64,000 nt of DNA, taken from positions 124,001-188,000 of the IMG/VR virus record IMGVR_UViG_3300009103_000001; one strand, written 5' to 3'. Below, piece by piece: positions 1-64,000 of this stretch (positions within the stretch are counted from its first letter, which is position 1; every line of letters starts with the position of its first letter). The notes beneath the pieces were generated by a model. The model was given only the letters and a program-made list of their open reading frames with translations. It ran no database searches and was not told where the DNA came from. The position numbers were made by a program, and so were the translations under genes.

Positions 1-79
1 GTACAGCTTCTTCCTCTTCAGGACCAAAGTAAGGTTTTTTAGTTGGTTTTCTCCCCCTTCTCTTTGGTTTTTGTTCCAT
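1..79 (-). CDS. Partial CDS (5' end only), basic N-terminus; possibly a DNA-binding or sigma-like protein
   Basis: ATG at 79 directly after the TAA of the upstream GT; reads MEQKPKRRGRKPTKKPYFGPEEEEAV and runs off the window edge. Function is a weak guess. Confidence 0.45.
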   Translation of the reverse strand, partial: MEQKPKRRGRKPTKKPYFGPEEEEAV

Positions 80-892
80 TTATACGTTTTCTTCTTGCAT
101 ATATTTTATTCCCCTATCTTGTTTAAAATAACATTCTTTTTTAGCCGTATTAAACCAAAATCTAGCCTCTAAGGGGTCGATTTTTTCTTCACCATTATAA
201 TAATTAAAAAATAATGAATTTGGTCTCATATTTATTTTTTTATAACCAATCTTAGGTATGGTCATAATTTTTTTATCATAATATGTCATCCTTAAAAAGA
301 ATTCATAAATGAATTGTAGTTTAATACTAGGTTTCAAACCACTAATAGATTCAAAAGCTTCTTTTTTGTATATACCACCAGAAAATTGGAAGTTTGGAAA
401 ATTTAGTAATGAATCATTATCTAAGAAACCATGTCTATCTGAAAAATCTTTAGCCCAAACAGGTTCGTTTGTAAAATGTAAAAACTTACCTTCAACATTA
501 GCGTCTAACACTATAGGTAAAAATACATCTACATCATCATAGTGTTCAACATATTTATTAAAACTATCAAACCATATTTTAGAATATTCATCATCAACTT
601 CTAAAACAGAAAACCATTCTGTTTCGATTTTTGTTACACCGAAATTAATTTGTGAACAAAAATCAGTTTCACCATCATTTTCTACTATATCTAAAATATT
701 TTTTATTTTTTCATCAAAATCAAATTCATTGATTATATTTTTAGCATCACCATCTTTTGGTACAACTAATAAAAGTTTTTTAGGTAATACTTTTTGTTCC
801 CTAATACTACCAATAGCTTTAGCGAAATAATCTTTTTCATCTTCGTTTATTCTGTGTATTGGTATTATAACTGTTAAATCGTTTTTACTCAT
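80..892 (-). CDS. GT-A fold (family 2-like) glycosyltransferase
   Basis: N-terminal LTVIIPIH, acidic EVDD (DxD-like) motif and SGG motif; 270 aa. Confidence 0.7.
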   Translation of the reverse strand: MSKNDLTVIIPIHRINEDEKDYFAKAIGSIREQKVLPKKLLLVVPKDGDAKNIINEFDFDEKIKNILDIVENDGETDFCSQINFGVTKIETEWFSVLEVDDEYSKIWFDSFNKYVEHYDDVDVFLPIVLDANVEGKFLHFTNEPVWAKDFSDRHGFLDNDSLLNFPNFQFSGGIYKKEAFESISGLKPSIKLQFIYEFFLRMTYYDKKIMTIPKIGYKKINMRPNSLFFNYYNGEEKIDPLEARFWFNTAKKECYFKQDRGIKYMQEENV

Positions 893-899
893 TTTATAT

Positions 900-1979
900 T
901 TATTTTTGTTCTATTATTTCAGTTTCATTAAATTTCTCTAAACTAAGAGTAAATTCTTTAATAATTTTATTCCTTAAATTATCATAATATTCTTTAATAT
1001 TATTTTTTTGATTTTCTTCTGTGTAAGGCTCAACTGTTTTTTCCATTTCATCGTAAAGTTCTTTAGGTTCTAAATCTTCTAACCAAGCTTGAAAGTAATT
1101 ACCTAAAATATCTGTTATATTATTAACATTATTGGTCCACATACCATTTTTGTCTTCCATCCATTCTGGTACTAGATTAGGAACTTTACCTATAACTGGG
1201 ACACCACATTTCATTGATTCTAATGGAAATGTACCAAAACCTGATACATCATCAACCCAAATAGAAACACACGATTCAGATAAGTTTTTAGCAAATTTTT
1301 CTCTTGGCATTCCTCTTAAATCTCTAAAAGTAACCCATTTTAGGTGTGGGTATCTTATATAAAAACTTTTAAATATTTTAACAGTATCTCTTTGGTCTCT
1401 AGTAAAAATAGTTACGATAGGTTTTTTTGGTTTTTCATCCTTTTTAAAATATTCTGGTATAGATAATTTTACTATACCAACCTCCATATTAGGATTACCA
1501 AATAAACTTTCTACATATTCTTTTTGTTTATCAGAAGTTGTAATAACATCTCTAACATTATAATCAGCCCAAGTTTTACCTGGTTCTAACATTTCTAATA
1601 TATAATCATATGATTGTGACATAATCATTTTTCTACAAGGTAATTGTTTAATTTGTTCTAATATATTAGCAAAAATTTCTGGTACTATAACAACGTCAGA
1701 ACCACTAACTTTTAGTTGTTGTGATTCAATGGATAGGTGTGGTAGATTTGAATATTCTTCACCTAACCAAGTTACAACACTTGTATAATCATTTTTTTCA
1801 TGTAAAACATATGCTTTATATCCCAATTCATTTAACACTTTTACGTGTTCATATATGTTAGCCACACCGGCTGTGGGATTACCTTTAGTGTCCATAGTGA
1901 AAAAATATAAACCAAATTCTTTTTTTTCTAATTTAGATATATTTTCTTCAATTCTAGCTTTTATTTCATGTTGTTCCAT
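900..1979 (-). CDS. GT-B fold glycosyltransferase
   Basis: C-terminal GFGTFPLESMKCGVPVIG matches the GT-B E-x7-E/GxPV region; 359 aa. Confidence 0.7.
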   Translation of the reverse strand: MEQHEIKARIEENISKLEKKEFGLYFFTMDTKGNPTAGVANIYEHVKVLNELGYKAYVLHEKNDYTSVVTWLGEEYSNLPHLSIESQQLKVSGSDVVIVPEIFANILEQIKQLPCRKMIMSQSYDYILEMLEPGKTWADYNVRDVITTSDKQKEYVESLFGNPNMEVGIVKLSIPEYFKKDEKPKKPIVTIFTRDQRDTVKIFKSFYIRYPHLKWVTFRDLRGMPREKFAKNLSESCVSIWVDDVSGFGTFPLESMKCGVPVIGKVPNLVPEWMEDKNGMWTNNVNNITDILGNYFQAWLEDLEPKELYDEMEKTVEPYTEENQKNNIKEYYDNLRNKIIKEFTLSLEKFNETEIIEQK

Positions 1980-1981
1980 AT

Positions 1982-2332
1982 TTATTTTTTTAATATAAGT
2001 TTATTTTTTAATAATGTGTTAAATGAAAGTCTAAAGGGTATTGATAATTGATTTTCTAATTTTTTAAATCCCATACTTTCATCTATTATTCCATTTTCAT
2101 TTAATACTGTTTCTATCATAGCTTTAACAACTTCCCATTTTGCCATATCAATAAGTGGTCCATTGTAGTATTCTATTTTTTCATCTAAGTTATCTTCTTC
2201 TTCTTCAGTTTTTTTAATTTTTTTATTTAATAATTCGTCAATACTTTTTTCTTCATTGATTTTAATAAAATCTGAAAGTGCGTGAATATCTAAATAAAAT
2301 TTTTCACCTGCTAACTCAAATAAATCATTCAT
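1982..2332 (-). CDS. Hypothetical protein
   Basis: 116-aa ORF tightly packed in the operon. Confidence 0.6.
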   Translation of the reverse strand: MNDLFELAGEKFYLDIHALSDFIKINEEKSIDELLNKKIKKTEEEEDNLDEKIEYYNGPLIDMAKWEVVKAMIETVLNENGIIDESMGFKKLENQLSIPFRLSFNTLLKNKLILKK

Positions 2333-2374
2333 AATTAATTATTAATTATAATTATTTTTTTGTAAATGTTTTAA

Positions 2375-3052
2375 TTAATTAAAACGTTCTTCATTTACCT
2401 TTTTCAAAAAATCTGAGTCGATTTCTTTTATTGATTTTATACGTATACAAGATTGTGTGGTTTTTTTATTAAAGTCTTTATCTATTACTATATTTATTTT
2501 ACTAATAGATAATTTATTATTGATAATTTTAGGATGGTCGGTAACCATAACATCAACATAATCCCAAACTTTAGAATATTCTTTTACAAATTTTATATTA
2601 GGGCAAGTACACTTATTTTTAGATAGAAAAAATAGTGTTGACGGCACGGCTAACCCACCTTCCCTACTTATAATAATAAATTCATGTTCTGGATTATCAA
2701 TTATTAATTGATTTAATGTTTCCATAGCAGAAGAAACACTCTCATTAGCATAACCAAAAATTTCTAAGGCACATTTTTCATATAAAAATTCGTCTATTGT
2801 TGTGGTAGTTTTTGTACTCACTAATTCAGTAGTTTTTTCACTTTCTATAAAATCAGTTTCATTAAAGTTTGGGTCGAAACCTAATTCACTTTGTTGTGTT
2901 TCTTCTTCTGGAAATGTAATCCATTTCTCTAAATCATAATCAACCACCACAATAGGTTCTTTATCTTCTGAAGAAAAATATTTATCATGTGTTTCTTCTA
3001 TTTTTCCAAATAAATCCCTCAATACACCATCAATTGATATTCCTATTATCAT
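2375..3052 (-). CDS. HAD-like (5'-nucleotidase NT5C-like) protein with degenerate motif I
   Basis: Likely start MIIGISIDGVLRD at 3052 (the ORF track extends to 3094, overlapping phoH). xDGV motif lacks the first Asp; later IISRE and VMVTDHP motifs. Confidence 0.5.
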   Translation of the reverse strand: MIIGISIDGVLRDLFGKIEETHDKYFSSEDKEPIVVVDYDLEKWITFPEEETQQSELGFDPNFNETDFIESEKTTELVSTKTTTTIDEFLYEKCALEIFGYANESVSSAMETLNQLIIDNPEHEFIIISREGGLAVPSTLFFLSKNKCTCPNIKFVKEYSKVWDYVDVMVTDHPKIINNKLSISKINIVIDKDFNKKTTQSCIRIKSIKEIDSDFLKKVNEERFN

Positions 3053-3062
3053 TTTTTTAATT

Positions 3063-3821
3063 TTAATTTTCCAAGTCGTCAAAAACATGTTCAATAATCT
3101 TAATTATTGGGTTTCTAACTACATCATCTGGGTCTGTTAATGTTACAGTACCAAAATTATCTATATCTTTAAATTTATCTATAATAATTTCAAGAGAACT
3201 ATCTTTTTTATTTCTAATATCTTTTTGTCTAACATCACCTAGTATAACCATTTTCGAATTATTACCAATCCTGGTCATAAGTGTTCTTATATTTTCCATT
3301 GATATATTTTGACACTCATCAATTATGATAACAGAGTTATCAATACTTCTACCTCTAGCAAAGGCTATAGGTAAAACCTCTAAAAGACCTAATTCTTTTA
3401 GTTTTCTAGTTCTAGTTTTACCAATTAATTTTCTAAAATTATCCATAAAAGAGTCCACATATGGTTCCATTTTTTCTTCCATATTACCCTTAAGAAAGCC
3501 TATTTCTTCATTTTTAAGGGTTGTAACTGACTTAATTAAAACAATTCTTTTAAATTTAACAGTGTTTTTAAGTAATTTTAAAGCTTCAGCACAAGCTAAA
3601 AAAGTTTTTCCTGTCCCAGGTAAACCATTACATATAGTTATTTCATTTTTCTTTATCGATTCTGTTAATTTTTTTTGATTTTGTGTTTTATGTTTTACAT
3701 TAACTTTTATTAAATTGAATAATTTTACTTCTTCAATGTTGTTGTGATTTAATAATAATTCCAATTCCTCTAAGTCTTCTATTGGAAATTGTTTATTGTG
3801 TCTTCCGTTTTTTCTACTCAT
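3063..3821 (-). CDS. phoH: PhoH-family ATPase
   Basis: Walker A GLPGTGKT; IGFLKG, FARGRS, IIDECQN, LMTRIG and GDVRQKD motifs. Confidence 0.9.
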   Translation of the reverse strand: MSRKNGRHNKQFPIEDLEELELLLNHNNIEEVKLFNLIKVNVKHKTQNQKKLTESIKKNEITICNGLPGTGKTFLACAEALKLLKNTVKFKRIVLIKSVTTLKNEEIGFLKGNMEEKMEPYVDSFMDNFRKLIGKTRTRKLKELGLLEVLPIAFARGRSIDNSVIIIDECQNISMENIRTLMTRIGNNSKMVILGDVRQKDIRNKKDSSLEIIIDKFKDIDNFGTVTLTDPDDVVRNPIIKIIEHVFDDLEN

Positions 3822-4131
3822 CTAAAATATATTTATCATTTTTTATACTTGGCGTTTTTATTACCATTATTGAACAATCTTCAAGAACTTCAAATTCTGT
3901 AATCTCATTTGGATTTATGACCATTAATTCATTTTCATTACAAACAATTCCTGAATATTTTACCCTTCCATTTATAATAAAGTTTAACTCTGTTGCTACT
4001 TTATGTAAATGTTTTTCACCGATAAAACCTTTTTTATATTTTTTATATCCAACTTCAAATAAATCGGTTTTATATACAGATTCTTTAAATCCACCGATAA
4101 ACCATTCATTATTTATTTTCAATTTTTTCAT
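3814..4131 (-). CDS. Small cupin-fold protein
   Basis: HLHKVATE cupin-type metal motif, 105 aa, next to sugar-nucleotide genes. Confidence 0.55.
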   Translation of the reverse strand: MKKLKINNEWFIGGFKESVYKTDLFEVGYKKYKKGFIGEKHLHKVATELNFIINGRVKYSGIVCNENELMVINPNEITEFEVLEDCSIMVIKTPSIKNDKYILDE

Positions 4132-5168
4132 TATTTATTTTTTAAAATAGTATTCATAACCTCATTAGGAATACCAATAGTAATTTCCGATTCTTTATAA
4201 TAATCTAACCAATAAGAAACCATCTCATCTAACATTGATTCAAATGTGTATTTAGGTTTCCATCTTAAGTCTTCCCTTAATTTAGTAGAATCCCCCTTTA
4301 AATCATGTAATTCTTCAGGTCTCATATGTTTTTCATCAATCACTACATAATCTCTAAAATCTAAATTTAATCTATTAAAAGTATATTCACATAAATCCTT
4401 AACCGAATGTGAAATACCTGTCGCACATACATAATCATTAGGTTTATCATCTTGTAACATTAACCACATAGCTTCAACATAATCTTTAGCGTGACCCCAA
4501 TCCCTAGTGGCATCTAAGTTACCTAAGTGTAATTTTTCTTGTAATCCTAATTTAATCCTAACCGCTGCCTTAACAACTTTATTGGTAACAAAATTAGTTC
4601 CTCTTCTTGGTGATTCATGATTAAAAAGAATTCCGTTCCATATTTTCATACCATAAGAGTTTCTATAGTTTCTTGTAATATTATATGAAAATACTTTAGC
4701 ACACCCATATGGTGATACGGGATTCATGGGGGTAGTTTCTCTTTGATATCCATCCGCATCAATATTATTACCAAACATTTCAGATGAAGAAGCTTGGTAT
4801 ATTTTAGAATTAGGTGAAACCATTCTAACTGCCTCTAACATGTTTAAGGTACCTAGACCAGTTGCATTTGCAGTATAGATTGGTTGGTCAAAACTAACTC
4901 TTACATGTGACTGTGCTGCCAAATTATATATCTCATCAGGTTGTACTTTTTGTAGTACCCTAACTAAAGACGCCATATCAATTAAATCAGCGTATTCTAA
5001 TTTTAATTTATCAAAAATATGTTCAATTCTAACTGATTGTGTTTCTGATACAGAATTTCTTTTAACTATACCCCAAACTTCATATCCTTTATCTAAAAGT
5101 AGTTCGGCTAAATACGAACCATCTTGTCCATTAATCCCTGTTATTAAAGCTTTTTTACTCATATTCAT
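4131..5168 (-). CDS. gmd: GDP-mannose 4,6-dehydratase
   Basis: [61 protein letters not shown]. Confidence 0.95.
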
Positions 5169-6303
5169 TAATTATATTTACTATTTTATCTATATCTTTT
5201 TTTGATAAGTCTTGATGGTTTGGTATATAAAATCCTTTTTTATCTAATAATTCACAATTTTCTAACCCTTCTTTACTACCTTTCCACATAGGTTTATTTG
5301 CCATATTACCAGCGATTAAAGGTCTTACTTCTATATCTTCATCTAGTAAATTTCTAATTATATCATTTCTCATAGGATGTACTATTGGTATAGCAAAACT
5401 AGAAACATAATCGTTTGGTTTTTCTTCTAAGTGTAACTGACTAACCTTTAACTTGTCGATATAGTATTTAAAATTTTCCCTTCTTTTTGAAGAGTATCCA
5501 TCTAATTTATCTATGGCTCTTAAACCAATAAAAGCCTGCAAGTCGGTAGAGCGAAGATTCATACCTGGTAAATAAAAATTATACAAACCATCAAAGTCTG
5601 AACAACCATAAGATTCTCTAATGTCTTTTTGTACATCTGAAGGCAAGTCTCTATCCCATCCATGACTTCGCATCATTAGTAATTGGTGGTAAAACCCTTC
5701 ATCATTAGTATTAATAAAACCACCTTCAATAGTGGATAAATGATGACCAAAATACATTGAATAAAAGGAGGCAAAACCAAAAGAACCTAAATATTTTTCT
5801 TGATACTTAGAACCCATACTCTCACAGACATCCTCTAATAATATTACCTGGTATTTTTTACATAAATCAACAACTTTTTCCATATTAGGCACTAACCCCA
5901 AAGGGGATACTAAAATAAATGTAGAAGGGTTTTCTCGTTGAAATATTGATTCTAGTGCCTCTAAATCACATGATAAATCTGATAAGTTACAGTCACACAT
6001 AAAAGTGTCGTAACCTAAAAGCATTGGGGAACTAACGTCTGTAGACCAACTCAGAGCAGGAACAACAATTTTTAAATTTTTTAATCTATTAGTTTCTTTA
6101 AGGGTTGCCAATGTAAGTAATATAGAAGAAGAACCTGAGTTGACAAAAACTGAATATTTAGTTCCTATTTTTTTTGCCCATTTTTTTTCTAACTCCCAAG
6201 TCAATTCGCCCTTTGTAAGTCTAGGTATTTCATCTTGATTGAGCCATTTTGTTAAAGCTTTAATATCCGCTTTATCTATTGTATCACTTACTAATTTTAT
6301 CAT
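5155..6303 (-). CDS. colD: DegT/DnrJ-family PLP enzyme, ColD-type GDP-4-keto-6-deoxymannose 3-dehydratase
   Basis: VNSGSS, EDVCES; [13 protein letters not shown] has His where aminotransferases have the catalytic Lys; lies between gmd and an fcl-like gene. Confidence 0.75.
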
Positions 6304-7217
6304 AATCTAACCTTTCCCGTTTTATAATTTTCTATAAACCAATCTATAGTCTTATTAATTCCTTCTTCTAAGGGGGTAAAATCAAACCAATCTATATCAC
6401 TTTTAGCCGGTTTTCTTAATTGACCTAACGGTTTCGTTATATCATATTTAATTCTATTCTCTGATATATCAAATCTTTTGGCTATAATATTAACAACTTC
6501 TTTAATTGAGTACTCTTTTTCATTTATAGCCATTAAAGGTTTATCACTACCCCACTCATTAATAGCCCATTCTATTATTTCTGACATATCTTCAGAATAT
6601 ACAAATTGCCTAAGTGGGCTACCATCACCCCAAACAATAAAATCGGTATCATTAATTTTAGATTCATAAGCTTTTCTTATTAAAGCTGGTACTAAATGAG
6701 AGTCCTTTAAATTAAAATTATCTTTTGGTCCATATAAATTTGTGGGTACGATTGATATCCAATTTTTATTTATCACATTACGATACATTTTAGTTTGGTA
6801 ATATAATAATCTTTTAGCGTAAGCGTAACCATGATTAGAGAAATGTGGTGGCCCTAAATCTATTTTTTCAGAAGTTAAAGGGTATTCTACTTTATCTGGA
6901 AAAACACATGTAGATAATATTGTAACTAAGTTTTCTATATTTAAATCTAAACAAGAGGATAAAACATTATTATCTATTTTAATATTATCACTAAAAAACT
7001 CTAAATTAGAATTTATATTAGCCCCAACACCACCAACTCTAGCCGCACAGTGTATTATTGTATTTGGGTTATATTCATTATTTAATATAAAATCTTTAAA
7101 ATTATTAACTCTTAAATCACAATCTTTACTAGAAAAAGTTTTTGCTTTTAATTTTTTTACTATTGGTGAACCTAATAAACCATTTCCACCAGTCACTAAA
7201 ACACTCATTTTACACAT
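6300..7217 (-). CDS. GDP-L-fucose synthase / ColC-like epimerase-reductase
   Basis: VTGGNGLLG, HCAARVGG, LSTCVFP, YAYAKR, PTNLYGPKDNF, WGDGSPLRQF. Confidence 0.85.
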   Translation of the reverse strand: MCKMSVLVTGGNGLLGSPIVKKLKAKTFSSKDCDLRVNNFKDFILNNEYNPNTIIHCAARVGGVGANINSNLEFFSDNIKIDNNVLSSCLDLNIENLVTILSTCVFPDKVEYPLTSEKIDLGPPHFSNHGYAYAKRLLYYQTKMYRNVINKNWISIVPTNLYGPKDNFNLKDSHLVPALIRKAYESKINDTDFIVWGDGSPLRQFVYSEDMSEIIEWAINEWGSDKPLMAINEKEYSIKEVVNIIAKRFDISENRIKYDITKPLGQLRKPAKSDIDWFDFTPLEEGINKTIDWFIENYKTGKVRL

Positions 7218-7735
7218 TCAATATTTAAACTCATTAATCGACCATTTTCTTTATCCATATGTGGTATATAGGCTTGTGAAAAATCATCCATATCAGAGTG
7301 GTCAGTTTTCCTCCAATCATACCTATAAACTTCACTAAAACCTAACGATTTTAAAGAGTTTTGTAAAGAGTTAAAATCCCATGTACAATAATGAAAATTT
7401 TGTTCATAATTTTGTCCCCCATATAAAAACCCCATTAATTTAGTTAGGTCCTTATTGTCATTATAGTACTCAACAACTTTTTCAAAATCTGGTACAGCAA
7501 TTCTTAATATGCCTCCATTTTTTAACACTTCAAACCATCTTTTTAGAACTTTTTTATATTCATGTCTACCAAAATGTTCTAAAACATGACAAGCATAGAT
7601 TACATCGACACTATTATTATTAACATTATTTAATTTAGCTATATCGTCAACGAGGTCGGGGTTAACGTCCTCTCTAATATCTATATTAATATAACCCTTT
7701 ATTTTTTTGTCACCACAACCTAAATGTAATTTCAT
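7205..7735 (-). CDS. Class I SAM-dependent methyltransferase (type 11-like)
   Basis: KLHLGCG, HVLEH, LKNGGILRIAVPD. Confidence 0.8.
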   Translation of the reverse strand: MKLHLGCGDKKIKGYINIDIREDVNPDLVDDIAKLNNVNNNSVDVIYACHVLEHFGRHEYKKVLKRWFEVLKNGGILRIAVPDFEKVVEYYNDNKDLTKLMGFLYGGQNYEQNFHYCTWDFNSLQNSLKSLGFSEVYRYDWRKTDHSDMDDFSQAYIPHMDKENGRLMSLNIECVK

Positions 7736-7741
7736 TTTTAA

Positions 7742-8590
7742 CTAGTTTGATAATATTTTAGCTATTTCAGCATAAGTACTTATTTCGTGATATATTTGTA
7801 TATTTGTTTTACTTAAAATATATAAATCTTCTATCGCTTCTTTTGAATGTTTCTCATCTCTAATAAATGTTTTATGGTTCCATGGTTGATTATTATTTTT
7901 TTCTATATAATTTTTTTTATCGTTTCTAACAATTATATTATTTTTAAACTTATTAACTATTAATTTTTCGTATTCTTTGTCCTCAGTTGATAAATAAAAC
8001 ATCTGTTTTGGTGTTTGTTTTAAAATATTGTTTATTTTATCAATATAGTAATTAACAGTAACTAGACCTTGTTTAAAATCAGAGCCTCTAGCGTGTACAC
8101 CAATAACACTTTTATCTAATTTTAAATCTTTAACCACTTGGTCAACATTATCTTGTAATTCTTTTTTTAGTTTTAATTTTCTTAAAAAATTATAAGATTC
8201 TGTTAAATCAATATTAGGTAAAAATCTAATATTATATACAATTATATTTTTATTTTGGTCTTGAAAGGAAAAAGAATTTTTACCACTAGCCCCAAATTTA
8301 TGGGTTAAATTTTGTAAAGTAGGGACACCAAACTCTGAATTTTCTCTATTAACATCAAATTGTTCAACACACATCTTACAATCGTCTAATTGTTCCAATT
8401 CTTCTAAACTTATAGTTTCTATTGGGTCATCGAATAAATCATTAAATTTAGCTAAACAACCGTTTTGTTGTTTATTATCCCAATATATTTTTAATTTTCT
8501 ACCAGTTTTTTCGGATATTACACCACAAGAAGCTATTGTTCTCATCCTATTACCAATGCCTGCTGTACAATATGGTATTATTGTATTCAT
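7742..8590 (-). CDS. NodZ/GT23-like O-fucosyltransferase-fold protein
   Basis: Likely start MNTII at 8590 (ATGA overlap); AGIGNRM, IGVHARGSDF, FYLSTED and DLYILS motifs. Confidence 0.65.
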   Translation of the reverse strand: MNTIIPYCTAGIGNRMRTIASCGVISEKTGRKLKIYWDNKQQNGCLAKFNDLFDDPIETISLEELEQLDDCKMCVEQFDVNRENSEFGVPTLQNLTHKFGASGKNSFSFQDQNKNIIVYNIRFLPNIDLTESYNFLRKLKLKKELQDNVDQVVKDLKLDKSVIGVHARGSDFKQGLVTVNYYIDKINNILKQTPKQMFYLSTEDKEYEKLIVNKFKNNIIVRNDKKNYIEKNNNQPWNHKTFIRDEKHSKEAIEDLYILSKTNIQIYHEISTYAEIAKILSN

Positions 8591-9183
8591 TTTTCTACTA
8601 CAATATAAGGTAAACCGGTTAAAGGAACTGAGCCCCACTCATATACTTTACCATATTCAGATAATTTTTGTAACCACCATGGTTTTGGTTTTATCGTTAA
8701 GTGTAAAGGTACTCCCGCTAAATTATCTGGTATAAAAGCTACAGAGACAATAAAACCTTTAGTAGATACACGGTCAAATTCTTTTAAAACAATATTTAAA
8801 TCATTTTCAGATATGTGTTCCAAACAATCAAAAGAAGTTACCCAATCAATTGTATTATCATTTAAAGGTATTGTCGTACCATTACCATCAATAAACTCTA
8901 TTTTATCATTATCTATAACATTTCCTGTTGCGACTGATGCTATATCTAACCCATATACTTTTTCTATTGTTTTAGTGGCTAAATCACAAAATCTACCATA
9001 ACCACATCCATAATCAATAACACATTTAGCATTTTTATTATTTAAGAATTGTATTGAATTTTCACCCCAATTAGCTCTACCATAACCACCATCTACTTGA
9101 CCCCTTGAGTCTGATTTAACATATATGTCATGTAATTTACCACTATATAAATCTACATATTTTTCTTTTTCTGTTTTATACAT
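8587..9183 (-). CDS. Class I SAM-dependent methyltransferase
   Basis: IDYGCGYG, GLDIA, SFDCLEHI. Confidence 0.8.
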   Translation of the reverse strand: MYKTEKEKYVDLYSGKLHDIYVKSDSRGQVDGGYGRANWGENSIQFLNNKNAKCVIDYGCGYGRFCDLATKTIEKVYGLDIASVATGNVIDNDKIEFIDGNGTTIPLNDNTIDWVTSFDCLEHISENDLNIVLKEFDRVSTKGFIVSVAFIPDNLAGVPLHLTIKPKPWWLQKLSEYGKVYEWGSVPLTGLPYIVVEK

Positions 9184-9188
9184 AATTT

Positions 9189-9854
9189 TTAAAAATTTTT
9201 CTTTTGTCCGGCTGTTGGGTCATATCCCCATTTTCTTATAAATTCAGCTCTATTATGTCCCAATATTTTATCGGACCTATCACCATTGGCATAAATTTCT
9301 ATACCATGGTTTACTAATGTATTTTCATTACCATTAACAACTATTATACCCTGTTTTTTATATTCATTACCCAAATCATGGTCCTCAAACCCATAGTAAC
9401 CATCATAACAATCGTCAAACAAACCAATTCTTTTAATTAAATCCAACCTTAAACCTAAATTTGCGGTACTAAACCACCCACCAGCTCTAGCACCATCAGG
9501 AAATCTAACAATACCCCTAACAACTTCATGTTTTTTTAATTCATCAATATAAGATTGCACAAAATTTATATTTGAGGGGATACAATCATCGTCCATAATA
9601 ACCACATTTGGTGAAACACAAAGAGAAACAGATTCGTTAAATCTACCAACCCTATGATACCCATCATCTTTATTTAATATTAGTTTAGTAATAACTTGTG
9701 GTAAACCATTAAAATTAATATCTTTAGAACCATCATCATTAATGATTAAATTAAAGTTCATATTAGTTTGTTTACTTAAAATATCTAAAGTTTCTTTTAT
9801 TTTATCCCATCTATTATAAGTGGTTATACATATATCTAATTCTTTTATTTTCAT
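9189..9854 (-). CDS. Glycosyltransferase family 2
   Basis: ICITTYNR, INDDGS, MDDD, YGFEDHDLG. Confidence 0.8.
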   Translation of the reverse strand: MKIKELDICITTYNRWDKIKETLDILSKQTNMNFNLIINDDGSKDINFNGLPQVITKLILNKDDGYHRVGRFNESVSLCVSPNVVIMDDDCIPSNINFVQSYIDELKKHEVVRGIVRFPDGARAGGWFSTANLGLRLDLIKRIGLFDDCYDGYYGFEDHDLGNEYKKQGIIVVNGNENTLVNHGIEIYANGDRSDKILGHNRAEFIRKWGYDPTAGQKKNF

Positions 9855-9856
9855 TT

Positions 9857-10450
9857 TTATTTTTTTATATATACTGCTACACCAGCACCATTATTTATTG
9901 GTGTTGTATGTATTAATTTAAAGTCAAATTTATTAACATAATTTGTTATATCTTCTAAACTAGCATCACCTTCATATAATTCACTATTTATGAATTCTAT
10001 AATAACAGAATCTATAAATTTTAACCTATCACCAAAACCCGATAATACTTTAACTTCATAACCTTGTGTGTCACTAACAATAACATTGTAATTATCCATA
10101 TTATAATCCAAAGAATCGAATCTAACAATTTCAGATTCTATTTCCTCATTAAATGTTATATTATAATATTTTAAATGATTTAATGGTTTTAGAAATGAAG
10201 ATGATTCACCATTATTAGAGGCAACATACATTTTTAATTTTTCGTTTTTATCACCTAAACCTAAATTATGTGATTCGATATTTGGGTGGTCTCTTTTTAA
10301 TATATTATAGACATTAGGTACTGGTTCGAAACAGACAATATTTTGTGTGTAGGTTTTAAATAAATTACACTCTTGGCCTACATTAGCTCCGGCTTGTATG
10401 ATACCTTTTATATTAATATATTTAGTTATTAGATTAAAAATTTCTTTCAT
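9857..10450 (-). CDS. FkbM-family methyltransferase
   Basis: GANVGQE, FEPVP, DTQGYEVKVLSG. Confidence 0.85.
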   Translation of the reverse strand: MKEIFNLITKYINIKGIIQAGANVGQECNLFKTYTQNIVCFEPVPNVYNILKRDHPNIESHNLGLGDKNEKLKMYVASNNGESSSFLKPLNHLKYYNITFNEEIESEIVRFDSLDYNMDNYNVIVSDTQGYEVKVLSGFGDRLKFIDSVIIEFINSELYEGDASLEDITNYVNKFDFKLIHTTPINNGAGVAVYIKK

Positions 10451-10451
10451 A

Positions 10452-11771
10452 TTAAAACCCTATTTTTTCGTTTTCCGTAAAGGGGAAATTATTTTTCTTT
10501 AAATAAAAATAAAGAACAGATTTATAATGTGAATTCTTTATATCATTTTTTAACCATAAAAATTCTTGTATAACATCTAAATCTAAAAAAGGGTATCTAG
10601 TTTCTATACCATAAGAACCAGCCACATACTCTTCTTTAGCTAAATAAGACTCCATTGAACTATTGAAGAAACTTGGCCAAGGATAAATTGTTGATAAATC
10701 TTTTGGGAATAACCCACCAAAATTACTATGATTATATTTTTTCACACCACCAAAACCGTAATCAGAAAAAATTTCATCAGCACCTTGTCCTGATAATAAT
10801 ATTTTTTTATCGTCTTTTATCGCATGACTACAAACATGTGATAAATGTTTTGCTCCATTATCATTTATTAATGATAACCAATATTCATTATAATTACTAG
10901 AATTAGAATATGTCACAAATTTAAATGGTTCTGTATTCTTTTGTATATAATTATAAGCGGTAGATACTTCACCTGGGTTTTTTGTTAACGATTGTTGTTC
11001 GTTTCCGTTTAATAAACTAAACCTACTATTTAAAATATTATTATTTTCAGTACCTATAACAGTGTAAGATTTAAATGGTATTTTTTGATTTAATAATTCA
11101 CAACAAATAGCTCCACTATCATAACCCCCACTTAACCCAATAAAAATTTTTTCTCTAATACCTTGTACACGTTTTTTTATAGAATTTTCAAAAGATTTAA
11201 TCCAATCATCACAATTATCTTTGTGTTGGTTATTAATATCAAATTCATGTACTTTATTTTTTTGTATAATTTTTTTTGACACTAAATCTATAATTATACT
11301 GGTATTTGGTTCCATTTTTTTTACATCTGTATGACCTAATTTTATTAATGGGTCACCATAAGAAGCACAACCTAAATTATTATCACCAGTACAATAAAAA
11401 ATTGGTTTTGTTTTAAAGGTATCGGTTGAAAACAATACTTTATTTTTAGATAAATCTACTAATACTATAGCAAACTCACCATCTAATTTTTTAACAAAAT
11501 CAAAACCATGTTTTTTATATAAGGGTATTAAACATTCACCGTCTGATTTATAATCACCATAATTATAAATCTCACCATTATATAAACAAATAATATTATT
11601 TTCTATAAATGGTTGAATTGTAAAGTTACCAGTAATACTTAATAGATTATGTATAAATGTTAACCCACTTATATTTACCATATTTGTTTTATCTGGTCCT
11701 CTAAATTTAGTATAAAAATTTATCTTATCTAAATCATTAACTTTTTTATTTGTAAAAATAAAACTACACAT
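10452..11771 (-). CDS. Asparagine-synthase-like glutamine amidotransferase
   Basis: N-terminal MCS (Ntn Cys), RGPD, YNGEIYN, LDGEFA, LSGGYDSG, SGQGADEIF, RYPFLD. Confidence 0.85.
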   Translation of the reverse strand: MCSFIFTNKKVNDLDKINFYTKFRGPDKTNMVNISGLTFIHNLLSITGNFTIQPFIENNIICLYNGEIYNYGDYKSDGECLIPLYKKHGFDFVKKLDGEFAIVLVDLSKNKVLFSTDTFKTKPIFYCTGDNNLGCASYGDPLIKLGHTDVKKMEPNTSIIIDLVSKKIIQKNKVHEFDINNQHKDNCDDWIKSFENSIKKRVQGIREKIFIGLSGGYDSGAICCELLNQKIPFKSYTVIGTENNNILNSRFSLLNGNEQQSLTKNPGEVSTAYNYIQKNTEPFKFVTYSNSSNYNEYWLSLINDNGAKHLSHVCSHAIKDDKKILLSGQGADEIFSDYGFGGVKKYNHSNFGGLFPKDLSTIYPWPSFFNSSMESYLAKEEYVAGSYGIETRYPFLDLDVIQEFLWLKNDIKNSHYKSVLYFYLKKNNFPFTENEKIGF

Positions 11772-11774
11772 ATA

Positions 11775-12425
11775 TTAAAAATTATAGTTAAATAATTTAA
11801 TATCTTTATTATAGAGTTTTTCTGTTAAATGTTTTGTTACATTAGTGTGTAATTCTCTATAGTTATCACATTTATTTGTAACATTTAATTTTAATAACTT
11901 GGTTATTGGTATATTTAATTTGTGAAACATATTATTAAAGTCTTCCTCTAAATTTTCATATCTAAGTAAATAATCTACAGTTAATTTATCGTTATCATAA
12001 ATATATGGGTGTTGTTCATCATAACCTCTATTCATTTTAGAGTATATATGTGGACTATGAGATAATACTTTAGTCCAATTTTCAAAGTTACCAACACTCT
12101 TAACTAAATCAAATAACTCGTGTTTAGGCCTATCTGGTACGATTTGTCCGTTATTTAATTTAAACGGTGTAATGCTATTATTAACATTATCAAACCAAAA
12201 ATTTTTATCAGATAATATATAATAATAATTAGAAACTAATCTATCCCATGGGTTTCTAATTACAGCGAATTTTGTATAAATGTCCCATTCTTTTGGGTAT
12301 TTTTTCTTTAGTTCTTTACAGGTGTAATGGCCAGAATCTTCCATAGAAAAAGTTTCCTGTATTGAGGTTCCAGCTGTTTTTGGTATATGAATAAAAATTA
12401 ATTTATGTTTATGTGATATTGGCAT
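11775..12425 (-). CDS. Sulfotransferase (family 2-like)
   Basis: 5'-PSB motif FIHIPKTAGTS and 3'-PB motif RNPWDRLVSNY. Confidence 0.85.
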   Translation of the reverse strand: MPISHKHKLIFIHIPKTAGTSIQETFSMEDSGHYTCKELKKKYPKEWDIYTKFAVIRNPWDRLVSNYYYILSDKNFWFDNVNNSITPFKLNNGQIVPDRPKHELFDLVKSVGNFENWTKVLSHSPHIYSKMNRGYDEQHPYIYDNDKLTVDYLLRYENLEEDFNNMFHKLNIPITKLLKLNVTNKCDNYRELHTNVTKHLTEKLYNKDIKLFNYNF

Positions 12426-12436
12426 TTTTTAATTTT

Positions 12437-13108
12437 TTATTGTCCTTTATATCTTACCTGTGGCATTATAGGGTTAGCGTTTAACCCACCATTAGCATAA
12501 CCAGGTAATAATTTTGGTGTTATGTTTGTTTTCCATAGAACAAATGGCATACTTATTTGGTCTCTGGATGAGAATCTACAAATTTGTTCCCACCACCTTA
12601 AATTTAAAACTTTTATATTATCAGTGTTTTTTCTAATACTTACAGGTAATTCATATAAATTATTGTTTTCAGGATAACCAATAGATTTATAATATTGTAT
12701 TTGATTATCCACAAGTTCTTTATGGTCATAATTTAATTGATTTATAATATTAGCCTCTTTATATGCACAATTTCTATCAGTATGTTTCCATAGACCAATT
12801 TCAGAATCACCTAAATATTTTTCTATAATCTCTTTAGGGTGCATAATAACTTCATGTGTTGAGTCAACCCAAAACCAATAATCATATTCTGGTAAAAACA
12901 TTTGAGGTAAAACTTTATAAATTTTAGCATTTCTTCTACCATTAAACCTATTATCTAGTGTAAAATTTAAAGCATCCCTTTGTTCCCAAACACTACAATC
13001 ATGTTTTTTGTCAACAAACGCGATATAATCCACATCATCAAAGTTTACCGATGGGTCTTTAAGTTTAGTATTAAGACCAAATAATGAAGTTAATATAACT
13101 ATTTTCAT
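12437..13108 (-). CDS. DUF616 (TOD1/MUCI70-like) glycosyltransferase-like protein
   Basis: KIYKVLPQMFLPEYDYWFWVDS, HTDRNCAYKEA, RDQISMPFVLWK. Confidence 0.7.
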   Translation of the reverse strand: MKIVILTSLFGLNTKLKDPSVNFDDVDYIAFVDKKHDCSVWEQRDALNFTLDNRFNGRRNAKIYKVLPQMFLPEYDYWFWVDSTHEVIMHPKEIIEKYLGDSEIGLWKHTDRNCAYKEANIINQLNYDHKELVDNQIQYYKSIGYPENNNLYELPVSIRKNTDNIKVLNLRWWEQICRFSSRDQISMPFVLWKTNITPKLLPGYANGGLNANPIMPQVRYKGQ

Positions 13109-13470
13109 TTATTTTCTAATTTTTTTAATTTTTCCTTTAAATCTTTTAATTGCTTTTTAAAACCATTCATGGTCCAACCGTCTAAATGATTTTTATTTTT
13201 ACCCTTACCCTCTAATATCTCACGTTCTAAAGTTTTTATTCTATTTTTAATTTTAGATATTTCACCATTATTTTTAATACTAATAAATTCATTAAATAAC
13301 ATTTCATTACCAAAACTATCAACAACTTCTATAAGATTAACCATATTTGGGTATTCGGATAAATATTGTTTTATAAATTTTAAACCCATACCTTCTTTAA
13401 AGGTATTCTCTTTTTGTTCGCCTAAATAATAAAAATTATTTTTTTTAGTTTGTTTTATATAATATTTCAT
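13105..13470 (-). CDS. Hypothetical protein
   Basis: Likely start MKYYIKQ at 13470 (the ORF track starts at 13512); C-terminal coiled coil. Confidence 0.5.
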   Translation of the reverse strand: MKYYIKQTKKNNFYYLGEQKENTFKEGMGLKFIKQYLSEYPNMVNLIEVVDSFGNEMLFNEFISIKNNGEISKIKNRIKTLEREILEGKGKNKNHLDGWTMNGFKKQLKDLKEKLKKLENK

Positions 13471-14374
13471 TTTCAATCCCTTTCTTATATTTTTTAACCC
13501 AATCAATAACATTACCTTTAGGGCTCCATTTTAGTTTATTTTTAATTTTACTATTATCGGCTAATGTTTTAAATGGTTCCACTCTTTTTTCACCATAAAT
13601 TTTTTCACATTCAAATAAATTAGCTATTTCATTAACACTATAGTTATCACCATTACCAACGTTTAAAATATCACCACTAAAATTCATTGGATGTATAGCG
13701 GATAAGTAATTAGCCTCAACTATGTCACCAACATAAGTGAAATCTCTTCTTTGTTCACCATCATTAGTGATAGTTAAAGGTTTATTTTCCCTATATTGTT
13801 TACCGAATATGCCAATAACAGTACAATAAGCACCCTCATCTAACATTCTTTCACCGTATACATTAAAATATCTTAATGATACCGTATCTAACCCATATAG
13901 TTGACTAAATAGTGTACAATATTGTTCACCTATTAATTTTTGTAATCCATAAGGGCTCATCGGGTTTGTTGGGTGTGTTTCTGGTGTTGGAAATATTTCG
14001 GTGTCACCATAAGCTGATGATGATGCACTATATATAAAACGTTTTACTTTAGCATCTTTAGCCGCAACTAACACATTTAATGTACCATTAACATTATTGG
14101 TATTAAAACTTATTGGGTCTTCTATTGATGGTTGTACTCTAGCAGATGCCGCTAAATGAAAAACATAGTCACAACCCAACATAATATCATATATTTTCTT
14201 CTTATTTAATTCATCACTTATATCTAAATTATATAATTTAGCTTTAGGATTATTATTTTCAATTTTACCTGTAGATAAATTATCTATAATTCTTACTCCC
14301 CAACCTAAATCTATTAATTTATCTACTAAGTTACTGCCGATAAATCCGGCTCCACCTATTACAATTGCTTTCAT
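13445..14374 (-). CDS. NAD-dependent sugar-nucleotide epimerase/dehydratase (UDP-Glc/GlcNAc 4-epimerase-like)
   Basis: GGAGFIGS, FHLAA, SASSSAYG, YGLQK (YxxxK), LRYFNVYG, RDFTYVGD. Confidence 0.85.
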   Translation of the reverse strand: MKAIVIGGAGFIGSNLVDKLIDLGWGVRIIDNLSTGKIENNNPKAKLYNLDISDELNKKKIYDIMLGCDYVFHLAASARVQPSIEDPISFNTNNVNGTLNVLVAAKDAKVKRFIYSASSSAYGDTEIFPTPETHPTNPMSPYGLQKLIGEQYCTLFSQLYGLDTVSLRYFNVYGERMLDEGAYCTVIGIFGKQYRENKPLTITNDGEQRRDFTYVGDIVEANYLSAIHPMNFSGDILNVGNGDNYSVNEIANLFECEKIYGEKRVEPFKTLADNSKIKNKLKWSPKGNVIDWVKKYKKGIENEILYKTN

Positions 14375-15123
14375 AATTTATATCTTTTTAAGTATTTTTC
14401 ATATATTAATGGGTCTTGTTTTTCAACATACTCATCTATTTCTTTTTCTGTTTTATTATTTAACCAAGTCTCCTTTTGTATTTTTAACTTTTTTGGGTCA
14501 CCATCAGTAGCAGTAGTACCATGTAATCTTTTATACATATTCATGGATATTTTTTTATGTTCAACAATATTATCAATAAAATTATTTAACAAATTTTCAT
14601 CATCATTACCACCAAATTGTATTAACCATAAAAATAATTTATTTAATTCTTTTTGTGTGTTTAAAATTAAATCGTCATAATCAATTAAGATTTTTGGTCC
14701 ATCATATTTATCATATAATTGTAACATAGCTAAATAATCTGGTGAATTATTTTGGTTTTTAAGACCATTTAAAGCTATTTTAATATCTGTAATGGGGTGT
14801 ATTTGTGGGTATTTTGGTTTATTTGGGGCGTCCCTTAATATACTTTCTTTATAGTTACGAATATTAAGTAACAAACCTTCTTTGTTTGTATTATTTGTAA
14901 ATAAATCACACACTAATTTACCACCGTGTGTTTTATGTATTACAGCTCTTGGGTCTGATTCTAACCTACGTTCAACACCAACATCACCAATATGTCCATC
15001 AGAACCAATTACATTAAAACAACTTATTTTTTCAATACAATAAGATAACCAATTACTACCAGAACGTGGGTATGAAAAAAGTGTTACTTTTCTTTTATTA
15101 GATGTTCTTTCATATAATCCCAT
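14371..15123 (-). CDS. Sulfotransferase-domain protein
   Basis: SYPRSGSNW P-loop-like 5'-PSB motif, KTH and IRNYKE motifs. Confidence 0.7.
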   Translation of the reverse strand: MGLYERTSNKRKVTLFSYPRSGSNWLSYCIEKISCFNVIGSDGHIGDVGVERRLESDPRAVIHKTHGGKLVCDLFTNNTNKEGLLLNIRNYKESILRDAPNKPKYPQIHPITDIKIALNGLKNQNNSPDYLAMLQLYDKYDGPKILIDYDDLILNTQKELNKLFLWLIQFGGNDDENLLNNFIDNIVEHKKISMNMYKRLHGTTATDGDPKKLKIQKETWLNNKTEKEIDEYVEKQDPLIYEKYLKRYKL

Positions 15124-15124
15124 T

Positions 15125-15904
15125 TTATTTATTTTTAATTAAATTATTTATTTCAGTTTCAACTCTTTTATGAAAGTCGTAATATTGTTTAGACTTTTCA
15201 TAATTTTCTTCTAAAATATCATAAACACTATCATAAAAATCTGGTGTTAAATTATTTAATATTTTATCTAATTCATCGATATTATTAAACTGTATAATAC
15301 CTTTATCGTTAAAAAATTCTCCTATATTAGGACATCCCCAATAAATAGGTATTGTTTTTGTGGCAAAACAATCTATTACTTTTTCAGTCACCCAATTTTG
15401 TTTAGATGTATTTTCAACCACTATATGATATTTTGCGTTTTCAAATAAAGTATTTTTAGATTCTATTCTTGGTGGTGTTTTAAACCTTTTAAAATTAAAA
15501 CCATTTATGTTATCTAAACCACCATATATATCCCATATGGCGTGCCTTAATTTATGTCCAGGTGCTTGATTTTTATTACTCATAATAAAAGATATCTCAT
15601 TAGTTTTGTTTAATTTTAAATTATCAAAATCAACCCAACAAGTACCAAAAATAAATTTTTTAGAATTTTCACATTCATTTAATATTCTATCATCCCAAGC
15701 CAAAATTAAATCAAAATTATTTTTATTATTAATAATGTGTGGTGATATATTAATAATTTCAGGCGGTTCTATTTGTACGGCAACCTTTATTTCTGAATTT
15801 TTATTATGTTGTATAGTATCTATAGATAAACTAACATCTTTACTATATAAAGTTTCTGGTCTTAAGTGACCAAAAGATTTAACTTGTATTAAATTCTCAC
15901 CCAT
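15125..15904 (-). CDS. GT10-like (alpha-1,3/4-fucosyltransferase-type) glycosyltransferase
   Basis: YHIVVEN...WVTEKVIDCF...TIPIYWG matches the alpha-3 motif. Confidence 0.75.
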   Translation of the reverse strand: MGENLIQVKSFGHLRPETLYSKDVSLSIDTIQHNKNSEIKVAVQIEPPEIINISPHIINNKNNFDLILAWDDRILNECENSKKFIFGTCWVDFDNLKLNKTNEISFIMSNKNQAPGHKLRHAIWDIYGGLDNINGFNFKRFKTPPRIESKNTLFENAKYHIVVENTSKQNWVTEKVIDCFATKTIPIYWGCPNIGEFFNDKGIIQFNNIDELDKILNNLTPDFYDSVYDILEENYEKSKQYYDFHKRVETEINNLIKNK

Positions 15905-16659
15905 TTTTCTGGTATTAAATCATTTGTGTTATGTGATATCGCTTGGCCGAACCATTTTTTTGGTGCGATTACTTTTTTATTATTATTTTTATTTAACCAT
16001 GCTCCCCACCAACTAAAAGAAGAATTAGCTATTATATTATTTTTACATAATGACATTAACCATAGTTCAACGTAATCATCATTATCATCGATAAAAATAA
16101 AATTATCCCCATCAAAAACATCCTTACACCAATCAATATCATCCGAAAAAACCAAGTATTTAGTATCCTTTTCAAATAAACCTATGGCTCTATTATAGTA
16201 ACCTAGATTACACGTTGGGTGGTGATTAGTTAGACCTAAATAATCACCTCTTCTAACATGTATTGAACATGTTTCTTCACCTAATATATTATTATATTTT
16301 TTTTCTATTTTATCTAAAGAATTTTTATCAATACTATATAAGTCTAAAATTTTTTCACGGTTATTTAAAAAATATTTTTCACTTTGGTAATATCCGTGTA
16401 GTTTTATATTGGTTTTATATGGTATTTTTTGATAATGGAAGAATGGTTCAGAATACGTATTTTTAATAGGTAAAGGTGTCTCAACAAATTTTATATTACG
16501 TAATATGTTATTTTTATAACTTGATATTGGTTCGTGTACTCTTAAACAATCATTTATATTAAAAATTAATTCATCATCATTATCTAAAGCTAAAGAATAG
16601 GCAGAAGTTATTTGAAACATATAATTACCTAACCCACCTAATAAATTTGATGTTACCAT
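15889..16659 (-). CDS. GT11 alpha-1,2-fucosyl/colitosyltransferase
   Basis: GGLGNYMFQ, GYYQSEKYF, SIHVRRGDY, IANSSFSWWGAWL. Confidence 0.9.
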   Translation of the reverse strand: MVTSNLLGGLGNYMFQITSAYSLALDNDDELIFNINDCLRVHEPISSYKNNILRNIKFVETPLPIKNTYSEPFFHYQKIPYKTNIKLHGYYQSEKYFLNNREKILDLYSIDKNSLDKIEKKYNNILGEETCSIHVRRGDYLGLTNHHPTCNLGYYNRAIGLFEKDTKYLVFSDDIDWCKDVFDGDNFIFIDDNDDYVELWLMSLCKNNIIANSSFSWWGAWLNKNNNKKVIAPKKWFGQAISHNTNDLIPEKWVRI

Positions 16660-17354
16660 ACCTCATGTTTAATTTTAACGTGATTTATTTCTTGTTGTAA
16701 ACTTCTTGTATACATAGAACTAACTTGGTATTGATGCATTCTATTACTTATTAATACATCTTTAACTATAAAAGGTAAACCATATTTCTTATATAATTGA
16801 TAATAATACTCACAATCCATTAACATAACTAAATCTTCATCAAATAATGGTATATCATTATTTTTAAAAGAAAGTACTGATGGTGAACTTATAGTATTAA
16901 CACCTTCTAAAATTTTATCATTCCAACTAGGTACCATTTCTCTATTAAAGGTTTTGCCATCATTAGTGTGGTTACACCCACTAACTAACCAATTACAATC
17001 ATTATTTTTAAATGTATCATTTATTATTTGTAATGACTCATCATTAACAAATAAATCATCTTGAAACATAACTTTAATTATATCACCAGTGGCGTTCTTA
17101 ATACTAACATTTGTATTAGCAGGCCCATTACCTCTTTTATCTATATTTTTAATATAGATAATATCAAAAAAATTACGATATTCATCAATTAAATTAAGTA
17201 TATCATTACCAACACTATGGTCTGATATAACTACATTAAAATTTTTATATGTTTGTCTTTTTATCGTGTCAAACATTTCATTTAAAAAAGTAACACCATA
17301 TCCGTGTTGTTCCCATGTTGGTATACATATTGATATTTTTAAATCCAATTCCAT
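16653..17354 (-). CDS. Glycosyltransferase family 2
   Basis: ISICIPTW, VISDHS, MFQDD, MDCEYY. Confidence 0.8.
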   Translation of the reverse strand: MELDLKISICIPTWEQHGYGVTFLNEMFDTIKRQTYKNFNVVISDHSVGNDILNLIDEYRNFFDIIYIKNIDKRGNGPANTNVSIKNATGDIIKVMFQDDLFVNDESLQIINDTFKNNDCNWLVSGCNHTNDGKTFNREMVPSWNDKILEGVNTISSPSVLSFKNNDIPLFDEDLVMLMDCEYYYQLYKKYGLPFIVKDVLISNRMHQYQVSSMYTRSLQQEINHVKIKHEVW

Positions 17355-18097
17355 GTTTTTATGTGTTTCTCTAGTTGTTCTTTATTCATATTATTTATTT
17401 TATGAAATTCTTGGCCATTAAACTGATAAAATGGGTTTTGGTCTGAACTGTTTGGTGTTCTGTGATGTGTTAAATGATATAAATCACCATTAGTTCTACA
17501 CATTTCATGGCCCATTTTTTGTACTCTAACAATTCTTTCCCAATCCTCATGACCCCAAGAAATAAAGTTTTCATTCTCCCAACCAATACTACCATATCTG
17601 TTTTTATCAAAAAAGAAAGCACCACCAACCGAATTTGGGTTGAATAATGTACATTCATTTAATGGTATTTCGTCCAGTTTATTTGATTCTACTTTATCAA
17701 AAAACTTTTTTGGTATATCATAAAATTTACCAGCATAAGGAAAACACATTGTACAACCATTTAATACTTTTTCTTTACAATCGATATAGTCTTGTACTTT
17801 AAAAATAACATCAACATCATAATTAACTATTATATCTGTTTTAGCCATTTTAGTCATATTATTTAATAATCTTGTTCTATGAAATAGTTTTTCATCATTT
17901 TTTTCAAAAACATATACTATTTTTTTTGATACTGAATTTACAAAATCTTCATTAGATTCTTTATCACTATCTAAAACAATAATATTTGTGTCAAAATTTT
18001 TTAATAAATAATTCATAGATAGTTTAAAATTTATTCTCCTATCATCTGAATCAAATCTTACTGGTACTATAAATGTAACGTCTTTAAAGTTTATCAT
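17339..18097 (-). CDS. GT-A glycosyltransferase (GT2/GT7-like)
   Basis: TFIVPVR, NYDVD, WENENFISWGHEDWE, LYHLTH. Confidence 0.75.
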   Translation of the reverse strand: MINFKDVTFIVPVRFDSDDRRINFKLSMNYLLKNFDTNIIVLDSDKESNEDFVNSVSKKIVYVFEKNDEKLFHRTRLLNNMTKMAKTDIIVNYDVDVIFKVQDYIDCKEKVLNGCTMCFPYAGKFYDIPKKFFDKVESNKLDEIPLNECTLFNPNSVGGAFFFDKNRYGSIGWENENFISWGHEDWERIVRVQKMGHEMCRTNGDLYHLTHHRTPNSSDQNPFYQFNGQEFHKINNMNKEQLEKHIKTWNWI

Positions 18098-19623
18098 TAT
18101 CCTCTATTTTGAAATATTGCTTGTAATTGTTGTTGTACTTGTTCTGGTTTCGCTAATGGTGTTTCTGTTGGTATGTGTCCATGCTTTTTCTTATACCATA
18201 ATGTACCTTTTCTAAAATTTTCATTCCATGTATTTGTATGTGCTATAGTACTTTCCTCTATTGAATTTGGTATATCTGTAAGGTATTTCCAACTCTCATC
18301 TATATCAGCAAAATACCAAAAAGCTGGATGATACATTTTTTTAATAGCTTGGTATGTATGTTCAACATGTTCCCAAGCGTTTTTAAATACTGGGTCAAAC
18401 CCGCCTAAATCTTCTAATACTGGTCTATAATAATATGAAAAAGCACCCACACAATTAGGGTATAAAGCTATTTTAATTTCATCACCATAAGGTACAATCA
18501 TTCTAGGGTTAGGTTTACCTTCAACATCCTTTCTTTCACTTAAATCATTAAACCCTTTACTACCAACTTTATTTGCCGGACCATGTAAAGCAAAATTAAG
18601 GTGTTTTATACCAGAAATTAAAGAATGTCTAATATATTCTTTAAAAACATTTTCATCTTTAATAAGAATATCATCTTCCATTATGAATATATGTTCACAA
18701 TCAGTATTTTTCATTAAATAATTAATAGCTGTTGTTTTAGCGGCACCAACAGATTTATTTGTTTCATGTTGAATTATGTGTGCATTCTCTGGATAAGCGT
18801 CTTTAGAATATGGAGTACCATCATTAACTATAACAAAATTTTTAACCCATTTAGGGACTGTAAAGGCACTTTGTTTAATTCTATGTTCAGCATTATAAGT
18901 GACCATACCAAAACCAATGGAGTTTTGGTCGAAAATTAATTTTTCTTCCCAAGTTTTATTTTTTGTTAATCTTACTGGTAATTTATCTTTATATTTTTCT
19001 TCAAACCTAACTTTATGTCCTTCCCATTGTTCATTAGTTCTACCTATAGATAAGTGTGTAATTCTTATAAATGTTGTTAAACCAATTTTTACACCATCTA
19101 AGTAATTTGGGAAACAAAAGGATAGGTCATAAAAATGAAACCCATGAAAATCTTCATCAAATTTATGTTTAATTTTTGTTTTATTAATAGCGAAAAATAA
19201 ACCATCTAAAACAACCATATCTGTTATTTTTCTACCTTGGTCTTTTGAATAATAATTTGTCCATCGCCTACCTTCGTGTTGGTGTGATACGATTCCATTC
19301 ATAGACTCTTTTATTGTCCACCACCTACCATCCACTAAATCGGTTGTTCCAGCAATACCAATAATACCATATTCTGGGTTTTTATCAAATATTGATTTTA
19401 ATTTTCTACTCCAATTTTTAGTATTAAAAATAATATCATCATGACAAAATACTACAATATCATTTTCAGCTTTTTCTAAACCTTTATTATAGGCTTGTGT
19501 TAATGACATTTCACCGTCATTAATTATTTGTATAATATCAATATTTTTTACACCACAAGTTGATTTTATTTGTTTAATAAAATCTGGTTTATCTTTTTTG
19601 GTTGAATATACAATACTAATCAT
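18097..19623 (-). CDS. Two-domain GT-A glycosyltransferase
   Basis: Domain 1 has FCHDDI...LDGLFFA...FHFYD; domain 2 has GMVTYN...VNDGT...IMEDD...WEHVEH. Confidence 0.75.
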   Translation of the reverse strand: MISIVYSTKKDKPDFIKQIKSTCGVKNIDIIQIINDGEMSLTQAYNKGLEKAENDIVVFCHDDIIFNTKNWSRKLKSIFDKNPEYGIIGIAGTTDLVDGRWWTIKESMNGIVSHQHEGRRWTNYYSKDQGRKITDMVVLDGLFFAINKTKIKHKFDEDFHGFHFYDLSFCFPNYLDGVKIGLTTFIRITHLSIGRTNEQWEGHKVRFEEKYKDKLPVRLTKNKTWEEKLIFDQNSIGFGMVTYNAEHRIKQSAFTVPKWVKNFVIVNDGTPYSKDAYPENAHIIQHETNKSVGAAKTTAINYLMKNTDCEHIFIMEDDILIKDENVFKEYIRHSLISGIKHLNFALHGPANKVGSKGFNDLSERKDVEGKPNPRMIVPYGDEIKIALYPNCVGAFSYYYRPVLEDLGGFDPVFKNAWEHVEHTYQAIKKMYHPAFWYFADIDESWKYLTDIPNSIEESTIAHTNTWNENFRKGTLWYKKKHGHIPTETPLAKPEQVQQQLQAIFQNRG

Positions 19624-20111
19624 TTTTCTATTTCAATAATATTAATTGGTTCTTCGCAAAACACTGATAAATGACATGATGCTTTTATCGATTCTTTAAC
19701 AGAACTACCTAAATATAAGGCTGATAACGCAAAGTCCATACCAGCACCAATTGCGGTATAATCTGTTATTTCTTTAATAAAAAACCCTTCCATCATAAAG
19801 GCCTTACCTTCTAAAACTATTACATATTGGTTATTTAGTTTTGTTTCAGTTGTTTTACTTGTCATCCATGTTTGAAATTCTGACATAAATTCCATTAAAG
19901 CATCCACAGACGCATTTTTAGGTTTACGTGTTTTACAATACAATAAAAACAATCCACCTTCTTGCGCGTCTCCAACATCACCAATAACCATATCGTTAAC
20001 TTTATTTAATTTAGCTAACTTATCTTTTTCTTGCGTCCAACCAGAAACTAATATACTATCAGCTCCTACAACTATTTTTTTATTTGTCACTTTTACCGCT
20101 ACTACACTCAT
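19620..20111 (-). CDS. HslV/proteasome-beta-like Ntn hydrolase
   Basis: N-terminal (M)SVVAV...VGADS and AIGAGMDFALSAL, typical of proteasome-like subunits. Confidence 0.6.
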   Translation of the reverse strand: MSVVAVKVTNKKIVVGADSILVSGWTQEKDKLAKLNKVNDMVIGDVGDAQEGGLFLLYCKTRKPKNASVDALMEFMSEFQTWMTSKTTETKLNNQYVIVLEGKAFMMEGFFIKEITDYTAIGAGMDFALSALYLGSSVKESIKASCHLSVFCEEPINIIEIEK

Positions 20112-20117
20112 TTTTTT

Positions 20118-20702
20118 TTAATTTTTTCCAGTAGAACCAAATCCACCATCACCTCTATTAGTTTCATTTATTTCCGTTACTTCAACTAAGTCACCATAAT
20201 CACCACCAACTCTATGTGAAACAACACCTTGAGCAATTCTATCACCTTTTTCCCAAGTAAAAACATTATTACTTAAATTTATTAATAATACTTTAACCTC
20301 ACCTCTATAACCTGTATCTACAGTACCAGGTGTATTTAATACTGTAACACCATTTTTATAAGCCATACCACTTCTTGGTCTTATTTGTAATTCATACCCT
20401 TGTGGTAATTCGAAAAATAGACCTGTTGATACTAATGTTCTTTCTAATGTTTTTAATGTACCAGCTACGTTAGCTCTTAAATCAAAACCAGAATCACCTT
20501 CTTTAGCATAAACTGGGTTTTTATTACTAGATTTATTAATATATTTTATAGTTATTTTTTGGTCCTTATTTTTCCCATAATTTTCTAATGATTCAAGTAG
20601 CCCTATCGTCATATCTAATTCATCTTTAGTTTCTTTTGGCAACATATCCATAGTTGACAATGCTTTTAATTCACTAATTTGTTTTTTTATATCTTCATCC
20701 AT
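20118..20702 (-). CDS. dut: Trimeric dUTPase
   Basis: DSGFDL, IRPRSG, PGTVDTGYRGE, RIAQ, RGDGGFGSTG. Confidence 0.95.
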   Translation of the reverse strand: MDEDIKKQISELKALSTMDMLPKETKDELDMTIGLLESLENYGKNKDQKITIKYINKSSNKNPVYAKEGDSGFDLRANVAGTLKTLERTLVSTGLFFELPQGYELQIRPRSGMAYKNGVTVLNTPGTVDTGYRGEVKVLLINLSNNVFTWEKGDRIAQGVVSHRVGGDYGDLVEVTEINETNRGDGGFGSTGKN

Positions 20703-21412
20703 TATTTTAATCTATTTAATTTATCTATTATATCTATCAATGCTTTAACATCTTTCTCACAATATTCTTTAATTTCTTCATGGTTTTGTTTCCAATAGTT
20801 TTCTGTTACATTACCACCCTTAACTGCACCATTTTTAGGTGAATCAATATCCAATACGGTACACATTAAATCTAACGAACCCAAAGACCAATTATTACCA
20901 AATTGCCAAACATCTTTTGTATCCAAAACTCTTAGTTCCCAAGGTTTGGTATTATGGTTTGGGAATAATTTAGGGGGTTTCATACCATTAATGAAAAATC
21001 TTTTCCCTAAAAAGGGTATATCAAACATTTTAATACTTTGACCACAAAGTTCAAAACCAAGTGGTTCAATCTTATCAAAAACTTCTCTAGTTTTAGTTAA
21101 TATATGTATCTCATCTTCACCATAAAAAGATTCATACCTAGTCTCACCATTTTTTGTCACAAAAGCCATAGAAACACAAGCAACTTTACCAAATTCTGGA
21201 TAAAAAGCCGCAGTTTGTCTATAAACTTCTTGATTAATATCCTCAATAGACATGTCTTCAATTATGGTAGTTTCATCGTTAACTTTTTTCCTAAAAGAAT
21301 CATAATATGATAACCACATATCTAATTCTCTTTTAGGTAATTGTGTTAATAATTCATATTGACTAACTGTTTCAATATCAAAAAATAATAATTTATCTAT
21401 TTTAAATTTCAT
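20702..21412 (-). CDS. Stand-alone PolB-like 3'-5' exonuclease (DnaQ/DEDDy fold)
   Basis: FFDIETV, FDIPFL, DTKDVW, YCEKDV. Confidence 0.8.
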   Translation of the reverse strand: MKFKIDKLLFFDIETVSQYELLTQLPKRELDMWLSYYDSFRKKVNDETTIIEDMSIEDINQEVYRQTAAFYPEFGKVACVSMAFVTKNGETRYESFYGEDEIHILTKTREVFDKIEPLGFELCGQSIKMFDIPFLGKRFFINGMKPPKLFPNHNTKPWELRVLDTKDVWQFGNNWSLGSLDLMCTVLDIDSPKNGAVKGGNVTENYWKQNHEEIKEYCEKDVKALIDIIDKLNRLK

Positions 21413-22718
21413 TTGTTTCCTCTATTAATTGTTTTATTTCTTTTTTATTATCTTTTACTATGGTTTTATAAAACTCAGCTCTTGTATGTGTCACAGTATT
21501 TATGTGATATTTATCTTTTACTGTTTCATATAAATTATTAGATAATAATTCTACTAAACTAGGGTTATCTTTTAATTTTTTCATCGACTTATACCAATCC
21601 TTATGGTTTTTCCTAGTTTCTACTAACATAGCGTTACCATTTTCATTAATTTTACCACCATACTCTATTAATGGTACACAATCTATTGTATATGGTCCAT
21701 AATTTTGTGCAATTAAAGCTTTTTTGTGGAACCCCGCTTCAATAACTTTTAGTTGTGATTTTACCTTATTAAACATGTGTTCTTTTAATGGTGCCATAGA
21801 AACATCAAATAAGTTATAATTAGATGCATAGGTTGTAATAGGTTTGGTCCAAACCCTTCTATATAGTTTATCATTATCATAATAATCTTCATCAGATTCC
21901 CTATCATATTTTTTTAATTGTTTATTAAAATCTTCGTTTAATAACTGATAGTTTTTTGTGAAAAATTCTTCATATCTACACCACACACTTTCTTCTGGTT
22001 TAATTTTTCTAGTTCTTTGTTGTCCAGTATTTTTATCTAACTCAGTGATATTACCCCTAGTATCAAAACCACAAATCACCATTTGCATATTTTCTTTATT
22101 TTCACTTAAAAATCTAACAACACTTTCATTCATCAAAGACAAATCATGATAATGTGAAGAACCACCTAACCAACCAAATCTTATTAATTTATTTGATTTT
22201 TCTGGGTTTGGTGTGAATTGTTTTTCTTCTGGGTCTATTGTATTAGGGAATACTACTACGTTTTTATTTAAATTTTTAATTTCTTCAGCGAATATTTTAG
22301 TGGTAGTACTAACATAGTTAACTTTTTTTATGTTTTCTCTTATTTTTTGACTTAATTTTTCTTTAATTATTATCTGATAAGCAGGATGTTCTTTACTTGG
22401 TTGCCAATAATCATCTAAATCCATTATAGTCAAAATACCTAGTTTATGTATTTTATTCAATATCTCAAACATATCTTCTAGATATACTTGTTGATATGCA
22501 CCGTTTTTTAATGATGGTAGTGTTCTGTGAAAATGTATAATATCAAAATTTTTCAAATACTTTTCATCCCAACTAAAAGTATCTGTACCGGCTGGCACAA
22601 TTTCAACATAGAAATCATCATTATACAATTCTTGTAATTTCATATGGGGTTCAATTGAACGAAATTTTGAAACCCCTGTTCTATCTGAAGGGAATACTAA
22701 AACATTTATTTTACTCAT
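21402..22718 (-). CDS. GT-B glycosyltransferase
   Basis: DLDDYW, GWLGGSSH, FNKVKSQLKVIEAG. Confidence 0.75.
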   Translation of the reverse strand: MSKINVLVFPSDRTGVSKFRSIEPHMKLQELYNDDFYVEIVPAGTDTFSWDEKYLKNFDIIHFHRTLPSLKNGAYQQVYLEDMFEILNKIHKLGILTIMDLDDYWQPSKEHPAYQIIIKEKLSQKIRENIKKVNYVSTTTKIFAEEIKNLNKNVVVFPNTIDPEEKQFTPNPEKSNKLIRFGWLGGSSHYHDLSLMNESVVRFLSENKENMQMVICGFDTRGNITELDKNTGQQRTRKIKPEESVWCRYEEFFTKNYQLLNEDFNKQLKKYDRESDEDYYDNDKLYRRVWTKPITTYASNYNLFDVSMAPLKEHMFNKVKSQLKVIEAGFHKKALIAQNYGPYTIDCVPLIEYGGKINENGNAMLVETRKNHKDWYKSMKKLKDNPSLVELLSNNLYETVKDKYHINTVTHTRAEFYKTIVKDNKKEIKQLIEETNEI

Positions 22719-22779
22719 AATTTTTAATTTGTATTAATATAATACATTATGAGTACTTAGTAAATAAAAAATTATTTTA

Positions 22780-22833
22780 TTACTTTTTTACTTTTCCTTT
22801 GTTTCCTTTACAACCACATCCTTTTTGTGCCAT
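22780..22833 (-). CDS. Putative 17-aa basic micropeptide MAQKGCGCKGNKGKVKK
   Basis: ATG at 22833, TAA at 22780; A-rich leader like those of neighbouring genes; fills the gap at the end of the operon; too short for the ORF track. Confidence 0.45.
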   Translation of the reverse strand: MAQKGCGCKGNKGKVKK

Positions 22834-22859
22834 TTTAATATTTCTTTTTTAGAATTTAG

Positions 22860-23384
22860 TTATTTTTTCTTTACCGTTTTAATCTTTCTTAATAAACTGA
22901 TATTTTCTTGTATCATTTTTTTATCAAAATACTTCTCAACGATAGAAGGTAAAGCTTTAGCAATTTCTTCTGCTATCATTTTTCTTAAAATATTTGGATT
23001 TATAGTAGCAGCGTCTTGCTTTAAATTTTTTGGTGTGTGTCTTTGTTCAGTCATAAAATCAAAACCCATTTCATCATCATAATTTGGGTTAATATCTTTA
23101 ATATCAGATTCATTAAATTCATTGACCATTGATGGTTGTGGTATTGGGTTATCCATCATAGCTTTTTGTATTTCTGGTGGTAATTTTGATTTTTTTATCT
23201 GTTCTTTATATTGTGGTGAATCAATACTTATTTTAGGTTTTTCCATAACTTGTGTCTCACCCATTTGTTCATATAACCCATTAGTTTTTGTATTAGTTGT
23301 TGTAGTTGGGTTAGTGTCGTATTTTGTAGCAGCTTTATCTATAGCTTTTGCTTTTTGTAGTATTGCTTTTAATTTTGGGTCCAT
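22860..23384 (-). CDS. Hypothetical protein
   Basis: 174-aa ORF in the late operon. Confidence 0.6.
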   Translation of the reverse strand: MDPKLKAILQKAKAIDKAATKYDTNPTTTTNTKTNGLYEQMGETQVMEKPKISIDSPQYKEQIKKSKLPPEIQKAMMDNPIPQPSMVNEFNESDIKDINPNYDDEMGFDFMTEQRHTPKNLKQDAATINPNILRKMIAEEIAKALPSIVEKYFDKKMIQENISLLRKIKTVKKK

Positions 23385-23385
23385 T

Positions 23386-23769
23386 TTAGAACTTTGCTTG
23401 TTTATAAATTTGTGTCATACTCCCATCACCTCTATCATTATACTTAGGAACCCTAGGGTCTCTATCTGATATTGGTGAATAAAAGATTTTTGGGGTTTTA
23501 ACCCAAGATGTTATTCTATCTGCTCTAAATGTTTTCCATCCAGGTTGGTCAGTATCAGTAACACCCTCAACTTGGTAGACCCTAATTATTGGATTGCCAG
23601 CTTTAGATATACCATAAACATAGGGTTCAATCCATCTCCAACCCTTTTCCATAGTATTATCACCCTCATAGTAACATCTTATTGTTCTATGTTTTTCTAT
23701 GGCGTCCTCAATTTCAGACCTACTTGCATTTTCTAATATAAGATTTTCAAGTAGATAGTAAAGTTTCAT
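23386..23769 (-). CDS. Stand-alone WYL-like domain protein
   Basis: Likely start MKLYYLL at 23769; YEG...RWIEPYVYG...IRVYQ...GWKTFRADRI. Confidence 0.65.
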   Translation of the reverse strand: MKLYYLLENLILENASRSEIEDAIEKHRTIRCYYEGDNTMEKGWRWIEPYVYGISKAGNPIIRVYQVEGVTDTDQPGWKTFRADRITSWVKTPKIFYSPISDRDPRVPKYNDRGDGSMTQIYKQAKF

Positions 23770-23770
23770 T

Positions 23771-24136
23771 TTACCAATATTGTTCACCGAAATTATATGT
23801 ATAATAGTTAAACCCTGGTTTGTATTTATTACCAGATGAGTAAAGTAATACATCTTTTCTTTGTTCATCTATAAGTGTTCCAACACCTTGACCAGGACCA
23901 ACCTCACCCCTACCATGGTCATCACCATCGTGTTGAGCGTTTGGATGTTGTGAACTATATCCTTGGTTTGGCACATTCTTATATTCATTAAACGAGGTTT
24001 GCTGTGCTCTTTGTACATTACCCTCAACTTTAAGTGATGGTAATTGATTTGTTACAGCTCCACCATTTGGGTTTAATTCTTGTACTGAAGCAGCGTCTGT
24101 TAATATTGGTGCTATAGAAGTTAAATGATGTGACAT
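23771..24136 (-). CDS. Hypothetical protein
   Basis: 121-aa ORF overlapping the upstream stop. Confidence 0.6.
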   Translation of the reverse strand: MSHHLTSIAPILTDAASVQELNPNGGAVTNQLPSLKVEGNVQRAQQTSFNEYKNVPNQGYSSQHPNAQHDGDDHGRGEVGPGQGVGTLIDEQRKDVLLYSSGNKYKPGFNYYTYNFGEQYW

Positions 24137-24612
24137 AATTTTTTATTTTTATTAATTATTGTTATAAAGTCTTCCATGACTCTTATATTATAAATACCTT
24201 CTTGTCTTAAAATTTTTTTAACATCAGAATCATTATTGTTTATTTTAACATTATCTATGTTAATTTCATCTTTTTGATATTGGTTGGGCATCCCAACATT
24301 CTTCATGCTACTTTTTTTAGAGTCAATATTATTTCTCATATTACTTAAACTCATATTTACCCAATCTTTCATTTTTGTTCCACCATTCAAAAGATATGGT
24401 GTATCACTTTTTTTACCAGAAAAGTTATCAAAAAAGTTTTTAATTCTTTTTAATTGTTCATATGATATATTTTTATTATCACACAAATTTTTTAATCTGT
24501 TATAACCTTCAACTGTTTTATCACCACAATAAGCATTAAAAATTTTACTTAAATGTTTATTAACATCCTTATCTATAGTTATTTCTATGCCAACTAATTC
24601 ACTATTAGCCAT
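24121..24612 (-). CDS. Hypothetical protein
   Basis: 163-aa ORF containing ISYEQLKRIKNFF...YLLNGG. Confidence 0.6.
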   Translation of the reverse strand: MANSELVGIEITIDKDVNKHLSKIFNAYCGDKTVEGYNRLKNLCDNKNISYEQLKRIKNFFDNFSGKKSDTPYLLNGGTKMKDWVNMSLSNMRNNIDSKKSSMKNVGMPNQYQKDEINIDNVKINNNDSDVKKILRQEGIYNIRVMEDFITIINKNKKLCHII

Positions 24613-25193
24613 TATTTAAATTTTTTTTTAAGTTCTTCTTTATACTCTACTGGTATATCTGACATATCCATATCTAATAAAAAATTTAATAATATAGCTT
24701 TTTCTTCTCCAGTTGCGTTATTTTTTTCTATTAATTCTTTTAGTGAAGAAACTTTTCTAATTAAAATGGGGTTGGTATCTCTAATAGCATCTATATTTTG
24801 TATACCATTTAATCTTAAATCTTTTACTTTGTCTATAAATTCCCTATCAAAATCTTTTTTTGTAAAAATATCTTCTATTAAAGAATTCATTTTTATTCTA
24901 GAATTTTCTTTAATTTTATTTTTAGATTTTTTAGATTTTTTAGGTTTTTTAGGTTTTTTAAATTCTTTTTCTGGTGTTTCTAAATCATCATTAGTATCAT
25001 CGTTCTCACCATAATATACCCTATAACCTAAACCATATTCATTATCAGCATTTTTAGGTTGTCTAGACATTCTTATAAAATCATCTGTAGTTAATTTAGA
25101 TGTGGTCATGTTATCTATTTGATTTATAGGCATGTCCCCACCAATTCTACTACCATCTTTATCTATTAATTCTGAAAGAAATAAAATACTCAT
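24612..25193 (-). CDS. Hypothetical protein, first gene of a putative late operon
   Basis: 193-aa ORF with a Lys-rich KKPKKPKKSKKSK tract; TATTTATA upstream. Confidence 0.6.
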   Translation of the reverse strand: MSILFLSELIDKDGSRIGGDMPINQIDNMTTSKLTTDDFIRMSRQPKNADNEYGLGYRVYYGENDDTNDDLETPEKEFKKPKKPKKSKKSKNKIKENSRIKMNSLIEDIFTKKDFDREFIDKVKDLRLNGIQNIDAIRDTNPILIRKVSSLKELIEKNNATGEEKAILLNFLLDMDMSDIPVEYKEELKKKFK

Positions 25194-25206
25194 AATTACT
25201 TTTATA

Positions 25207-25214
25207 TATAAATA
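25207..25214 (-). promoter_or_regulatory. Candidate phage late promoter TATTTATA
   Basis: Sense-strand motif just upstream of 25193. Confidence 0.5.
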
Positions 25215-25222
25215 TTAGGTAA

Positions 25223-28141
25223 TTATGATAATTTTACTTTATTTTCTACAATATTAGATGTTTTATAAACTAAATTAGAATCTTTAGAGTCTATTGAATC
25301 TATTGGGCCATTAAACCTATCTTTAATCATATATGTTGGTAATATTCTTTTCTTCTCCCAAAATTTAAATTCCTCTGGACTTGGTGTCATCAATTCTTTT
25401 AAATCGTCTTGGTCTCCAATATTAGTTGGTATACCAGAAACTAATTCTAATTCTGTTCTTGTAAAATATTGTTTTTCTGATGGGTCTGTTAATAATAAAG
25501 ATTCTCTGATATGTGTATTAAATACTACTAAAAGTGGTTCTACTTTTTTATTAAAAGCATCAATATATCTAGGTACATTGTAATCACCTTTCATTTCTGG
25601 ATTTTTTTCTATATCATCAGCACTAATTAAATAAGAATTAAAGATTAATGTACCCTCTGGTGGGTCTTTTTTTGTTTTTCTAACTTGTATATCTCCATGT
25701 GATTTTCTTGTCCCATTATTAACATAATACACATTATCACCTAATTGTGGGTTAATTTTATTTTCTATTAACAACTCCATATGTGCTTGTCTAGGTAATG
25801 GTTGACCGTTTTTATTTAAACCACGATTTCTATATTGTTTTATTGTTTTTTTAACTTTAGAGTTATTAGCTATTTCAGCTAATGGTATGTCCATATTATA
25901 AATTCTTTCTAAGTAATTATTATAATAATCTACAAACTCTTTACCATTACCATTCAATAACATTTTTATACCATTATTTAAAAATGTTTTAATATATTTT
26001 TGTATTGTTTTACCTTTTATTGTATTACCAGTTAATTTAATTTTACCGTTTGGTTTTAATGTTGCGTAATTTTTACGAGATAAGTTAATAGTTGCTGGCC
26101 AAACTTCATCTATATCTAACCCCATAACCCCATGCATAAACCTATCATTATATTCAGCAACATCTGCGTCAATACCATTATATTCTTTACCCTCTTCAAC
26201 AAACCTATGATAACCACGACCAATATATTTATGGTCATTAACTTTTTTGTCATAAGAAAAATTAACACCATCAGTATCTAACACTAAAGGTTTATAATTT
26301 CTTTCCATAAAAAACCCAATCATATGTCTCAAATATTGTCTACCAGTACAAGTAATCATTTCACCCGAATCAATGTCACCCCAAGGGAATATGTATGGAG
26401 CGGATATAGAACCAAAAGCAGAGTTATTAAATATTTTAATCGGTAGTTGTTTTTTATCGAATTTACTACCTAATTTTTCATTACCTTCTTTATAATATTT
26501 TCCAGATAGAAATTTATATTCATTACGAGTATCTAAAAGATATTGTAACATAGCTTCTAAAGCCCCAGAAACATCAACATCAGGGAATACATTATGTGTT
26601 AATTGTATCGATGGATAAAGTGAAGCGTAATCAAATTTAGCTATATTAATACTATACCCTAAATTTAACAACCTAGATAAACCACCAACAAAATCTCTTT
26701 TAGGTTGTACATCTGGTAACGCTAAATCATTCTCATATGACCAAGCCATCATAAGTGTTTTCCACATTGTAGCGGTACCCATAGTGATTGAACGATTAAA
26801 ATTTGTTGGTACTAAAGCCGCGGTTAAAAACCCAGCTTGAGCATAGATGTCATCCACTTGTTCAGTTTCTAAAAGGTCGTCATTTAGATATTCTTTTAAT
26901 AAGAACCTACCATTTACGGTTTCCCACTTATCTTCATAACCTTCAACAACCTTTGCTAATGGTTTATCATCACCCAAACCATACCATTGACCTGAAGTTG
27001 GATTATAGTTAAATTCTTTATTTTCTTTCCAAATCTCACCTAATTTAGTACCATCTATATAAACTCTATTAGGTCTTTCCAAACCAGCTTCTTGAGCGAT
27101 ATACTTTAACTTACCAAATTGTAAATTTGAATTTAAAGCCATAGCTTGTCTAACCCTATGATATGTATCCATAACATTATGTCCCCACAATAGTGTTTGG
27201 TCATAATCTTCAATTTCTGCACCCAATTTTAAAGTAGACTTTTTTCTTGTCATTTTTATCATTGGATGTTTTGTTTTAGCGATTTCATCTAAATTCATGC
27301 CCAATAACTGTACTCTACCTGGTATTAGTTTTTTCTCTATTTTAGGTCTTCTACGACCAGTAGTAACCTTAGTTTCTTCATTTTTACCAATTAAATAAGT
27401 CCAGTCAAAGTTTTCTGAGTTATAACCAATAATAATTGTTGGTTCCAACTCGTGTATAATTTGGAAAAAGTCTTTTATCATTTGTCTTTCACCTTCCTCA
27501 CTATAGTTACCGTCACCATCGTAAGCTGTTAATAATTTTTTAAAACCACGATTATCTTTAACCCCAATCATAAATGCATGACCATCAGATGGGCTAAGGC
27601 TAGTTGTTTCAATATCAAATGTTAGTTTATGGACTTCAGTATAATCTTCATAACCTTTAAAAAGTCTTTTACCAGTTTGAATCATAAATTGTTCTACTGG
27701 TGGTAATATTTGCACTAGTCTTCTATCTCTATCCCAAGGATTTACACCACCTTTTTTAAAAAAGTTAACTAAATCACGATAAGTACCACTAGTTTTAACA
27801 ATATATTTAAAACCGTCTTCTAATCTTTTATTATTACCTGTTTTTAGTTTTTGTGTGTATATTCCGTATTTTCTGGCTTCTCTTCTAATAACCTCTAAAT
27901 CGTCATTATAAAAACCACTACCTCTAAGTGATTTAGTCCAGCAAAATGGTGTGAATTTTTGTATTTTTATTTTTTTACCCTTAACTGGGTCATCTATGAT
28001 AATATAAACTTTATTGGTTTCATCTATTGACCAATCATTCGTTTGGTCCAATTCAATTGAAACTATGTACTTTTCTTCATCATAACCTTCTAGGAATTTT
28101 TTTATATCTTCTGGTGTCGCCTTTTTTATTTCTTCATTCAT
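25223..28141 (-). CDS. polB: Family B DNA polymerase
   Basis: Exo motifs FDIETT, GYNSENFD, YLNDD; polymerase motifs FDYASLYPS, KIFNNSAFG, LDTDG. Confidence 0.92.
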   Translation of the reverse strand: MNEEIKKATPEDIKKFLEGYDEEKYIVSIELDQTNDWSIDETNKVYIIIDDPVKGKKIKIQKFTPFCWTKSLRGSGFYNDDLEVIRREARKYGIYTQKLKTGNNKRLEDGFKYIVKTSGTYRDLVNFFKKGGVNPWDRDRRLVQILPPVEQFMIQTGKRLFKGYEDYTEVHKLTFDIETTSLSPSDGHAFMIGVKDNRGFKKLLTAYDGDGNYSEEGERQMIKDFFQIIHELEPTIIIGYNSENFDWTYLIGKNEETKVTTGRRRPKIEKKLIPGRVQLLGMNLDEIAKTKHPMIKMTRKKSTLKLGAEIEDYDQTLLWGHNVMDTYHRVRQAMALNSNLQFGKLKYIAQEAGLERPNRVYIDGTKLGEIWKENKEFNYNPTSGQWYGLGDDKPLAKVVEGYEDKWETVNGRFLLKEYLNDDLLETEQVDDIYAQAGFLTAALVPTNFNRSITMGTATMWKTLMMAWSYENDLALPDVQPKRDFVGGLSRLLNLGYSINIAKFDYASLYPSIQLTHNVFPDVDVSGALEAMLQYLLDTRNEYKFLSGKYYKEGNEKLGSKFDKKQLPIKIFNNSAFGSISAPYIFPWGDIDSGEMITCTGRQYLRHMIGFFMERNYKPLVLDTDGVNFSYDKKVNDHKYIGRGYHRFVEEGKEYNGIDADVAEYNDRFMHGVMGLDIDEVWPATINLSRKNYATLKPNGKIKLTGNTIKGKTIQKYIKTFLNNGIKMLLNGNGKEFVDYYNNYLERIYNMDIPLAEIANNSKVKKTIKQYRNRGLNKNGQPLPRQAHMELLIENKINPQLGDNVYYVNNGTRKSHGDIQVRKTKKDPPEGTLIFNSYLISADDIEKNPEMKGDYNVPRYIDAFNKKVEPLLVVFNTHIRESLLLTDPSEKQYFTRTELELVSGIPTNIGDQDDLKELMTPSPEEFKFWEKKRILPTYMIKDRFNGPIDSIDSKDSNLVYKTSNIVENKVKLS

Positions 28142-28212
28142 ATATTTAGATTTTTGGTACGGGTTAATCTTTAACCACTCGTTATTAGTTAATAATAAAA
28201 ATAAAAAAATAC

Positions 28213-28232
28213 AATCTAAATAGATTTAGATT
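28213..28232 (-). terminator. Possible weak intrinsic terminator after the DHH gene
   Basis: Inverted repeat aatctaaat-ag-atttagatt followed on the minus strand by a T-rich run; AT-rich stem. Confidence 0.3.
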
Positions 28233-29655
28233 ATTTCTTACTAGAGTCGATTTTTTCTTTTAGTTTCTTTACGAAGGTTTGAGCAAATGCTTTCAAAAAT
28301 CTATTACCATCTTTACCAAAATACATTAAACCAGATATATTAGTAATACATTTATGTCCGCCACTATTTGCCTGTAACATATCCCAACCAGTTACAGATA
28401 ATAATTTTAAAGCCTTTTTTTCATTATTACTTAATGAAGTATATGGTTTAGACATTACTGTTTTTAGTGCTTTTTGCCATCTTTCTATTGTATAATCTTT
28501 TGGGGCCTTTTTAGGCATACTATTTAAACCTATTATGCCGTCATCAGTATCTTCAAACATGGCAATCATATCAGTATAATTAAACCCAACAGATTCATCA
28601 TCAAAAGATTTATGTTTTTCAGCAAAATATTTTATAGTATCTACAGTTATTTTTTTACTTTTTAATCTAGATTTATACACATCTAAAACTTCTTGAGCTA
28701 TTTCACCCAAATTGACACCCTTTAATTCTCTATTAGCTTTGAACGGATTACAAGAAGATTGTAATAACCCTAAAGGCCAAGCAATAACTAAAAAATTAGC
28801 ATCAGGATAATTTTTAAAAGGAACATATCTATCGTAAGAACCGGGTTTAAATAGATTACCACCACCATATTGAGCTATAATACCGTAATCTTCTAGGTAA
28901 GTCACTTTATCACTGTCTTTTTGTGATTGGATATAATTAGCAATATTTTTTTTCATAATATCAGGAGAAACATACCCTTCTTCTTTAGCTAATCTAACTA
29001 TGTTTAAATAAATGTTTAATAGAGATGGTGTTGATTCTAAAACTAGTCTTTCTAAGAATCTTGGTTTATTTTTATAGGCTAATAAAAGTTTATTTGTTAC
29101 TAAGGCCATTATTTTTTTATTTTTAGATAATTCTTTTTCTTTATCTAATTCAAAAATATAAGTCATAACATCTTCTGGTTTAATACCCATTTTAACAAAA
29201 TCAGCAGAATCAACTGTTGATATCATTTTAATATCAAAATCTGGAAATATATCTGTTGGTGAAACTATTTGTGAAATAGTTTCTACGTTAGACCTAGATT
29301 GTCTAAAAGATTTTGAAGCTTGTTTTTCAGCACCAACTTGTTTATCGTGATGGTCGGTATGGACTACAAACATTGGTTTACCGTGAGCAAAGTCAACTAA
29401 CACAGGCATTATATCACCCTTAGCCGAGGGTTTTTTTATGGCAAACTCTTTATCACCATATTGTATAACTTCCGCATCAACAACTTTAATACCATTATTT
29501 TCTAAATAATTTTTCATAGCTAAAGCTGTTGTAACACCATCTAAATCTTGGTGAAAGTATATTTTAGCTTTATCATATCTATTAGATAAATTACGCATAT
29601 TACGTAAACCACTTTCACTTAATATACTACTTAACATGTTTTCTTTTAATATCAT
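28231..29655 (-). CDS. DHH/DHHA1-family phosphoesterase
   Basis: HQDLDG (motif I), VDFAH (II), TDHHD (III), C-terminal SGGH. Confidence 0.75.
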   Translation of the reverse strand: MILKENMLSSILSESGLRNMRNLSNRYDKAKIYFHQDLDGVTTALAMKNYLENNGIKVVDAEVIQYGDKEFAIKKPSAKGDIMPVLVDFAHGKPMFVVHTDHHDKQVGAEKQASKSFRQSRSNVETISQIVSPTDIFPDFDIKMISTVDSADFVKMGIKPEDVMTYIFELDKEKELSKNKKIMALVTNKLLLAYKNKPRFLERLVLESTPSLLNIYLNIVRLAKEEGYVSPDIMKKNIANYIQSQKDSDKVTYLEDYGIIAQYGGGNLFKPGSYDRYVPFKNYPDANFLVIAWPLGLLQSSCNPFKANRELKGVNLGEIAQEVLDVYKSRLKSKKITVDTIKYFAEKHKSFDDESVGFNYTDMIAMFEDTDDGIIGLNSMPKKAPKDYTIERWQKALKTVMSKPYTSLSNNEKKALKLLSVTGWDMLQANSGGHKCITNISGLMYFGKDGNRFLKAFAQTFVKKLKEKIDSSKK

Positions 29656-29659
29656 TTAT

Positions 29660-29667
29660 TATAAATA
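29660..29667 (-). promoter_or_regulatory. Candidate phage late promoter TATTTATA
   Basis: Upstream of the DHH gene. Confidence 0.5.
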
Positions 29668-29837
29668 TTTCATTATATAGTAAATAAAAAATTACGTTAA
29701 AAAAATAACTGTATACGTTGGGAAAGTATAGGTAACTTTTATATTATTTTAATACTATATATGTATAAAAAATTAACTATGGAAAATAATATAAATACAC
29801 TAATTGTTGAATTGATAATCGATATAAATAATAAATC

Positions 29838-30257
29838 ATGAGAAAACTAAAATTAATTATATTACTATTATTAATACCATTTTTTAGTATTAAAACACAA
29901 AATGTAACAAAGTATAGAGTTGTTGCCGTAAGTTTTAATAAAAACGTTATTAGTGTCTCAAATACAATATCTGTAGTAAAACCATTGAGATTATACGCTC
30001 CAAATGTTTTTTCACCCGATGGTGATGGGATAAATGACCATTTTGAGGTTAAAGGTGTTGGTATAGAAGAGTTTGATTTAGAAATTTATAATAGATGGGG
30101 ACAATTAGTGTATAAATCTGACACACTTTTAGCTTGGAATGGTGAATATAGAAACAGACCAGTACCAATGGGTACTTATGTTTATCAAGTAAGGGCTAGA
30201 AATTATGATGGTTCTGATATAATAGTTAAAGATGGTACTGTAACATTAGTACGTTAA
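29838..30257 (+). CDS. Signal peptide plus T9SS type-B (gliding-motility-associated, CHU_C-like) C-terminal domain protein
   Basis: Sec signal MRKLKLIILLLLIPFFSIKT-Q; YAPNVFSPDGDGINDHF...IYNRWGQLVY...WNG...GTYVY...GTVTLVR. Confidence 0.85.
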   Translation: MRKLKLIILLLLIPFFSIKTQNVTKYRVVAVSFNKNVISVSNTISVVKPLRLYAPNVFSPDGDGINDHFEVKGVGIEEFDLEIYNRWGQLVYKSDTLLAWNGEYRNRPVPMGTYVYQVRARNYDGSDIIVKDGTVTLVR

Positions 30258-30457
30258 CAATCTTCAGATAATTCAATTAATTTATCTAAATATTCTTTAG
30301 CTTTATATAAATCTTGTTTTCCATTTTTATGTTTCCATCTAGTAACATATTTAACAATATTACCCTCAAAAAAATCAAGATTATGTGAGTAGGCATAATC
30401 CCACATTTCAATACCAACATTATAATGATTTGGGTGTTTTACTTTTTCTTTTGACAT
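30254..30457 (-). CDS. DUF3310-like small phage protein
   Basis: VKHPNHY...GNIVKYVTRWKHKNGKQDLYKA. Confidence 0.75.
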   Translation of the reverse strand: MSKEKVKHPNHYNVGIEMWDYAYSHNLDFFEGNIVKYVTRWKHKNGKQDLYKAKEYLDKLIELSEDC

Positions 30458-30495
30458 ATTTTTAAAAATAACTTTTTTATTATTAATAAATTTAA

Positions 30496-30503
30496 TATAT
30501 TTG
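30496..30503 (+). promoter_or_regulatory. Bacteroidota-type -7 promoter box (TAnnTTTG)
   Basis: TATATTTG 22 nt upstream of the ATG at 30526. Confidence 0.5.
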
Positions 30504-30525
30504 TGAATAATAAATAAAATAAATA

Positions 30526-30879
30526 ATGAAAAAATTATTATGGTTAGACGATGTTAGGGACCCATTTGTGATGTCACAATGGTTATTACAATGGGCGCCA
30601 GAATATTACTACGAAAAGGATGAAGGAACCCATGAAGTTATTTGGGTTAAACATTATGATGGATTTGTAGATTGGATACAAGAAAATGGTTTACCAACTG
30701 AAATTGGATTTGACCATGACCTTGGTAGAACATTAAGTGGTATGGATTGTGCTAAGTGGTTGGTCGACTATTGTATCCACCATAATAAAGAAATACCACA
30801 ATTTTTCGTACAAAGTGCAAACCCTGTTGGTAAACAAAATATAATAACATTACTTAATAACGCTAAAAAACATATATAA
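30526..30879 (+). CDS. Stand-alone receiver-like protein (cyclic-phosphate-processing receiver type)
   Basis: LWLDDVRDP, FDHDLG, SGMDCAKWL, QSANPVG. Confidence 0.7.
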   Translation: MKKLLWLDDVRDPFVMSQWLLQWAPEYYYEKDEGTHEVIWVKHYDGFVDWIQENGLPTEIGFDHDLGRTLSGMDCAKWLVDYCIHHNKEIPQFFVQSANPVGKQNIITLLNNAKKHI

Positions 30880-30884
30880 AAATA

Positions 30885-32705
30885 TTAACCAATAATTTTA
30901 TTAAATAACTCATTTGTTATATCTAATGTTTCATGTTCATCACCCATTACAGTATCGATAATTTTCCTTTTCTTTTCTAAAACACTATAAATCATCTCAT
31001 CTATAGTTCCAACAGCGATTGGGTAATACACATTAACGGTTTTATTAGTACCGATTCTCCAAGCTCTATCTTCTGCTTGAGCATGGTTTGATGGGACAAA
31101 ATCTAAATCATTCATTATAACAATTTCAGCTTTAGTTAATGTTATTGCGGTACCAGCTGAAATTAAATTACCTATAAAAATTTTTATATCGTCATTTTCT
31201 TGGAATTGGTCTATTGACCTTTGTTTTTGTTTATCATTCATTTTACCGTTATGACCAACAGCAATTTTTCCAAAGTGGTCTATTAAAGCGTCAAATGAAT
31301 GTGTAAAAGTGGTAAATATTATAACTTTTTTTCCATTTTCTATAGCTTGTTCAGCTAGTTCAATACTTTGTTTTGTTTTTTCTAAAGCCAAATATTTTCT
31401 TAAAACAACTAATTCAACCATATGCCTACCAGCTCCTAAATTTTTACCCTCACTTTTAGCCCACTCTAAATACTCATTAAAAACATTATTATATTCTTTC
31501 ATATCATCAATTTCCATATAATATGGTGCAACAATTTTTGGGGGTAAGTCTAAATGGTCTTCTTTCTTTCTTCTTAATATTAATGATTTCGTTCTTTCAT
31601 GTAACTCTTCTAGATTAGAAGCCCCATCAGTAATCCAAATATCTTTATAAAAACCATTTTTGGTTTTTTTACGAAACTTTTTAGCGGCACAATACCTAAA
31701 AGCATAATATTTCCAACTATTAGTTATTGGAGATTCACATAAATATAGTAAATTATAAAAATCCATTGGTCTATTGGCTATTGGCGTTCCTGTTAATAAC
31801 CATTTTCTTTCAATAACCTTACTTAATTGATTAATTACTTTAGTTCGTTGTGATTTTGGGTTTTTAGCCATATGACACTCATCTACTATCATTAACTCAA
31901 AACCTTCATTAGCTAAGTGACGATTTATCTCATGGTCCTTATATTTTTTTCTACCATCCACAAGAGTGTGAAAATTTTTTAAAATATCATAATTGATTAT
32001 AGTAAATTTTTTAGGGTTCCAATGTCCGGTTTTAATTATTGAAATATCCTCTTCTGGTACAAAATTAGATATTTCTCTAAACCAATTAATTTTAGCGTTA
32101 GCAGGACAAATAACTAATATTTTATCTACACCACATTCTAATGCGGCTATTATTGACATATAGGTTTTACCTAACCCCATATCATCACCCAAGATACATT
32201 TATTTTTACTTAATAAAAACTTTACACCTTTTTCTTGGTGTTTAAAAGCTTTCCACCCTCTTTTATCTATTTTAGTGTATTTTTCGAAATCAACATTAAC
32301 ATTAACATCTTTTTCATATAAATTTTCAAAAACTTGTGTTTTTGGTACATAAAACATTGGTGAGTATTTTTGGTTTTTAAATACTTTACCTTTAACGTGG
32401 TAACTTTTTTCTGTATCACCTAAAACTACCTCAACTAATATTTTTTCTGGAATATGATTTAAATCAAATTTTTCTTGTAGTTGTTTACCTAAAAACTCAG
32501 TAATACCAACCACTCTGTTTAAATTAAAAGGTTCTTTATTGAAATTATTATTTATATATTCTGATAAACTAGGGGTTATTGGGAATGGCCCCTTTTTTTC
32601 TAATTTTTCTTTTAATGATAAAATATATTCATTATTTCCATTATATTTTTCTAATTTAAATAATGTTTTTCTATTTTTTAATTTATTAATATCTAACATA
32701 ATCAA
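30885..32705 (-). CDS. SWI2/SNF2-family helicase
   Basis: GDDMGLGKT, VDECH, LTGTPIAN, QAEDRAWRIG. Confidence 0.9.
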   Translation of the reverse strand: MIMLDINKLKNRKTLFKLEKYNGNNEYILSLKEKLEKKGPFPITPSLSEYINNNFNKEPFNLNRVVGITEFLGKQLQEKFDLNHIPEKILVEVVLGDTEKSYHVKGKVFKNQKYSPMFYVPKTQVFENLYEKDVNVNVDFEKYTKIDKRGWKAFKHQEKGVKFLLSKNKCILGDDMGLGKTYMSIIAALECGVDKILVICPANAKINWFREISNFVPEEDISIIKTGHWNPKKFTIINYDILKNFHTLVDGRKKYKDHEINRHLANEGFELMIVDECHMAKNPKSQRTKVINQLSKVIERKWLLTGTPIANRPMDFYNLLYLCESPITNSWKYYAFRYCAAKKFRKKTKNGFYKDIWITDGASNLEELHERTKSLILRRKKEDHLDLPPKIVAPYYMEIDDMKEYNNVFNEYLEWAKSEGKNLGAGRHMVELVVLRKYLALEKTKQSIELAEQAIENGKKVIIFTTFTHSFDALIDHFGKIAVGHNGKMNDKQKQRSIDQFQENDDIKIFIGNLISAGTAITLTKAEIVIMNDLDFVPSNHAQAEDRAWRIGTNKTVNVYYPIAVGTIDEMIYSVLEKKRKIIDTVMGDEHETLDITNELFNKIIG

Positions 32706-32756
32706 TTAAATATAAAAACAAATGAAATAAAATAAACTAAATAGGGAATAACTAAA

Positions 32757-32764
32757 TATTTATA
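32757..32764 (+). promoter_or_regulatory. Candidate phage late promoter TATTTATA
   Basis: Upstream of the structural block starting at 32778. Confidence 0.55.
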
Positions 32765-32777
32765 AAAAAAAAGAATT

Positions 32778-33293
32778 ATGCCTAATAAAAAAAAGTGGCC
32801 AATAACTCGTGTAAGTAAATTTTATGATAAAACAGATTTTAGTCTAGAAAATGATATGGCTAGAGAATTTGTTGAGGGTGACCTTAATTTTATTGTGGTT
32901 TTGTTTAAGGTTGATAGAATTAAAAGTCAAACCGATGATACATATGGTGAAGCTGATGCTGAAGAAATACAATTTCACCCACCATTAGAGATTAAAGTTA
33001 GACCAGTATTAAACCCATCTGAACAAAAATCATATTCAGAAGGTTATGGTAGATATGAAGATTATGGTAATTTAGTTTTTACTGTATTTGTAGACCAATT
33101 AAAAGAATTAGATACCGATATAGATTATGGTGATTATATTGGTTATCCAGATTTTGAAGATAATATAAAATATTTTACAGTTGTTAATGATGGTAAAATA
33201 TACTCAGATAATGAACATACAAGATTAGGGTATGAGGGGTATTATAGAACAATAACTTGTGTTACAGCAGATGAAGATGAATTTAATGGTTAA
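32778..33293 (+). CDS. Putative virion neck / head-closure protein
   Basis: First gene of the structural block, with late motif upstream; function inferred from position only. Confidence 0.4.
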   Translation: MPNKKKWPITRVSKFYDKTDFSLENDMAREFVEGDLNFIVVLFKVDRIKSQTDDTYGEADAEEIQFHPPLEIKVRPVLNPSEQKSYSEGYGRYEDYGNLVFTVFVDQLKELDTDIDYGDYIGYPDFEDNIKYFTVVNDGKIYSDNEHTRLGYEGYYRTITCVTADEDEFNG

Positions 33294-33295
33294 TT

Positions 33296-34333
33296 ATGGC
33301 TTTACCTAAAAAAAGAAAAAAAAATATAGATATAAAAGTTGTTGACCCTAACAGTGGTCCAGAAAAATGGGTAAGTCAGTTTTTAGAAAAAAATAAACAA
33401 TTTTTACCTAGGTCAGTAGATTTTGCTGATTTAGATGGTGGGTTTATTGATTTTGTAAATAATGATTTAGGTATAGTATTAAAGGGAAAAAGAGTACCAA
33501 CACACTTTTTAACACTACAGAGATGGAATGAATTCGCTAAAATTTGGCCACACACAGACAAGTATAAAAACATGAAAATACCATTTATTTCTATTGTTAG
33601 AAGACCTAATCCGGAAACAGGTACTAACCCTGCCGACTTTAAAATACCGATAAGAAAAAATTTCCCTTATATGCAAATACCTGTTTGGGACGGTAACCGT
33701 AAGGGGGCGGATATATACGGTATACCAAACCCAGTAGGGGTGGATATGTTCTATACTGTTAGATTTTTTTGTTATAGAATGCGTGAATTAAATAAATTAA
33801 GCCAAAAAGTCTTACAAACATTTGCGTCAGCACAAGCATATATTAACATAAAAGGACATTATTTCCCTATTATGTTAGAATCTATTGGAGATGAAAGTCA
33901 AATAGACGATTTAGAGGGTAAAAGATTTTATGTACAAACATATGAGATGAAGTTAATGGGTTATATTGTAGATGAGGAAGAATTTGAAGTTAAACCAGCT
34001 GTTAGTAGAATTTTTGTCACACAAGAAGTGGATGATAAAAAACCAAAACCAATTGTTAACTTTATGAATGATGAAGATAATGATAAATCATTAAAATGTA
34101 TAATACAATTTTTACCAAATGCTCCAACACAAATTAAATTTAAAGCAGACAATAAAACTAATTTTTCTAGTATTGAGGTAGATAATATAACTACTTATGA
34201 TATATATAAAAATGGTGTGTTAGTAACTGTACCTTTCACTGTAGAAGATACTGACCTTATAACTATTAATATTGTTAAAACAGATTCAACTAAAATTAGT
34301 GAAATAATACTTAGAGGATTAATTATAGTATAA
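33296..34333 (+). CDS. Putative neck / tail-completion protein
   Basis: 345-aa ORF in the structural operon; function inferred from position. Confidence 0.4.
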   Translation: MALPKKRKKNIDIKVVDPNSGPEKWVSQFLEKNKQFLPRSVDFADLDGGFIDFVNNDLGIVLKGKRVPTHFLTLQRWNEFAKIWPHTDKYKNMKIPFISIVRRPNPETGTNPADFKIPIRKNFPYMQIPVWDGNRKGADIYGIPNPVGVDMFYTVRFFCYRMRELNKLSQKVLQTFASAQAYINIKGHYFPIMLESIGDESQIDDLEGKRFYVQTYEMKLMGYIVDEEEFEVKPAVSRIFVTQEVDDKKPKPIVNFMNDEDNDKSLKCIIQFLPNAPTQIKFKADNKTNFSSIEVDNITTYDIYKNGVLVTVPFTVEDTDLITINIVKTDSTKISEIILRGLIIV

Positions 34334-37300
34334 TGAGTGACGGATGTGGACCTGACATAGTAAAATATTTTATTGTAGAACCTGGTGGTAGTGGTTCTGC
34401 AACGTTAACTGGGGTTACTGGTAATTTTAGTGTTTGTTCTGGAACAACATTTTTAAACACCATATCTGGTTGTACAGATAATGTTAATTTTAATAATAAT
34501 ATTTTTTATAATAATGGAGAAGTATTATTTGATTCCACTTTAACCGCCTGTACGGGAATATACACATCAAACATATATGGTTGTTCACCAATAACAGTTC
34601 AGGACGATTTAATATTAAATAGTGGTTTAACTTTTAATACGATAACTAATAATAATATTTTAGATAGGGTATTAGTTGTTAATAGTGGTGGTACTGTGGA
34701 ATATAGAGATGTTAGTTCTATTGCACCAGAAGCGAAACTACAAAACACATATTTTGTTTCCTCATTAAGTGGTGACAATTCTACGGCTTTGGTTGGGGAC
34801 ATAAATAAGCCTTGGAAAACGATAACGGGTGCTAGAGATGCATTATTAACTGATGCGTTAAGTGGGCAAACTTTAATATATGTATACCCAGGTATATATG
34901 ATGAAGAAGAGATACAATATGAAAATGGTAATATGTATCTATCTCCAGGGGTTTTAATAAAACCACCAAGAAGGTTTCATAGTTTAGATATTATTGGGGT
35001 AAACACGGGAACTAAAACTTTTACTGTTAATGGTAATTGGGCAACTTATATTACAGTAGGTTCCCAATTTAAAATGATAGGAAGTACAGGAAATGATGGT
35101 ATTTATACCGTTTTTAGTGTTTCTGATGTTGCGGCTACAACCGAAATAATAACTGTAGAACCTATTCCAGATGCTACGGTTGATGGATATATTACTTCTA
35201 ATAGATATATTATTCCTCTAGGTATTGCCCCAACATATGCACCACTATCTTCATCTGCAACAACATTTAATTTGTTTGGTGAAGGTGAAATTTATATTGA
35301 TAAAACCATTGACGATGATTGGGCCAATGGCTTTATTAGTGCCAATAATGATAGTCAGTTATATTGTGATATAAATAAAGCAACTATAGTTAAGGGGATT
35401 ATTTGTGGCTTGGGAGGTGATAGTAATGTTATATTTAAAGGTAATGTTTTATCTGTAACAGAAGATGGTTATGCAATGTCACCCAGAGGAAGCTCTAATT
35501 CTGTATTTGATTTTCAAAAAATTATAAGTTCTGGAACTACTTGGACGTATCGTATTAATGGTTTTAATGGTACAACCGTTCTTAATGCAGGTACATTACA
35601 AAATTATGGTGGTGGTGGATTATATGATGCTCCAATATCGATATCATATATGAGTGGTGGTAGGGCGACTATAAATTGTCCTGAAATAATTGCTGGTGAT
35701 AGTGCTAAATATGGTGTGGTTACAACATTTAATAGTGGTGGTAGATTTGAAGTTAATGGAAATATAATAGCTGGTACTGGAGTTCAGGGCGTTAGTATTA
35801 GTAGAGATACTGGTTGTGAAACAATAATAAATGGTAACATTACGACATATGATTCATATGCGTATATTAACGATAATATTTTAGGTGGTAGTAGTTCTAA
35901 TTCTAAAACTTATATTAATGGTGATATAATTGTAACAAATGGTACAGCAAATGCGATACGACACAATTCCCAAACACTTAGATTAAATGGTGAAATACTA
36001 AATGTTGACCCCTCTGGTACAGGAACAACTTATAACGGTATTAATATTGCTAATTCTGGAAATCTTATAATAGATAATCTTAAAATAAAAACAGATAATG
36101 AATCAATTACCGCAAGTGCTCCTAGAACAGTAAATATAGAAAATGCTTTATATATTGATAAACCATTACATTCCAACATAACAACAACTGGTTTATATAA
36201 TTTTACAGGGACTACAAATGTGGGTGATTTAGTAATATATAATACTCCGACAAATGACAATTCTTTAACTCAGATATTAGGTAGAAATTCTACAACTGGT
36301 GCTATAGAATATGTAGATGTTAATTCTATTATAACTGGAGCAACTTCACAAGATACATTTGTTACAGGATTCACATTTAATAATTCAACTTACGATTTAA
36401 CAATTAAACAAAATGAAGGACAACCTGATTTAGTCTCTAACTTAGCTGTTTTAGCTTCAGACGTATATGTTCTTAGTGGTGTATATAACCCTTCAACAGG
36501 TATTGTAACTTATACAAATTCAACAGGTGGTACATTCCAAGTTAGTGGCTTTACAACAGGTATGACCGATTCTTATACGACTGACGCGTACATAAGTGGT
36601 ACAGAGATACGATTTGATAATAATATTCAGGGGATTAATTTTTATAGTGTAGATTTATTACCATTATTAAGTGGTAAAACCGATAATACAACATTCAATA
36701 GTTATACCGCGATTACCCAAATGCAACTTGATACTAAAGTAGATTCTGCTAATAATGTTGGTGGTGCGAATGAATTTTTTAAAGATAAAAGTGGCACAAC
36801 ATTAAACTTTAGAACCCTTTCAGGTGGTTCAAATACAACAGTTTCTACAGTAGGTGATGTGGTTAAGGTGGACGTTACTATTCCAGCTGATACAAACACA
36901 TTTGTCACAGGATTCACTTATAACGACTCTAATACATTCACTATATCTAGAAATGATGGCGTAGATTTATCGGCCTCTATTAACACAATGACAGGTTTAA
37001 CTGTTAATGGTTCTGTATCAGCAACAACTTATTTTGGTGATGGGTCTAACTTAACAGGCATCTCTACCGATGATAACTTTGTTACAGGTGGTACTTTTAG
37101 TACTGGAACACTTACTTTAGAAAGACAAAACGGTATTGTAACTGTTACAGGGTTTACTAATGATATTGATACATTTAGTACTGGTGGTACTGTAACACAA
37201 GCCGCGACAAGTGGTAGTAGTGAGGTAATAGTACAGATAACTGGAAACGATGGTTTTACACCATATAATATAACAGGATTAACAGATACTTTTGTTAGTG

Positions 37301-39279
37301 ATTTTTCTTTTAGCTCCAATACATTTACAATAACCCAAAATGACGGCTCCACTTTTGATAGTAATTTAAATACGATTGAATTAGGTAATATATTAAGTGC
37401 TGTTACATTTAATATAGCAACATCAGGTACTATTTCAGCCACAACATTTAATGGCGGTACATTTAATGGAACCTTTATTGGTGATGGTAGTGGTTTAACA
37501 GGTATAACAGACAACGATACTTTTGTAACAGGGTTTACATATAATAACGCAAATACATTAACAATAGAAAGAAATGATGGTATTAATTTAAGTACTTCGA
37601 TTAATACAATGACAGGTTTAACTGTTAATGGAACATTATCAGCAACAACTTATTATGGTGACGGAAGTAATTTAACTGGTATTGGTGGGACATTTACAGG
37701 AAACACATCCGCTACTTGTATTACAGATTTATGGGTAACAAACATTAGTGGGTGTAGTCCGGTTACTATAGGTACAGAAGCAATATTTAACCAAGATGTA
37801 AGTGGCGCTACATCTTATTGGACAACCCCAAATACTGGTGGTGGTGGGCCAGGTTCAATGACTCCAGCGATAACGATAACACAACAAGGTAGTAGTCAAA
37901 ATTATTCGGGTCCAGCCATAAAACTTCATAATACAGTTAATAATGAAAATGCTTATTTATTTTATCAAGATGGTGGTAGTGGTGCAGATAATGGTAACGC
38001 ATTTAACTTTATAAGTGACGGTGGTTTTAATTTTGAGGCATCTGGTGACTTTGGAACTGGCGGTACAGGATTTTTCAAAATCGCTAAAGGGCAATCAAGT
38101 TTTATAATAGATGATAATGGGTCAGCACCAAGAACAGATATTAAAATACATAATGCTAATGGTGGTACGGCATACGCAAGATTAAATTTAGGGGCAACTA
38201 ATGATTATTGGTATTTTGAGGCAGATGACATTACTACACCAATGCATATTGGGTGGGATGACGGTGTTACAGAAAAAAATGTTTTTATATTTACTACAGA
38301 TTCAGGAACTATAGATACACCACTTTTCATAACAAGTGGGGCAAGTACAAACCAAGACCTTTTAACTGTTAGTGGAAGAACAAGAACAATAAATTTCCAA
38401 ATGATAAGTGGCGCAACTGATGGTTATATTTTAACTTCAGACGCAGATGGTAACGGTATATGGTTACCAAATATTTTTGTTACAGGAACAACTTTCGCTA
38501 GTAATCAATCAATAACATCAAGAAATGATGGTACAGAGATTTTTAAATTAAGTGGTGGTACGAATGTAACCTTATCAAACCCATCATCAAATCAAATTAA
38601 GATAGATGTAACAGATACCAATACAACAATAACTGGGTTTACTTATGATGACGCTAACACATTCACAATAAGTGATAGTGATGGGTCAAATTATTCTGCT
38701 TCTATTAACACAATGACAGGATTAACCATTAATGGTGATTTAAATGTTAATGGAGAATCAGTATTTAGTGGAAATAGTACAGATGTTGTACAAATATATG
38801 GTTCTGGGTCAACATCTCCAATATTTAGAATTCAAGGTTCAAGTGGTGAGTTGTTTAGTGTAACAGATAGTCTTGTTGGTGAATTATTCGCTGTTAATGA
38901 TATTTCTGGGATACCTATTTTACAAGTATATTCTGATAATAGAATAATATTGGGCGATAATTTAGCCCCATCATTATATACAACCGCTAAAGTAACCGCC
39001 TCATCTGGTTCATCGACATCTATTTATTCAGTACCAGTTAGTGCATATACGGGTGCGTGGTTTGAGTATACGGCTAATGATGGAACAAATTTAAGGGCGG
39101 GTAACATAGCTTCAATATTTACTGCTTCAGATGTTAATCATAATGAAACAACAACCACAGATATTGGGAATACAAACGATTTAATAATGGATGTTTCGGT
39201 TTCTGGTGGTAATGCAACACTAACAGCGTCAGCAACTACGAGTAATTGGGAAATAAAAACAATTATAAGGAGTATTTAA
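34333..39279 (+). CDS. Large tail fibre/spike protein with probable beta-helix region and repeated stalk modules
   Basis: 1648 aa, G/S/T/N-rich; YFVSSLSGDNST...KPWKTI beta-helix-type start; repeated TFVTGFTY...INTMTGLTVNG...GDGSNLTG modules. Confidence 0.7.
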   Translation: MSDGCGPDIVKYFIVEPGGSGSATLTGVTGNFSVCSGTTFLNTISGCTDNVNFNNNIFYNNGEVLFDSTLTACTGIYTSNIYGCSPITVQDDLILNSGLTFNTITNNNILDRVLVVNSGGTVEYRDVSSIAPEAKLQNTYFVSSLSGDNSTALVGDINKPWKTITGARDALLTDALSGQTLIYVYPGIYDEEEIQYENGNMYLSPGVLIKPPRRFHSLDIIGVNTGTKTFTVNGNWATYITVGSQFKMIGSTGNDGIYTVFSVSDVAATTEIITVEPIPDATVDGYITSNRYIIPLGIAPTYAPLSSSATTFNLFGEGEIYIDKTIDDDWANGFISANNDSQLYCDINKATIVKGIICGLGGDSNVIFKGNVLSVTEDGYAMSPRGSSNSVFDFQKIISSGTTWTYRINGFNGTTVLNAGTLQNYGGGGLYDAPISISYMSGGRATINCPEIIAGDSAKYGVVTTFNSGGRFEVNGNIIAGTGVQGVSISRDTGCETIINGNITTYDSYAYINDNILGGSSSNSKTYINGDIIVTNGTANAIRHNSQTLRLNGEILNVDPSGTGTTYNGINIANSGNLIIDNLKIKTDNESITASAPRTVNIENALYIDKPLHSNITTTGLYNFTGTTNVGDLVIYNTPTNDNSLTQILGRNSTTGAIEYVDVNSIITGATSQDTFVTGFTFNNSTYDLTIKQNEGQPDLVSNLAVLASDVYVLSGVYNPSTGIVTYTNSTGGTFQVSGFTTGMTDSYTTDAYISGTEIRFDNNIQGINFYSVDLLPLLSGKTDNTTFNSYTAITQMQLDTKVDSANNVGGANEFFKDKSGTTLNFRTLSGGSNTTVSTVGDVVKVDVTIPADTNTFVTGFTYNDSNTFTISRNDGVDLSASINTMTGLTVNGSVSATTYFGDGSNLTGISTDDNFVTGGTFSTGTLTLERQNGIVTVTGFTNDIDTFSTGGTVTQAATSGSSEVIVQITGNDGFTPYNITGLTDTFVSDFSFSSNTFTITQNDGSTFDSNLNTIELGNILSAVTFNIATSGTISATTFNGGTFNGTFIGDGSGLTGITDNDTFVTGFTYNNANTLTIERNDGINLSTSINTMTGLTVNGTLSATTYYGDGSNLTGIGGTFTGNTSATCITDLWVTNISGCSPVTIGTEAIFNQDVSGATSYWTTPNTGGGGPGSMTPAITITQQGSSQNYSGPAIKLHNTVNNENAYLFYQDGGSGADNGNAFNFISDGGFNFEASGDFGTGGTGFFKIAKGQSSFIIDDNGSAPRTDIKIHNANGGTAYARLNLGATNDYWYFEADDITTPMHIGWDDGVTEKNVFIFTTDSGTIDTPLFITSGASTNQDLLTVSGRTRTINFQMISGATDGYILTSDADGNGIWLPNIFVTGTTFASNQSITSRNDGTEIFKLSGGTNVTLSNPSSNQIKIDVTDTNTTITGFTYDDANTFTISDSDGSNYSASINTMTGLTINGDLNVNGESVFSGNSTDVVQIYGSGSTSPIFRIQGSSGELFSVTDSLVGELFAVNDISGIPILQVYSDNRIILGDNLAPSLYTTAKVTASSGSSTSIYSVPVSAYTGAWFEYTANDGTNLRAGNIASIFTASDVNHNETTTTDIGNTNDLIMDVSVSGGNATLTASATTSNWEIKTIIRSI

Positions 39280-39280
39280 A

Positions 39281-39973
39281 ATGAGTTTTGGAGATAAGAA
39301 TTTTACATATGGTCCTAGAATAATAAAGGGTGGTTTGGTATTCTATGTAGATGCAGCAAATCCTAAATCTTATGTTAGTGGAGATACAACAACTAATGAC
39401 TTAATTTCAAATATTACTGGAACGCTAGAAAATGGTGTAGGTTACTCAATTGATAATAACGGTAGTTGGTCATTTGACGGTAGTGATGATAATATATCTT
39501 GTGAACCAATAAATGAAATAAATAATGTAACATCATTAACATTTTCGTTTTGGGGTAAAAAGAATGGGTCAGGAGAGGTATTAGGGTTCAACACGATTCA
39601 AGATGTCACCACAGATAAAGTAGTTCTTTACTGGTGGTCAAATGGAATTGTTTATTTTGCTTGTAGAAATGGGGCATCAAATGTAAGTCCTAGCATTTCA
39701 TTATCATATGATACTAATTGGCATCATTTTGTGGGTGTTTATGTTGGTGGGGGTAATTTAAAATTATATGTTGATGGGGAATTATCTGATACTGAAAGCG
39801 GTGCACCAGCATCCCTAAGTTCAAATATTGGTGATAATTTAACCATTGGTTATGTTAATAATAGTAACTATTCAAAAGGAAACATATCAAATGTTAAAAT
39901 ATATAATAGGGCGCTTTCACAAACAGAAATAACACAAAACTATAACGCACTAAAAGTAAGATTCGGATTATAA
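39281..39973 (+). CDS. Single LamG/concanavalin-A-like domain virion protein
   Basis: YVDAANPKSY, SFDGSDD, WHHFVGVY, LYVDG, KIYNRALS. Confidence 0.85.
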   Translation: MSFGDKNFTYGPRIIKGGLVFYVDAANPKSYVSGDTTTNDLISNITGTLENGVGYSIDNNGSWSFDGSDDNISCEPINEINNVTSLTFSFWGKKNGSGEVLGFNTIQDVTTDKVVLYWWSNGIVYFACRNGASNVSPSISLSYDTNWHHFVGVYVGGGNLKLYVDGELSDTESGAPASLSSNIGDNLTIGYVNNSNYSKGNISNVKIYNRALSQTEITQNYNALKVRFGL

Positions 39974-42771
39974 TGGGGACGACAAGTGGATATATAACTA
40001 GAAATCAAGACTTAATCATTAATATGGATGCAGCTAACTCTCGTTCATATACTAGTGGTAGTACAACTTGTGAATGTTTGGTATCTACAGTATCGGGTAC
40101 TTTTGAGAACGGAACTAGTTTTTCACCAGAATTTGGTGGGGGATGGACATTTGATGGGACAAATGATTATTTAAATTTAGGAAACAGACCAAATATAAAT
40201 CCAGAATTAGATAGTTTTACGTGTAATATTTTTTTTAAGATAGACCCATCTTCTACAAGTAGTAATATTATTGCTAGTAAGGGTAATAATATAACCTCAG
40301 ATATTGGTTGGATGATATATTATTCTAGTACTAATGAGGTTTTAACTGTTAGGTGTAATGGAAACAATACTACATCTCAAAGAGCAGCACAATATATTCC
40401 AATAAATAAGGGTCAAAACTATATGGTTACAATGGTAATTAATAGAACCGATAACACGATTAAAGGTTATTTAAATGGTAGTAATGTTGGTTGGGTAAAT
40501 GGTAATTATAGTCAATCATTTACAGGAAATTCAATATCTGGTTTTGGTTCAATAACAAATAGTGATGACTTTTTAATAGGTGAAAGACCAAATCTAAATT
40601 TACCAATGTTTGGAACTATATATTTTTTTCAAACATATAATTTTGCACTATCTGAAGCACAGGTGTATAGAAATTTTAGTTTTTTTGGTGGTAGGTATGA
40701 TTTATCAGTTCCACCTCCACCTCCAACATTTTTTGATGATTATTCATTTAAATTTGATGGTGTGGATGAGTGGATAAGTTTAGGCGTAATAGATGATTTA
40801 AATGGCGGTATAAGTGATTTTAGTACCTCAACTTGGTTTAAATACGATGGTACTTTAGGTACATTAAGTCATATGATTTTAAGTGGTGGTATAGGTGTTA
40901 CTGATAGATTTTATATTCAATTAATAGCAAACAATACTTTAAGGTATGCTATGGGTGGTGGTTTTGATGATGTCACAATTACCACATTAAGTACTGGAAC
41001 TTGGTATAATTTAATAACTGTACAAAACGGAGCAGATGTAGATATTTATTTAAATGGAAGTTTACAAGGTAGTTTTACCGACCAAATACCTACAAGCAAC
41101 ATTGGTACTATAGTAAAGATTGGAAACTATATAAGTGGCAGTTATTATTGGGATGGTAACATAGATGAGGTGGCAATTTGGAATAGTGTTTTAACAACCG
41201 ACAATATTAACGATATCTACAATAGTGGTACACCCACTGATTTAACAAGTTTAAATCCAGTTGCTTGGTATAGAATGGGAGATAATGCCGTTTACAAATC
41301 ACCACAATGGTTATTACCATCAAATGAAAATAAGGATAAATTCAGTAATTATTCGATGAGTTTTGATGGTACTAATGATTATATTGATTGCGGTGTTCCA
41401 ACTTATTTAGATGGTAGTGAAACGGTAAGTGTTTCAATGTGGGTTAAATTTACAGATGTAACTACCGCTAGTTATACTACACTATTAACTTTAGGTTCTT
41501 CTTCACCAAGAGATTTATTTATGAGAATTAGACCATATGGAACCTCAAGAAGGATTGAGTTTGGTGTGTCTAATAATTTCGCAAGAGCAACAAGTACGGA
41601 ATTTTCTGATTTTTCTTCAGGAGTTTGGTACCACGTAATGGGGTTTTTTAATAGAAATCTTAATGATGGTACTGATTGTGAAATATGGTTAAATGGTTCA
41701 AAAATATTTGATATTGATGTTAATACATCTTTACCCGCAACCATTACAGATAATATGTATTTAGCTGCATTAGGAGAATGGGCACCACTTGAGGGTAGCT
41801 TGTGTGAAGTCGCTGTATGGAATACTGATGAAAGGGCTAACGCGTCAACAATATATAATGGAGGTGTTCCTTCAGACCTTTCAAGTCTTAATCCAAATTC
41901 ATATTATAGATTGGGTGAAAACGCAACATTCAAAGACCCACAATGGCTATTACCAAATAACGAAAATAAAGATAAGGCATCAAATTATTCAATGAGTTTT
42001 GATGGCGCTGATGATTATATAACGGTTCCTAATTTCACAACAAGTGGTGATGATGTAACTATTTCTTTTTGGTTTAAATCTGTAAATTTATCTGGTAGTG
42101 ACCCACATACTACATCTGCATTTGTTTGGGGTGATAGTAATAACTTTGTGTATTATAATGTCAATGAAGTAATTTATGCAAAAATAAATGGAAGTACCTC
42201 AATAATAGTTGCGAATTCTGGTGGTGTACCTCAATTGTTTGGGTTAGGTAATTGGCATCATTTAGCTGTTGTTAAAAACAGTTCTACTGTTACTTGGTGG
42301 ATAGATGGAATTTCTTACTCAGACTTAGGTTCTGGTGGTTCTGGTGGGTTTACAATGAATACAATAGGTTCAGCAACTGCGGGAGCATATTACTTCTTAA
42401 ATGGAAGTATGGATGATGTTGCAATTTTTGATACTGCTTTAAGTAGTGGTGATATAGCAACAGTTTATAATAATGGAACACCATCTGACTTATCTTCCTT
42501 AAATCCATTATGTTATTGGAAACTTGGAGATGACGCAACATTTAACACAAACTGGAGTATCACTGACCTAGGAAATGGTGGGTATTCTGGTGGTACAAGT
42601 AGTAATATGGATATAAATGATAGAGTAGGTGAAGCGCCAAGTAGTTCAGGAAATACAGTTAGTATCAACATGGATATAAACGATAGAGATGGAAATGCAC
42701 CAAATAGTGAAAATAACGCATTAAGTTATAATATGGTATTAAGTGGAAGAACAACTGATGTACCAACATAA
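39973..42771 (+). CDS. LamG-like protein with 4 domains
   Basis: Four FDG-x-x-D...W(Y/H)...YxNG...(I/M)D(E/D)VA-type units; PQWLLP-NENKDK junctions. Confidence 0.85.
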   Translation: MGTTSGYITRNQDLIINMDAANSRSYTSGSTTCECLVSTVSGTFENGTSFSPEFGGGWTFDGTNDYLNLGNRPNINPELDSFTCNIFFKIDPSSTSSNIIASKGNNITSDIGWMIYYSSTNEVLTVRCNGNNTTSQRAAQYIPINKGQNYMVTMVINRTDNTIKGYLNGSNVGWVNGNYSQSFTGNSISGFGSITNSDDFLIGERPNLNLPMFGTIYFFQTYNFALSEAQVYRNFSFFGGRYDLSVPPPPPTFFDDYSFKFDGVDEWISLGVIDDLNGGISDFSTSTWFKYDGTLGTLSHMILSGGIGVTDRFYIQLIANNTLRYAMGGGFDDVTITTLSTGTWYNLITVQNGADVDIYLNGSLQGSFTDQIPTSNIGTIVKIGNYISGSYYWDGNIDEVAIWNSVLTTDNINDIYNSGTPTDLTSLNPVAWYRMGDNAVYKSPQWLLPSNENKDKFSNYSMSFDGTNDYIDCGVPTYLDGSETVSVSMWVKFTDVTTASYTTLLTLGSSSPRDLFMRIRPYGTSRRIEFGVSNNFARATSTEFSDFSSGVWYHVMGFFNRNLNDGTDCEIWLNGSKIFDIDVNTSLPATITDNMYLAALGEWAPLEGSLCEVAVWNTDERANASTIYNGGVPSDLSSLNPNSYYRLGENATFKDPQWLLPNNENKDKASNYSMSFDGADDYITVPNFTTSGDDVTISFWFKSVNLSGSDPHTTSAFVWGDSNNFVYYNVNEVIYAKINGSTSIIVANSGGVPQLFGLGNWHHLAVVKNSSTVTWWIDGISYSDLGSGGSGGFTMNTIGSATAGAYYFLNGSMDDVAIFDTALSSGDIATVYNNGTPSDLSSLNPLCYWKLGDDATFNTNWSITDLGNGGYSGGTSSNMDINDRVGEAPSSSGNTVSINMDINDRDGNAPNSENNALSYNMVLSGRTTDVPT

Positions 42772-42783
42772 TATTTAAATGAT

Positions 42784-45700
42784 ATGATAATAACACATAA
42801 CGGAATAATTGTAATGAATAATGGGACTATCCTAAGTAAGGTGTCAGGTGATGGACCAGGTCCAGGCCCATTCACACCGTTTTCTAACGATTATTCATTT
42901 GAATTTGATGGTACGGATGACTACGTTTCGATTTATAACGGTGCGTCAGGAAGTGGCCCAATACAGTTTACTGCTTCAGATGATTTTTCTATTTCTGCAT
43001 GGATAAAAACATCAAGTCTATCATTAACTAATTATATCTTATCATTTAGGGGTACAGCTTTAATATGGTTAAATACTTTTGCATCAAGTGGAAATATAAG
43101 GGCAAGATTATATTTGAGGGATAATAGCTCAAATGTTGTAACTATATCAACCTTTAATAATTCAACTGGTTGGATTGCTGCAGATACTTGGACTAATGTA
43201 ATAGTCACAAGAAATGGGACAACAAAAGAATTAAATATTTATTTAAATGGACAATCAGCACAACTAACAACATCAGACACCACAACTGATGATTTTACTT
43301 TATACGATAAAATAAGTATAGGAAATGATAATTATACAACTGGTCGCTATTGGTTTGATGGTAAAATAGATGAGGTTTCTATTTTTAATACTGAATTATC
43401 GTCTGGTAATATCTCAACAATCTATAATAATGGTACACCCTCTGATTTAACAAGTTTAAACCCAGTTGTTTGGTATAGAATGGGAGATAATGCCGTTTAC
43501 AAATCACCACAATGGTTACTACCAAATAATGAAAATAAGGATAAGATATCAAATTATTCAATGTCGTTTGATGGTACTAATGATTATGTAGAGACATCTA
43601 ACACTTTTTCATTGTTAGATGGTCAGACAACCGCTACCTTTTCAATGTGGATTAAACCAGATGCCATTGGAGCTTATCAGTATTTGTTTTCAGTAGTTAG
43701 GAGTGCAACGAGTACAGAATTTCAAGTTTCATGTTATTTGGATAATGTAGGTAGGATTAGAGTGTTTGGAGATAGTACAGCAAGATATGTTTATTCAAAT
43801 ACAGGGGTAGTGAGTGCAGGGGTTTGGACTCATCTTTGCGTTACTTTTGATTTATCACAATCACTTGCAGACAGGGTAGCAATCTACGTTGATGGGGTTG
43901 ATGAAGTAGCGGTGGGATTTGCCCAGATGCACCAAACTCAATTCGCAACCTCAACAAGTGGGTTAGCAATAGGAAGAAATCAAAATGGGCATTTACCAAA
44001 TTTTGCAGGATTGATAGACGATGTATCTGTTTGGGATTCTGACCAATCCGCTAATGTTTCTACAATTTATAATGGAGGTGTTCCTTCGGACCTTTCAAGT
44101 CTTAACCCTATTAATTATTGGAGAATGAGTGAAAACGCAACATTCAAAGACCCGCAATGGTTATTGCCAAATAACGAAAATAAAGATAAATTCAGTAATT
44201 ATTCAATGAGTTTTGATGGGACGGATGATTATATAAGTTTAAATTCATTAAATTCAACTTTACAACCTTTATCAGTTGGTACTATATCAATGTGGTGGAA
44301 ACCAACTAACTCAACCCCATCACCTGGTGAGTGTTTATTTAGTGTGGCAAGTACAACAGTTACAAATGATTATTTCGCCATGTATAATACCTCAAGTGGT
44401 AAATTTTATGCCCAATTAAAAGATAACAATACAAATTATTGGGTATTAGAAACTGATACTGCTGTATTTTTAAATGATGCTTGGGCACACGTTGTAATAA
44501 GACATAATGGTACTGAACCAGAATTATATGTTAATGGAAGTAAACCATCACAAACTTTTACAATATCCATAAATAAAACTAAGTGGTGGGATGATATTAC
44601 AATAGAACTAATAAATATAGGTTCTTTAATTTGGTCTGGTGGTCATTCAGGCAAAGCAACTGGTAATATAGATGAAGTTTCTGTTTTTGATTCTGCGTTA
44701 TCGTCTGGTGATATTTCTGCAATTTACAATAATGGTACACCCACTGATTTAACAAGTTTAAATCCCATAGCTTATTATAAAATGGGAGATGACGCAACCT
44801 TCTCTACAAACTGGACCATACCTGACCAAACTGGAAGTAATGATGGCACAAGTGCTAACATGGATATTAATGATAGGGCTGGAGATGCTCCAAGCAGCTC
44901 AGGAAACACAGTTAGTTATAACATGGACATTAATGATAGGGTAGGAGAAGCACCAGGTAGTGAAAACAACGCATTAAGTTATAATATGGTATTAAGTGGA
45001 AGAACCATAGATGTACCAAAAGAACCATTTTCAAAAAATTCAATGAGTTTTGATGGTACGGATGATTATATAGACTTATCACAACAAAATTTAGGAACAA
45101 CAAACACTATTAGTTTATGGTTAAAAAACCCATCAGTTAAAGGTGTAGTACAAGAAACTTTATTAGGTAACCCACTAAACACATTTAATCAATTTTTAAA
45201 TGTTGATTGGAATACCGGTAAAATGTTTTATAAAGACAATTCTAATAATAGAGTTGAATGGAATACTTTATCCAATATTAATAACACTAATTGGAATAAT
45301 ATTATAATTACAAGAGTCGGTGCAACAGTAACTTTATATTTTAATGGGGTAAGTCAAGGAACTGGTACATCTTTTGGTACGTTAGGAGATAGTGAATTTA
45401 GATATTTAGGTATTAATTTTAATAGTAATACACAAGCGTTTGAGGGTAATATTGATGAAATGGCCGTTTGGGATACCGACCAAACATCAAATATCTCAAC
45501 AATATATAATAATGGTGAACCTACTGACTTAACAAGTTTATCTCCACATTTGTGGTTTAGGTTGGGTGAAAACGCAACATTTAAAGACCCACAATGGTTA
45601 ATTCCAAATAACGAAAATAAAGATAAATTCAGTAATTATTCGATGAGTTTTGATGGTACAAATGATTATATTGATTGTGGTGATAGTAATGATTTTAGTT

Positions 45701-46434
45701 TTGGTAATGGGACAACTGACAGTCCTTTTAGTGTTTCATTTTGGTTAAACGCTAGTACTTTCGCAACTAATCTTGGGATTATATCAAAAGATTATGATGG
45801 TTCTAATAGAGAGTGGACTATTGGTCAATTTTCATCATCTAATAAAATAAGATTTTTATTAAAAAATAATGGTGGTGGTAATCAACAAAGTATTGACAGT
45901 ACAAATACATTATCAACAGGACAGTGGTATCACATAGTTTGTACATATGATGGGAGTGGCGGTAATAATGCAGCTGATGGATTAACAATTTATATTGATG
46001 GAACCGCTGAAACACCAACAAACATTACCAAACAAACTTATACTGCTATGGCTAACACCATTGCCCCGTTAACATTTGGGGCATACCAAACAGGTGCGAG
46101 TCAATTAGGTATAAGCGGTAAAATTGATGACGTTTCAATATTTTCAGTAGAACTATCAAGTTCAGAAGTATCCACCATTTGGAATAATGGTATACCTAAA
46201 GATGAAAGTGGTACACCTAATTTGGTTGGTTACTGGAGAATGGGAGAAGAATCCATTGTGGGATATATTGGTGGTGTTCCAGCATACTGGACCATACCTG
46301 ACCAAGTAGGTGGTAATGACGGAATAAGTACCAATATGACTATTGATGACAGAGTTGGAGACGCTCCAGATAGTTCAGGAAATACAGTTAGTTTTAACAT
46401 GGATATTAATGATAAAACTACTGACGTACCATAA
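42784..46434 (+). CDS. LamG-like protein with 5 domains
   Basis: Five LamG-like units; an internal copy of the terminal NMDINDR cassette suggests gene fusion. Confidence 0.85.
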   Translation: MIITHNGIIVMNNGTILSKVSGDGPGPGPFTPFSNDYSFEFDGTDDYVSIYNGASGSGPIQFTASDDFSISAWIKTSSLSLTNYILSFRGTALIWLNTFASSGNIRARLYLRDNSSNVVTISTFNNSTGWIAADTWTNVIVTRNGTTKELNIYLNGQSAQLTTSDTTTDDFTLYDKISIGNDNYTTGRYWFDGKIDEVSIFNTELSSGNISTIYNNGTPSDLTSLNPVVWYRMGDNAVYKSPQWLLPNNENKDKISNYSMSFDGTNDYVETSNTFSLLDGQTTATFSMWIKPDAIGAYQYLFSVVRSATSTEFQVSCYLDNVGRIRVFGDSTARYVYSNTGVVSAGVWTHLCVTFDLSQSLADRVAIYVDGVDEVAVGFAQMHQTQFATSTSGLAIGRNQNGHLPNFAGLIDDVSVWDSDQSANVSTIYNGGVPSDLSSLNPINYWRMSENATFKDPQWLLPNNENKDKFSNYSMSFDGTDDYISLNSLNSTLQPLSVGTISMWWKPTNSTPSPGECLFSVASTTVTNDYFAMYNTSSGKFYAQLKDNNTNYWVLETDTAVFLNDAWAHVVIRHNGTEPELYVNGSKPSQTFTISINKTKWWDDITIELINIGSLIWSGGHSGKATGNIDEVSVFDSALSSGDISAIYNNGTPTDLTSLNPIAYYKMGDDATFSTNWTIPDQTGSNDGTSANMDINDRAGDAPSSSGNTVSYNMDINDRVGEAPGSENNALSYNMVLSGRTIDVPKEPFSKNSMSFDGTDDYIDLSQQNLGTTNTISLWLKNPSVKGVVQETLLGNPLNTFNQFLNVDWNTGKMFYKDNSNNRVEWNTLSNINNTNWNNIIITRVGATVTLYFNGVSQGTGTSFGTLGDSEFRYLGINFNSNTQAFEGNIDEMAVWDTDQTSNISTIYNNGEPTDLTSLSPHLWFRLGENATFKDPQWLIPNNENKDKFSNYSMSFDGTNDYIDCGDSNDFSFGNGTTDSPFSVSFWLNASTFATNLGIISKDYDGSNREWTIGQFSSSNKIRFLLKNNGGGNQQSIDSTNTLSTGQWYHIVCTYDGSGGNNAADGLTIYIDGTAETPTNITKQTYTAMANTIAPLTFGAYQTGASQLGISGKIDDVSIFSVELSSSEVSTIWNNGIPKDESGTPNLVGYWRMGEESIVGYIGGVPAYWTIPDQVGGNDGISTNMTIDDRVGDAPDSSGNTVSFNMDINDKTTDVP

Positions 46435-46447
46435 AAATAAAATAATA

Positions 46448-46455
46448 TATTTATA
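46448..46455 (+). promoter_or_regulatory. Candidate phage late promoter TATTTATA
   Basis: Upstream of 46484. Confidence 0.45.
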
Positions 46456-46483
46456 ATAATAACAATAAAAAAAACAATAAATT

Positions 46484-46747
46484 ATGTCACATAAATATGA
46501 ACACAGAAATTTTATGATTTTCAATGTAAGTGAATTGGGTTCTGTTAACTTTTCAGAAGTTTTGGAATCTTCAATTAATACAGTTAGAAAATCCATAGAT
46601 GGAACACAAACATTCGTTAAATGGGATGATGAAACAATACCACCTTCGGTTGATGCTTTAACAACAAAAGATGGTCCACATCTTTACGAAGATATGTTAG
46701 CAATATTATCAACTTCTGGTTGGACAAATACAGAAATAGTTGAGTAG
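46484..46747 (+). CDS. Small protein within the LamG cluster
   Basis: 87-aa ORF with its own TATTTATA motif; function unknown. Confidence 0.6.
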   Translation: MSHKYEHRNFMIFNVSELGSVNFSEVLESSINTVRKSIDGTQTFVKWDDETIPPSVDALTTKDGPHLYEDMLAILSTSGWTNTEIVE

Positions 46748-46749
46748 TT

Positions 46750-48897
46750 ATGAGTGGAGTAGTCGGACCAAGATTATCGACCATACCACCAACATTTTTT
46801 GATGATTATTCATTTAAATTTGATGGGTCAGATGATAATATACCTATTGGTACAGCATCACTTGGTATAACATCATCAATATCTGTTTCTGCTTGGGTTA
46901 AAATACCCACCACAAACACAGGTGGACCAGCACCAAATATTCAAGAAATAATATGTGAGGATACAACAGGTGGAACACAAAGAAATTGGGGTTTATTTTG
47001 GAGACATATAAGTGTAGCAAACAAGTATTTTCAATTTAGCGTTTTTCACACCGATGGTACGGCTACAGGAATTCAATCGACAGGAATAGTCCCTAATGAT
47101 GGTAATTGGCATCACGTTATGGGAACTTTTGATGGAACAACAAATGCAAATGGATTAAAATTATATGTCGATGGTACTTTATTTCAAACTACTGCTGGAA
47201 GTACAGGAATAAGAAGTACATCAACTGTAGAACCTTCAATTGGTAGTTTAACTAATGCAGGAAATTGGTTTTTTGAAGGTAACATTGATGAGGTATCGGT
47301 TTGGGATAGCGTACAAGATATTAGTAATGTTTGGGATGGTAATGGTAAACCGATAGATATAACTTCCACAAATCCAATGGTTTGGTACAGAATGGGAGAC
47401 AATGCAACATATAGGGACCCTCAATGGTTACTTCCAAATAACGAAAATAAAGATAAGGCATCAAATTATTCAATGTCGTTTGATGGCACTAATGATTATA
47501 TTGATTGTGGTAATATCCCAGAAATAAAAAATAATACTGAAATGACACTTTCATTTTGGGCAAAAATTGAAGATATGGCTTTCAGGATTTTATTTGGTCA
47601 AAATTTAGTGGCGGGTAATGATATTTTTCAATTATATCTATGGGGAGCAACACCTGTTTTGTATATGTGGATAAAAAATGGTGGTACGGGAACGGTTAGT
47701 TATGTAGACAACGCAACATTAACTTCTTTAGTTAGTGTTGGGGTTTGGAATCATTTTACATTAGTGTTTAATGGTTCTTTAACTAATGACGATAGATGTA
47801 AATTATTTATTAATGGTGGTGGTGATGCAATTACAAATAGAGGTACAATGCCAACAGCATTTACTAATAGTGATGAACCATTTTTAATAGGTAGAGGAAC
47901 AAATGGTTATTTTCAAGGAAATATAGACAATGTTGCAGTTTGGGATTCTGACCAATCCGCTAATGTTTCTACAATATATAATGGTGGCATTCCTTCAGAC
48001 CTTTCAAGTCTTAATCCTATTAATTATTATAAAATGGGAGAAAACGCAACATATAGGGGTCAATGGTTATTACTTTCAAATGAGAATAAAGATAAATTTA
48101 GTAATTATTCAATGAGTTTTGATGGGACGGATGATTATATTACAATGGGTAACCCTTCAGAACTACAAATTACAGGAAATCTTACTTTATCTGCGTGGAT
48201 AAAACATCCTAACCCAATTACAAATAATAATTTTATTTGTGGTAGGGATAACGGCTCTGCTAGTCGTAACTATTCTATTTGGAGTAGAAGTGGGACAGGA
48301 GTAGCGTTTGCTATATTTAAAAGTGGTGTATTTACATACATAGCAGATAGTGTCACAACAGTAGATGATGGTGAATGGCATCATGTGATGGGGGTTAATG
48401 ATGGCACTGACTTGAAACTATACATCGATGGGGCGTTAAAAGGGACTAATTCTGGAGGTGGAGGAACCATCGACAATGATGTTGTAGATTTTACGGTTGG
48501 GTCTTACGTGGTTTATAGTGGAGATGAGTTTGAGGGTCAGATTGATGGTGTGGCTGTTTTTAATAGTGATAAGAGTGGTAATATAAGTACAATCTACAAT
48601 GGTGGTATTCCTACAGACCTATCGGGAGAATCTGGGTTGGTTGGCTATTGGAGAATGGGAGAAGATGCAACTTTCTCCACAAACTGGACAATACCAGACC
48701 AAGTAGGAGGTAATGATGGCACAAGTGTTAACATGGATATTAATGACAGAGTTGACGACGCACCAAGTAGTTCAGGAAATACAGTTAGTTATAATATGGA
48801 TATTAATGACCGAGTTGGGGATGCCCCAAATAGTCAAAATAATATATTAAGTGCAAACATACCATTAAGCGGAAGAACAACTGATGTTCCCACGTAA
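46750..48897 (+). CDS. LamG-like protein with 3 domains
   Basis: Three LamG-like units plus a terminal cassette. Confidence 0.85.
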   Translation: MSGVVGPRLSTIPPTFFDDYSFKFDGSDDNIPIGTASLGITSSISVSAWVKIPTTNTGGPAPNIQEIICEDTTGGTQRNWGLFWRHISVANKYFQFSVFHTDGTATGIQSTGIVPNDGNWHHVMGTFDGTTNANGLKLYVDGTLFQTTAGSTGIRSTSTVEPSIGSLTNAGNWFFEGNIDEVSVWDSVQDISNVWDGNGKPIDITSTNPMVWYRMGDNATYRDPQWLLPNNENKDKASNYSMSFDGTNDYIDCGNIPEIKNNTEMTLSFWAKIEDMAFRILFGQNLVAGNDIFQLYLWGATPVLYMWIKNGGTGTVSYVDNATLTSLVSVGVWNHFTLVFNGSLTNDDRCKLFINGGGDAITNRGTMPTAFTNSDEPFLIGRGTNGYFQGNIDNVAVWDSDQSANVSTIYNGGIPSDLSSLNPINYYKMGENATYRGQWLLLSNENKDKFSNYSMSFDGTDDYITMGNPSELQITGNLTLSAWIKHPNPITNNNFICGRDNGSASRNYSIWSRSGTGVAFAIFKSGVFTYIADSVTTVDDGEWHHVMGVNDGTDLKLYIDGALKGTNSGGGGTIDNDVVDFTVGSYVVYSGDEFEGQIDGVAVFNSDKSGNISTIYNGGIPTDLSGESGLVGYWRMGEDATFSTNWTIPDQVGGNDGTSVNMDINDRVDDAPSSSGNTVSYNMDINDRVGDAPNSQNNILSANIPLSGRTTDVPT

Positions 48898-48924
48898 TTT
48901 TTATTCATTTTAATTAATTCTACA

Positions 48925-48932
48925 TATTTATT
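48925..48932 (+). promoter_or_regulatory. Candidate late promoter variant TATTTATT
   Basis: Upstream of 48979; one mismatch. Confidence 0.35.
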
Positions 48933-48978
48933 AATATAATAACATTTTAATCTACTGGATAGGGAAAGTAATTAAATA

Positions 48979-51900
48979 ATGGCGAACGAATTTGTAATAA
49001 AGAACGGTTTTATCTCCAAGGGAGATTCTATAGTTAATGGAACCATTTCTGGTGAAACATTAAATCTTACAACAATACCGACAAACGATAATTCTCAAAC
49101 ACAAGTATTAGTTAGAAATAATACCACAGGTGTGGTAGAATATAGAGACGCATCATCATTAAGTGGTGGGTCAGGGACAAATACATTTGTAACAGGAACA
49201 ACTTTCGCTAGCAATCAATTTGTTACCACAAGAAATGATGGTGTAGATGTATTAAAATTTAGTGGTGGGTCAAACGTAACTTTATCCAACCCATCTTCAA
49301 ACCAAATTAAAATAGATGTTTCTTTACCACCATCTATGAATACGTATGTAACTGGTTTTACATACAACGATAATAACACATTTACAATATTTGATAACGT
49401 TGGTGGGGTATTCCCAGCAACAATTAATCAAGTAAGTGGTTTAACGGTTAATGGTGATATTACAGTAACAGGTATATCTAATTTAAATACTGTAACCGCC
49501 ACCACAATTGATTTTGATTTAAATTATACTGGTGCAACGGCAGAAGGTAGATTGTCTTGGAACGGAGATGATGGGACACTTGATTTAGGAATGGGTGGTG
49601 GAAATGTAACCCAACAAATTGGTCAAGAAATATATTATAAAATTAAAAATCAAAGTGGGGCAACAATATCTAATGGTAGGGTTATTAGAAATGCGGGTTC
49701 GCTTGGTGCATCAGGAAGAATATTAGGTGAGTATATGATTGCGGATGGTACATATCCTTTCGCAAAAACTTTAGGTATTGCAACAGAAGATATCGCAAAT
49801 GGTGACGAAGGTTTTGTTACTGAATTTGGTGTTGTTAGAGGAATTGACACCACAGGTTCTATTTATGGTGAATCTTGGTCAGATGGTGATGTATTATATG
49901 TGTCTCCAACCATTGCTGGTGGATTAACAATCGTTGAACCAACCGCACCGAATCAAGTTTTAGAAATGGGCGTTGTATTAAATTCGGCTATTAATGGTTC
50001 TATATTTGTAGATAGACATCTTTCTACTAAGTTAGGTGATATTAGTGATGTAGAAACCACAGGTTGTACAAATGGTGATTTAATTGTTTATAACTCCGCA
50101 ACCACTGTTTGGGAATATAGTAAAGTATTAAATGGTGATTATGATATTAACGGGACATTGTCTGCAACAACATATTATGGTGATGGTTCTAATTTAACTG
50201 GAATATCTACACAAATAGATACTGGAAATGTTCTTTGGGTTGATAATATATTTGGAAACGATGGTACTGCATTAGTAGATAGACAAGATAGACCTTGGGC
50301 TAGTATCGCCACCGCTATTAGTAATGCATCTACAAATGATACTATATTAGTTAGACCAGGTGATTATGTTGAATCATCGTTTACGTTAAACCCAGCGACA
50401 TCATTAGTAAGTCAAGGTGGGGCTAAAGTAACATCTATCAGTGCGTCAACTACTACAGGTAATTTTATTACTATTTCAGGTTCTTCTTATATGGAAGGAT
50501 TTACAGTTTATACCCCCACAGATGATTCCGCAGCATTATATATGAACGACTCAACCGCTGGTATTGTAACCACTTTAAATGATGTACATTTTAAAGGTTC
50601 AAGTACAGTATCACCACCTTTAGGTAAGGGTGTTGTTATGGATACGGGATTAGCTGGTAATGGTAAAATTATATATAGAGAACTTAGATATGGTGGTGGT
50701 AATTTAAATATATTAGCTGAAGTTAATAAAGGTATTTTTGCATTAGATGGTATGCATGTACCAGGTGGAGGAACAGTTAATAAAGCCATCCAAATGAATG
50801 GTGGTAGAGGTCAATTAATTAATGTTAATGTTGGTAACCCCTCTTGCGATACTGCATTAAGTGTTAGTGGTACATCTTCAAACAAACCAGTTGTTGCGGG
50901 ATTTGGTTTTAACATATTTAATGTTCCAATAGGGATAGAAATAACATCAGATGACTATGATGTTGAGGTTCAACAAGGTAGATTAGATGCTGGAACTACA
51001 AACGTATTAGTGTCAAGTGGTGTTACAGGGTCAAATGGTAAATTAAATCTAACCTCATTTTCAATGGATTCAACAAAGTTGTCTATTCCGTATGGTTGGG
51101 TTGATTCACCACACACATTTCAATTTTCAGATATTGGTAATTCACAAAATATTGAACCTATTTTAAGAAGTTGGTCAAACTTTGAGGTTGGTCATGCAAA
51201 TAAGGGGTTTGAAACCAATCTTGGTCGTGGTTCTGAATATCAGAATGGGTTACATGTTCATAGTAGTGGAACAACAGGTACAACACACCTTTCAATGTCT
51301 GCCAAAACAGAGGGTGTTACTTGGTCTTTTGAGTCATTAACCGCTGGAGAACAACTTTATATTGGTAGTGAAGAAAAATATTCTAATGGTGAATTTGTTA
51401 GATTTAACGGTTTTGAGGTTGGTTATACTGGTTCGACTGGTGGGACATATACAATAGAATATTATTCTGGTGGTACTTGGGTAGATGTAAAATATCAAGT
51501 AGTACACCATAATTTAGGTTATAATTACGCAAATACATTGTTTTCTAGGTCGGTTGATTCTTTGGAGGATATTAGGATTGGTATAGATGAGAATAGTGGT
51601 TGGGAAAGTACAACACTTTTTGGTCATGAGGCAAAATGGATTAGAATTACAATGGTTACACCTCCAGCATCCTTACCCCAATTTGATTTATTGTGGTTGG
51701 AACCATCACATACAGAAGTTAATGATAATGGTATATTAAATTTTTACGGTAATGCTCTATATAGGGACACATTAGTTTCTGCTGGTAATATATTTGGTTT
51801 AGATGGTGCGGTTACAGATGCATCAATAACGGTTGGTTCTACGGTAACTTGGGACCATATTATGGAAAACTCACAATTTAATACTTCGGGTATGATGGGC

Positions 51901-52368
51901 ACTCAACCAGGTGATGCAATAATGTTACAAAGTATTCTACCTAAAGGTACTTGCACAGCATACCCTTTAAGAGTAATTATACATTATATTTTAACAGGTA
52001 GTGGCCCATTAACTACTTTACCAGAAATAACTTTATCCGTTGTTGGGAAAGAGACTTATAATAATTTTAACGCAGACCCAGCAGGTGGATTGGCACCAAC
52101 AAGGAGAACTTTAACAAATACAAATGATTTAACTACTGGTGGTGAGGAAGTAAATATAGAATTAGGAGAACTAGCTGATTTTTCATCAGAATATCTTTCT
52201 GTTACTGAAGAATATGATTTTGACATATCTTCATTATATGAAAGTGATGGGGTATTTATAAGAATAGAATTTTTTGATGAGGGTGTACCCTCACAAACAA
52301 TAACATTTCCCGCAATTGAAGCTTCAATTGTTAAATGGGCATTGGGTGATAGAATAAGAGTAGAATAA
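48979..52368 (+). CDS. Tail fibre/spike protein with probable beta-helix region
   Basis: 1129 aa; shares stalk modules with 34333-39279; LWVDNIFGNDG...RPWASI beta-helix-type start. Confidence 0.7.
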   Translation: MANEFVIKNGFISKGDSIVNGTISGETLNLTTIPTNDNSQTQVLVRNNTTGVVEYRDASSLSGGSGTNTFVTGTTFASNQFVTTRNDGVDVLKFSGGSNVTLSNPSSNQIKIDVSLPPSMNTYVTGFTYNDNNTFTIFDNVGGVFPATINQVSGLTVNGDITVTGISNLNTVTATTIDFDLNYTGATAEGRLSWNGDDGTLDLGMGGGNVTQQIGQEIYYKIKNQSGATISNGRVIRNAGSLGASGRILGEYMIADGTYPFAKTLGIATEDIANGDEGFVTEFGVVRGIDTTGSIYGESWSDGDVLYVSPTIAGGLTIVEPTAPNQVLEMGVVLNSAINGSIFVDRHLSTKLGDISDVETTGCTNGDLIVYNSATTVWEYSKVLNGDYDINGTLSATTYYGDGSNLTGISTQIDTGNVLWVDNIFGNDGTALVDRQDRPWASIATAISNASTNDTILVRPGDYVESSFTLNPATSLVSQGGAKVTSISASTTTGNFITISGSSYMEGFTVYTPTDDSAALYMNDSTAGIVTTLNDVHFKGSSTVSPPLGKGVVMDTGLAGNGKIIYRELRYGGGNLNILAEVNKGIFALDGMHVPGGGTVNKAIQMNGGRGQLINVNVGNPSCDTALSVSGTSSNKPVVAGFGFNIFNVPIGIEITSDDYDVEVQQGRLDAGTTNVLVSSGVTGSNGKLNLTSFSMDSTKLSIPYGWVDSPHTFQFSDIGNSQNIEPILRSWSNFEVGHANKGFETNLGRGSEYQNGLHVHSSGTTGTTHLSMSAKTEGVTWSFESLTAGEQLYIGSEEKYSNGEFVRFNGFEVGYTGSTGGTYTIEYYSGGTWVDVKYQVVHHNLGYNYANTLFSRSVDSLEDIRIGIDENSGWESTTLFGHEAKWIRITMVTPPASLPQFDLLWLEPSHTEVNDNGILNFYGNALYRDTLVSAGNIFGLDGAVTDASITVGSTVTWDHIMENSQFNTSGMMGTQPGDAIMLQSILPKGTCTAYPLRVIIHYILTGSGPLTTLPEITLSVVGKETYNNFNADPAGGLAPTRRTLTNTNDLTTGGEEVNIELGELADFSSEYLSVTEEYDFDISSLYESDGVFIRIEFFDEGVPSQTITFPAIEASIVKWALGDRIRVE

Positions 52369-52378
52369 ATATATTAAA

Positions 52379-53635
52379 ATGGCAACTACAAATCAATTAT
52401 TATACACACAAGAGTTTACAGGAACAACATTTACTGTAACACATAATTTAGATAGATTAAATTTAGATTATAGAGTTGTTTGTAGTGGTAGTAGTAGACC
52501 AGATTTAGTACAATCTATAGAATTTTCGACTGGAAATGAAAGAAATAGTTTTGATGTTTATTTAACTTCATCTAATGTTGGTGTATTACAAGTATTGGAT
52601 ACTACTAGATATCCAATTAATTTACCTTCACCTGAAAGAATTAATGTAGGTTCTCAAATAGGGTTCATTAGTGGAACAACTCTTAATGGTGATATATTAG
52701 AATTAAATAGAACTGGTGGTCATCCAGCACTTACAACAGATTTATCTACAATTGATACCGATAGATATGTGACTGGTGCAACATTAAATTCAACAACTTT
52801 AGAAATAGGAAGAAATGGTGGACTTTCAGCTGTAACGGCAGATTTATCAAGTATAGATGGAACTGTTAAGCGGGTTGATGGTGTGGGGACAGTTAATGGG
52901 TTAACATTGACTGGTACTATAACTGATAATGGTGATTTAACTTTAGGTGGTACACTAGCTATAAATGATGGTGATTGGTCTGGAACTGATTTATCTATTA
53001 CAAATGGTGGTACAGGACAAAGTAACGCACAAGATGCGATAAACGCATTAACTCAAGTTAGTAGTGCGACAAATGAACATGTATTAACAAAAGACACCTC
53101 CACAGGTAATGCGACATGGAAAGCTGGTGGTGGTGGAACAGATAAATTTGTTAGTGGTGGTACTTTTAATACGGGAACAACTAGTATAGATTTAGTTGGT
53201 AACTCTTCAGACACAACATTTAGTGTTGATATGGGAATCATACAACATGATAGACAAGTCGCTGACATACCTACATGGAGCCCTAGTGGTCCATCGTCAT
53301 ATACTGACATTACTGATGCTACTCTCGACACAGGTAATTTAGGCACAAATGGTGATTATATTATAATATTTAACGCTAACTGGCAAGGTAGTGCTAAAAA
53401 TGAAGAAGCTGATTTTCAGATACTTGTTGGTGGTTCTGTGGTATCAATTAGTGAAAGGGGTCATTCTAATCATAAAGCTGGTGAAGATTACACAATATCT
53501 TCATCTATTATGGTTGAAAATGTTGCTAGTGGTACAACAATTAAAGTACAAGGTAAGATAAGTGGTGGTAATTTAACAGTGCAAAGGGGTACATTAATAA
53601 TTGACGGAATAAGAACAACAAACAATATATCATAA
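52379..53635 (+). CDS. Putative tail-associated structural protein
   Basis: 418 aa, G/T/S-rich, with YVTGATL and FVSGGTF stalk-like motifs. Confidence 0.55.
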   Translation: MATTNQLLYTQEFTGTTFTVTHNLDRLNLDYRVVCSGSSRPDLVQSIEFSTGNERNSFDVYLTSSNVGVLQVLDTTRYPINLPSPERINVGSQIGFISGTTLNGDILELNRTGGHPALTTDLSTIDTDRYVTGATLNSTTLEIGRNGGLSAVTADLSSIDGTVKRVDGVGTVNGLTLTGTITDNGDLTLGGTLAINDGDWSGTDLSITNGGTGQSNAQDAINALTQVSSATNEHVLTKDTSTGNATWKAGGGGTDKFVSGGTFNTGTTSIDLVGNSSDTTFSVDMGIIQHDRQVADIPTWSPSGPSSYTDITDATLDTGNLGTNGDYIIIFNANWQGSAKNEEADFQILVGGSVVSISERGHSNHKAGEDYTISSSIMVENVASGTTIKVQGKISGGNLTVQRGTLIIDGIRTTNNIS

Positions 53636-53636
53636 T

Positions 53637-54371
53637 ATGAATTATAATTTATTTGCATATAATATTAGTGGACAAACAGTAGGGGTAGATATAAATTCTT
53701 GGTGGCCCGAAGAATTAAATGGTAACGAACCATTTGTTTTAGTTAGTGGTCAAACATTTAATGGGTATGATAATATAACCTCAATTGAGGATATGTATAA
53801 TTGGGGGTCTAACCCTTGCGGTAGTTATCAAACTTGGCAAAAAGGTGTTAGATTATGTGGTTATGAAACTGGTTGGACAGCAATGACAGATACAGAAAAG
53901 GATATTATTATAGATATGTATGCATATCCAGAAGGTTCAACGGAAATAGTAACTTATTTGGTAATAACAAAAGGGATGACAGTTAATGAAGCAGAAGATT
54001 ATTTAATTGATAAGTGGCACATCTATTGGAATAGTTTCTTGGAAGATTGTCCAGAAAGATGGAGTAATGCGGCTAAGGTTACTGTAGGTTATTTACCATT
54101 TAGTGCATCATCACAATTATTAGATACAGTAAATGTACTGGTTGACAAATATATTGTTGCTGGAAGATTGGGGATTGGTTATGGTGATACAAGTGATGGG
54201 TTAATGAATTTCATTATGTCATCAAGTGGTTACGTTGGAAATGGATTAGAAGAATATTGTACTTCACAAGGGTTTACACTAAAGAAAGGTGATTATGATA
54301 ATTTTAGATTGGATTTACAAAATACTATAATTGACCCTTATTTTTGGCCTGAGATAGAACAATATATTTAA
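53637..54371 (+). CDS. Hypothetical protein
   Basis: 244-aa ORF at the end of the structural block. Confidence 0.6.
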   Translation: MNYNLFAYNISGQTVGVDINSWWPEELNGNEPFVLVSGQTFNGYDNITSIEDMYNWGSNPCGSYQTWQKGVRLCGYETGWTAMTDTEKDIIIDMYAYPEGSTEIVTYLVITKGMTVNEAEDYLIDKWHIYWNSFLEDCPERWSNAAKVTVGYLPFSASSQLLDTVNVLVDKYIVAGRLGIGYGDTSDGLMNFIMSSSGYVGNGLEEYCTSQGFTLKKGDYDNFRLDLQNTIIDPYFWPEIEQYI

Positions 54372-54418
54372 CCTTTATTTTTACTTTAAACTTACTATTT
54401 TAATATAAAATTTAAGTT

Positions 54419-54829
54419 TTGGATAGAGTTTTATTTAAATCTAATAAAATAGGTATTAAAAAATCACCCATACATGGTTGGGGTGTATTTGCATTGGAAG
54501 ATATTGAAATTGGTGATTTGATTGAGGAATGTCTCTATGTTCCAATAGAAACCTATAATGAGGGTGATGTGATAATACATTATTCATTTCCCTATCCAAG
54601 AATTTTTGGTGAGATTAAAGATAGTAATAAAAAAATAGATAAAATAATTCAAGTAATAGTATTAGGGTATGGTTCATTATATAATCATTCTCTAACACCA
54701 AATATTGATTATGTAACTAATACTGAATTAGGTGTGTTTGAATTTATATCGTTTAAAAAAATAAAAAAAGGAGAAGAATTATTTATAAAATATCATAATA
54801 ATCCAGATTTTATAAAAGAGAAAAAATAA
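54419..54829 (+). CDS. SET-domain protein lysine methyltransferase
   Basis: TTG start; KKSPIHGWGVFA, IEEC, GYGSLYNHS...PN, IKKGEELFIKY. Confidence 0.85.
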   Translation: MDRVLFKSNKIGIKKSPIHGWGVFALEDIEIGDLIEECLYVPIETYNEGDVIIHYSFPYPRIFGEIKDSNKKIDKIIQVIVLGYGSLYNHSLTPNIDYVTNTELGVFEFISFKKIKKGEELFIKYHNNPDFIKEKK

Positions 54830-55479
54830 TGGAAGCAACATTTAAAATAAACATGGTGGATATTTGTGACATCCAATTAGGTGACCATTTTAATACATTA
54901 GTAAACAAATATTCTAATATTGCACAAACTTTAAATCCTGATAAATTTAATAAAGAAGAATTAGATTTAAACTTTCCTTATATAGAATCTAAACAACGTA
55001 AGTATTATGGTTTAGTAGAAACACTATGGAATAGTGGGTTATTAAAAGATAATATGAAAATTATAGATTTAGGTTGTGGTTTATGTACAACATTATATAA
55101 TTTAAATTTACAATTTAAAAATTATAATATACCATCTAGTTTTTATGGTGTAGAATATAATGAAGAGTTATTAAAAATATTTACCAAATATTTAAGTCCT
55201 CTTTGGGAAAATAATTTCCCTAAATTTGCTTTAGGCGATATTATGGACTGTGATTTGTCACAATACGATTTAATATTATCATATCAACCATTTAAAGATT
55301 TAGAATTATTAGAAAAAATGTATAATAAAGTTTTTAGTGAAATGAAATCTGGTTCTGTTTTTCACGAACACAATTATAAAGATAGAGAAGAAACTTTACT
55401 AAGAAGTGTCAATAATAACATTGAACCGAAAATATCTTTATTTGGTGGTGAAAAACAACCTTTATTTATAAAAAAATGA
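54829..55479 (+). CDS. Class I SAM-dependent methyltransferase
   Basis: IIDLGCG, GVEYN, GDIMD, SYQPF. Confidence 0.75.
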   Translation: MEATFKINMVDICDIQLGDHFNTLVNKYSNIAQTLNPDKFNKEELDLNFPYIESKQRKYYGLVETLWNSGLLKDNMKIIDLGCGLCTTLYNLNLQFKNYNIPSSFYGVEYNEELLKIFTKYLSPLWENNFPKFALGDIMDCDLSQYDLILSYQPFKDLELLEKMYNKVFSEMKSGSVFHEHNYKDREETLLRSVNNNIEPKISLFGGEKQPLFIKK

Positions 55480-56423
55480 AAGCATTAGTAGTTTCAGGTG
55501 GTGGTAGCAAGGGCGCCTTTGGTGGTGGTGTTGCACAATACCTAATAGAAAAAGAAAAAAAAGAATACGATTTATTAATAGGGACTTCCACTGGTAGTTT
55601 ACTTGTACCATTTATTGCCATAAAAAAAATGGATACATTAAAAGAGGCATACACAACTGTTACCCAAAAAGATATTTTTAATGTTAACCCATTTAAAGTT
55701 AAAAGTGATGCAAATGGTGTAGTTAAAGTGGGGATTAATTTTAAAAATGTTTTATGGAATATATTGGTTAGGAGGAAGAAGTCATTTGGTGATGCAGATA
55801 ATCTTAAAAAATTGATAAGGAGATTTATGAGTGAAAAAGATTATAGAAAAATAAAAGATTCGGGTAGAGAAGTAATTTGTACCACCACAAACCTAACATT
55901 AGGTAAACCAGAATATAAATCAACAAAAGAATATGGGTATAAGGATTTTTGTGATTGGACATTAGCTTCAGCAACAGTACCACCATTTATGAGTGTGGTA
56001 GAAAAGGATGGTTATGAATATGCGGATGGAGCAATATTGGAACATGCTGCGATACAAGAAGCGATAAATAGAGGGGCGAAAGAAATAGATGTTATTATTC
56101 TTAGAAAGGAAGAAACTGAATTACCCCCAGAATTAATTAGAAATGCTTTTCACTATATATTTAGAACAATAGATTTAATGATGTTGGAGATAGGTAGGTC
56201 TGATGTTCAGATTGGTAAATTAAAATCTAAAAAAAATGATGTTAAATTAAATTTTTATTATACACCAAGAAAACTTACCAACAATTCTTTGATATTTAAT
56301 AAAGAGAACATGTCGAGTTGGTGGGAAGAAGGTTATATGTCCGCAAGAAAGAGATTTTGTAAGTCATATAATTTATGTGGCAAGAAAAAGGCTAAGTTAA
56401 CATATGATGGTACAATAGATTAA
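55476..56423 (+). CDS. Patatin-like phospholipase
   Basis: SGGGSKG oxyanion loop, GTSTG nucleophile, DGA catalytic Asp. Confidence 0.9.
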   Translation: MKALVVSGGGSKGAFGGGVAQYLIEKEKKEYDLLIGTSTGSLLVPFIAIKKMDTLKEAYTTVTQKDIFNVNPFKVKSDANGVVKVGINFKNVLWNILVRRKKSFGDADNLKKLIRRFMSEKDYRKIKDSGREVICTTTNLTLGKPEYKSTKEYGYKDFCDWTLASATVPPFMSVVEKDGYEYADGAILEHAAIQEAINRGAKEIDVIILRKEETELPPELIRNAFHYIFRTIDLMMLEIGRSDVQIGKLKSKKNDVKLNFYYTPRKLTNNSLIFNKENMSSWWEEGYMSARKRFCKSYNLCGKKKAKLTYDGTID

Positions 56424-56572
56424 TATTCACCATAAATATCTTTCTTAGGGGTACATTTTTCTCTTATTAACTTCTCAACAAAGGAGAACATTTTAAGGCC
56501 GTTTTTTTCACAATAGTCTTTTAATAATTTATGTGAATGAGGTGTTATTTTTAGGTTTTTAGTTCTTTTCAT
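56420..56572 (-). CDS. 50-aa ribbon-helix-helix-like DNA-binding protein
   Basis: MKRTKNLKITPHSHKLLKDYCEKNGLKMFSFVEKLIREKCTPKKDIYGEY; strand-helix-helix pattern; not in the ORF track. Confidence 0.6.
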   Translation of the reverse strand: MKRTKNLKITPHSHKLLKDYCEKNGLKMFSFVEKLIREKCTPKKDIYGEY

Positions 56573-56594
56573 TAGCTTTTCTTTATAAGTATGA

Positions 56595-56602
56595 CAAAAG
56601 TA
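56595..56602 (-). promoter_or_regulatory. Bacteroidota-type -7 box for the RHH-like gene
   Basis: TACTTTTG on the minus strand, 22 nt upstream of the ATG at 56572. Confidence 0.5.
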
Positions 56603-56616
56603 AGACTTTTATCTCA

Positions 56617-56646
56617 TTTATTTTGTGGTATATACCACAAAATAAA
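56617..56646. promoter_or_regulatory. Perfect 30-bp palindrome, candidate operator
   Basis: tttattttgtggtat|ataccacaaaataaa between the divergent RHH-like and sheath genes. Confidence 0.6.
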
Positions 56647-56666
56647 ATTTTTGGGTTTTTAAGTAA

Positions 56667-56674
56667 TATTTATA
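56667..56674 (+). promoter_or_regulatory. Candidate phage late promoter TATTTATA
   Basis: Upstream of the tail sheath gene. Confidence 0.55.
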
Positions 56675-56710
56675 TAAAAAATAACTTAGAAACAAAAAAA
56701 TAAAAATTAA

Positions 56711-59494
56711 ATGCCTGATAATAAGATATTCGTATCACCTGGTGTATTTACATCTGAAAAAGATTTAAGTTTTGTAGCCCAACAAGTTGGTGTTACCACA
56801 TTAGGTGTGGCTGGAGAAACTGTAAAAGGACCAGCTTTTGAACCCATATTTATAACAAACTATGATGAATACACAACAATATTTGGTGGATTAAATCCAG
56901 CTAAATTTAGTGATAACAAACCAAAGTATGAAACATCGTATATAGCAAAAAGTTATTTATCACAATCAAATCAACTTTTTATTACAAGAATTTTAGGTCT
57001 TACTGGTTATGACGCTGGTTCGGCTTGGATGATTACAACGGACGCTAATTACGACCCAGATACAATAGTTACTGGTACTACATCAGCGTTTAGGGCTGAT
57101 TTTAGTGGTGGAACAACATATTTTAATTTTACCGATACTTTTGGTCCAGGTGGAGCTGTTGACGCGATGTGGTTATATAGTTTAGGTTTATTCCCTAATG
57201 GACCAACCTTAACAACAGAAGCCGTACCTGGTATTACCACAACATACCCAGAAGGTATTGTTTTCACAAAAACAGCACCAACAACATTTAGTGGTACTTC
57301 AGCGATAGTTACATTATTAAGTGGTTCTAGTTTAAGTGGTACTATAACTGGTACAACTACAGATTATACAGCGACAGCATACACAGAATATGAAGGTATT
57401 GTATTAGCTATGTTAAGGTCAAGAGGTAGTGTTTCTAGTGATGTGTTATCATACGATACTTTACAAACAAGTGGTGGTGTTGAAATAAATATTAATGGAG
57501 CATCTACTGACCCAGAAGCTGATTTTGAATTATCCGCAACAACATCTAGTAGTGTTGTTAAATATGATGTGTCTTTAGATACTACAGCAAGAAATTATAT
57601 AACTAGAGTATTGGGTACGGATTGTTTTGATAAAGACGCTTTAATATTTGTAGAAGAACAATACCCAAATTTATTGGCAGATTTAATATCCAATAACTAT
57701 ATTTTAGGGTTAAATGGTACTTTAGCTTTTACAACTGATTTTGACAACTATCAACAACAATGGCAAACACCTGAAACACCATGGGTTGTTTCTGAACTAC
57801 GTGGTAATGTTGTAGATAAATTATTTAAATTTATAACAATATCGGATGGTAATTCAGCAAATAAAGAAATTAAAATTTCTATTCAAAACATTAAACCAGA
57901 TACTAAACAATTTGATGTTGTTGTTAGAGAATTTTATGATACAGATTCTAGACCTTCAATTGTTGAAAGGTTTGCTAAATGTGTTATGGACCCAACTGAT
58001 GACAATTATGTAGCTAGAAGAATAGGTACAGCAGATGGTGAATTTAGTTTAAGAAGTCAATATATAATGGCGGTTATGAATGAGGACGCACCAATAGACG
58101 CTTTCCCAGCAGGATTTGAAGGTTACATTGTTAGAGATTATGACGCTGGTGTTTTACCACCTAGTTTAGTTTATAAAAACACTTATGACCCAACAAATGA
58201 AAGAATTAAAAAGGTTTATTTAGGACTTTCTAATACTGTAGGTATAGACCAAAATATGTTTAACTGGAAAGGTTATACTAATGACAGTACACCAAATCAA
58301 TGGACGGCAACAACTAGTGGTTTCCATATGGATAGTGGGGCAACTATAGCCGGTGATTTTGTTGTTGGGTGTTGTCCTTTTAGAACTACAGCTGGAATTG
58401 AAGGTACTAATTATGAATCTATTTTCTCTAGAAAATTTACTTTCGCACCTTACTTAGGGTTTGATGGTTGGAATTGTTATAGACAATCAAGAACAAATAC
58501 TGATAGGTATAAGGTTGGTAAAGCAGGGTTTACAGCAGGTTTAGCTTCAACTGAATTTACACAGTATGGTTCTGATTTAGGTAATTCAGATTATTACGCT
58601 TACTTAGAGGGTATAGAAACTTATCAAAATCCAGAAGCGGTTAATATAAACGTATTAGCAACACCTGGTATAGATTACTCAGAAAATGAAGACCTTGTAG
58701 CATTAACAATCGATATGGTGGAAGAAGATAGAGCTGATTCAGTGTATATTTTGACATCACCAGAAGGTGTAACTTATGATAATAGTGCTCAACTAACTGG
58801 TATAGGGTTTACTACAGCAGATGTTCTAGCACCAGAAGATATTGTTGACTTATTAGATGTGGCAGATATTGATTCTAATTATACAGCAACATATTGGCCT
58901 TGGATTCAAGAAAGAGATACAGAAAATAGTTTAAATGTTTGGTTACCACCAACATTAGAAGTTGTTAGAAATATAGCTTTAACAGATAACGTATCTTTCC
59001 CTTGGTTCGCTTCAGCTGGTTATACAAGAGGTCTTACAGAAGCTCTTCAAGCTAGACTTAAACTTACTGAGGAAATGAGAGATACATTATATGAAGGAAG
59101 AATTAACCCAATGGCAACATTCTCAGACCAAGGGGTTGTGATTTGGGGTAATAAAAACCTACAAATTAAAGATTCTTCTTTAGATAGACTTAACATTAGA
59201 AGATTGTTATTACAAACAAGAAAATTAATTTCAGCAGTAGCTGTTAGATTATTGTTCGAACAAAATGACCAAATAGTTAGAAATCAATTCCAAAACTTGG
59301 TTAACCCAATATTGGAAAATATTAAAAGAGAAAGAGGTTTAGCTGATTTTAGAATTCAACTATCTGATGACCCAGAAGAAATTGATAGAAATGAGTTAAG
59401 AGGTAAAATATTCTTAAAACCAGTACCTTCATTAGAATTTATTATATTAGAGTTTAATGTAACTTCTACTGGGGCTTCTTTTGATGATGTATAA
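56711..59494 (+). CDS. Contractile tail sheath protein
   Basis: FVSPGVFTSEKD N-terminus; PWFASAGYTRG, INPMATF, WGNKNL, LNIRRLL, LEFIILEF C-terminus. Confidence 0.9.
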   Translation: MPDNKIFVSPGVFTSEKDLSFVAQQVGVTTLGVAGETVKGPAFEPIFITNYDEYTTIFGGLNPAKFSDNKPKYETSYIAKSYLSQSNQLFITRILGLTGYDAGSAWMITTDANYDPDTIVTGTTSAFRADFSGGTTYFNFTDTFGPGGAVDAMWLYSLGLFPNGPTLTTEAVPGITTTYPEGIVFTKTAPTTFSGTSAIVTLLSGSSLSGTITGTTTDYTATAYTEYEGIVLAMLRSRGSVSSDVLSYDTLQTSGGVEININGASTDPEADFELSATTSSSVVKYDVSLDTTARNYITRVLGTDCFDKDALIFVEEQYPNLLADLISNNYILGLNGTLAFTTDFDNYQQQWQTPETPWVVSELRGNVVDKLFKFITISDGNSANKEIKISIQNIKPDTKQFDVVVREFYDTDSRPSIVERFAKCVMDPTDDNYVARRIGTADGEFSLRSQYIMAVMNEDAPIDAFPAGFEGYIVRDYDAGVLPPSLVYKNTYDPTNERIKKVYLGLSNTVGIDQNMFNWKGYTNDSTPNQWTATTSGFHMDSGATIAGDFVVGCCPFRTTAGIEGTNYESIFSRKFTFAPYLGFDGWNCYRQSRTNTDRYKVGKAGFTAGLASTEFTQYGSDLGNSDYYAYLEGIETYQNPEAVNINVLATPGIDYSENEDLVALTIDMVEEDRADSVYILTSPEGVTYDNSAQLTGIGFTTADVLAPEDIVDLLDVADIDSNYTATYWPWIQERDTENSLNVWLPPTLEVVRNIALTDNVSFPWFASAGYTRGLTEALQARLKLTEEMRDTLYEGRINPMATFSDQGVVIWGNKNLQIKDSSLDRLNIRRLLLQTRKLISAVAVRLLFEQNDQIVRNQFQNLVNPILENIKRERGLADFRIQLSDDPEEIDRNELRGKIFLKPVPSLEFIILEFNVTSTGASFDDV

Positions 59495-59504
59495 TAAAAA
59501 CAAT

Positions 59505-59539
59505 AAAAAGGGGATTAAATTAATTTTTTTCCCTTTTTT
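59505..59539 (+). terminator. Possible intrinsic terminator after the sheath gene
   Basis: aaaaagggga...ttcccttttt imperfect stem with a long loop, followed by a T run. Confidence 0.35.
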
Positions 59540-59543
59540 AATA

Positions 59544-59551
59544 TATTTATA
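59544..59551 (+). promoter_or_regulatory. Candidate phage late promoter TATTTATA
   Basis: Upstream of 59567. Confidence 0.5.
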
Positions 59552-59566
59552 GTAAAATAGAATATT

Positions 59567-60079
59567 ATGTCAAAAATTATAAAAAAAGGTGAATTAGATT
59601 TAGTTATTGAATCAACACTAAAAGAAGTAAAATTAAATGTAGATAGTGGCATTGAAGTTGAGTTAGACTCAAACTTAGAAGTTAATGAGGCTAAAACATA
59701 TAATACTTCAAAAAATAATTCTTCTACTAAAGTAGAGGCTAAAACATATAATACTTCAAAAAATAATTCCTCAAGTAAAACCGAATCTGAAGATGTTATT
59801 GGTACTGGTGATACTGGTGATTCTGATGAAGCTGGTGCACCTGAGTCTGAAAAGGGTGAAAAAGAGTTTGATAAAGATGAAGATAAAACAAATATCTCAG
59901 AAAAAGAAAATACTTGTGATGATTGTGGTAAGTCTAATGAAGATTGTGAATGTGAAAAAGAAGATATCGTTGAGGTATCAGTAAGTGATTTGGCAGAATC
60001 AGTTGTTAAAACAACACAAAACGACATATTAAAAGAAAGTCTTGAAAACTTTAATAAACTAATAAATTATAGAAAATAA
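59567..60079 (+). CDS. Acidic low-complexity protein, possible head-internal/core protein
   Basis: 170 aa, rich in E/D/K/S; 16-aa tandem repeat; late motif upstream. Confidence 0.6.
   Translation: MSKIIKKGELDLVIESTLKEVKLNVDSGIEVELDSNLEVNEAKTYNTSKNNSSTKVEAKTYNTSKNNSSSKTESEDVIGTGDTGDSDEAGAPESEKGEKEFDKDEDKTNISEKENTCDDCGKSNEDCECEKEDIVEVSVSDLAESVVKTTQNDILKESLENFNKLINYRK
59687..59779 (+). repeat. 48-bp tandem duplication (EAKTYNTSKNNSS twice)
   Basis: gaggctaaaacatataatacttcaaaaaataattc starts at both 59687 and 59735. Confidence 0.9.
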
Positions 60080-60086
60080 TTAAAAA

Positions 60087-60797
60087 ATGACTAAAAGATA
60101 TAAAATCAGAAAAGAACAATTAGAAAGAGTAGTAGAGTCTTTCGTAATGGAGTCAGCAGCACCTGAAGCTAAAAAACATGTACAGGGATATAATGATAAA
60201 GAAGATGAGTCTTTAGGTATGAGAACTGGTAAGGAATCTACTAAAAAACAATCTGATAAAGCTCGTAGAGATGATTCATATGGTAAATGGGGTAAAAGAG
60301 GTAAATATGGACCTGAAGCTAAAAAACATAAAATGTCAATGGGAGCTGAACAAACTGATGATTCTGGTGAAGGTATGAAAAAACCTTCAGTTGCGAAATC
60401 TATGAAGATGAAACACGCTCCTGAAGCTAAAAAACATGTTAAAGGTGGTTCACTTTCTGAAGCTAAAAAAAAAGAAATAACTAAACTTTTAGAGAATGGT
60501 GACATTTCTGAAGCAGAATTACAAGAATTTTTCGGTATTGGTTCTAAAATGAGAAAGAATAAAATCGAAAAGGAATTAAAAACTAGAGCATTTGCTTGGA
60601 CAAAAAAGGGAGCAATATCAAAACCTAGTCAACAAGACTTAGATGATATAATGAAAAAAGCTGAAGAAGATGATTATAGTGGTACTATAAGAATACAAAA
60701 CGGTAAAATCGCATATCAAACACAAGATGAATTTATGGCTTCTGGTGGTAAATACCAAGGTTCTGGAAATCCACAAGGAGGTGGTTTTGCTGGTTAA
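60087..60797 (+). CDS. Charged low-complexity protein with PEAKKH repeats, possible head-internal protein
   Basis: 236 aa; cctgaagctaaaaaacat at 60162, 60312 and 60420. Confidence 0.6.
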   Translation: MTKRYKIRKEQLERVVESFVMESAAPEAKKHVQGYNDKEDESLGMRTGKESTKKQSDKARRDDSYGKWGKRGKYGPEAKKHKMSMGAEQTDDSGEGMKKPSVAKSMKMKHAPEAKKHVKGGSLSEAKKKEITKLLENGDISEAELQEFFGIGSKMRKNKIEKELKTRAFAWTKKGAISKPSQQDLDDIMKKAEEDDYSGTIRIQNGKIAYQTQDEFMASGGKYQGSGNPQGGGFAG

Positions 60798-60815
60798 TAC
60801 TAAATAAAACTAACT

Positions 60816-60847
60816 AAAAAAGGTGTCTAATAGACACCTTTTTTTTT
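60816..60847. terminator. Bidirectional intrinsic terminator
   Basis: aaaaaaggtgtcta-a-tagacaccttttttt between convergent genes. Confidence 0.8.
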
Positions 60848-61190
60848 ATAACCTTATTTCATATTTTTGTAAAATATGTTTATTATTTTCTTTTAAAATA
60901 CCACTTGATTCGTAGAACACTATTAAAGTTTTATATGATAAAAAAGCCGTATCTCTATTAAATTTTGTTATCTTATGCCAACTATATGTTAAAAAAGACA
61001 GTATAAGTACTGGTAAATAAAACATATAACTATATCCTAATAAAAATATAAGTATAGATATAATAAATTGTGACATAAAATGATTAAATCTAGTATTAGA
61101 TTTATCGGTTAATTTATTAACATCATCAACAGATTCTTTTATTTGTGAATCCATTAATTTTAATATTTCAATATCATTCATTTTAACCAT
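60846..61190 (-). CDS. Small membrane protein
   Basis: Hydrophobic stretch FIISILIFLLGYSYMFYLPVLILSFLTY. Confidence 0.6.
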   Translation of the reverse strand: MVKMNDIEILKLMDSQIKESVDDVNKLTDKSNTRFNHFMSQFIISILIFLLGYSYMFYLPVLILSFLTYSWHKITKFNRDTAFLSYKTLIVFYESSGILKENNKHILQKYEIRL

Positions 61191-61216
61191 TTTATTATAA
61201 GTATTTTAATATATTA

Positions 61217-61224
61217 CAAATATA
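61217..61224 (-). promoter_or_regulatory. Bacteroidota-type -7 box
   Basis: TATATTTG on the minus strand, 26 nt upstream of the ATG at 61190. Confidence 0.5.
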
Positions 61225-61229
61225 GTGAA

Positions 61230-61237
61230 TATTTATA
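61230..61237 (+). promoter_or_regulatory. Candidate phage late promoter TATTTATA
   Basis: Upstream of 61254. Confidence 0.5.
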
Positions 61238-61253
61238 TAAAAAACAAATTTTA

Positions 61254-62114
61254 ATGAATAAAATTCTAATAACAGAGTCACAATATGGTAAATTAAGGTC
61301 TTTTTTATTGGAAATGAGATTGCGGTCTTATATTTTTGATTGGGACGATAATATACTTCATATGCCAACTGAGGTATTAATAGACAAAAAAGTTGACGGT
61401 GAATGGGTACCAATGTCTATGGCAACAGGTGATTACGCTAAATTTAGAGAAGACCCAAATTATAGATTAAGAAATAATAAACCTTCCCAAGCTTTTAAAT
61501 GGTTCTCAGATAATGATGCTTTTATAAAAGATGTTAAAAAGGCAATACATCATGAAAGTTTTGCACCTAGTTTTAACAAATTTAAAGAAGCTTTAATAAA
61601 TTCTAATCCATTCGCAATAAATACAGCAAGAGGACATCAACCAACTACAATTAAAAAAGGTGTAAGAATTTTTATTGATATGGTTTTAACAGATAGTGAA
61701 AAAAATGAGATGGTCAATAATATTAGGAAAAATTTAAAATTAGCTGAAGGGTTAAATGACGAACAAACCATTGATTTATATTTGGATGAACTGGGTGAGT
61801 ATTATCCAGTATCTTCAGGTGAGTTTGGCAAGAGATTTGGTTTAGATGTACACGGAAGTGCAGCTAGTCCTGAACACGCTAAAAAAGTTGCTATAGAACA
61901 TTTTACTAAAAAAGTATTTGATAATATGGACAAACTTATAAATAGTGGTTATAAAAAAATGTCTGTTGGATTTTCTGATGACGATTTGGGTAATGTTAGA
62001 GCTGCTGAAGAATTTATAGAAAATGAATTAAATAAAATGTACCCTGAGTTACACTTTGTTGTTTATGATACATCAGATAAGGGTATAAATAAGTTGGTCA
62101 TCGAAAAAGAGTGA
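61254..62114 (+). CDS. HAD-superfamily phosphatase-like protein
   Basis: IFDWDDN (DxD), INTARGH, GFSDDD. Confidence 0.6.
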   Translation: MNKILITESQYGKLRSFLLEMRLRSYIFDWDDNILHMPTEVLIDKKVDGEWVPMSMATGDYAKFREDPNYRLRNNKPSQAFKWFSDNDAFIKDVKKAIHHESFAPSFNKFKEALINSNPFAINTARGHQPTTIKKGVRIFIDMVLTDSEKNEMVNNIRKNLKLAEGLNDEQTIDLYLDELGEYYPVSSGEFGKRFGLDVHGSAASPEHAKKVAIEHFTKKVFDNMDKLINSGYKKMSVGFSDDDLGNVRAAEEFIENELNKMYPELHFVVYDTSDKGINKLVIEKE

Positions 62115-62626
62115 AAAAATTAATCAAAAAAATATTAAAAGAAGAGTCAAAAGATTTTGATTGGACAAAGTCTGTAGACCCATTAGATGATTTTAGTGAT
62201 TATTTTTATGGTACTGGTAACTACATCTTTAGAAAAAATACTCCAGGTAGATATATTAGACGTGATAGTGGTTGGTGGCGTAATTGGATTGAAGACGTTG
62301 AAATGGCACACCCAGCTATTATGGAAGATGTGGCAGACCTAGAGGATATGGTTGGGGATTTAGTTAATCCAAGAAGAGGAAAAACTAAAGAATATAAAAA
62401 GTTAGCTGTTGATGTTTATGAGTTTTTTAAGGGGGTAAGAGTATTGGGTGGTAAGAGTATTATTGAAGACTCTGCTTCAACAATATTAGATGCTTATAAT
62501 ATCTTTGGTTTATATGCTGAACAAAATAATTTAACAATATTTGAGGTTATGGACATTTTTACTAGTTGGTTGGATAAAATGGATAATGAAGGTATACCAT
62601 TACATGACAAGAACAAAGATGGGTAA
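62111..62626 (+). CDS. Hypothetical protein
   Basis: 171-aa ORF starting MKKLIKKILKEE. Confidence 0.6.
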   Translation: MKKLIKKILKEESKDFDWTKSVDPLDDFSDYFYGTGNYIFRKNTPGRYIRRDSGWWRNWIEDVEMAHPAIMEDVADLEDMVGDLVNPRRGKTKEYKKLAVDVYEFFKGVRVLGGKSIIEDSASTILDAYNIFGLYAEQNNLTIFEVMDIFTSWLDKMDNEGIPLHDKNKDG

Positions 62627-64000
62627 ATTAAGTTACATATTAGAAGAGGTTATACTAGAATCTCGTAGAAAGGATGTTATTGAAAAACATAGAAAAATTT
62701 TAGATGGAGGTTTTGGTGATACTTTTGGTGAAAATCCGACACATTTAGACGGTAAATGGGTAGATTCTTTTGATGATGTCGTGATTTGGGTGGAAAAGGA
62801 GTTATCGCACCCAAAATACTTAGATTTTGTTTTAGGTGGGTTATGTTGTGGCGGATATGGTGCAGAACCAGATTATATGGTTGACTTAGTTAATGACTTT
62901 CATGAATTATCAGAAAGAAATTACATAGAAAATAAGGATATATACTCCAAGGAATATCAATCATCACCTAGTTCTAATTACACAGATTTTAATAGATTAG
63001 AAGAAGTTATAGAAAACGCCAAAATAAATTTAGAAAAAAAAGAAACAGAAAAAAGAGTTAAAAAAGATAAAGTAGTAATATATGAAGATGATAGGTGGCG
63101 TGTTATAGTACCTAAAACACATGAAGCTTCTTGTCATTATGGGGCTGGAACAAAATGGTGTACAACTAGTAAAGACGAGGTTGGTCATTTTACTAATTAT
63201 ACTGATATAGGTATATTATATTATATATTAGATAAAACAAAAACATCTGACGTAGATGATGTTATGTATAAAATAGCCTTATTTTTAAGGTATCGTGTAA
63301 CAAAAGAAGATTTTGGTGATGTTTATACAGCTATACCATTTAATAGGGCGGCAGAAATGTTTGATTCACAAGATAGAGAGGTTAATTTTGAACACGTATT
63401 ACCACTTTTACCAGCTGAGTTAGAAAATAGTGTAATAGCATATTATTATAAGATAATAAAAGAAAATAATAATAGATTTGAACATAACACCAAAAAAATG
63501 TTTGTAGATAATAATTATCTAAATATTTTTATTGATAAATTTAATACAAAAACACTAAATGATGACTTTTTTAGTGGTATGGGTACTTTAGATTGGGACG
63601 TAAAAAATACTCATGGTTTAGTTTTCTTTAATTTTGGTGACGCGACATATTATTTATATTTTTTACCCACAACCAAAAATAGTGAAAATTCATATTTATA
63701 TGATTTGTATGTTCGCAAACACGGTAGTGAGGCTAATATTCGAATTGATAAAGAATTTTTACCAGAAAGACAAATATCTAAAAAACTTAAGTTAGGACAA
63801 GATGAAAAATCTATTGTAAATGATATGATGGATTATTCTGTGTATGAGGTTTTAGCGGCAATAAAAAGACACTATTTTAATAAAAAAATTGAATCTGGTG
63901 ATTCTAAAACATATATTGAAAAGGATAATACTATATATTGGAAACCTTTAAATAGTGCCTCTTCTTATAAATTTAAATATCCACCTAAAGAGGGTTCATT
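62619..64000 (+). CDS. Partial CDS with ASCHYG-GTKWCT motif (PcfJ/WCT-like phage domain)
   Basis: ATG at 62619; reads MGKLSYILEEVILESRRK...VPKTHEASCHYGAGTKWCTTS and appears to run off the window end. Confidence 0.6.
   Translation, partial: MGKLSYILEEVILESRRKDVIEKHRKILDGGFGDTFGENPTHLDGKWVDSFDDVVIWVEKELSHPKYLDFVLGGLCCGGYGAEPDYMVDLVNDFHELSERNYIENKDIYSKEYQSSPSSNYTDFNRLEEVIENAKINLEKKETEKRVKKDKVVIYEDDRWRVIVPKTHEASCHYGAGTKWCTTSKDEVGHFTNYTDIGILYYILDKTKTSDVDDVMYKIALFLRYRVTKEDFGDVYTAIPFNRAAEMFDSQDREVNFEHVLPLLPAELENSVIAYYYKIIKENNNRFEHNTKKMFVDNNYLNIFIDKFNTKTLNDDFFSGMGTLDWDVKNTHGLVFFNFGDATYYLYFLPTTKNSENSYLYDLYVRKHGSEANIRIDKEFLPERQISKKLKLGQDEKSIVNDMMDYSVYEVLAAIKRHYFNKKIESGDSKTYIEKDNTIYWKPLNSASSYKFKYPPKEGS

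What the first reader, a model, noticed from the sequence alone, without database searches (positions are those of the whole stretch)
80..22718. A 22-kb phage glycan-building island with no membrane-assembly genes
Seen: about 11 GT genes (GT-A, GT-B, GT10, GT11, NodZ-like, DUF616-like), a GDP-sugar pathway, an epimerase, 2 sulfotransferases, 3 methyltransferases and an amidotransferase, all co-oriented. No flippase, polymerase, undecaprenyl-phosphate transferase or obvious transmembrane GT is in the window. Established: serotype-converting phage cassettes (gtrABC) need lipid-linked and membrane components. Inference: the glycan is built in the cytoplasm directly on a phage acceptor, most plausibly the S/T/N-rich tail and LamG proteins or the capsid, giving a complex sulfated, methylated, amidated deoxysugar coat. 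DNA glycosylation is the alternative.
Basis: partly seen in the sequence, partly recalled or inferred. Interest (0 to 1): 0.75.

Follow-up and report, generated by a model that had tools for sequence, protein, structure and literature searches.

The report
Phage glycan island with swappable cassette
A large uncultured phage of Bacteroidota carries four conserved sugar-adding enzymes framing a gene cassette that differs from one relative to the next (here 19 genes for a fucose-rich, sulfated, methylated glycan) and no membrane export genes, so it probably builds a glycan inside the cell, most likely on its own particle, though the target is unproven.

Summary
Window 80-22718 holds 29 co-oriented minus-strand ORFs with 11 glycosyltransferase (GT) genes (12 GT domains). 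It also holds a GDP-mannose dehydratase/aminotransferase/reductase trio, an epimerase, one firm and one weak sulfotransferase, three methyltransferases and an AsnB-like amidotransferase. All are soluble.

No flippase, polymerase or polyprenyl-phosphate transferase exists on the 210-kb contig (only about 64% complete) or in a complete 380-kb relative.

New here: the island is composite. Four virus-specific GTs are backbone genes shared with relatives, and one of them is more conserved than the DNA polymerase. Between PhoH and that GT sits a hypervariable cassette of 2.5-7.6 kb in relatives and 14.3 kb here. Relatives' cassettes encode fucose/methyl, sulfate, nonulosonic-acid/pyruvate or Kdo/sialyltransferase-like chemistry.

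The lineage fits the recently described 'moraphages', whose variable islands were left unexamined.

The acceptor remains inferred. A virion protein is favoured (about 0.45). Support: the core GT's second domain is homologous to GTs inside the structural modules of other phages, including Myrna, whose virions are glycosylated; giant-virus systems show the same conserved-plus-variable logic.

DNA glycosylation is weakened because the only thymidylate-synthase homolog is canonical. Host-surface remodelling through host machinery is not excluded. The island lacks the late promoter, and S/T-richness of the fibre proteins is not evidence.

The parts
80..892 (-). g186, conserved core GT2 (GT-A) glycosyltransferase, soluble
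   Evidence: Pfam Glycos_transf_2 above cut-off. 62% identical orthologs in G001 and G002 at the same position. Syntenic in more than 10 IMG/VR loci.
900..1979 (-). g187, conserved core GT-B glycosyltransferase
   Evidence: Weak Glycos_transf_1 hit. PDB 8XSG glucosyltransferase AmGGT at E 4e-10. 52% identical orthologs in relatives.
1982..2332 (-). g188, conserved small protein of unknown function
   Evidence: No family match. Conserved at about 50% identity and syntenic.
2375..3094 (-). g189, conserved HAD-superfamily phosphatase (NT5C-like N-terminus); nucleotidase or sugar-phosphate phosphatase
   Evidence: Pfam NT5C covers residues 14-67 only. 65% identical orthologs.
3063..3821 (-). g190, PhoH-like ATPase; the conserved left anchor of the variable cassette
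   Evidence: Pfam PhoH E 2e-58. Found 2.5-7.6 kb from the g210 ortholog in relatives.
3822..18096 (-). Hypervariable glycan cassette, 14.3 kb and 19 genes. It contains: a small cupin-like ORF, GMD, a DegT aminotransferase, an Fcl-like reductase, three methyltransferases, a NodZ-like GT, two GT2, an AsnB-like amidotransferase, Sulfotransfer_2, TOD1/MUCI70, an unknown ORF, a GalE/TviC-like epimerase, a weak sulfotransferase, GT10, GT11 and a GT7C-like GT.
   Evidence: Annotations. Content differs completely or partly in each relative. The GMD trio is nearest to Bacteroidota genes.
18097..19623 (-). g210, conserved tandem GT-A glycosyltransferase (N-domain Glyco_tranf_2_5, C-domain GT2-like); right anchor of the cassette and the most conserved GT
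   Evidence: Pfam. More than 2000 full-length homologs at 56-83% identity. 5th most conserved of 76 proteins shared with G001. AF2 model pLDDT 88.8. Fold matches. C-domain homologous to Myrna gp234 and ENT47670 gp40.
19620..20111 (-). g211, HslV-like peptidase (backbone gene, probably unrelated to the glycan)
   Evidence: PHROG 1040 at E 2e-17. 79% identical in G001.
20118..20702 (-). g212, dUTPase/dCTP-deaminase-like (backbone, nucleotide metabolism)
   Evidence: Pfam dUTPase E 4e-25. Syntenic in all close relatives.
20702..21412 (-). g213, PolB-type 3'-5' exonuclease (backbone)
   Evidence: Pfam DNA_pol_B_exo2. 74% identical in G001.
21402..22718 (-). g214, conserved core GT-B glycosyltransferase of a virus-only family
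   Evidence: PHROG 7162 at E 6e-38. ESM-atlas neighbours are 96-100% viral GT1-like clusters. 64-70% identical orthologs.
22758..22770 (-). 13-mer TTTTTATTTACTA, 40 nt upstream of g214; candidate promoter or operator for the island transcript
   Evidence: Occurs only twice in the genome. The other copy is upstream of the replication gene g221. No late-promoter match is placed upstream of any gene start from g186 to g214; the one PWM hit in that interval lies inside g209's coding sequence.

Best explanation
This is a two-tier, membrane-independent glycosylation system of a jumbo myovirus of Bacteroidota that fits the 'moraphage' lineage.

Tier 1 is a set of four conserved, virus-specific, soluble glycosyltransferases: g214, the tandem GT-A g210, g187 and g186. 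Together they have five catalytic domains. A HAD phosphatase may belong with them. They are proposed to install an invariant core glycan on a conserved acceptor in the host cytoplasm.

Tier 2 is a cassette that is exchanged between phages at a fixed site between PhoH and g210. It elaborates the core. In this phage the cassette would do three things:
- Make GDP-6-deoxyhexose and amino-sugar donors from host GDP-mannose (GMD, aminotransferase, Fcl-like reductase).
- Add sugars with seven more GTs, including GT10-, GT11- and NodZ-like fucosyltransferase families.
- Sulfate the product (using host PAPS), O-methylate it and amidate it.

The most likely acceptor is one or more virion proteins, giving a strain-specific glycan coat.

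Shown: the gene content, solubility of all the enzymes, absence of membrane partners, the conserved-plus-variable architecture, and the viral ancestry of the core GTs.
Inferred: the order of action, the sugar identities beyond the GDP-mannose branch, and above all the acceptor.
For: Architecture:
- The backbone order g214 | exonuclease | dUTPase | g210 | cassette | PhoH | HAD | g188 | GT-B | GT2 recurs in G001, G002, five large metagenome contigs and over 20 IMG/VR loci.
- Cassettes run from 4 to 10 genes in relatives against 19 here. Their chemistry differs: NeuB plus pyruvyl transferase; GT29-like plus KdsA-like; GT17 plus sulfotransferase; fucose plus FkbM methyltransferases.

Core GTs:
- g210 is 82% identical to its G001 ortholog. 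It ranks 5th of 76 shared proteins, above PolB (77%) and the sheath (65%). That implies a fixed donor and acceptor.
- g210 and g214 sit in families that are almost entirely viral.

No membrane route encoded.

Links to virion glycosylation:
- The g210 C-domain aligns with Myrna gp234 (pairwise E 2e-13) and Cronobacter phage ENT47670 gp40 (E 4e-16).
- Both of those lie inside structural modules. One is next to a virion structural protein; the other is between the major tail protein and the tape measure.
- Myrna virions are glycosylated (PMC12363180).
- Among enzymes of known function, the g210 N-domain is structurally closest to polypeptide GalNAc-transferases (Z 16-17.5).
- The whole protein resembles bifunctional enzymes, including the collagen GTs and Mimivirus R699.

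Analogy:
- All chloroviruses share a five-sugar core, made partly by a conserved multidomain GT, plus variable decoration (PMC7826918).
- Megavirinae have clade-specific clusters of 6-33 genes for virion fibrils (PMC10117803).

A third sulfotransferase (g127) lies in a late-promoter unit directly upstream of the fibre protein g128.
Against: - No glycan has been observed, and the acceptor is purely inferred.
- No late promoter is placed upstream of any island gene. That motif precedes the sheath, tube and fibre genes, and also g184 and g179 next door. The island instead shares a unique upstream motif with a replication gene and sits in the nucleotide-metabolism/replication module. This is where DNA-modifying GTs sit in T-even phages (own knowledge).
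- Similarity to Myrna gp234 is 26% over about 190 residues. I could not read the primary paper to confirm that gp234 is the enzyme that glycosylates the virion.
- GT-A fold matches are generic. The best match overall is Majastridin, of unknown function.
- g127 homologs occur in varied contexts in other phages, and G001 lacks one.
- The contig is only about 64% complete.
- Soluble GTs are also the norm in host lipid-linked pathways (own knowledge).
Confidence: 0.45

Rival explanations
1. Host-envelope remodelling. The phage GTs act at the cytoplasmic face of the membrane on host undecaprenyl-phosphate-linked intermediates. The host's own initiating transferase, flippase or ABC exporter, and ligase then move the altered glycan to the surface. 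The benefit would be blocking superinfection, stopping progeny from adsorbing to infected cells or debris, or deterring grazers.
For: - This is the usual interpretation of the similar GT/epimerase clusters in large cyanomyoviruses. S-SCSM2R has 13 GTs including GT10 and GT11 (PMC12801897).
- Cassette sugar genes are of cellular, Bacteroidota type.
- O-antigen-like cassette diversity is expected if the product must match or mask variable host surfaces.
- Non-late, replication-type regulation fits an early-acting function.
- Apart from the initiating enzyme, O-antigen GTs are normally soluble (own knowledge).
Against: - The core GTs belong to virus-only families. g210 is more conserved than the polymerase across phages whose cassettes, and presumably hosts, differ. 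That is hard to reconcile with variable host acceptors.
- Host Wzy polymerases and many flippases are specific for their repeat unit (own knowledge). A foreign 12-domain glycan would probably be handled poorly.
- No lysogeny or any membrane component is encoded.
Confidence: 0.25
2. DNA hypermodification. The conserved GTs glycosylate a modified base in phage DNA, and the cassette diversifies the glycan in an arms race with modification-dependent nucleases.
For: - The island lies among dUTPase, exonuclease, PolB, PhoH and a nucleotidase-like HAD protein. It shares an upstream motif with a replication gene.
- Phage DNA GTs are diverse and derive from LPS- or teichoic-acid-type enzymes. They can add up to trisaccharides (Pyle et al.; PMC13326640).
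- An arms race would explain the cassette turnover.
Against: - No route to a glycosylatable base was found.
- The contig and the complete relative each have a single thymidylate-synthase homolog. The contig's copy (g062) keeps Leu143, Cys146, Asp169 and Asn177, so it is a true ThyA and not a hydroxymethylase or 5hoC synthase. G001's ortholog was located, but its residues were not examined.
- No Tet/JBP hit was found, although the control was silent for that model.
- Twelve GT domains plus sulfo-, methyl-, amido- and pyruvyl-transferases far exceed any known DNA glycan.
- GT10, GT11 and NodZ-type fucosyltransferases and carbohydrate sulfotransferases have no precedent on DNA (own knowledge).
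Confidence: 0.1
3. A free or lipid- or small-molecule-linked product. The tandem GT-A g210 acts as a co-polymerase like K4CP, PmHS2 or LARGE1. It would make a soluble, sometimes sulfated, polysaccharide in the cytoplasm that is released at lysis, for example as a protective or adhesive matrix. Alternatively, the enzymes glycosylate host proteins or metabolites.
For: - The top whole-chain fold matches of g210 are the bifunctional polymerases K4CP, PmHS2 and LARGE1.
- Sulfotransfer_2 recurs in several cassettes: ours, L043, L044 and L211.
- A TviC-like epimerase together with an AsnB-like amidotransferase suggests uronic-acid or uronamide sugars.
Against: - Whole-chain TM-scores are only 0.25-0.35. 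At domain level the hits are generic GT-A.
- There is no precedent for a phage-made cytoplasmic polysaccharide.
- No UDP-sugar dehydrogenase was seen in the island.
Confidence: 0.12

Closest known systems
Moraphages (Perez-Hernandez et al. 2025, PMC12619734)
   Same: Aquatic jumbo myoviruses with predicted Bacteroidota hosts. [quoted passage not shown] Here I find four conserved GTs, PhoH, dUTPase, PolB, an exonuclease and an HslV-like peptidase. I also find a sigma factor and a ClpA-like protein, and two Hc1 genes in the complete relative.
   Different: That paper only lists the GTs and says the variable islands remain to be examined. The fixed-site cassette, its chemistry, the missing membrane genes, the promoter classes and the link to Myrna-type GTs are new here. 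I could not compare sequences with the published genomes directly.
Autonomous virion glycosylation of giant viruses (chlorovirus PBCV-1 capsid N-glycans; Megavirinae fibril glycans)
   Same: Soluble virus-encoded GTs plus nucleotide-sugar pathways, including GMD in chloroviruses (own knowledge), that work without ER or Golgi membranes. A conserved core built partly by a conserved multidomain GT, plus lineage-specific decoration. Methylated and pyruvylated rare sugars. Clusters of 6-33 genes.
   Different: Those viruses infect eukaryotes, and their glycans have been chemically solved on known virion proteins. Here the host is a bacterium and nothing has been measured. Sulfotransferases and three fucosyltransferase families are extra. 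The variation sits in one replaceable cassette at a fixed locus.
Mycobacteriophage virion glycosylation (Che8, Corndog, Myrna; Freeman et al. 2023, cited via PMC12619734 and PMC12363180)
   Same: Phage-encoded cytoplasmic GTs modify capsid and tail-tube subunits. The g210 C-domain is a sequence homolog of Myrna gp234. A Che8 GT appears among the fold matches.
   Different: Those systems have 2-3 GTs next to structural genes, no sugar-donor pathway and no tailoring enzymes. Here there are 11 GTs, donor synthesis, and sulfation, methylation and amidation, all in the replication module and without a late promoter.
Cell-wall/LPS gene clusters of large cyanomyoviruses (S-SCSM2R, S-SCSM1, P-SSM2)
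   Same: Large marine myoviruses with many soluble GTs (GT10, GT11, GT2, GT1), NDP-sugar epimerases and KdsA/KdsB. Their function is unresolved.
   Different: Different phage lineage and host phylum. Those genes are read as host-surface or DNA modification. No conserved-core plus fixed-site cassette architecture and no sulfotransferases were reported there.
Bacterial O-antigen and capsule loci, and phage gtrABC serotype conversion
   Same: Cassette-like replacement of GT, donor and tailoring genes between conserved flanks. Chemistry typical of O-antigens (perosamine- or fucose-type donors, uronamide, methylation).
   Different: The defining membrane components are absent from the contig, and those tested are absent from a complete relative. 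No integrase or lysogeny module was seen.
Phage DNA-glycosylation gene clusters (T-even alpha/beta-GT; MT+TET+GT clusters; 5hoC arabinosylation)
   Same: GTs embedded among nucleotide-metabolism genes, with glycan diversity between related phages.
   Different: Those need a hydroxymethylase, a 5hoC synthase or a TET enzyme, and add at most three sugars. Here the only thymidylate-synthase homolog is a canonical ThyA, and the enzyme set is far larger.

Membership tests
Lipid-linked surface-glycan pathways (Wzx/Wzy, ABC-dependent, gtrABC serotype conversion) | Flippase (Wzx or GtrA) or another polytopic exporter | tested here: not met
   PF01943 has no hit in G000. PF04138 has no hit in G000 or G001. 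Controls ring. Hydropathy finds no protein with 5 or more TM segments in G000 apart from a tape-measure-like protein, and none with more than 4 TM in the complete G001.
Lipid-linked surface-glycan pathways (Wzx/Wzy, ABC-dependent, gtrABC serotype conversion) | Initiating polyprenyl-phosphate sugar transferase (WbaP/PglC-type Bac_transf or WecA/MraY-type) | tested here: not met
   PF02397 has no hit in G000. PF00953 has no hit in G000 or G001. Controls ring. G000 is only 64% complete.
Lipid-linked surface-glycan pathways (Wzx/Wzy, ABC-dependent, gtrABC serotype conversion) | Polymerase or ligase (Wzy/WaaL family) | tested here: not met
   PF04932 gives only a 14.8-bit, 68-aa hit containing a stop codon in G001, against a cut-off of 31.7 bits.
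Phage DNA glycosylation systems | An enzyme that creates a glycosylatable base (dCMP/dUMP hydroxymethylase, 5hoC synthase, or a TET/JBP dioxygenase with a C5-methyltransferase) | tested here: not met
   G000 and G001 each have a single thymidylate-synthase homolog. G000's copy has canonical L143, C146, D169 and N177 and is about 50% identical to ThyA structures (criteria). G001's residues were not examined. Tet_JBP has no hit, but the control was silent, so that part is weak. A C5-methyltransferase was not searched.
Phage DNA glycosylation systems | Modified bases present in virion DNA | not testable with these tools
   Needs nucleoside LC-MS or raw long-read signal.
Virus-encoded autonomous virion glycosylation (giant viruses, mycobacteriophages) | Soluble virus-encoded GTs, with or without nucleotide-sugar synthesis, and no dependence on virus-encoded membrane machinery | tested here: met
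Virus-encoded autonomous virion glycosylation (giant viruses, mycobacteriophages) | Homology of a GT to an enzyme of a phage with proven virion glycosylation | tested here: inconclusive
   The g210 C-domain aligns with Myrna gp234 at 26% identity (E 2e-13 pairwise; E 1e-6 against the 2.3-Gb phage collection). I could not confirm that gp234 is the responsible enzyme.
Virus-encoded autonomous virion glycosylation (giant viruses, mycobacteriophages) | Glycan covalently attached to virion proteins | not testable with these tools
   Needs glycoproteomics of virions. No cultured representative was found in the phage collection.
Virus-encoded autonomous virion glycosylation (giant viruses, mycobacteriophages) | Co-expression or co-location with structural genes | tested here: inconclusive
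   No late-promoter site is placed upstream of any gene from g186 to g214. The next genes downstream (g184, g179) have the two strongest late promoters. A third sulfotransferase lies in a late unit beside the fibre genes.
Moraphage lineage | Core gene set: four GT orthogroups, PhoH, dUTPase, PolB, exonuclease, peptidase, sigma factor, ClpA-like ATPase; predicted Bacteroidota host | tested here: met
   Host signals are a CHU_C/T9SS domain, Bacteroidota-type promoters and Bacteroidota-like GMD.
Moraphage lineage | Histone H1-like (Hc1, PF07432) protein, reported in the complete genomes | tested here: inconclusive
   Two copies in the complete relative G001 and none in the 64%-complete G000.
Moraphage lineage | Phylogenetic placement with the published genomes | not testable with these tools
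   The published genomes are not in the collections I could search.

The most novel reading that the evidence does not exclude
This phage lineage coats its virions, inside the bacterial cytoplasm, with a complex glycan. The conserved core is laid down by ancient phage-specific GTs. The outer part is switched like a serotype by swapping one cassette. In this phage the outer part would be a sulfated, O-methylated, fucose/amino-deoxyhexose-rich glycan resembling fucoidan or a glycosaminoglycan. That would be the first sulfated glycoconjugate made by a bacteriophage. For phages of polysaccharide-degrading marine Bacteroidota, such a coat could act as bait or camouflage toward host glycan-binding surface proteins.
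Probability: 0.3. Interest if true: 0.85.

Novelty: new variant of a known kind. Interest (0 to 1): 0.6.

Why it matters
Marine and freshwater phages often carry puzzling 'LPS' or glycosyltransferase genes, and nobody has shown what they act on. This lineage makes the question tractable.

- It provides one GT (g210) with more than 2000 near-full-length homologs that is more conserved than the polymerase.
- It provides a single fixed site where the glycan chemistry is swapped, much as in O-antigen serotypes.

If the target is the virion, tailed phages of Gram-negative bacteria would join giant viruses and mycobacteriophages in autonomous particle glycosylation. Sulfation would be a new element. 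This could matter for adsorption, particle stickiness, grazing and host range in aquatic systems.

If the target is the host surface or DNA, the same cassette map shows which enzymes to test. The soluble forms of families that are Golgi enzymes in eukaryotes (GT10, GT11, GT29-like, Sulfotransfer_2) may also be useful as glyco-engineering reagents.

Tried and rejected
1. Near-identical DNA and PolB/sheath protein searches in the cultured-phage collection found only very distant relatives. No cultured model exists.
2. The genes left of the window (g179-g185) have no Pfam or PHROG matches. I guessed that g180 is baseplate-hub-like from a motif but could not support it.
3. I rejected S/T-richness as a pointer to the acceptor. 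g128 and g130 are SHAEG/YadA-head-like beta-roll fibres.
4. I tested whether the fibre-adjacent sulfotransferase g127 is generally linked to fibres. Its 212 homologs sit in varied contexts.
5. The MptE-like protein in G001's cassette cannot be claimed as a Maf-type flagellin glycosyltransferase. Its Pfam score is at the threshold, and its only PDB hit is an archaeal pterin kinase at E 0.04.
6. g186 and g187 have no homologs in cultured phages.
7. The g214 model was too poor (pLDDT 68) to search.
8. The 8XSG hit of g187 is a small-molecule glucoside glucosyltransferase and says nothing about the acceptor.
9. I could not retrieve Freeman et al. 2023.
10. The Tet_JBP search had a silent control.
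11. Fold matches of g210 to polymerases and to ppGalNAc-transferases are suggestive but generic for GT-A.

Full report
**What the window is.** The window is bases 124001-188000 of a single 210,157-bp viral contig with 29.9% G+C. IMG/VR classes the contig as linear, and CheckV rates it about 64% complete.

It is a contractile-tailed phage. It has a tail sheath at 56711-59494 and giant multi-LamG proteins at 34333-52368. It also has a family-B DNA polymerase at 25223-28141, an SNF2 helicase and PhoH.

Three signals point to a Bacteroidota host:
- An ORF with a CHU_C type-IX-secretion sorting domain.
- Upstream elements matching the Bacteroidota TTTG/TAnnTTTG promoter consensus (the consensus is from my own knowledge).
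- A GMD whose nearest cellular homologs, at 71-74% identity, are from Saprospiraceae and other Bacteroidota. Everything else is at 57% or less.

No close cultured relative exists. IMG/VR holds relatives with 77-91% PolB identity, including a 380,343-bp record (G001) rated 100% complete.

All ORFs from 80 to 22718 are on the minus strand and tightly packed. Family searches give 11 glycosyltransferase genes with 12 GT domains:
- Three GT2.
- Two GT-B.
- One each of NodZ-like, TOD1/MUCI70, GT10, GT11 and GT7C-like.
- A 508-aa tandem GT-A.

The other glycan genes are:
- GMD (414 bits), a DegT-family aminotransferase and an Fcl-like reductase.
- A GalE/TviC-like epimerase.
- A firm Sulfotransfer_2 and a weak second sulfotransferase.
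- Three methyltransferases.
- An AsnB-like amidotransferase.

The NodZ-like and GT-B (900-1979) assignments are below curated thresholds.

Interspersed are genes with no obvious glycan role: PhoH, a HAD/NT5C-like protein, an HslV-like peptidase, dUTPase and a PolB-type exonuclease.

**No membrane machinery.**
- None of the island proteins has a hydropathy window near transmembrane values. That includes members of families that are membrane-anchored Golgi enzymes in eukaryotes.
- Across the contig, the only polytopic protein is a tape-measure-like 864-aa protein.
- Pfam models for Wzx, Bac_transf, GtrA, WecA/MraY-type transferases and Wzy find nothing real in the contig, while the control genomes ring.
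- Because the contig is incomplete, I repeated the test on the complete relative. It lacks the three families searched in it (GtrA, WecA/MraY-type, Wzy), and no protein in it has more than four predicted TM segments. Wzx and Bac_transf models were not run on G001.
- The single four-TM protein in that relative belongs to a virus-only family of unknown function.
- Neither phage has an APS kinase, so the sulfate donor must come from the host.

**The island is composite. This is the main new result.** Mapping the relatives' genes onto this genome shows that g214, g213, g212, g211 and g210 on one side are backbone genes. So are PhoH, the HAD protein, g188, the GT-B g187, the GT2 g186 and g185 on the other side. 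Everything between PhoH and g210 is replaced.

Gene contexts with precomputed Pfam labels, from five large metagenome contigs, repeat the pattern. So does a survey of IMG/VR loci. With both anchors present, the cassette is 2.5-7.6 kb (4-10 genes) in relatives. Here it is 14.3 kb and 19 genes, the largest seen.

Cassette contents differ sharply between phages:
- GT7C, GT11, GT10, FkbM methyltransferases and GMD/epimerase. This 'fucose type' is common but reshuffled.
- GT2, GT17 and a sulfotransferase.
- GT2, an MptE-like protein, NeuB, a pyruvyl transferase and a methyltransferase (G001).
- GT2, a GT29-like sialyltransferase, a DHDPS-like enzyme and a KdsA-like enzyme (G002).
- GT1, FkbM, epimerases and a cytidylyltransferase.
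- Two GT2, methyltransferases, DegT, a sulfotransferase and an acetyltransferase.

Sulfotransferases recur in several cassettes. The GMD-aminotransferase-reductase trio occurs in the same order on bacterial contigs. The cassette genes therefore look cell-derived.

**The core glycosyltransferases are old phage genes under strong constraint.**
- g210 has more than 2000 full-length homologs at 56-83% identity, some on contigs up to 293 kb.
- Its atlas neighbours, and those of g214, are almost entirely viral clusters.
- Against the complete relative, g210 is 82% identical. It ranks 5th of 76 shared proteins, above PolB (77%) and the sheath (65%). g214, g186 and g187 are at 68, 62 and 52%.
- More distant g210 homologs (54-57%) occur outside this synteny and without a cassette.
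- The two halves of g210 also exist as separate proteins in other phages.

A confident AlphaFold model (pLDDT 88.8) shows two GT-A domains. The whole-chain Foldseek matches are bifunctional enzymes:
- K4CP chondroitin polymerase.
- PmHS2 heparosan synthase.
- LARGE1.
- The collagen glycosyltransferases LH3 and ColGalT1.
- Mimivirus R699.

At domain level:
- The N-domain matches Majastridin (Z 21) and then many polypeptide GalNAc-transferases (Z 16-17.5).
- The C-domain matches B4GALNT1, GlfT2, WrtF and TarS (Z 14.5-16.5).

These matches show the fold and the tandem design. They do not identify the acceptor.

**Links to virion glycosylation.** In the cultured-phage collection, the g210 C-domain finds GTs in lambdoid coliphages, Cronobacter phages and Mycobacterium phage Myrna.
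- Pairwise, it aligns with Myrna gp234 at E 2e-13.
- It aligns with ENT47670 gp40 at 32% identity and E 4e-16. The DxD region and a GGFDP motif are shared.
- In both phages the gene is paired with a small 'glucosyltransferase' and lies inside the structural module. In Myrna it is just upstream of a virion structural protein. In ENT47670 it is between the major tail protein and the tape measure.

Myrna is one of three mycobacteriophages with glycosylated virion proteins (PMC12363180; PMC12619734). I could not obtain the primary paper to confirm that gp234 is the responsible enzyme.

**Testing the DNA-glycosylation rival.** The island sits in the replication and nucleotide-metabolism module, so this rival deserved a real test. 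Known routes need one of these:
- A thymidylate-synthase-family hydroxymethylase.
- A 5-hydroxycytosine synthase.
- A methyltransferase together with a TET-type dioxygenase.

The contig and the complete relative each have exactly one thymidylate-synthase homolog. The contig's copy is about 50% identical to solved ThyA enzymes. It keeps Leu143, Cys146, Asp169 and Asn177, the residues that PMC13326640 uses to separate true ThyA from hydroxymethylases and 5hoC synthases. I did not examine the residues of G001's ortholog.

No ThyX was found in the contig and no Tet/JBP in either genome, although the Tet/JBP control was silent. Known DNA glycans reach three sugars. Twelve GT domains with sulfation, methylation and amidation would be without precedent.

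**Expression class.** An ATATTTAT box lies 10-45 nt upstream of the sheath, tube, fibre and other structural genes. A position-weight matrix built from it gives 32 hits genome-wide (both strands). Of these, 28 pair with a gene start within 60 nt on the same strand, and 27 of them lie within about 40 nt.

The two strongest hits precede g184 and g179, the genes just downstream of the island. From g186 to g214 there is no hit upstream of a gene start; the one PWM hit there lies inside g209's coding sequence. The 141-bp gap upstream of g214 instead carries TTTTTATTTACTA. That 13-mer occurs only once more in the genome, upstream of the replication gene g221.

The island is therefore probably transcribed with the replication genes. 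This does not exclude a virion target, since the enzymes and sugar donors must exist before assembly. It removes one argument for a virion target, and it fits the rivals equally well.

**Candidate acceptors.** However, g128 and g130 consist of dozens of SHAEG beta-roll repeats of the YadA-head type. The window's giant proteins are arrays of LamG lectin-fold domains. Their composition reflects the fold, not mucin-like linkers.

A third sulfotransferase lies outside the window (g127, E 1e-19), in a late-promoter unit directly upstream of the fibre g128. The complete relative, whose cassette has no sulfotransferase, also lacks g127. Across 80 other viral contigs, however, its homologs sit in varied contexts. 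I treat this only as a hint.

**Placement and novelty.** The gene set matches the 'moraphages' described in late 2025. Those are jumbo phages with predicted Bacteroidota hosts, four core GT orthogroups, and PhoH, dUTPase, PolB, a sigma factor and a ClpA-like protein. They also carry a histone H1-like protein, of which G001 has two copies. That paper explicitly left the variable islands unexplored.

Large cyanomyoviruses carry comparable GT10/GT11/GT2 and epimerase sets of unresolved function.

The closest working analogues are giant viruses:
- All chloroviruses share a five-sugar core made partly by a conserved multidomain GT, plus variable decoration.
- Megavirinae use clade-specific clusters of 6-33 genes to glycosylate virion fibrils.

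I therefore rate this a new variant of a known kind. The general phenomenon is known. The fixed-site swappable cassette, the sulfation theme, the very high conservation of the tandem GT and the lineage-wide absence of membrane partners are new.

**Verdict.** The architecture is well supported (about 0.85): soluble enzymes, a conserved core plus a swappable cassette, and no phage-encoded export.

The acceptor is not established. My estimates are:
- Virion protein: about 0.45.
- Host envelope through host machinery: about 0.25.
- Free or other product: about 0.12.
- DNA: about 0.10.

Noticed in passing
window 56659-56683 (upstream of the sheath gene), and 27 other sites genome-wide, e.g. window 32749, 46440, 48917, 59536, 61222: A conserved ATATTTAT(A/T)nnAAAA box lies 10-45 nt upstream of virion genes. 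It is probably the phage late promoter, perhaps read by the phage sigma factor (G000 84505-85050). Of 32 PWM hits on both strands, 28 pair with a gene start.
   Followed up: partly
L005:13561-14373 (G000 73561-74373), outside the window: A third sulfotransferase (Sulfotransfer_3/1, E 1e-19; PHROG 27463) lies in a late-promoter unit directly upstream of a 996-aa SHAEG-repeat fibre protein. It has 212 homologs in viral contigs, usually preceded by an unannotated ORF of about 291-295 aa that has no counterpart in this genome.
   Followed up: partly
window 29838-30257 (+) and 30526-30879 (+): A small ORF carries a CHU_C type-IX-secretion C-terminal sorting domain, which is a marker of Bacteroidota hosts. 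Next to it is a cREC_REC 'cyclic-phosphate processing receiver' domain protein.
   Followed up: no
window 54419-56423 (+): A SET-domain protein, a class-I methyltransferase and a patatin-like phospholipase sit together between the fibre genes and the tail sheath. They could be protein-lysine methylation and lipid-attack functions carried in or near the virion module.
   Followed up: no
L023:2450-3058 and L023:4297-5034; L022:15264-16115 and L022:14254-15267: Relatives' cassettes encode a eukaryote-type GT29-like sialyltransferase (E 2e-26) with a KdsA-like synthase. One encodes a NeuB nonulosonic-acid synthase with a polysaccharide pyruvyl transferase. GT29 in a bacteriophage is unusual.
   Followed up: partly
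window 3814-4131 (-): A 105-aa ORF at the PhoH-proximal end of the cassette looks cupin-like by eye, so it could be a sugar ketoisomerase or epimerase. It has no family match at E below 0.01.
   Followed up: no
G000 35619-36668 (L003:5598-6671): The phage ThyA is canonical in its catalytic residues but carries an insertion of about 42 aa between the catalytic Cys-His strand and the QRS(x)D motif.
   Followed up: partly
G000 about 46.9-47.0 kb and 55.25-55.36 kb (outside the window): A G-rich element (GGGGGGTAGGGGGG followed by ATTTTTCTTAAGCCGC) is repeated in two intergenic regions of an otherwise 30% G+C genome.
   Followed up: no
G000 about 53-58 kb (outside the window): An array of about ten small minus-strand ORFs (50-100 aa, several with 1-2 TM segments), most preceded by nearly the same leader ending in AACCAAAACAAAGATG. 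This looks like a paralogous small-gene family with a shared translation-initiation region.
   Followed up: no
window 19620-20111 (-): An HslV/proteasome-like peptidase (PHROG 1040) is wedged between the dUTPase and the core GT g210. It is 79% conserved in the closest relatives and missing from more distant ones.
   Followed up: no
L145 (Marinimicrobia single-cell genome contig, 144 kb) and L141 (Pelagibacter MAG contig): Low-GC contigs labelled as non-Bacteroidota cells carry the same reductase-aminotransferase-GMD trio at 52-71% identity. They may be mis-binned or phage-derived, or they may show that the trio is mobile across phyla.
   Followed up: partly

What the first reader, a model, noticed from the sequence alone, without database searches (positions are those of the whole stretch)
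29838..30257. Near cargo-less T9SS type-B substrate: a candidate phage decoy for the host secretion/gliding machine
Seen: a Sec signal peptide ending before Gln, only about 30 residues of passenger (YRVVAVS...SVSNT, resembling the tail of an FN3 domain), then a complete gliding-motility-associated CTD. Established: type-B CTDs route SprB-like adhesins through the Bacteroidota T9SS with PorP/SprF partners, and gliding/T9SS mutants of Flavobacterium can be phage-resistant. Inference: the phage exports a stripped CTD to occupy or jam T9SS/PorP, removing surface receptors (superinfection exclusion) or halting motility. It could instead anchor a phage peptide on the cell surface.
Basis: partly seen in the sequence, partly recalled or inferred. 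Interest (0 to 1): 0.8.

Follow-up and report, generated by a model that had tools for sequence, protein, structure and literature searches.

The report
Phage-borne cargo-less T9SS sorting domain
A 210-kb marine phage of Bacteroidota carries a small gene that encodes only an export signal and a complete type-B secretion/anchoring domain; it was copied from host genes in which this domain is a separate subunit of a two-gene surface adhesin, so the phage probably uses it to occupy the host's adhesin-anchoring protein.

Summary
ORF 29838..30257 (+) encodes 139 aa: a Sec-type signal peptide with predicted cleavage before Gln21, about 30 residues, then a type-B T9SS C-terminal domain (CTD) well above the curated cut-offs. 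The window is part of a 210-kb myovirus-like marine phage.

The short "passenger" is not cargo. It is homologous to the last (F-G) beta-hairpin of the FN3/PKD-like domain that precedes the CTD in long type-B adhesins, and it is nearly invariant there. The protein is therefore signal peptide plus the whole extended sorting module.

The architecture is not a recent decay product. A large family of 130-170 aa proteins shares it, in cells and in at least three phage lineages.

In marine Flavobacteriales the closest relatives lie in a conserved operon. A PKD-repeat passenger without a CTD ends exactly before that hairpin; the mini-CTD follows, then a PorP/SprF shuttle.

The phage carries only the CTD subunit. 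It is 66-72% identical over the last 100 aa to cellular copies. The same phage also has a second, unrelated small type-B CTD protein.

Best reading (inferred, untested): the phage protein mimics the host CTD subunit and occupies its shuttle, changing what the infected cell displays. A decoy or exclusion role is plausible but unproven.

The parts
29838..30257 (+). Complete gene for the 139-aa mini-CTD protein, stop codon included
   Evidence: ORF list and sequence. Identical protein found on 5 contigs. Kept nearly unchanged in marine and cold-seep runs; the three in-gene differences shown were two synonymous changes and V138I.
29838..29897 (+). Codons 1-20: Sec-type signal peptide, MRKLK n-region, LIILLLLIPFF h-region, predicted cleavage Thr20|Gln21
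   Evidence: Hydropathy 3.43. Gln aligns with the small-residue-then-Gln site of all family members. Not tested with SignalP.
29898..29987 (+). Codons 21-50: F-G beta-hairpin remnant of an FN3/PKD-like domain (Y26 R27 A30 S39 S41 N42 invariant), part of the extended type-B sorting module
   Evidence: Invariant columns in A1 and nearly invariant in A2, which includes long proteins. Collinear with the end of the last FN3-like domain of long proteins. PKD_4 in P0083 runs up to the CHU_C start. pLDDT about 90. The whole model, hairpin included, superposes on the C-termini of long PKD+CHU_C proteins at TM 0.73-0.77.
29997..30254 (+). Codons 54-139: type-B T9SS C-terminal domain (CHU_C / TIGR04131)
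   Evidence: Pfam 67.8 bits, NCBIfam 53.0 bits. Foldseek matches to the PorZ CTD and to substrate CTDs bound in the SprA translocon.
29656..29837 (.). 182-bp AT-rich divergent intergenic region upstream of the gene; presumed promoter region, no promoter identified
   Evidence: The gene is a lone + strand gene between - strand genes. Sigma-70 and Bacteroidota -7 motif scans were uninformative. In a brine-sample variant, 29752-29912 is replaced by 89 other letters.

Best explanation
The gene is a host-derived, stand-alone copy of the CTD subunit of a split type-B T9SS adhesin.

Shown:
- It encodes a signal peptide plus the complete extended type-B sorting module (F-G hairpin plus CHU_C beta-sandwich) and nothing else.
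- It sits in the replication-gene region of a 210-kb phage.
- Its closest relatives are cellular mini-CTD genes. In marine Flavobacteriales these lie between a CTD-less PKD-repeat passenger and a PorP/SprF shuttle gene.

Inferred mechanism:
1. Sec exports the protein and signal peptidase I cleaves before Gln21, leaving a 13.5-kDa protein of 119 aa.
2. The T9SS takes it up and hands it to the PorP/SprF-family outer-membrane shuttle that serves this CTD subfamily. Type-B CTDs stay bound there uncleaved.
3. With no passenger, its only possible activity is occupancy. It competes with the host's own CTD subunit or adhesin for that shuttle, and perhaps for the truncated last domain of the passenger.
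4. The infected cell's surface display of that adhesin therefore changes.

The likeliest payoff for the phage is loss or masking of a surface receptor. That would give superinfection exclusion, or protect progeny from adsorbing to debris. Detachment or loss of gliding would be a side effect.
For: Identity and architecture.

The hairpin is part of the conserved module.

The short form is conserved. 58 similar-sized homologues. 70 of the best 150 library representatives are 200 aa or shorter. 84 of the 100 nearest Atlas clusters are CHU_C-only, with representatives of about 144-155 aa.

Cellular operon passenger(no CTD) - miniCTD - PorP_SprF was found in three diverged clades, with the same split point.

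Over the last 100 aa the phage CTD is 66-72% identical to cellular mini-CTDs. It is only 36% identical to the phage's own second CTD protein. In F. johnsoniae, shuttle cross-talk was seen at 68% and above 44% identity, but not at 43% or 26% (PMC12618676). The CTD alone sets secretion and final destination.

The phage carries neither a PorP/SprF gene nor a truncated-FN3 partner in the 76 kb examined.

Small type-B CTD proteins are enriched on viral contigs: 35 of 76 complete ORFs are 210 aa or shorter, against 3 of about 77 in cellular genomes, Fisher p 3e-10. Some are a signal peptide followed directly by the CTD, 109-117 aa. One phage can carry two or three different ones.

The gene is maintained across samples; the three in-gene differences shown were two synonymous and one conservative.

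T9SS-secreted adhesins such as SprB are thought to be Flavobacterium phage receptors, and T9SS or gliding mutants are phage-resistant (PMC9804748).
Against: - No experiment and no transcript evidence: no RNA run was listed as holding the gene.
- The host is unknown, so it is not known whether it has the split operon or the matching shuttle.
- Working type-B secretion signals in F. johnsoniae were 150-235 aa (PMC12618676). The mature protein here is 119 aa, so T9SS transit is not assured.
- Free-standing cargo-less homologues are conserved in cells, near lpxC/fabZ, a lipid A acyltransferase and UvrA. The architecture therefore has a native cellular role and does not by itself imply a decoy.
- Competition versus substitution cannot be told apart from sequence.
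Confidence: 0.4

Rival explanations
1. Host-function replacement, like an auxiliary gene. The phage copy works as the host CTD subunit does. It would cap or load the PorP/SprF shuttle and, through its F-G hairpin, carry the host's CTD-less PKD passenger to the surface. Adhesion, gliding or T9SS integrity would then persist while host gene expression is shut down.
For: The hairpin residues are conserved in the phage copy: Y26, R27, A30, S39, S41, N42. CTD identity to cellular subunits is 66-72%. The cellular split operon is conserved, so the subunit has a positive function. PG1035 was proposed to be a stabilising cap for PorP (PMC9143113).
Against: Phage copies in three clades have only 4 residues between Gln+1 and the YRV strand. 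Split-operon subunits have 13, so part of the loop that joins the passenger's domain is missing. Phages carry several unrelated small CTDs, which suits titrating several shuttles better than topping up one host protein. The query sits on a long terminal branch of 0.51.
Confidence: 0.25
2. Trans-acting export adaptor for a phage-encoded partner. The hairpin completes a truncated Ig-like domain of a CTD-less phage protein and takes it through the T9SS to the cell surface.
For: The cellular operons show that passenger and CTD can be encoded apart, with the break inside one FN3-like domain. Phage-encoded T9SS cargo with type-A CTDs has been reported (PMC7468147).
Against: A profile of the pre-hairpin part of the domain finds nothing in the window, L042 or L014; best E 0.36. 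The gene stands alone between genes on the opposite strand. Only about 76 of 210 kb of the phage could be read.
Confidence: 0.1
3. A small exported beta-sandwich protein whose role does not involve the T9SS, for example binding an envelope glycan or protein in the periplasm. The CTD would be used as a generic Ig-like fold.
For: The mature length of 119 aa is below the experimentally sufficient type-B signal length. A 112-aa CTD protein of F. johnsoniae, Fjoh_0547, is released without SprA or PorV (PMC7712824).
Against: All conserved CTD blocks are intact and the HMM is covered nearly end to end. Cellular relatives sit next to PorP/SprF genes.
Confidence: 0.1
4. A functionless hitch-hiker: a captured host gene fragment on its way to being lost.
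For: It is a lone gene in a divergent intergenic position, moron-like. No promoter was recognised.
Against: The frame is intact, with an identical protein on 5 contigs. It is nearly unchanged in samples from different habitats, with silent or conservative differences. GC3 matches the phage genome: 0.136 against 0.12-0.25 for neighbouring genes. At least three phage lineages keep the same architecture.
Confidence: 0.05

Closest known systems
Type-B T9SS substrates and their PorP/SprF shuttles in Flavobacterium johnsoniae (SprB/SprF, Fjoh_3952/Fjoh_3951 and others; PMC12618676, PMC9143113)
   Same: Sec signal peptide. C-terminal TIGR04131/CHU_C domain with all conserved blocks. The preceding FN3-like hairpin is conserved. 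Cellular relatives are encoded next to a PorP/SprF gene. The CTD is expected to stay attached to the shuttle.
   Different: No passenger at all. Mature length is 119 aa, against 150-235 aa for signals shown to work. It is encoded by a phage with no shuttle gene nearby. In the cellular relatives, passenger and CTD are two separate genes.
PG1035-PorP-PorE complex of Porphyromonas gingivalis (PMC9143113)
   Same: A type-B CTD protein bound uncleaved to PorP at the cell surface. It is non-essential for secretion and was proposed to act as a cap for PorP, which is an occupancy-type role.
   Different: PG1035 is about 50 kDa and has a passenger. It is cellular, and no competition role has been proposed for it.
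Phage-encoded T9SS cargo in 'Cryophage' (Bellas et al. 2020, PMC7468147)
   Same: A phage of Bacteroidota encodes proteins with T9SS sorting domains, presumed to use the host system. A superinfection or competition role was suggested.
   Different: Those proteins carry type-A domains on enzyme cargo (endoglucanase, GH39, PA14). Here the domain is type B and there is no cargo.
Receptor-masking superinfection-exclusion proteins of phages, such as T5 Llp acting on FhuA (from general knowledge, not tested here)
   Same: A small exported phage protein proposed to bind a host outer-membrane protein and so block receptor function.
   Different: No sequence or fold relation. There is no lipobox and no Cys in the protein. 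The target would be a T9SS shuttle reached through the secretion pathway itself.
PorA of P. gingivalis, a small CTD protein that signals to PorXY (PMC7712824)
   Same: A small T9SS CTD protein whose role is regulatory or structural rather than enzymatic. Two cellular mini-CTD loci also have a response-regulator gene next door.
   Different: PorA has a FimH-like N-terminal domain and is 246 aa. It binds PorV and is linked to A-LPS, unlike type-B substrates. No homology beyond the general CTD fold.

Membership tests
T9SS type-B sorting domain proteins (TIGR04131 / PF13585 CHU_C) | HMM match above the curated cut-off | tested here: met
   PF13585 67.8 bits (cut-off 27); TIGR04131 53.0 bits (cut-off 35), profile 3-83 of 85. 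The type-A model is below its cut-off (16.3 vs 23).
T9SS type-B sorting domain proteins (TIGR04131 / PF13585 CHU_C) | Domain lies at the extreme C-terminus | tested here: met
   The match ends at residue 137 of 139, and the protein ends ...GTVTLVR like its relatives.
T9SS type-B sorting domain proteins (TIGR04131 / PF13585 CHU_C) | N-terminal Sec signal peptide | tested here: met
   Positive n-region, 11-residue hydrophobic core and Gln at +1, as in all aligned homologues. Judged by hydropathy and alignment only; no dedicated predictor was available.
T9SS type-B sorting domain proteins (TIGR04131 / PF13585 CHU_C) | CTD beta-sandwich fold | tested here: met
   AF2 pLDDT 89.8. Foldseek hits to the PorZ CTD (5m11) and to substrate CTDs in SprA complexes (8glk_D, 8gl8_D). 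No solved type-B CTD structure exists for comparison (PMC12618676).
T9SS type-B sorting domain proteins (TIGR04131 / PF13585 CHU_C) | Gene linked to a PorP/SprF-family shuttle gene (9 of 12 in F. johnsoniae) | tested here: not met
   No PorP/SprF homologue in the window, L042, L013 or L014. Cellular relatives are linked to one. Orphan substrates also exist in F. johnsoniae.
T9SS type-B sorting domain proteins (TIGR04131 / PF13585 CHU_C) | Secretion signal long enough to work (150-235 aa in tested cases) | tested here: inconclusive
   The mature protein is 119 aa. It contains the whole block conserved among relatives, including the hairpin. No tested signal this short is on record.
T9SS type-B sorting domain proteins (TIGR04131 / PF13585 CHU_C) | Secretion depends on the T9SS and a cognate shuttle, and the CTD is retained | not testable with these tools
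   Needs expression in a host with and without sprA/gldNO and the shuttle.
Mini-CTD family: signal peptide + F-G hairpin + CHU_C, 130-170 aa (no description found in the held literature) | Same three-part architecture with invariant YR..A...S.SN hairpin | tested here: met
   Alignment A1; 40-66% identity over 86-100% of the length to 58 proteins.
Mini-CTD family: signal peptide + F-G hairpin + CHU_C, 130-170 aa (no description found in the held literature) | Operon with a CTD-less PKD passenger upstream and PorP/SprF downstream (split-adhesin subgroup) | tested here: not met
   The phage gene stands alone between genes on the opposite strand. No partner was found. It has 4 rather than 13 residues between Gln+1 and YRV.
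Phage receptor-masking / superinfection-exclusion proteins (functional class) | Blocks adsorption or entry of further phage when expressed | not testable with these tools
   A functional class with no shared sequence signature. Needs adsorption and plating assays.

The most novel reading that the evidence does not exclude
Bacteroidota have two-gene type-B adhesins. The T9SS sorting and anchoring domain is made as a separate secreted subunit. It joins its CTD-less passenger by supplying the last two strands of the passenger's truncated FN3-like domain. Phages have repeatedly captured this detachable subunit, trimmed its linker, and use it, often several kinds per genome, to uncouple host adhesins from their PorP/SprF shuttles. 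This would be a secretion-pathway-borne form of receptor removal.
Probability: 0.25. Interest if true: 0.85.

Novelty: new variant of a known kind. Interest (0 to 1): 0.62.

Why it matters
Every T9SS substrate described in the papers read here carries its sorting domain in cis. A conserved operon in which passenger and CTD are separate genes, broken inside one domain, would mean the signal can be supplied in trans. That bears on how the translocon and shuttles recognise folded substrates. It would also give a natural minimal type-B signal of 119 aa.

On the phage side, T9SS and gliding mutations are the main route to phage resistance in Flavobacterium. A phage gene that enters this pathway with nothing but the sorting domain makes a testable claim: phages actively edit the T9SS-displayed surface of their host.

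Small type-B CTD proteins also appear common on viral contigs. If that holds, this would be a widespread strategy in marine Bacteroidota phages that I did not find described.

Tried and rejected
- Near-identity DNA search of the phage collection: no match. The polymerase is only about 25% identical to Salinibacter phage polymerases, so no cultured relative gives a host.
- Promoter search: the sigma-70 consensus scan was at background level. The Bacteroidota -7 motif TAnnTTTG is absent from the 182 bp upstream and not enriched in the window.
- A terminator-like palindrome at 30161-30176 lies inside the coding region and lacks a T run; treated as chance.
- Transcript evidence: no RNA run was listed as holding the gene.
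- PorP/SprF gene or further CTDs in the window: none.
- Phage-encoded partner with a truncated FN3-like domain: none in the 76 kb available.
- PorA-like regulator idea: rejected as membership. PorA has a FimH-like domain, binds PorV and is linked to A-LPS, unlike type-B substrates.
- 'Recent truncation of a longer phage gene': rejected, because the short form is conserved and broadly distributed.
- tRNA scan for host clues: no tRNA.
- Kulkarni 2019 (PMC6755757) could not be read.
- Complex prediction with PorP/SprF is not possible with the single-chain tool.

Full report
**What is there**

Window 29838..30257 (+) is an intact ORF of 139 codons. Residues 54-137 match the type-B T9SS sorting domain. 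PF13585 CHU_C scores 67.8 bits against a cut-off of 27, and TIGR04131 scores 53.0 bits against 35, covering profile positions 3-83 of 85. The type-A model stays below its threshold.

The N-terminus has a positive n-region (MRKLK) and an 11-residue hydrophobic core, followed by ...IKT|Q. The Gln aligns with a small-residue-then-Gln site in every homologue. This is the usual signal peptidase I site of Bacteroidota substrates; that last point is from general knowledge, and no dedicated predictor was available. The mature product would be 119 aa, 13.5 kDa, without cysteine.

An AlphaFold2 model built on 60 sequences has mean pLDDT 89.8, with about 90 or more from residue 21 onward. The top PDB match is the C-terminal domain of PorZ, and substrate CTDs caught in the SprA translocon also match.

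**The setting is a phage**

The window encodes a tail sheath, virion structural proteins, an SNF2-type helicase and a family-B DNA polymerase distantly related to those of Salinibacter phages. It is part of IMG/VR contig 3300009103_000001, 210,157 bp.

The gene is a lone + strand gene in the replication-gene region. It lies between a DHH-like gene plus polymerase and a DUF3310 gene, both on the other strand.

- The same protein occurs letter for letter on five contigs.
- The region is held by marine, cold-seep and brine runs. A cold-seep contig covers 28823-32500 with 21 differences.
- The three in-gene differences shown were two third-position silent changes and V138I.
- Its GC3 of 0.136 matches its neighbours.

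**The 30-residue 'passenger' is part of the sorting module**

A search of 1.84 billion representatives aligns query residues about 20-139, not just 54-139, to the C-terminal 115-120 residues of many long proteins of 470 to 3229 aa. Y26, A30, S39, S41 and N42 are at least 90% conserved in an alignment that includes 17 such long proteins.

In those proteins the stretch forms the last two strands of the FN3/PKD-like domain that abuts the CTD. In P0083, Pfam PKD_4 runs up to 10 residues before CHU_C, and the alignment shows the whole domain. Predicted structures of long PKD+CHU_C proteins superpose on the entire query model, hairpin included, at TM 0.73-0.77.

The piece is conserved as part of an extended type-B module. 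This fits the published finding that type-B signals extend upstream of the annotated domain (PMC12618676). The protein is cargo-less, not nearly so.

**It is a family, in cells and in phages**

- 58 proteins of 91-171 aa share 39-66% identity with the query, most over 82-100% of its length.
- 70 of the best 150 library representatives are 200 aa or shorter.
- 84 of the 100 nearest Atlas clusters are CHU_C-only, with representatives of about 144-155 aa.

Cellular contexts:
- Downstream of lpxD-lpxC/fabZ-lpxA.
- Next to a lipid A acyltransferase.
- In a Segatella copri MAG between LysM and UvrA genes.

Phage-like contexts:
- A Tara clade with ClpB-like, HSP20, methyltransferase and ThyA genes.
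- A contig of small unknown ORFs.
- IMG/VR contigs with ribonucleotide reductase or a phage sigma factor.

A maximum-likelihood tree puts the query in an unresolved clade with cellular and phage-like rows. Two further phage clades lie elsewhere. Three phage/cell label changes are needed, although well-supported branches force only one.

**The key cellular context**

In three diverged clades of marine Flavobacteriales the mini-CTD gene lies in one syntenic operon: a large PKD-repeat protein with no CTD, then the mini-CTD with its own signal peptide, then a 340-aa PorP/SprF protein, then Usp, AhpC, DPPIV and so on. In one clade a LytTR response regulator is inserted before PorP/SprF.

The passenger proteins end at the same point in all three clades: ...GVNRYE(V/I)QKL..GQW..I...INN.I(V/I)(D/N)(P/E)-stop. 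This is after the E strand of their last FN3-like domain. The mini-CTD then resumes with the E-F loop, the F-G hairpin and the CTD.

Unsplit long proteins (P0140, P0073, P0180, P0185) are collinear with passenger plus mini-CTD. This looks like a conserved two-gene adhesin with the sorting domain supplied in trans. That the two parts associate is inferred, not shown. I did not find such an arrangement described in the literature held here.

**How the phage copy compares**

- Over the last 100 aa it is 70-72% identical to the cellular P0008 clade and 66% to P0020, the subunit of the split operon.
- In F. johnsoniae a shuttle accepted a non-cognate CTD at 68% identity. Three CTDs more than 44% identical to each other share one shuttle.
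- The CTD alone determines secretion and final destination, and it remains bound to the shuttle.
- The phage has no PorP/SprF gene and no truncated-FN3 partner in the 76 kb readable here.
- Split-operon subunits have 13 residues between Gln+1 and the YRV strand. The three phage clades have 4, and free-standing cellular copies have 6-7.

**A wider pattern**

The same 210-kb phage carries a second small type-B CTD protein of 193 aa. It has a signal peptide and an 85-aa Cys-containing domain, and its CTD is 36% identical to the first.

Among the best 80 IMG/VR loci, 35 of 76 complete CTD-bearing ORFs are 210 aa or shorter. The figure is 3 of about 77 among the best 80 loci from species-representative genomes (Fisher p 3e-10). 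All but one of the 35 begin with a signal-peptide-like N-terminus. Several are a signal peptide followed directly by the CTD, 109-117 aa. Related large phages carry two kinds a few kb apart. BFVD also holds viral CHU_C proteins of 108-199 aa.

**Interpretation**

What is shown:
- A phage-borne, host-derived gene under constraint, encoding a signal peptide plus the full type-B sorting module and nothing else.
- Cellular relatives that are the CTD subunit of a split adhesin with a dedicated shuttle.

What is inferred: export by Sec, uptake by the T9SS, and docking on the shuttle that serves this CTD subfamily.

A cargo-less CTD can only act by occupying binding sites. I consider the most likely role (0.4) to be competition with the host subunit or adhesin for that shuttle. 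This would change the displayed adhesin, which is a probable phage receptor, given that SprB-type adhesins and T9SS function are tied to phage sensitivity in Flavobacterium (PMC9804748).

Rival readings:
- The phage copy substitutes for the host subunit (0.25).
- It acts as an adaptor for an unseen phage partner (0.1).
- It has a role unrelated to the T9SS (0.1).
- It has no function (0.05).

The main weaknesses are the unknown host, the absence of expression data, a mature length below any tested type-B signal, and free-standing cellular homologues whose own function is unknown.

**Comparison with what is known**

By every sequence criterion it is a member of the type-B CTD family. It lacks the linked shuttle gene and any passenger. 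Phage-encoded T9SS cargo has been reported once, for type-A domains on enzymes (PMC7468147).

A cargo-less type-B protein in phages, and the split cellular operon it derives from, appear undescribed. I rate it a new variant of a known kind.

Noticed in passing
L003:1-4991; L173:4195-9449; L175:3-5539: Conserved cellular operon in marine Flavobacteriales: a CTD-less PKD-repeat protein that ends inside its last FN3-like domain, then a separately encoded signal peptide + hairpin + type-B CTD, then PorP/SprF. It looks like a T9SS adhesin with its sorting domain supplied in trans.
   Followed up: partly
L042:5686-6267 (same 210-kb phage contig, about 120 kb from the window gene): A second small type-B CTD protein of 193 aa, with a signal peptide and an 85-aa Cys-containing domain. 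Its CTD is only 36% identical to the window's. Related large phages (L047, L053, L086, L089) share this neighbourhood.
   Followed up: partly
L086:5941-6270; L089; L053:11230-11561; L048:546-881; L083: Viral-contig ORFs of 109-117 aa that are a signal peptide followed directly by the type-B CTD, with no hairpin at all (for example MKTLVVLLLLISSSLFGQ then DIFVPNAFTPDGDG...).
   Followed up: partly
window 29752-29912: In a brine-metagenome variant of the phage, a contig replaces this stretch (upstream region plus codons 1-25, the signal peptide) with 89 other letters. The rest of the gene is nearly identical. The replacement sequence was not shown.
   Followed up: no
window 30526-30879 (+): The next + strand gene encodes a cREC_REC receiver-like domain (PF20274, 77 bits; phrog_1479). 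It has the only Bacteroidota-type -7 motif nearby (TATATTTG at 30496). Two cellular mini-CTD loci also have a response-regulator gene directly downstream (L003, L093). This may be coincidence.
   Followed up: no
window 30254-30457 (-): A DUF3310 gene (nucleotide-kinase-associated phrogs) converges on the mini-CTD gene, and the two stop codons overlap by 4 bases.
   Followed up: no
window 28231-29655 (-): A 474-aa protein with no PHROG match and only a sub-threshold DHH hit (19.7 bits, cut-off 28.1). It sits between the polymerase and the mini-CTD gene.
   Followed up: no
L001, L007, L008, L095, L010, L093: Free-standing cellular mini-CTD genes recur near lipid A or lipid synthesis genes: the lpxD-lpxC/fabZ-lpxA cluster, Lip_A_acyltrans, and PlsX with an acyltransferase. 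No explanation.
   Followed up: no
window 30161-30176: A perfect 16-base palindrome, AGTACCAATGGGTACT, inside the CTD coding region (codons for PVPMGTY). The terminator scan flagged it on both strands; probably chance.
   Followed up: no

What the first reader, a model, noticed from the sequence alone, without database searches (positions are those of the whole stretch)
39973..48897. Russian-doll LamG proteins: closing strands stacked at the C-terminus match the domain count
Seen: LamG units are joined by W-(L/I)-(L/I)-P-x-NENKDK-x-SNYSMSFDG, and each run of units ends in a cassette of short N(M/I)...(R/K)...(D/E/N)(A/V)P repeats. The repeat number equals the number of units in all four runs: 3/3 (932-aa gene, after its self-contained first domain), 3/3 and 2/2 (1216-aa gene) and 3/3 (715-aa gene). 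Inference: each domain is inserted into a late loop of the previous one, and the chain returns to complete the domains in reverse order. This would be a nested, hairpin-like lectin stack rather than beads on a string, possibly very stable and extendable by in-frame insertion.
Basis: partly seen in the sequence, partly recalled or inferred. Interest (0 to 1): 0.8.

Follow-up and report, generated by a model that had tools for sequence, protein, structure and literature searches.

The report
Nested, strand-closed LamG lectin stacks
Three tail-module genes of an uncultured marine phage encode lectin-like (LamG) domains that appear to be inserted one inside another, each missing one strand that is supplied later, in reverse order, by a short repeat at the end of the run; this is an unusual and apparently undescribed way to build a multi-domain binding protein.

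Summary
The window holds 7 near-identical linkers and 11 closing repeats with an exact 21-residue period. Repeat and unit counts match in all four runs: 3/3, 3/3 plus 2/2, and 3/3.

The nesting interpretation is supported and sharpened. Each unit is a circularly permuted LamG domain: body, then strand b1 (YWRMGD), then b2 (WLLPN), then b3. The closing repeat is b3, the strand that in ordinary LamG domains (PDB 4QVS, and g230 here) sits just before the FDG strand. The next unit is inserted in the b2/b3 hairpin, so the b3 strands pile up at the end in last-in, first-out order.

Evidence:
- About 300 homologs fall into balanced architectures, with about 2% true exceptions.
- 99 free-standing single-unit permutants exist.
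- AlphaFold2 models the whole 715-aa protein as rigid (pTM 0.81) with an ordered cassette. Deleting unit 1 disorders only the third repeat (pLDDT 84-90 falls to 36-50).
- Relatives with one surplus repeat lie next to a gene that ends in an open LamG body.

No contact map was available, so exact strand pairing is inferred. The function, probably glycan binding on the tail, is also inferred. No published description was found.

The parts
39281..39973 (+). g230: single ordinary (non-permuted) LamG protein, used here as an in-genome comparator. Its N-terminal strands (LVFYVDAAN ... NITGTLENG) come before the FDG strand.
   Evidence: Laminin_G_3, E 1.4e-18
39973..40707 (+). g932 residues 1-245: self-contained ordinary LamG domain with its own N-terminal strands. 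It needs no closing repeat.
40735..42537 (+). g932 nested run: U1 body+b1 40735-41289, linker 41290-41343, U2 41344-41925, linker 41926-41979, U3 41980-42537.
42538..42768 (+). g932 closing cassette: b2+c1 42538-42639, c2 42640-42702, c3 42703-42768 (3 repeats for 3 open units).
42886..44796 (+). g1216 first run: U1 42886-43494, linker 43495-43548, U2 43549-44139, linker 44140-44193, U3 44194-44796.
44797..45018 (+). g1216 first cassette: b2+c1 44797-44892, c2 44893-44955, c3 44956-45018 (3 for 3).
45031..46254 (+). g1216 second run: U4 45031-45576, linker 45577-45630, U5 45631-46254.
46255..46431 (+). g1216 second cassette: b2+c1 46255-46368, c2 46369-46431 (2 for 2).
46801..48669 (+). g715 run: U1 46801-47406, linker L1 47407-47460, U2 47461-48048, linker L2 48049-48099, U3 48100-48669.
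   Evidence: AF2 model
48670..48894 (+). g715 cassette: b2+c1 48670-48765, c2 48766-48828, c3 48829-48894. In AF2, c3 is ordered only when U1/L1 are present.

Best explanation
Each repeated unit is a circularly permuted LamG (concanavalin-A-like) jelly roll. It is written in the order body (starting at the SNYSMSFDG strand), then b1 (YWRMGD), then b2 (QWLLPN), then b3.

In ordinary LamG domains b1-b2-b3 come before the body. In this family they follow it, and such permuted units exist as free 230-280-aa proteins.

In the window's genes a complete unit has been inserted into the b2/b3 hairpin of the previous unit, repeatedly. The chain therefore runs body1-b1-b2, body2-b1-b2, body3-b1-b2-b3, and then returns with b3 for unit 2 and b3 for unit 1. 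The 21-residue closing repeats are these postponed b3 strands, used last-in, first-out.

The result is a rigid hairpin-like stack. Both chain ends lie at the first unit, and the innermost unit forms the far end.

The conserved parts are the scaffold: linkers, cassette and body ends. The body interiors are hypervariable, as expected for ligand-binding surfaces. Given the position in the tail-fibre/baseplate module, the proteins are most likely virion-borne glycan-binding (host-recognition) proteins.

Shown computationally: counts, homology of the strands, architectures, AF2 confidence behaviour, free single units and split genes. Inferred: exact strand pairing, inside-out folding order, stability, virion location and ligand.
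For: Counts and conservation in the window:
- Counts and the 21-aa period hold in the window.
- Bodies share 24-44% identity, while linkers are 77-90% identical even at the DNA level.

Balanced architectures in homologs:
- Of 120 first hits, 50 are BBBccc, 22 BBcc and 6 BcBc.
- Gap lengths are quantised at 16-19, 31-43, 53-63, 74-84 and 95-105 aa, corresponding to 0-4 repeats.
- In the simple classes, 54/58 two-unit and 110/118 three-unit proteins are balanced.
- Depth-4 BBBBcccc proteins have short linkers (11-13 aa) and a correspondingly short repeat period (17-19 aa).
- BBBcccBBcc recurs in the very divergent P0130.
- Linker type tracks the head of the repeat assigned to it in reverse order, across different architectures.

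Structure prediction:
- The full-length AF2 model has pLDDT 84.6 and pTM 0.81, with the cassette at 84-92.
- In the N-terminal truncation, c1 and c2 are unchanged and c3 falls to 36-50.

Identity of the closing strand and the unit:
- b1-b2-c aligns with residues 7-50 of the solved single LamG 4QVS_A, directly upstream of its xSLDGVDDY strand (E 1.3e-9).
- 99 of 119 hits to unit 3+c1 are free single-unit proteins with the order body-b1-b2-b3.
- Comparing BBcc with BBBccc relatives shows the extra material is one contiguous body-b1-b2-b3 module inside the b2/b3 turn.

Split genes:
- In 3 of 3 cases, a protein that starts at b2 and carries one surplus repeat is preceded, 1-9 nt upstream, by a gene ending exactly at b1 of an open body.

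Context:
- A tail sheath gene lies at 56711-59494, and fibre-like giant genes flank the cluster.
Against: - No coordinates, PAE or contact map could be obtained, so strand partners are not observed directly.
- AF2 uses the same co-evolution that underlies the covariation, so these two lines of evidence are not fully independent.
- The residue covariation between linker 1 and repeat 3 is perfect (98/98) but rests on only 1-3 independent changes on the tree.
- A pooled mutual-information test could not tell which body each repeat contacts.
- A few homologs are unbalanced: P0066, P0088, P0006, P0218 and P0287.
- ESM Atlas structure rows are ambiguous about which body repeat 1 joins.
- No experimental or proteomic evidence shows that the proteins are made or sit on the virion.
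Confidence: 0.75

Rival explanations
1. Same closing-strand principle but canonical register. The b1-b2 of each linker plus a returning repeat complete the NEXT body. The final b1-b2-c1 folds back onto the FIRST body, giving a closed ring rather than a hairpin stack.
For: The sequence across a repeat-to-body junction matches the canonical order seen in 4QVS. All counts and the AF2 truncation result can be made to fit if b2+c1 re-docks on the new first body. ESM Atlas alignments of single-domain clusters span query residues about 10 to 672.
Against: Free single-unit proteins with body-b1-b2-b3 show that the following strands can complete their own body. The innermost unit of every run has exactly that contiguous layout. 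Insertion of one more unit would then require rewiring all existing partners. A 9-residue b2-to-FDG connection would have to cross the missing strand's slot. In the truncation, b2+c1 stayed at pLDDT 91-93 while c3, which would still have its body, collapsed.
Confidence: 0.12
2. The C-terminal repeats form a separate small domain or an attachment/oligomerisation motif. Their number matches the unit number only because repeats and units were co-duplicated.
For: The repeats are regular (21 aa) and each has the same predicted local structure. The tail module context would suit an attachment motif.
Against: Repeat 3 loses all order when unit 1 is removed, while repeats 1-2 do not. BBBccc cannot arise by tandem duplication of a body+repeat pair. 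The repeats are homologous to a core strand of solved LamG domains. Surplus repeats are matched by open bodies in the neighbouring gene.
Confidence: 0.04
3. The units are complete without the repeats. The repeats are peripheral, loosely bound strands, and AF2 over-interprets them.
For: AF2 can dock terminal peptides with unwarranted confidence. A few natural proteins lack one repeat.
Against: The inner units lack any counterpart of the GTLxNG strand that ordinary LamG domains have between b2 and the FDG strand. The rule holds over very divergent lineages, and the repeat period scales with linker length.
Confidence: 0.08

Closest known systems
Ordinary LamG / Laminin_G_3 (concanavalin-A-like) domains, e.g. 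PDB 4QVS, laminin LG1-3, neurexin LNS
   Same: The fold family is the same: Pfam PF13385 hits and Foldseek probability 1.0 to laminin LG and neurexin domains. The same strands b1, b2 and b3 are recognisable by sequence.
   Different: In known structures the strands come before the body in one contiguous domain, and tandem LG domains are beads or cloverleaves. Here the strands follow the body and b3 is postponed to the end of the run. Whole-model TM to any PDB entry is only about 0.2-0.25.
Recursive nested domain insertion, e.g. sandwich-barrel hybrid motifs in cyanobacterial RNA polymerase (six-level nesting cited in PMC13114784)
   Same: A domain of one fold is inserted into a loop of another copy of the same fold, repeatedly, giving A1-B1-C-B2-A2 patterns.
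   Different: The fold (LamG) and the setting (phage tail-module proteins) are different. The returning part is a single 21-aa strand repeat, so the nesting is readable as a countable cassette. Depth varies freely (1-4) between close relatives.
Circular permutation in the concanavalin A family (my own knowledge: ConA is permuted relative to other legume lectins)
   Same: It shows that this jelly roll tolerates new termini. The free single-unit proteins found here are genetic permutants of LamG.
   Different: ConA is permuted after translation and at a different site. It is not nested.
Donor-strand complementation in chaperone-usher pili and archaeal filaments
   Same: An incomplete beta-sandwich is completed by a strand supplied from elsewhere. 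The split gene pairs in relatives suggest completion between two polypeptides.
   Different: In the window the completion is within one chain. The fold is LamG, not Ig-like. In the split pairs two strands from the two ends of the partner would be donated. No chaperone or usher is involved. Completion between chains is inferred, not shown.

Membership tests
Laminin_G_3 / concanavalin-A-like lectin-glucanase superfamily | Significant match to the family profile | tested here: met
   PF13385 with E 6e-58, 5e-94 and 1e-58, giving 4, 5 and 3 stretches
Laminin_G_3 / concanavalin-A-like lectin-glucanase superfamily | Two-sheet jelly-roll fold | tested here: met
   The AF2 model is all-beta with pLDDT 84.6. 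Foldseek probability is 1.0 to laminin LG, neurexin LNS and pentraxin.
Laminin_G_3 / concanavalin-A-like lectin-glucanase superfamily | Contiguous domain with N-terminal strands before the FDG strand (canonical order) | tested here: not met
   This holds only for g230 and the first domain of g932. The 11 repeated units have b1 and b2 after the body and b3 displaced to the cassette.
Nested (discontinuous) domain insertion | Host domain sequence is interrupted by a complete guest domain and resumes afterwards | tested here: met
   The extra module in BBBccc versus BBcc lies inside the b2/b3 turn. The P0131 body is interrupted and resumes. This is sequence-level evidence.
Nested (discontinuous) domain insertion | The resumed segment is structurally part of the host domain | tested here: inconclusive
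   In AF2, repeat 3 is ordered only when unit 1 is present. No coordinates were available to see the pairing.
Donor-strand complementation systems | Missing strand supplied by another polypeptide | not testable with these tools
   The window genes are balanced within each chain.
Phage tail fibre / receptor-binding proteins | Encoded in the tail or baseplate module | tested here: met
   A tail sheath gene lies at 56711-59494 (phrog_23, E 2e-53). Flanking genes of 1648 and 1129 aa have fibre-like repeats.
Phage tail fibre / receptor-binding proteins | Presence in the virion and binding to a host receptor | not tested
   No proteomic or binding data exist, and there is no cultured relative.

The most novel reading that the evidence does not exclude
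The closing-strand grammar also works between proteins. In relatives, though not in this window, a gene ending in an open LamG body (stop codon right after b1) is followed within 1-9 nt by a gene whose product starts with b2 and carries one surplus closing repeat at its C-terminus. The downstream protein would then clasp the upstream protein's last domain with both of its ends. In the 1400-aa family such clasps could chain several structural proteins together. This would be a new, chaperone-free, two-strand donor-complementation mechanism for assembling phage tail appendages. The cis-nested proteins of this window would be the fused form of the same principle.
Probability: 0.4. Interest if true: 0.85.

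Novelty: new variant of a known kind. Interest (0 to 1): 0.72.

Why it matters
If true, this is a simple, readable rule for building rigid multi-lectin proteins: every open body must be matched by one closing strand, last-in, first-out.

- It would explain how marine phages can add, remove or swap binding domains by single in-frame insertions without breaking the scaffold.
- It gives annotators a way to read the domain topology, and even the partner genes, of a large uncharacterised viral protein family directly from sequence.
- It offers protein engineers a natural template for nested, mechanically coupled beta-sandwich arrays whose two termini sit at one end.
- It is also a clean natural test case for folding of domains whose interior strand is synthesised hundreds of residues later.

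Tried and rejected
- **DNA and protein searches of cultured phages.** There was no DNA match, only weak single-domain cyanophage LamG hits. The tail sheath is at most 31% identical to any cultured phage, so the host is unknown.
- **Direct PDB sequence search with the 715-aa protein.** No hit.
- **Foldseek against PDB and BFVD.** Only single-domain similarity to solved structures. Uncharacterised marine-virus proteins were the best viral matches.
- **Residue covariation.** The association between linker 1 (W/F/Y versus I) and repeat 3 (R versus I/V) is perfect, but only 1-3 independent changes underlie it. I rejected it as statistical proof.
- **Pooled mutual information between repeats and first strands of bodies.** It was dominated by column entropy and was uninformative.
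- **An ad hoc anchor parser for repeats.** It failed and was replaced by an alignment.
- **Length-based repeat counting.** It is meaningless for the giant (>2000 aa) cellular multi-LamG hits, which I set aside.
- **Apparent exceptions re-examined by eye.** Apparent BBBBccc exceptions are BBBBcccc with a short period, and P0186 is frameshifted in the cassette. P0035 starts at the Met inside the b1 motif and its 1609-bp contig leaves no room upstream, so I read it as a 5'-truncated gene (my inference).
- **Literature searches.** Searches for nested, permuted or strand-swapped LamG in phages found nothing relevant.
Full report
**What is there**

The region holds four consecutive + strand genes with LamG domains:
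- g230 (39281-39973)
- g932 (39973-42771)
- g1216 (42784-46434)
- g715 (46750-48897)

An 87-aa ORF lies between the last two. Pfam finds 1, 4, 5 and 3 Laminin_G_3 domains.

The genes sit in the structural half of a low-GC (about 30%) genome. Fibre-like genes of 1648 and 1129 aa flank them, and a tail sheath gene follows at 56711-59494. A DNA polymerase and a helicase lie on the other strand upstream.

The identical 715-aa protein is on record on a 210-kb contig. No cultured phage is close: there is no DNA match, the tail sheath is at most 31% identical, and only weak single-domain cyanophage LamG hits appear. ESM Atlas neighbours are nearly all viral.

**Check of the observation**

The repeats have an exact 21-residue period (S-x-x-M-x9-P), seen as invariant columns in a 46-protein alignment.

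The 11 domain bodies share only 24-44% identity. They are conserved only at their first strand (SNYSMSFDG) and their last about 40 residues. The linkers are 77-90% identical even as DNA. The conserved parts are thus exactly the pieces the nesting model needs as scaffold.

**What the closing repeat is**

Ordinary LamG domains carry three short strands before the FDG strand. Examples are g230 and the first domain of g932. I call these strands b1 (like LVFYVDAAN or YWxFDE), b2 and b3 (GTLxNG...).

In the repeated units, b1 (YWRMGD) and b2 (QWLLPN) come after the body, inside the linker, and b3 is absent there. After the last body of a run, b1 and b2 are followed by GNDGTSxNM..., which is the first closing repeat.

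In some homologs this segment reads WWRFEGSGTTAxDSGSGGNDGTLTNG. It aligns, at E 1.3e-9, with residues 7-50 of the solved single-domain LamG 4QVS_A, directly upstream of its xSLDGVDDY strand. The closing repeat is therefore the canonical b3 strand of the fold, not an added decoration.

**The unit exists on its own**

I searched with unit 3 plus its b1-b2-c1. Of 119 new hits, 99 were free proteins of about 230-280 aa. They start with Met, have a median of 24 residues before the body, and end with b1-b2-b3. These are genetic circular permutants of LamG. The innermost unit of every run in the window has this same contiguous layout.

**Count rule in homologs**

I built profile HMMs for bodies (B, including b1) and closing repeats (c) and applied them to about 320 collected proteins.
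- Among the first 120 hits: BBBccc 50, BBcc 22, BcBc 6, and one canonical domain plus BBBccc 9.
- The stretches between bodies are quantised: 16-19 aa (no repeat), 31-43 (one), 53-63 (two), 74-84 (three) and 95-105 (four).
- Among 265 apparently complete proteins of at most 1700 aa, 54/58 two-unit and 110/118 three-unit proteins are balanced under a crude automatic rule.
- Most remaining cases parse as balanced by eye. These include BBBBcccc proteins with 11-13-aa linkers and a correspondingly short 17-19-aa repeat period, BBBcccBBcc in the very divergent P0130, a (Bc)x7 array, BBccBc, BBBccBcc, BBBcBccc and BBBcBBcccc.
- Every balanced word I parsed is a valid bracket expression.
- True exceptions are few: P0066, P0088 (which looks like an unequal crossover between two repeats), P0006, P0218 and P0287. 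P0186 is frameshifted.

**Order of closure**

The head of each repeat tracks the type of one linker, in reverse order.
- In three-unit proteins, linker 2 varies (NENKDK, NSALxNY, NKAQDVF and others) and repeat 2 varies with it (SSGNTVS, YSGGGIS, xSGNGxS). Linker 1 and repeat 3 stay of the NENKDK / SxNNALS type.
- The same code holds in other architectures. A TKIDN-type first linker goes with a DNINQGLS-type last repeat both in two-unit proteins and in five-unit BBBcBBcccc proteins.
- Comparing close BBcc and BBBccc relatives shows that the extra material is one contiguous body-b1-b2-b3 module sitting inside the b2/b3 turn of unit 2. The old first repeat becomes repeat 2.
- One residue pair is perfectly associated in 98/98 proteins: linker-1 W/F/Y versus I, with repeat-3 R versus I/V. 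It reflects only 1-3 independent changes, so I give it little weight.

**Structure prediction as a differential test**

Only two AF2 jobs were allowed, and no coordinates are returned. I therefore compared two constructs with alignments of equal depth.

| Construct | Mean pLDDT | pTM | c1 region | c2 region | c3 region |
|---|---|---|---|---|---|
| Full-length g715 | 84.6 | 0.81 | 90-92 | 90 | 84-90 |
| Residues 238-715, unit 1 and linker 1 removed | 85.9 | 0.82 | 91-93 | 82-89 | 36-50 |

- A pTM of 0.81 is high for three domains and implies a fixed arrangement.
- In the full-length model each repeat shows the same strand/turn pattern.
- In the truncation, c1 and c2 keep their strands. Repeat 3 loses its strands, and its last 14 residues fall below pLDDT 50.

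The cassette is therefore not an autonomous domain, and the last repeat depends on the first unit, as last-in, first-out closure predicts.

**Split genes in relatives**

Proteins that begin with a b2-like segment (M-x-T-x-Y-x-x-P-Q-W-L-x-P-E-N...) carry one repeat more than they have bodies.

I looked up three such cases. In all three, the gene immediately upstream (1-9 nt away) ends exactly at b1 of a body that has no b2 or b3 (...VAWYRFE*...YWNRMGDN*...VAWYRMGD*). The counts balance across each gene pair.

This extends the rule beyond one chain and suggests completion between polypeptides. No such pair is present in the window, where all four runs balance within each chain.

**Which body does each repeat complete?**

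Two registers fit the counts and the truncation.
- **Preferred register.** Body, following b1-b2 and returning b3 form one unit.
- **Canonical register.** The preceding linker plus a repeat complete the next body, and the last b1-b2-c1 closes back on the first body.

I prefer the first for four reasons:
- The free single-unit proteins prove that layout folds.
- The innermost unit is identical in layout to those free proteins.
- Insertion of a unit then needs no rewiring of existing partners.
- It avoids a short crossover over the empty strand slot.

ESM Atlas alignments are ambiguous on this point, and a pooled mutual-information test was uninformative. A contact map would settle it.

**Function**

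This is inferred only. The fold, the hypervariable body interiors on a conserved scaffold, and the tail-module position point to virion-borne carbohydrate-binding proteins used in host recognition. The hairpin topology puts both termini at the first unit and the innermost unit at the tip.

**Comparison with what is known**

LamG domains, circular permutation in this superfamily, recursive same-fold insertion and donor-strand complementation are each known. An example of recursive same-fold insertion is the RNA polymerase sandwich-barrel motifs (PMC13114784). I found no description of permuted LamG units nested with a countable strand-return cassette, or of split versions. Relatives in UniProt/BFVD are uncharacterised proteins of uncultured marine viruses. 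I therefore rate it a new variant of known kinds.

Noticed in passing
window 46484-46747 (+): An 87-aa ORF (MSHKYEHRNFMIF...) fills the 315-nt gap between g1216 and g715. It has no LamG motif and its function is unknown.
   Followed up: no
window 34333-39279 and 48979-52368 (+): The 1648-aa and 1129-aa proteins flanking the LamG cluster share repeated modules (FVTGFTYND-NTFTI-RNDG ... LTVNG ... ATTYYGDGSNLTGI) typical of fibre-like proteins. No PHROG matched the first, and only an unknown-function PHROG matched the second.
   Followed up: partly
window about 32700: Divergent switch point. Genes left of about 32.7 kb are on the - strand (DNA polymerase 25223-28141, helicase 30885-32705). Genes to the right are on the + strand (structural). 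GC skew changes sign at the same place.
   Followed up: partly
L001:5346-5999 with 6001-8964; L003:78-2492 with 2501-4732; L004:2-2416 with 2426-5983: In related contigs a LamG domain is split between two adjacent genes exactly between strands b1 and b2. The downstream protein carries one surplus closing repeat. This suggests strand donation between two structural proteins.
   Followed up: partly
P0150, P0140, P0207, P0212 and relatives (about 1400 aa): A family with architecture b2-B-B-B-c-B-cc-B-ccc-B starts with a b2 segment and ends with an open body. In L004 the next gene starts with b2, so these proteins could form a chain of clasps.
   Followed up: partly
g1216 residues 1-20 (window 42784-42843) and homologs P0006, P0015, P0135, P0146, P0178: A conserved N-terminal peptide MIITHNG-I-(L/V)-x-N-x-G-x-I-L recurs. 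Other short conserved N-terminal peptides appear in other family members (MILGLGNTIPS..., MxIINPYxF..., MANTIDWGQGAVNNT...). These are possibly virion-attachment adaptors.
   Followed up: no
L001:375-2199: The 100-kb related contig encodes Cpn60 and Cpn10 chaperonin homologs a few kb upstream of its split LamG gene pair.
   Followed up: no
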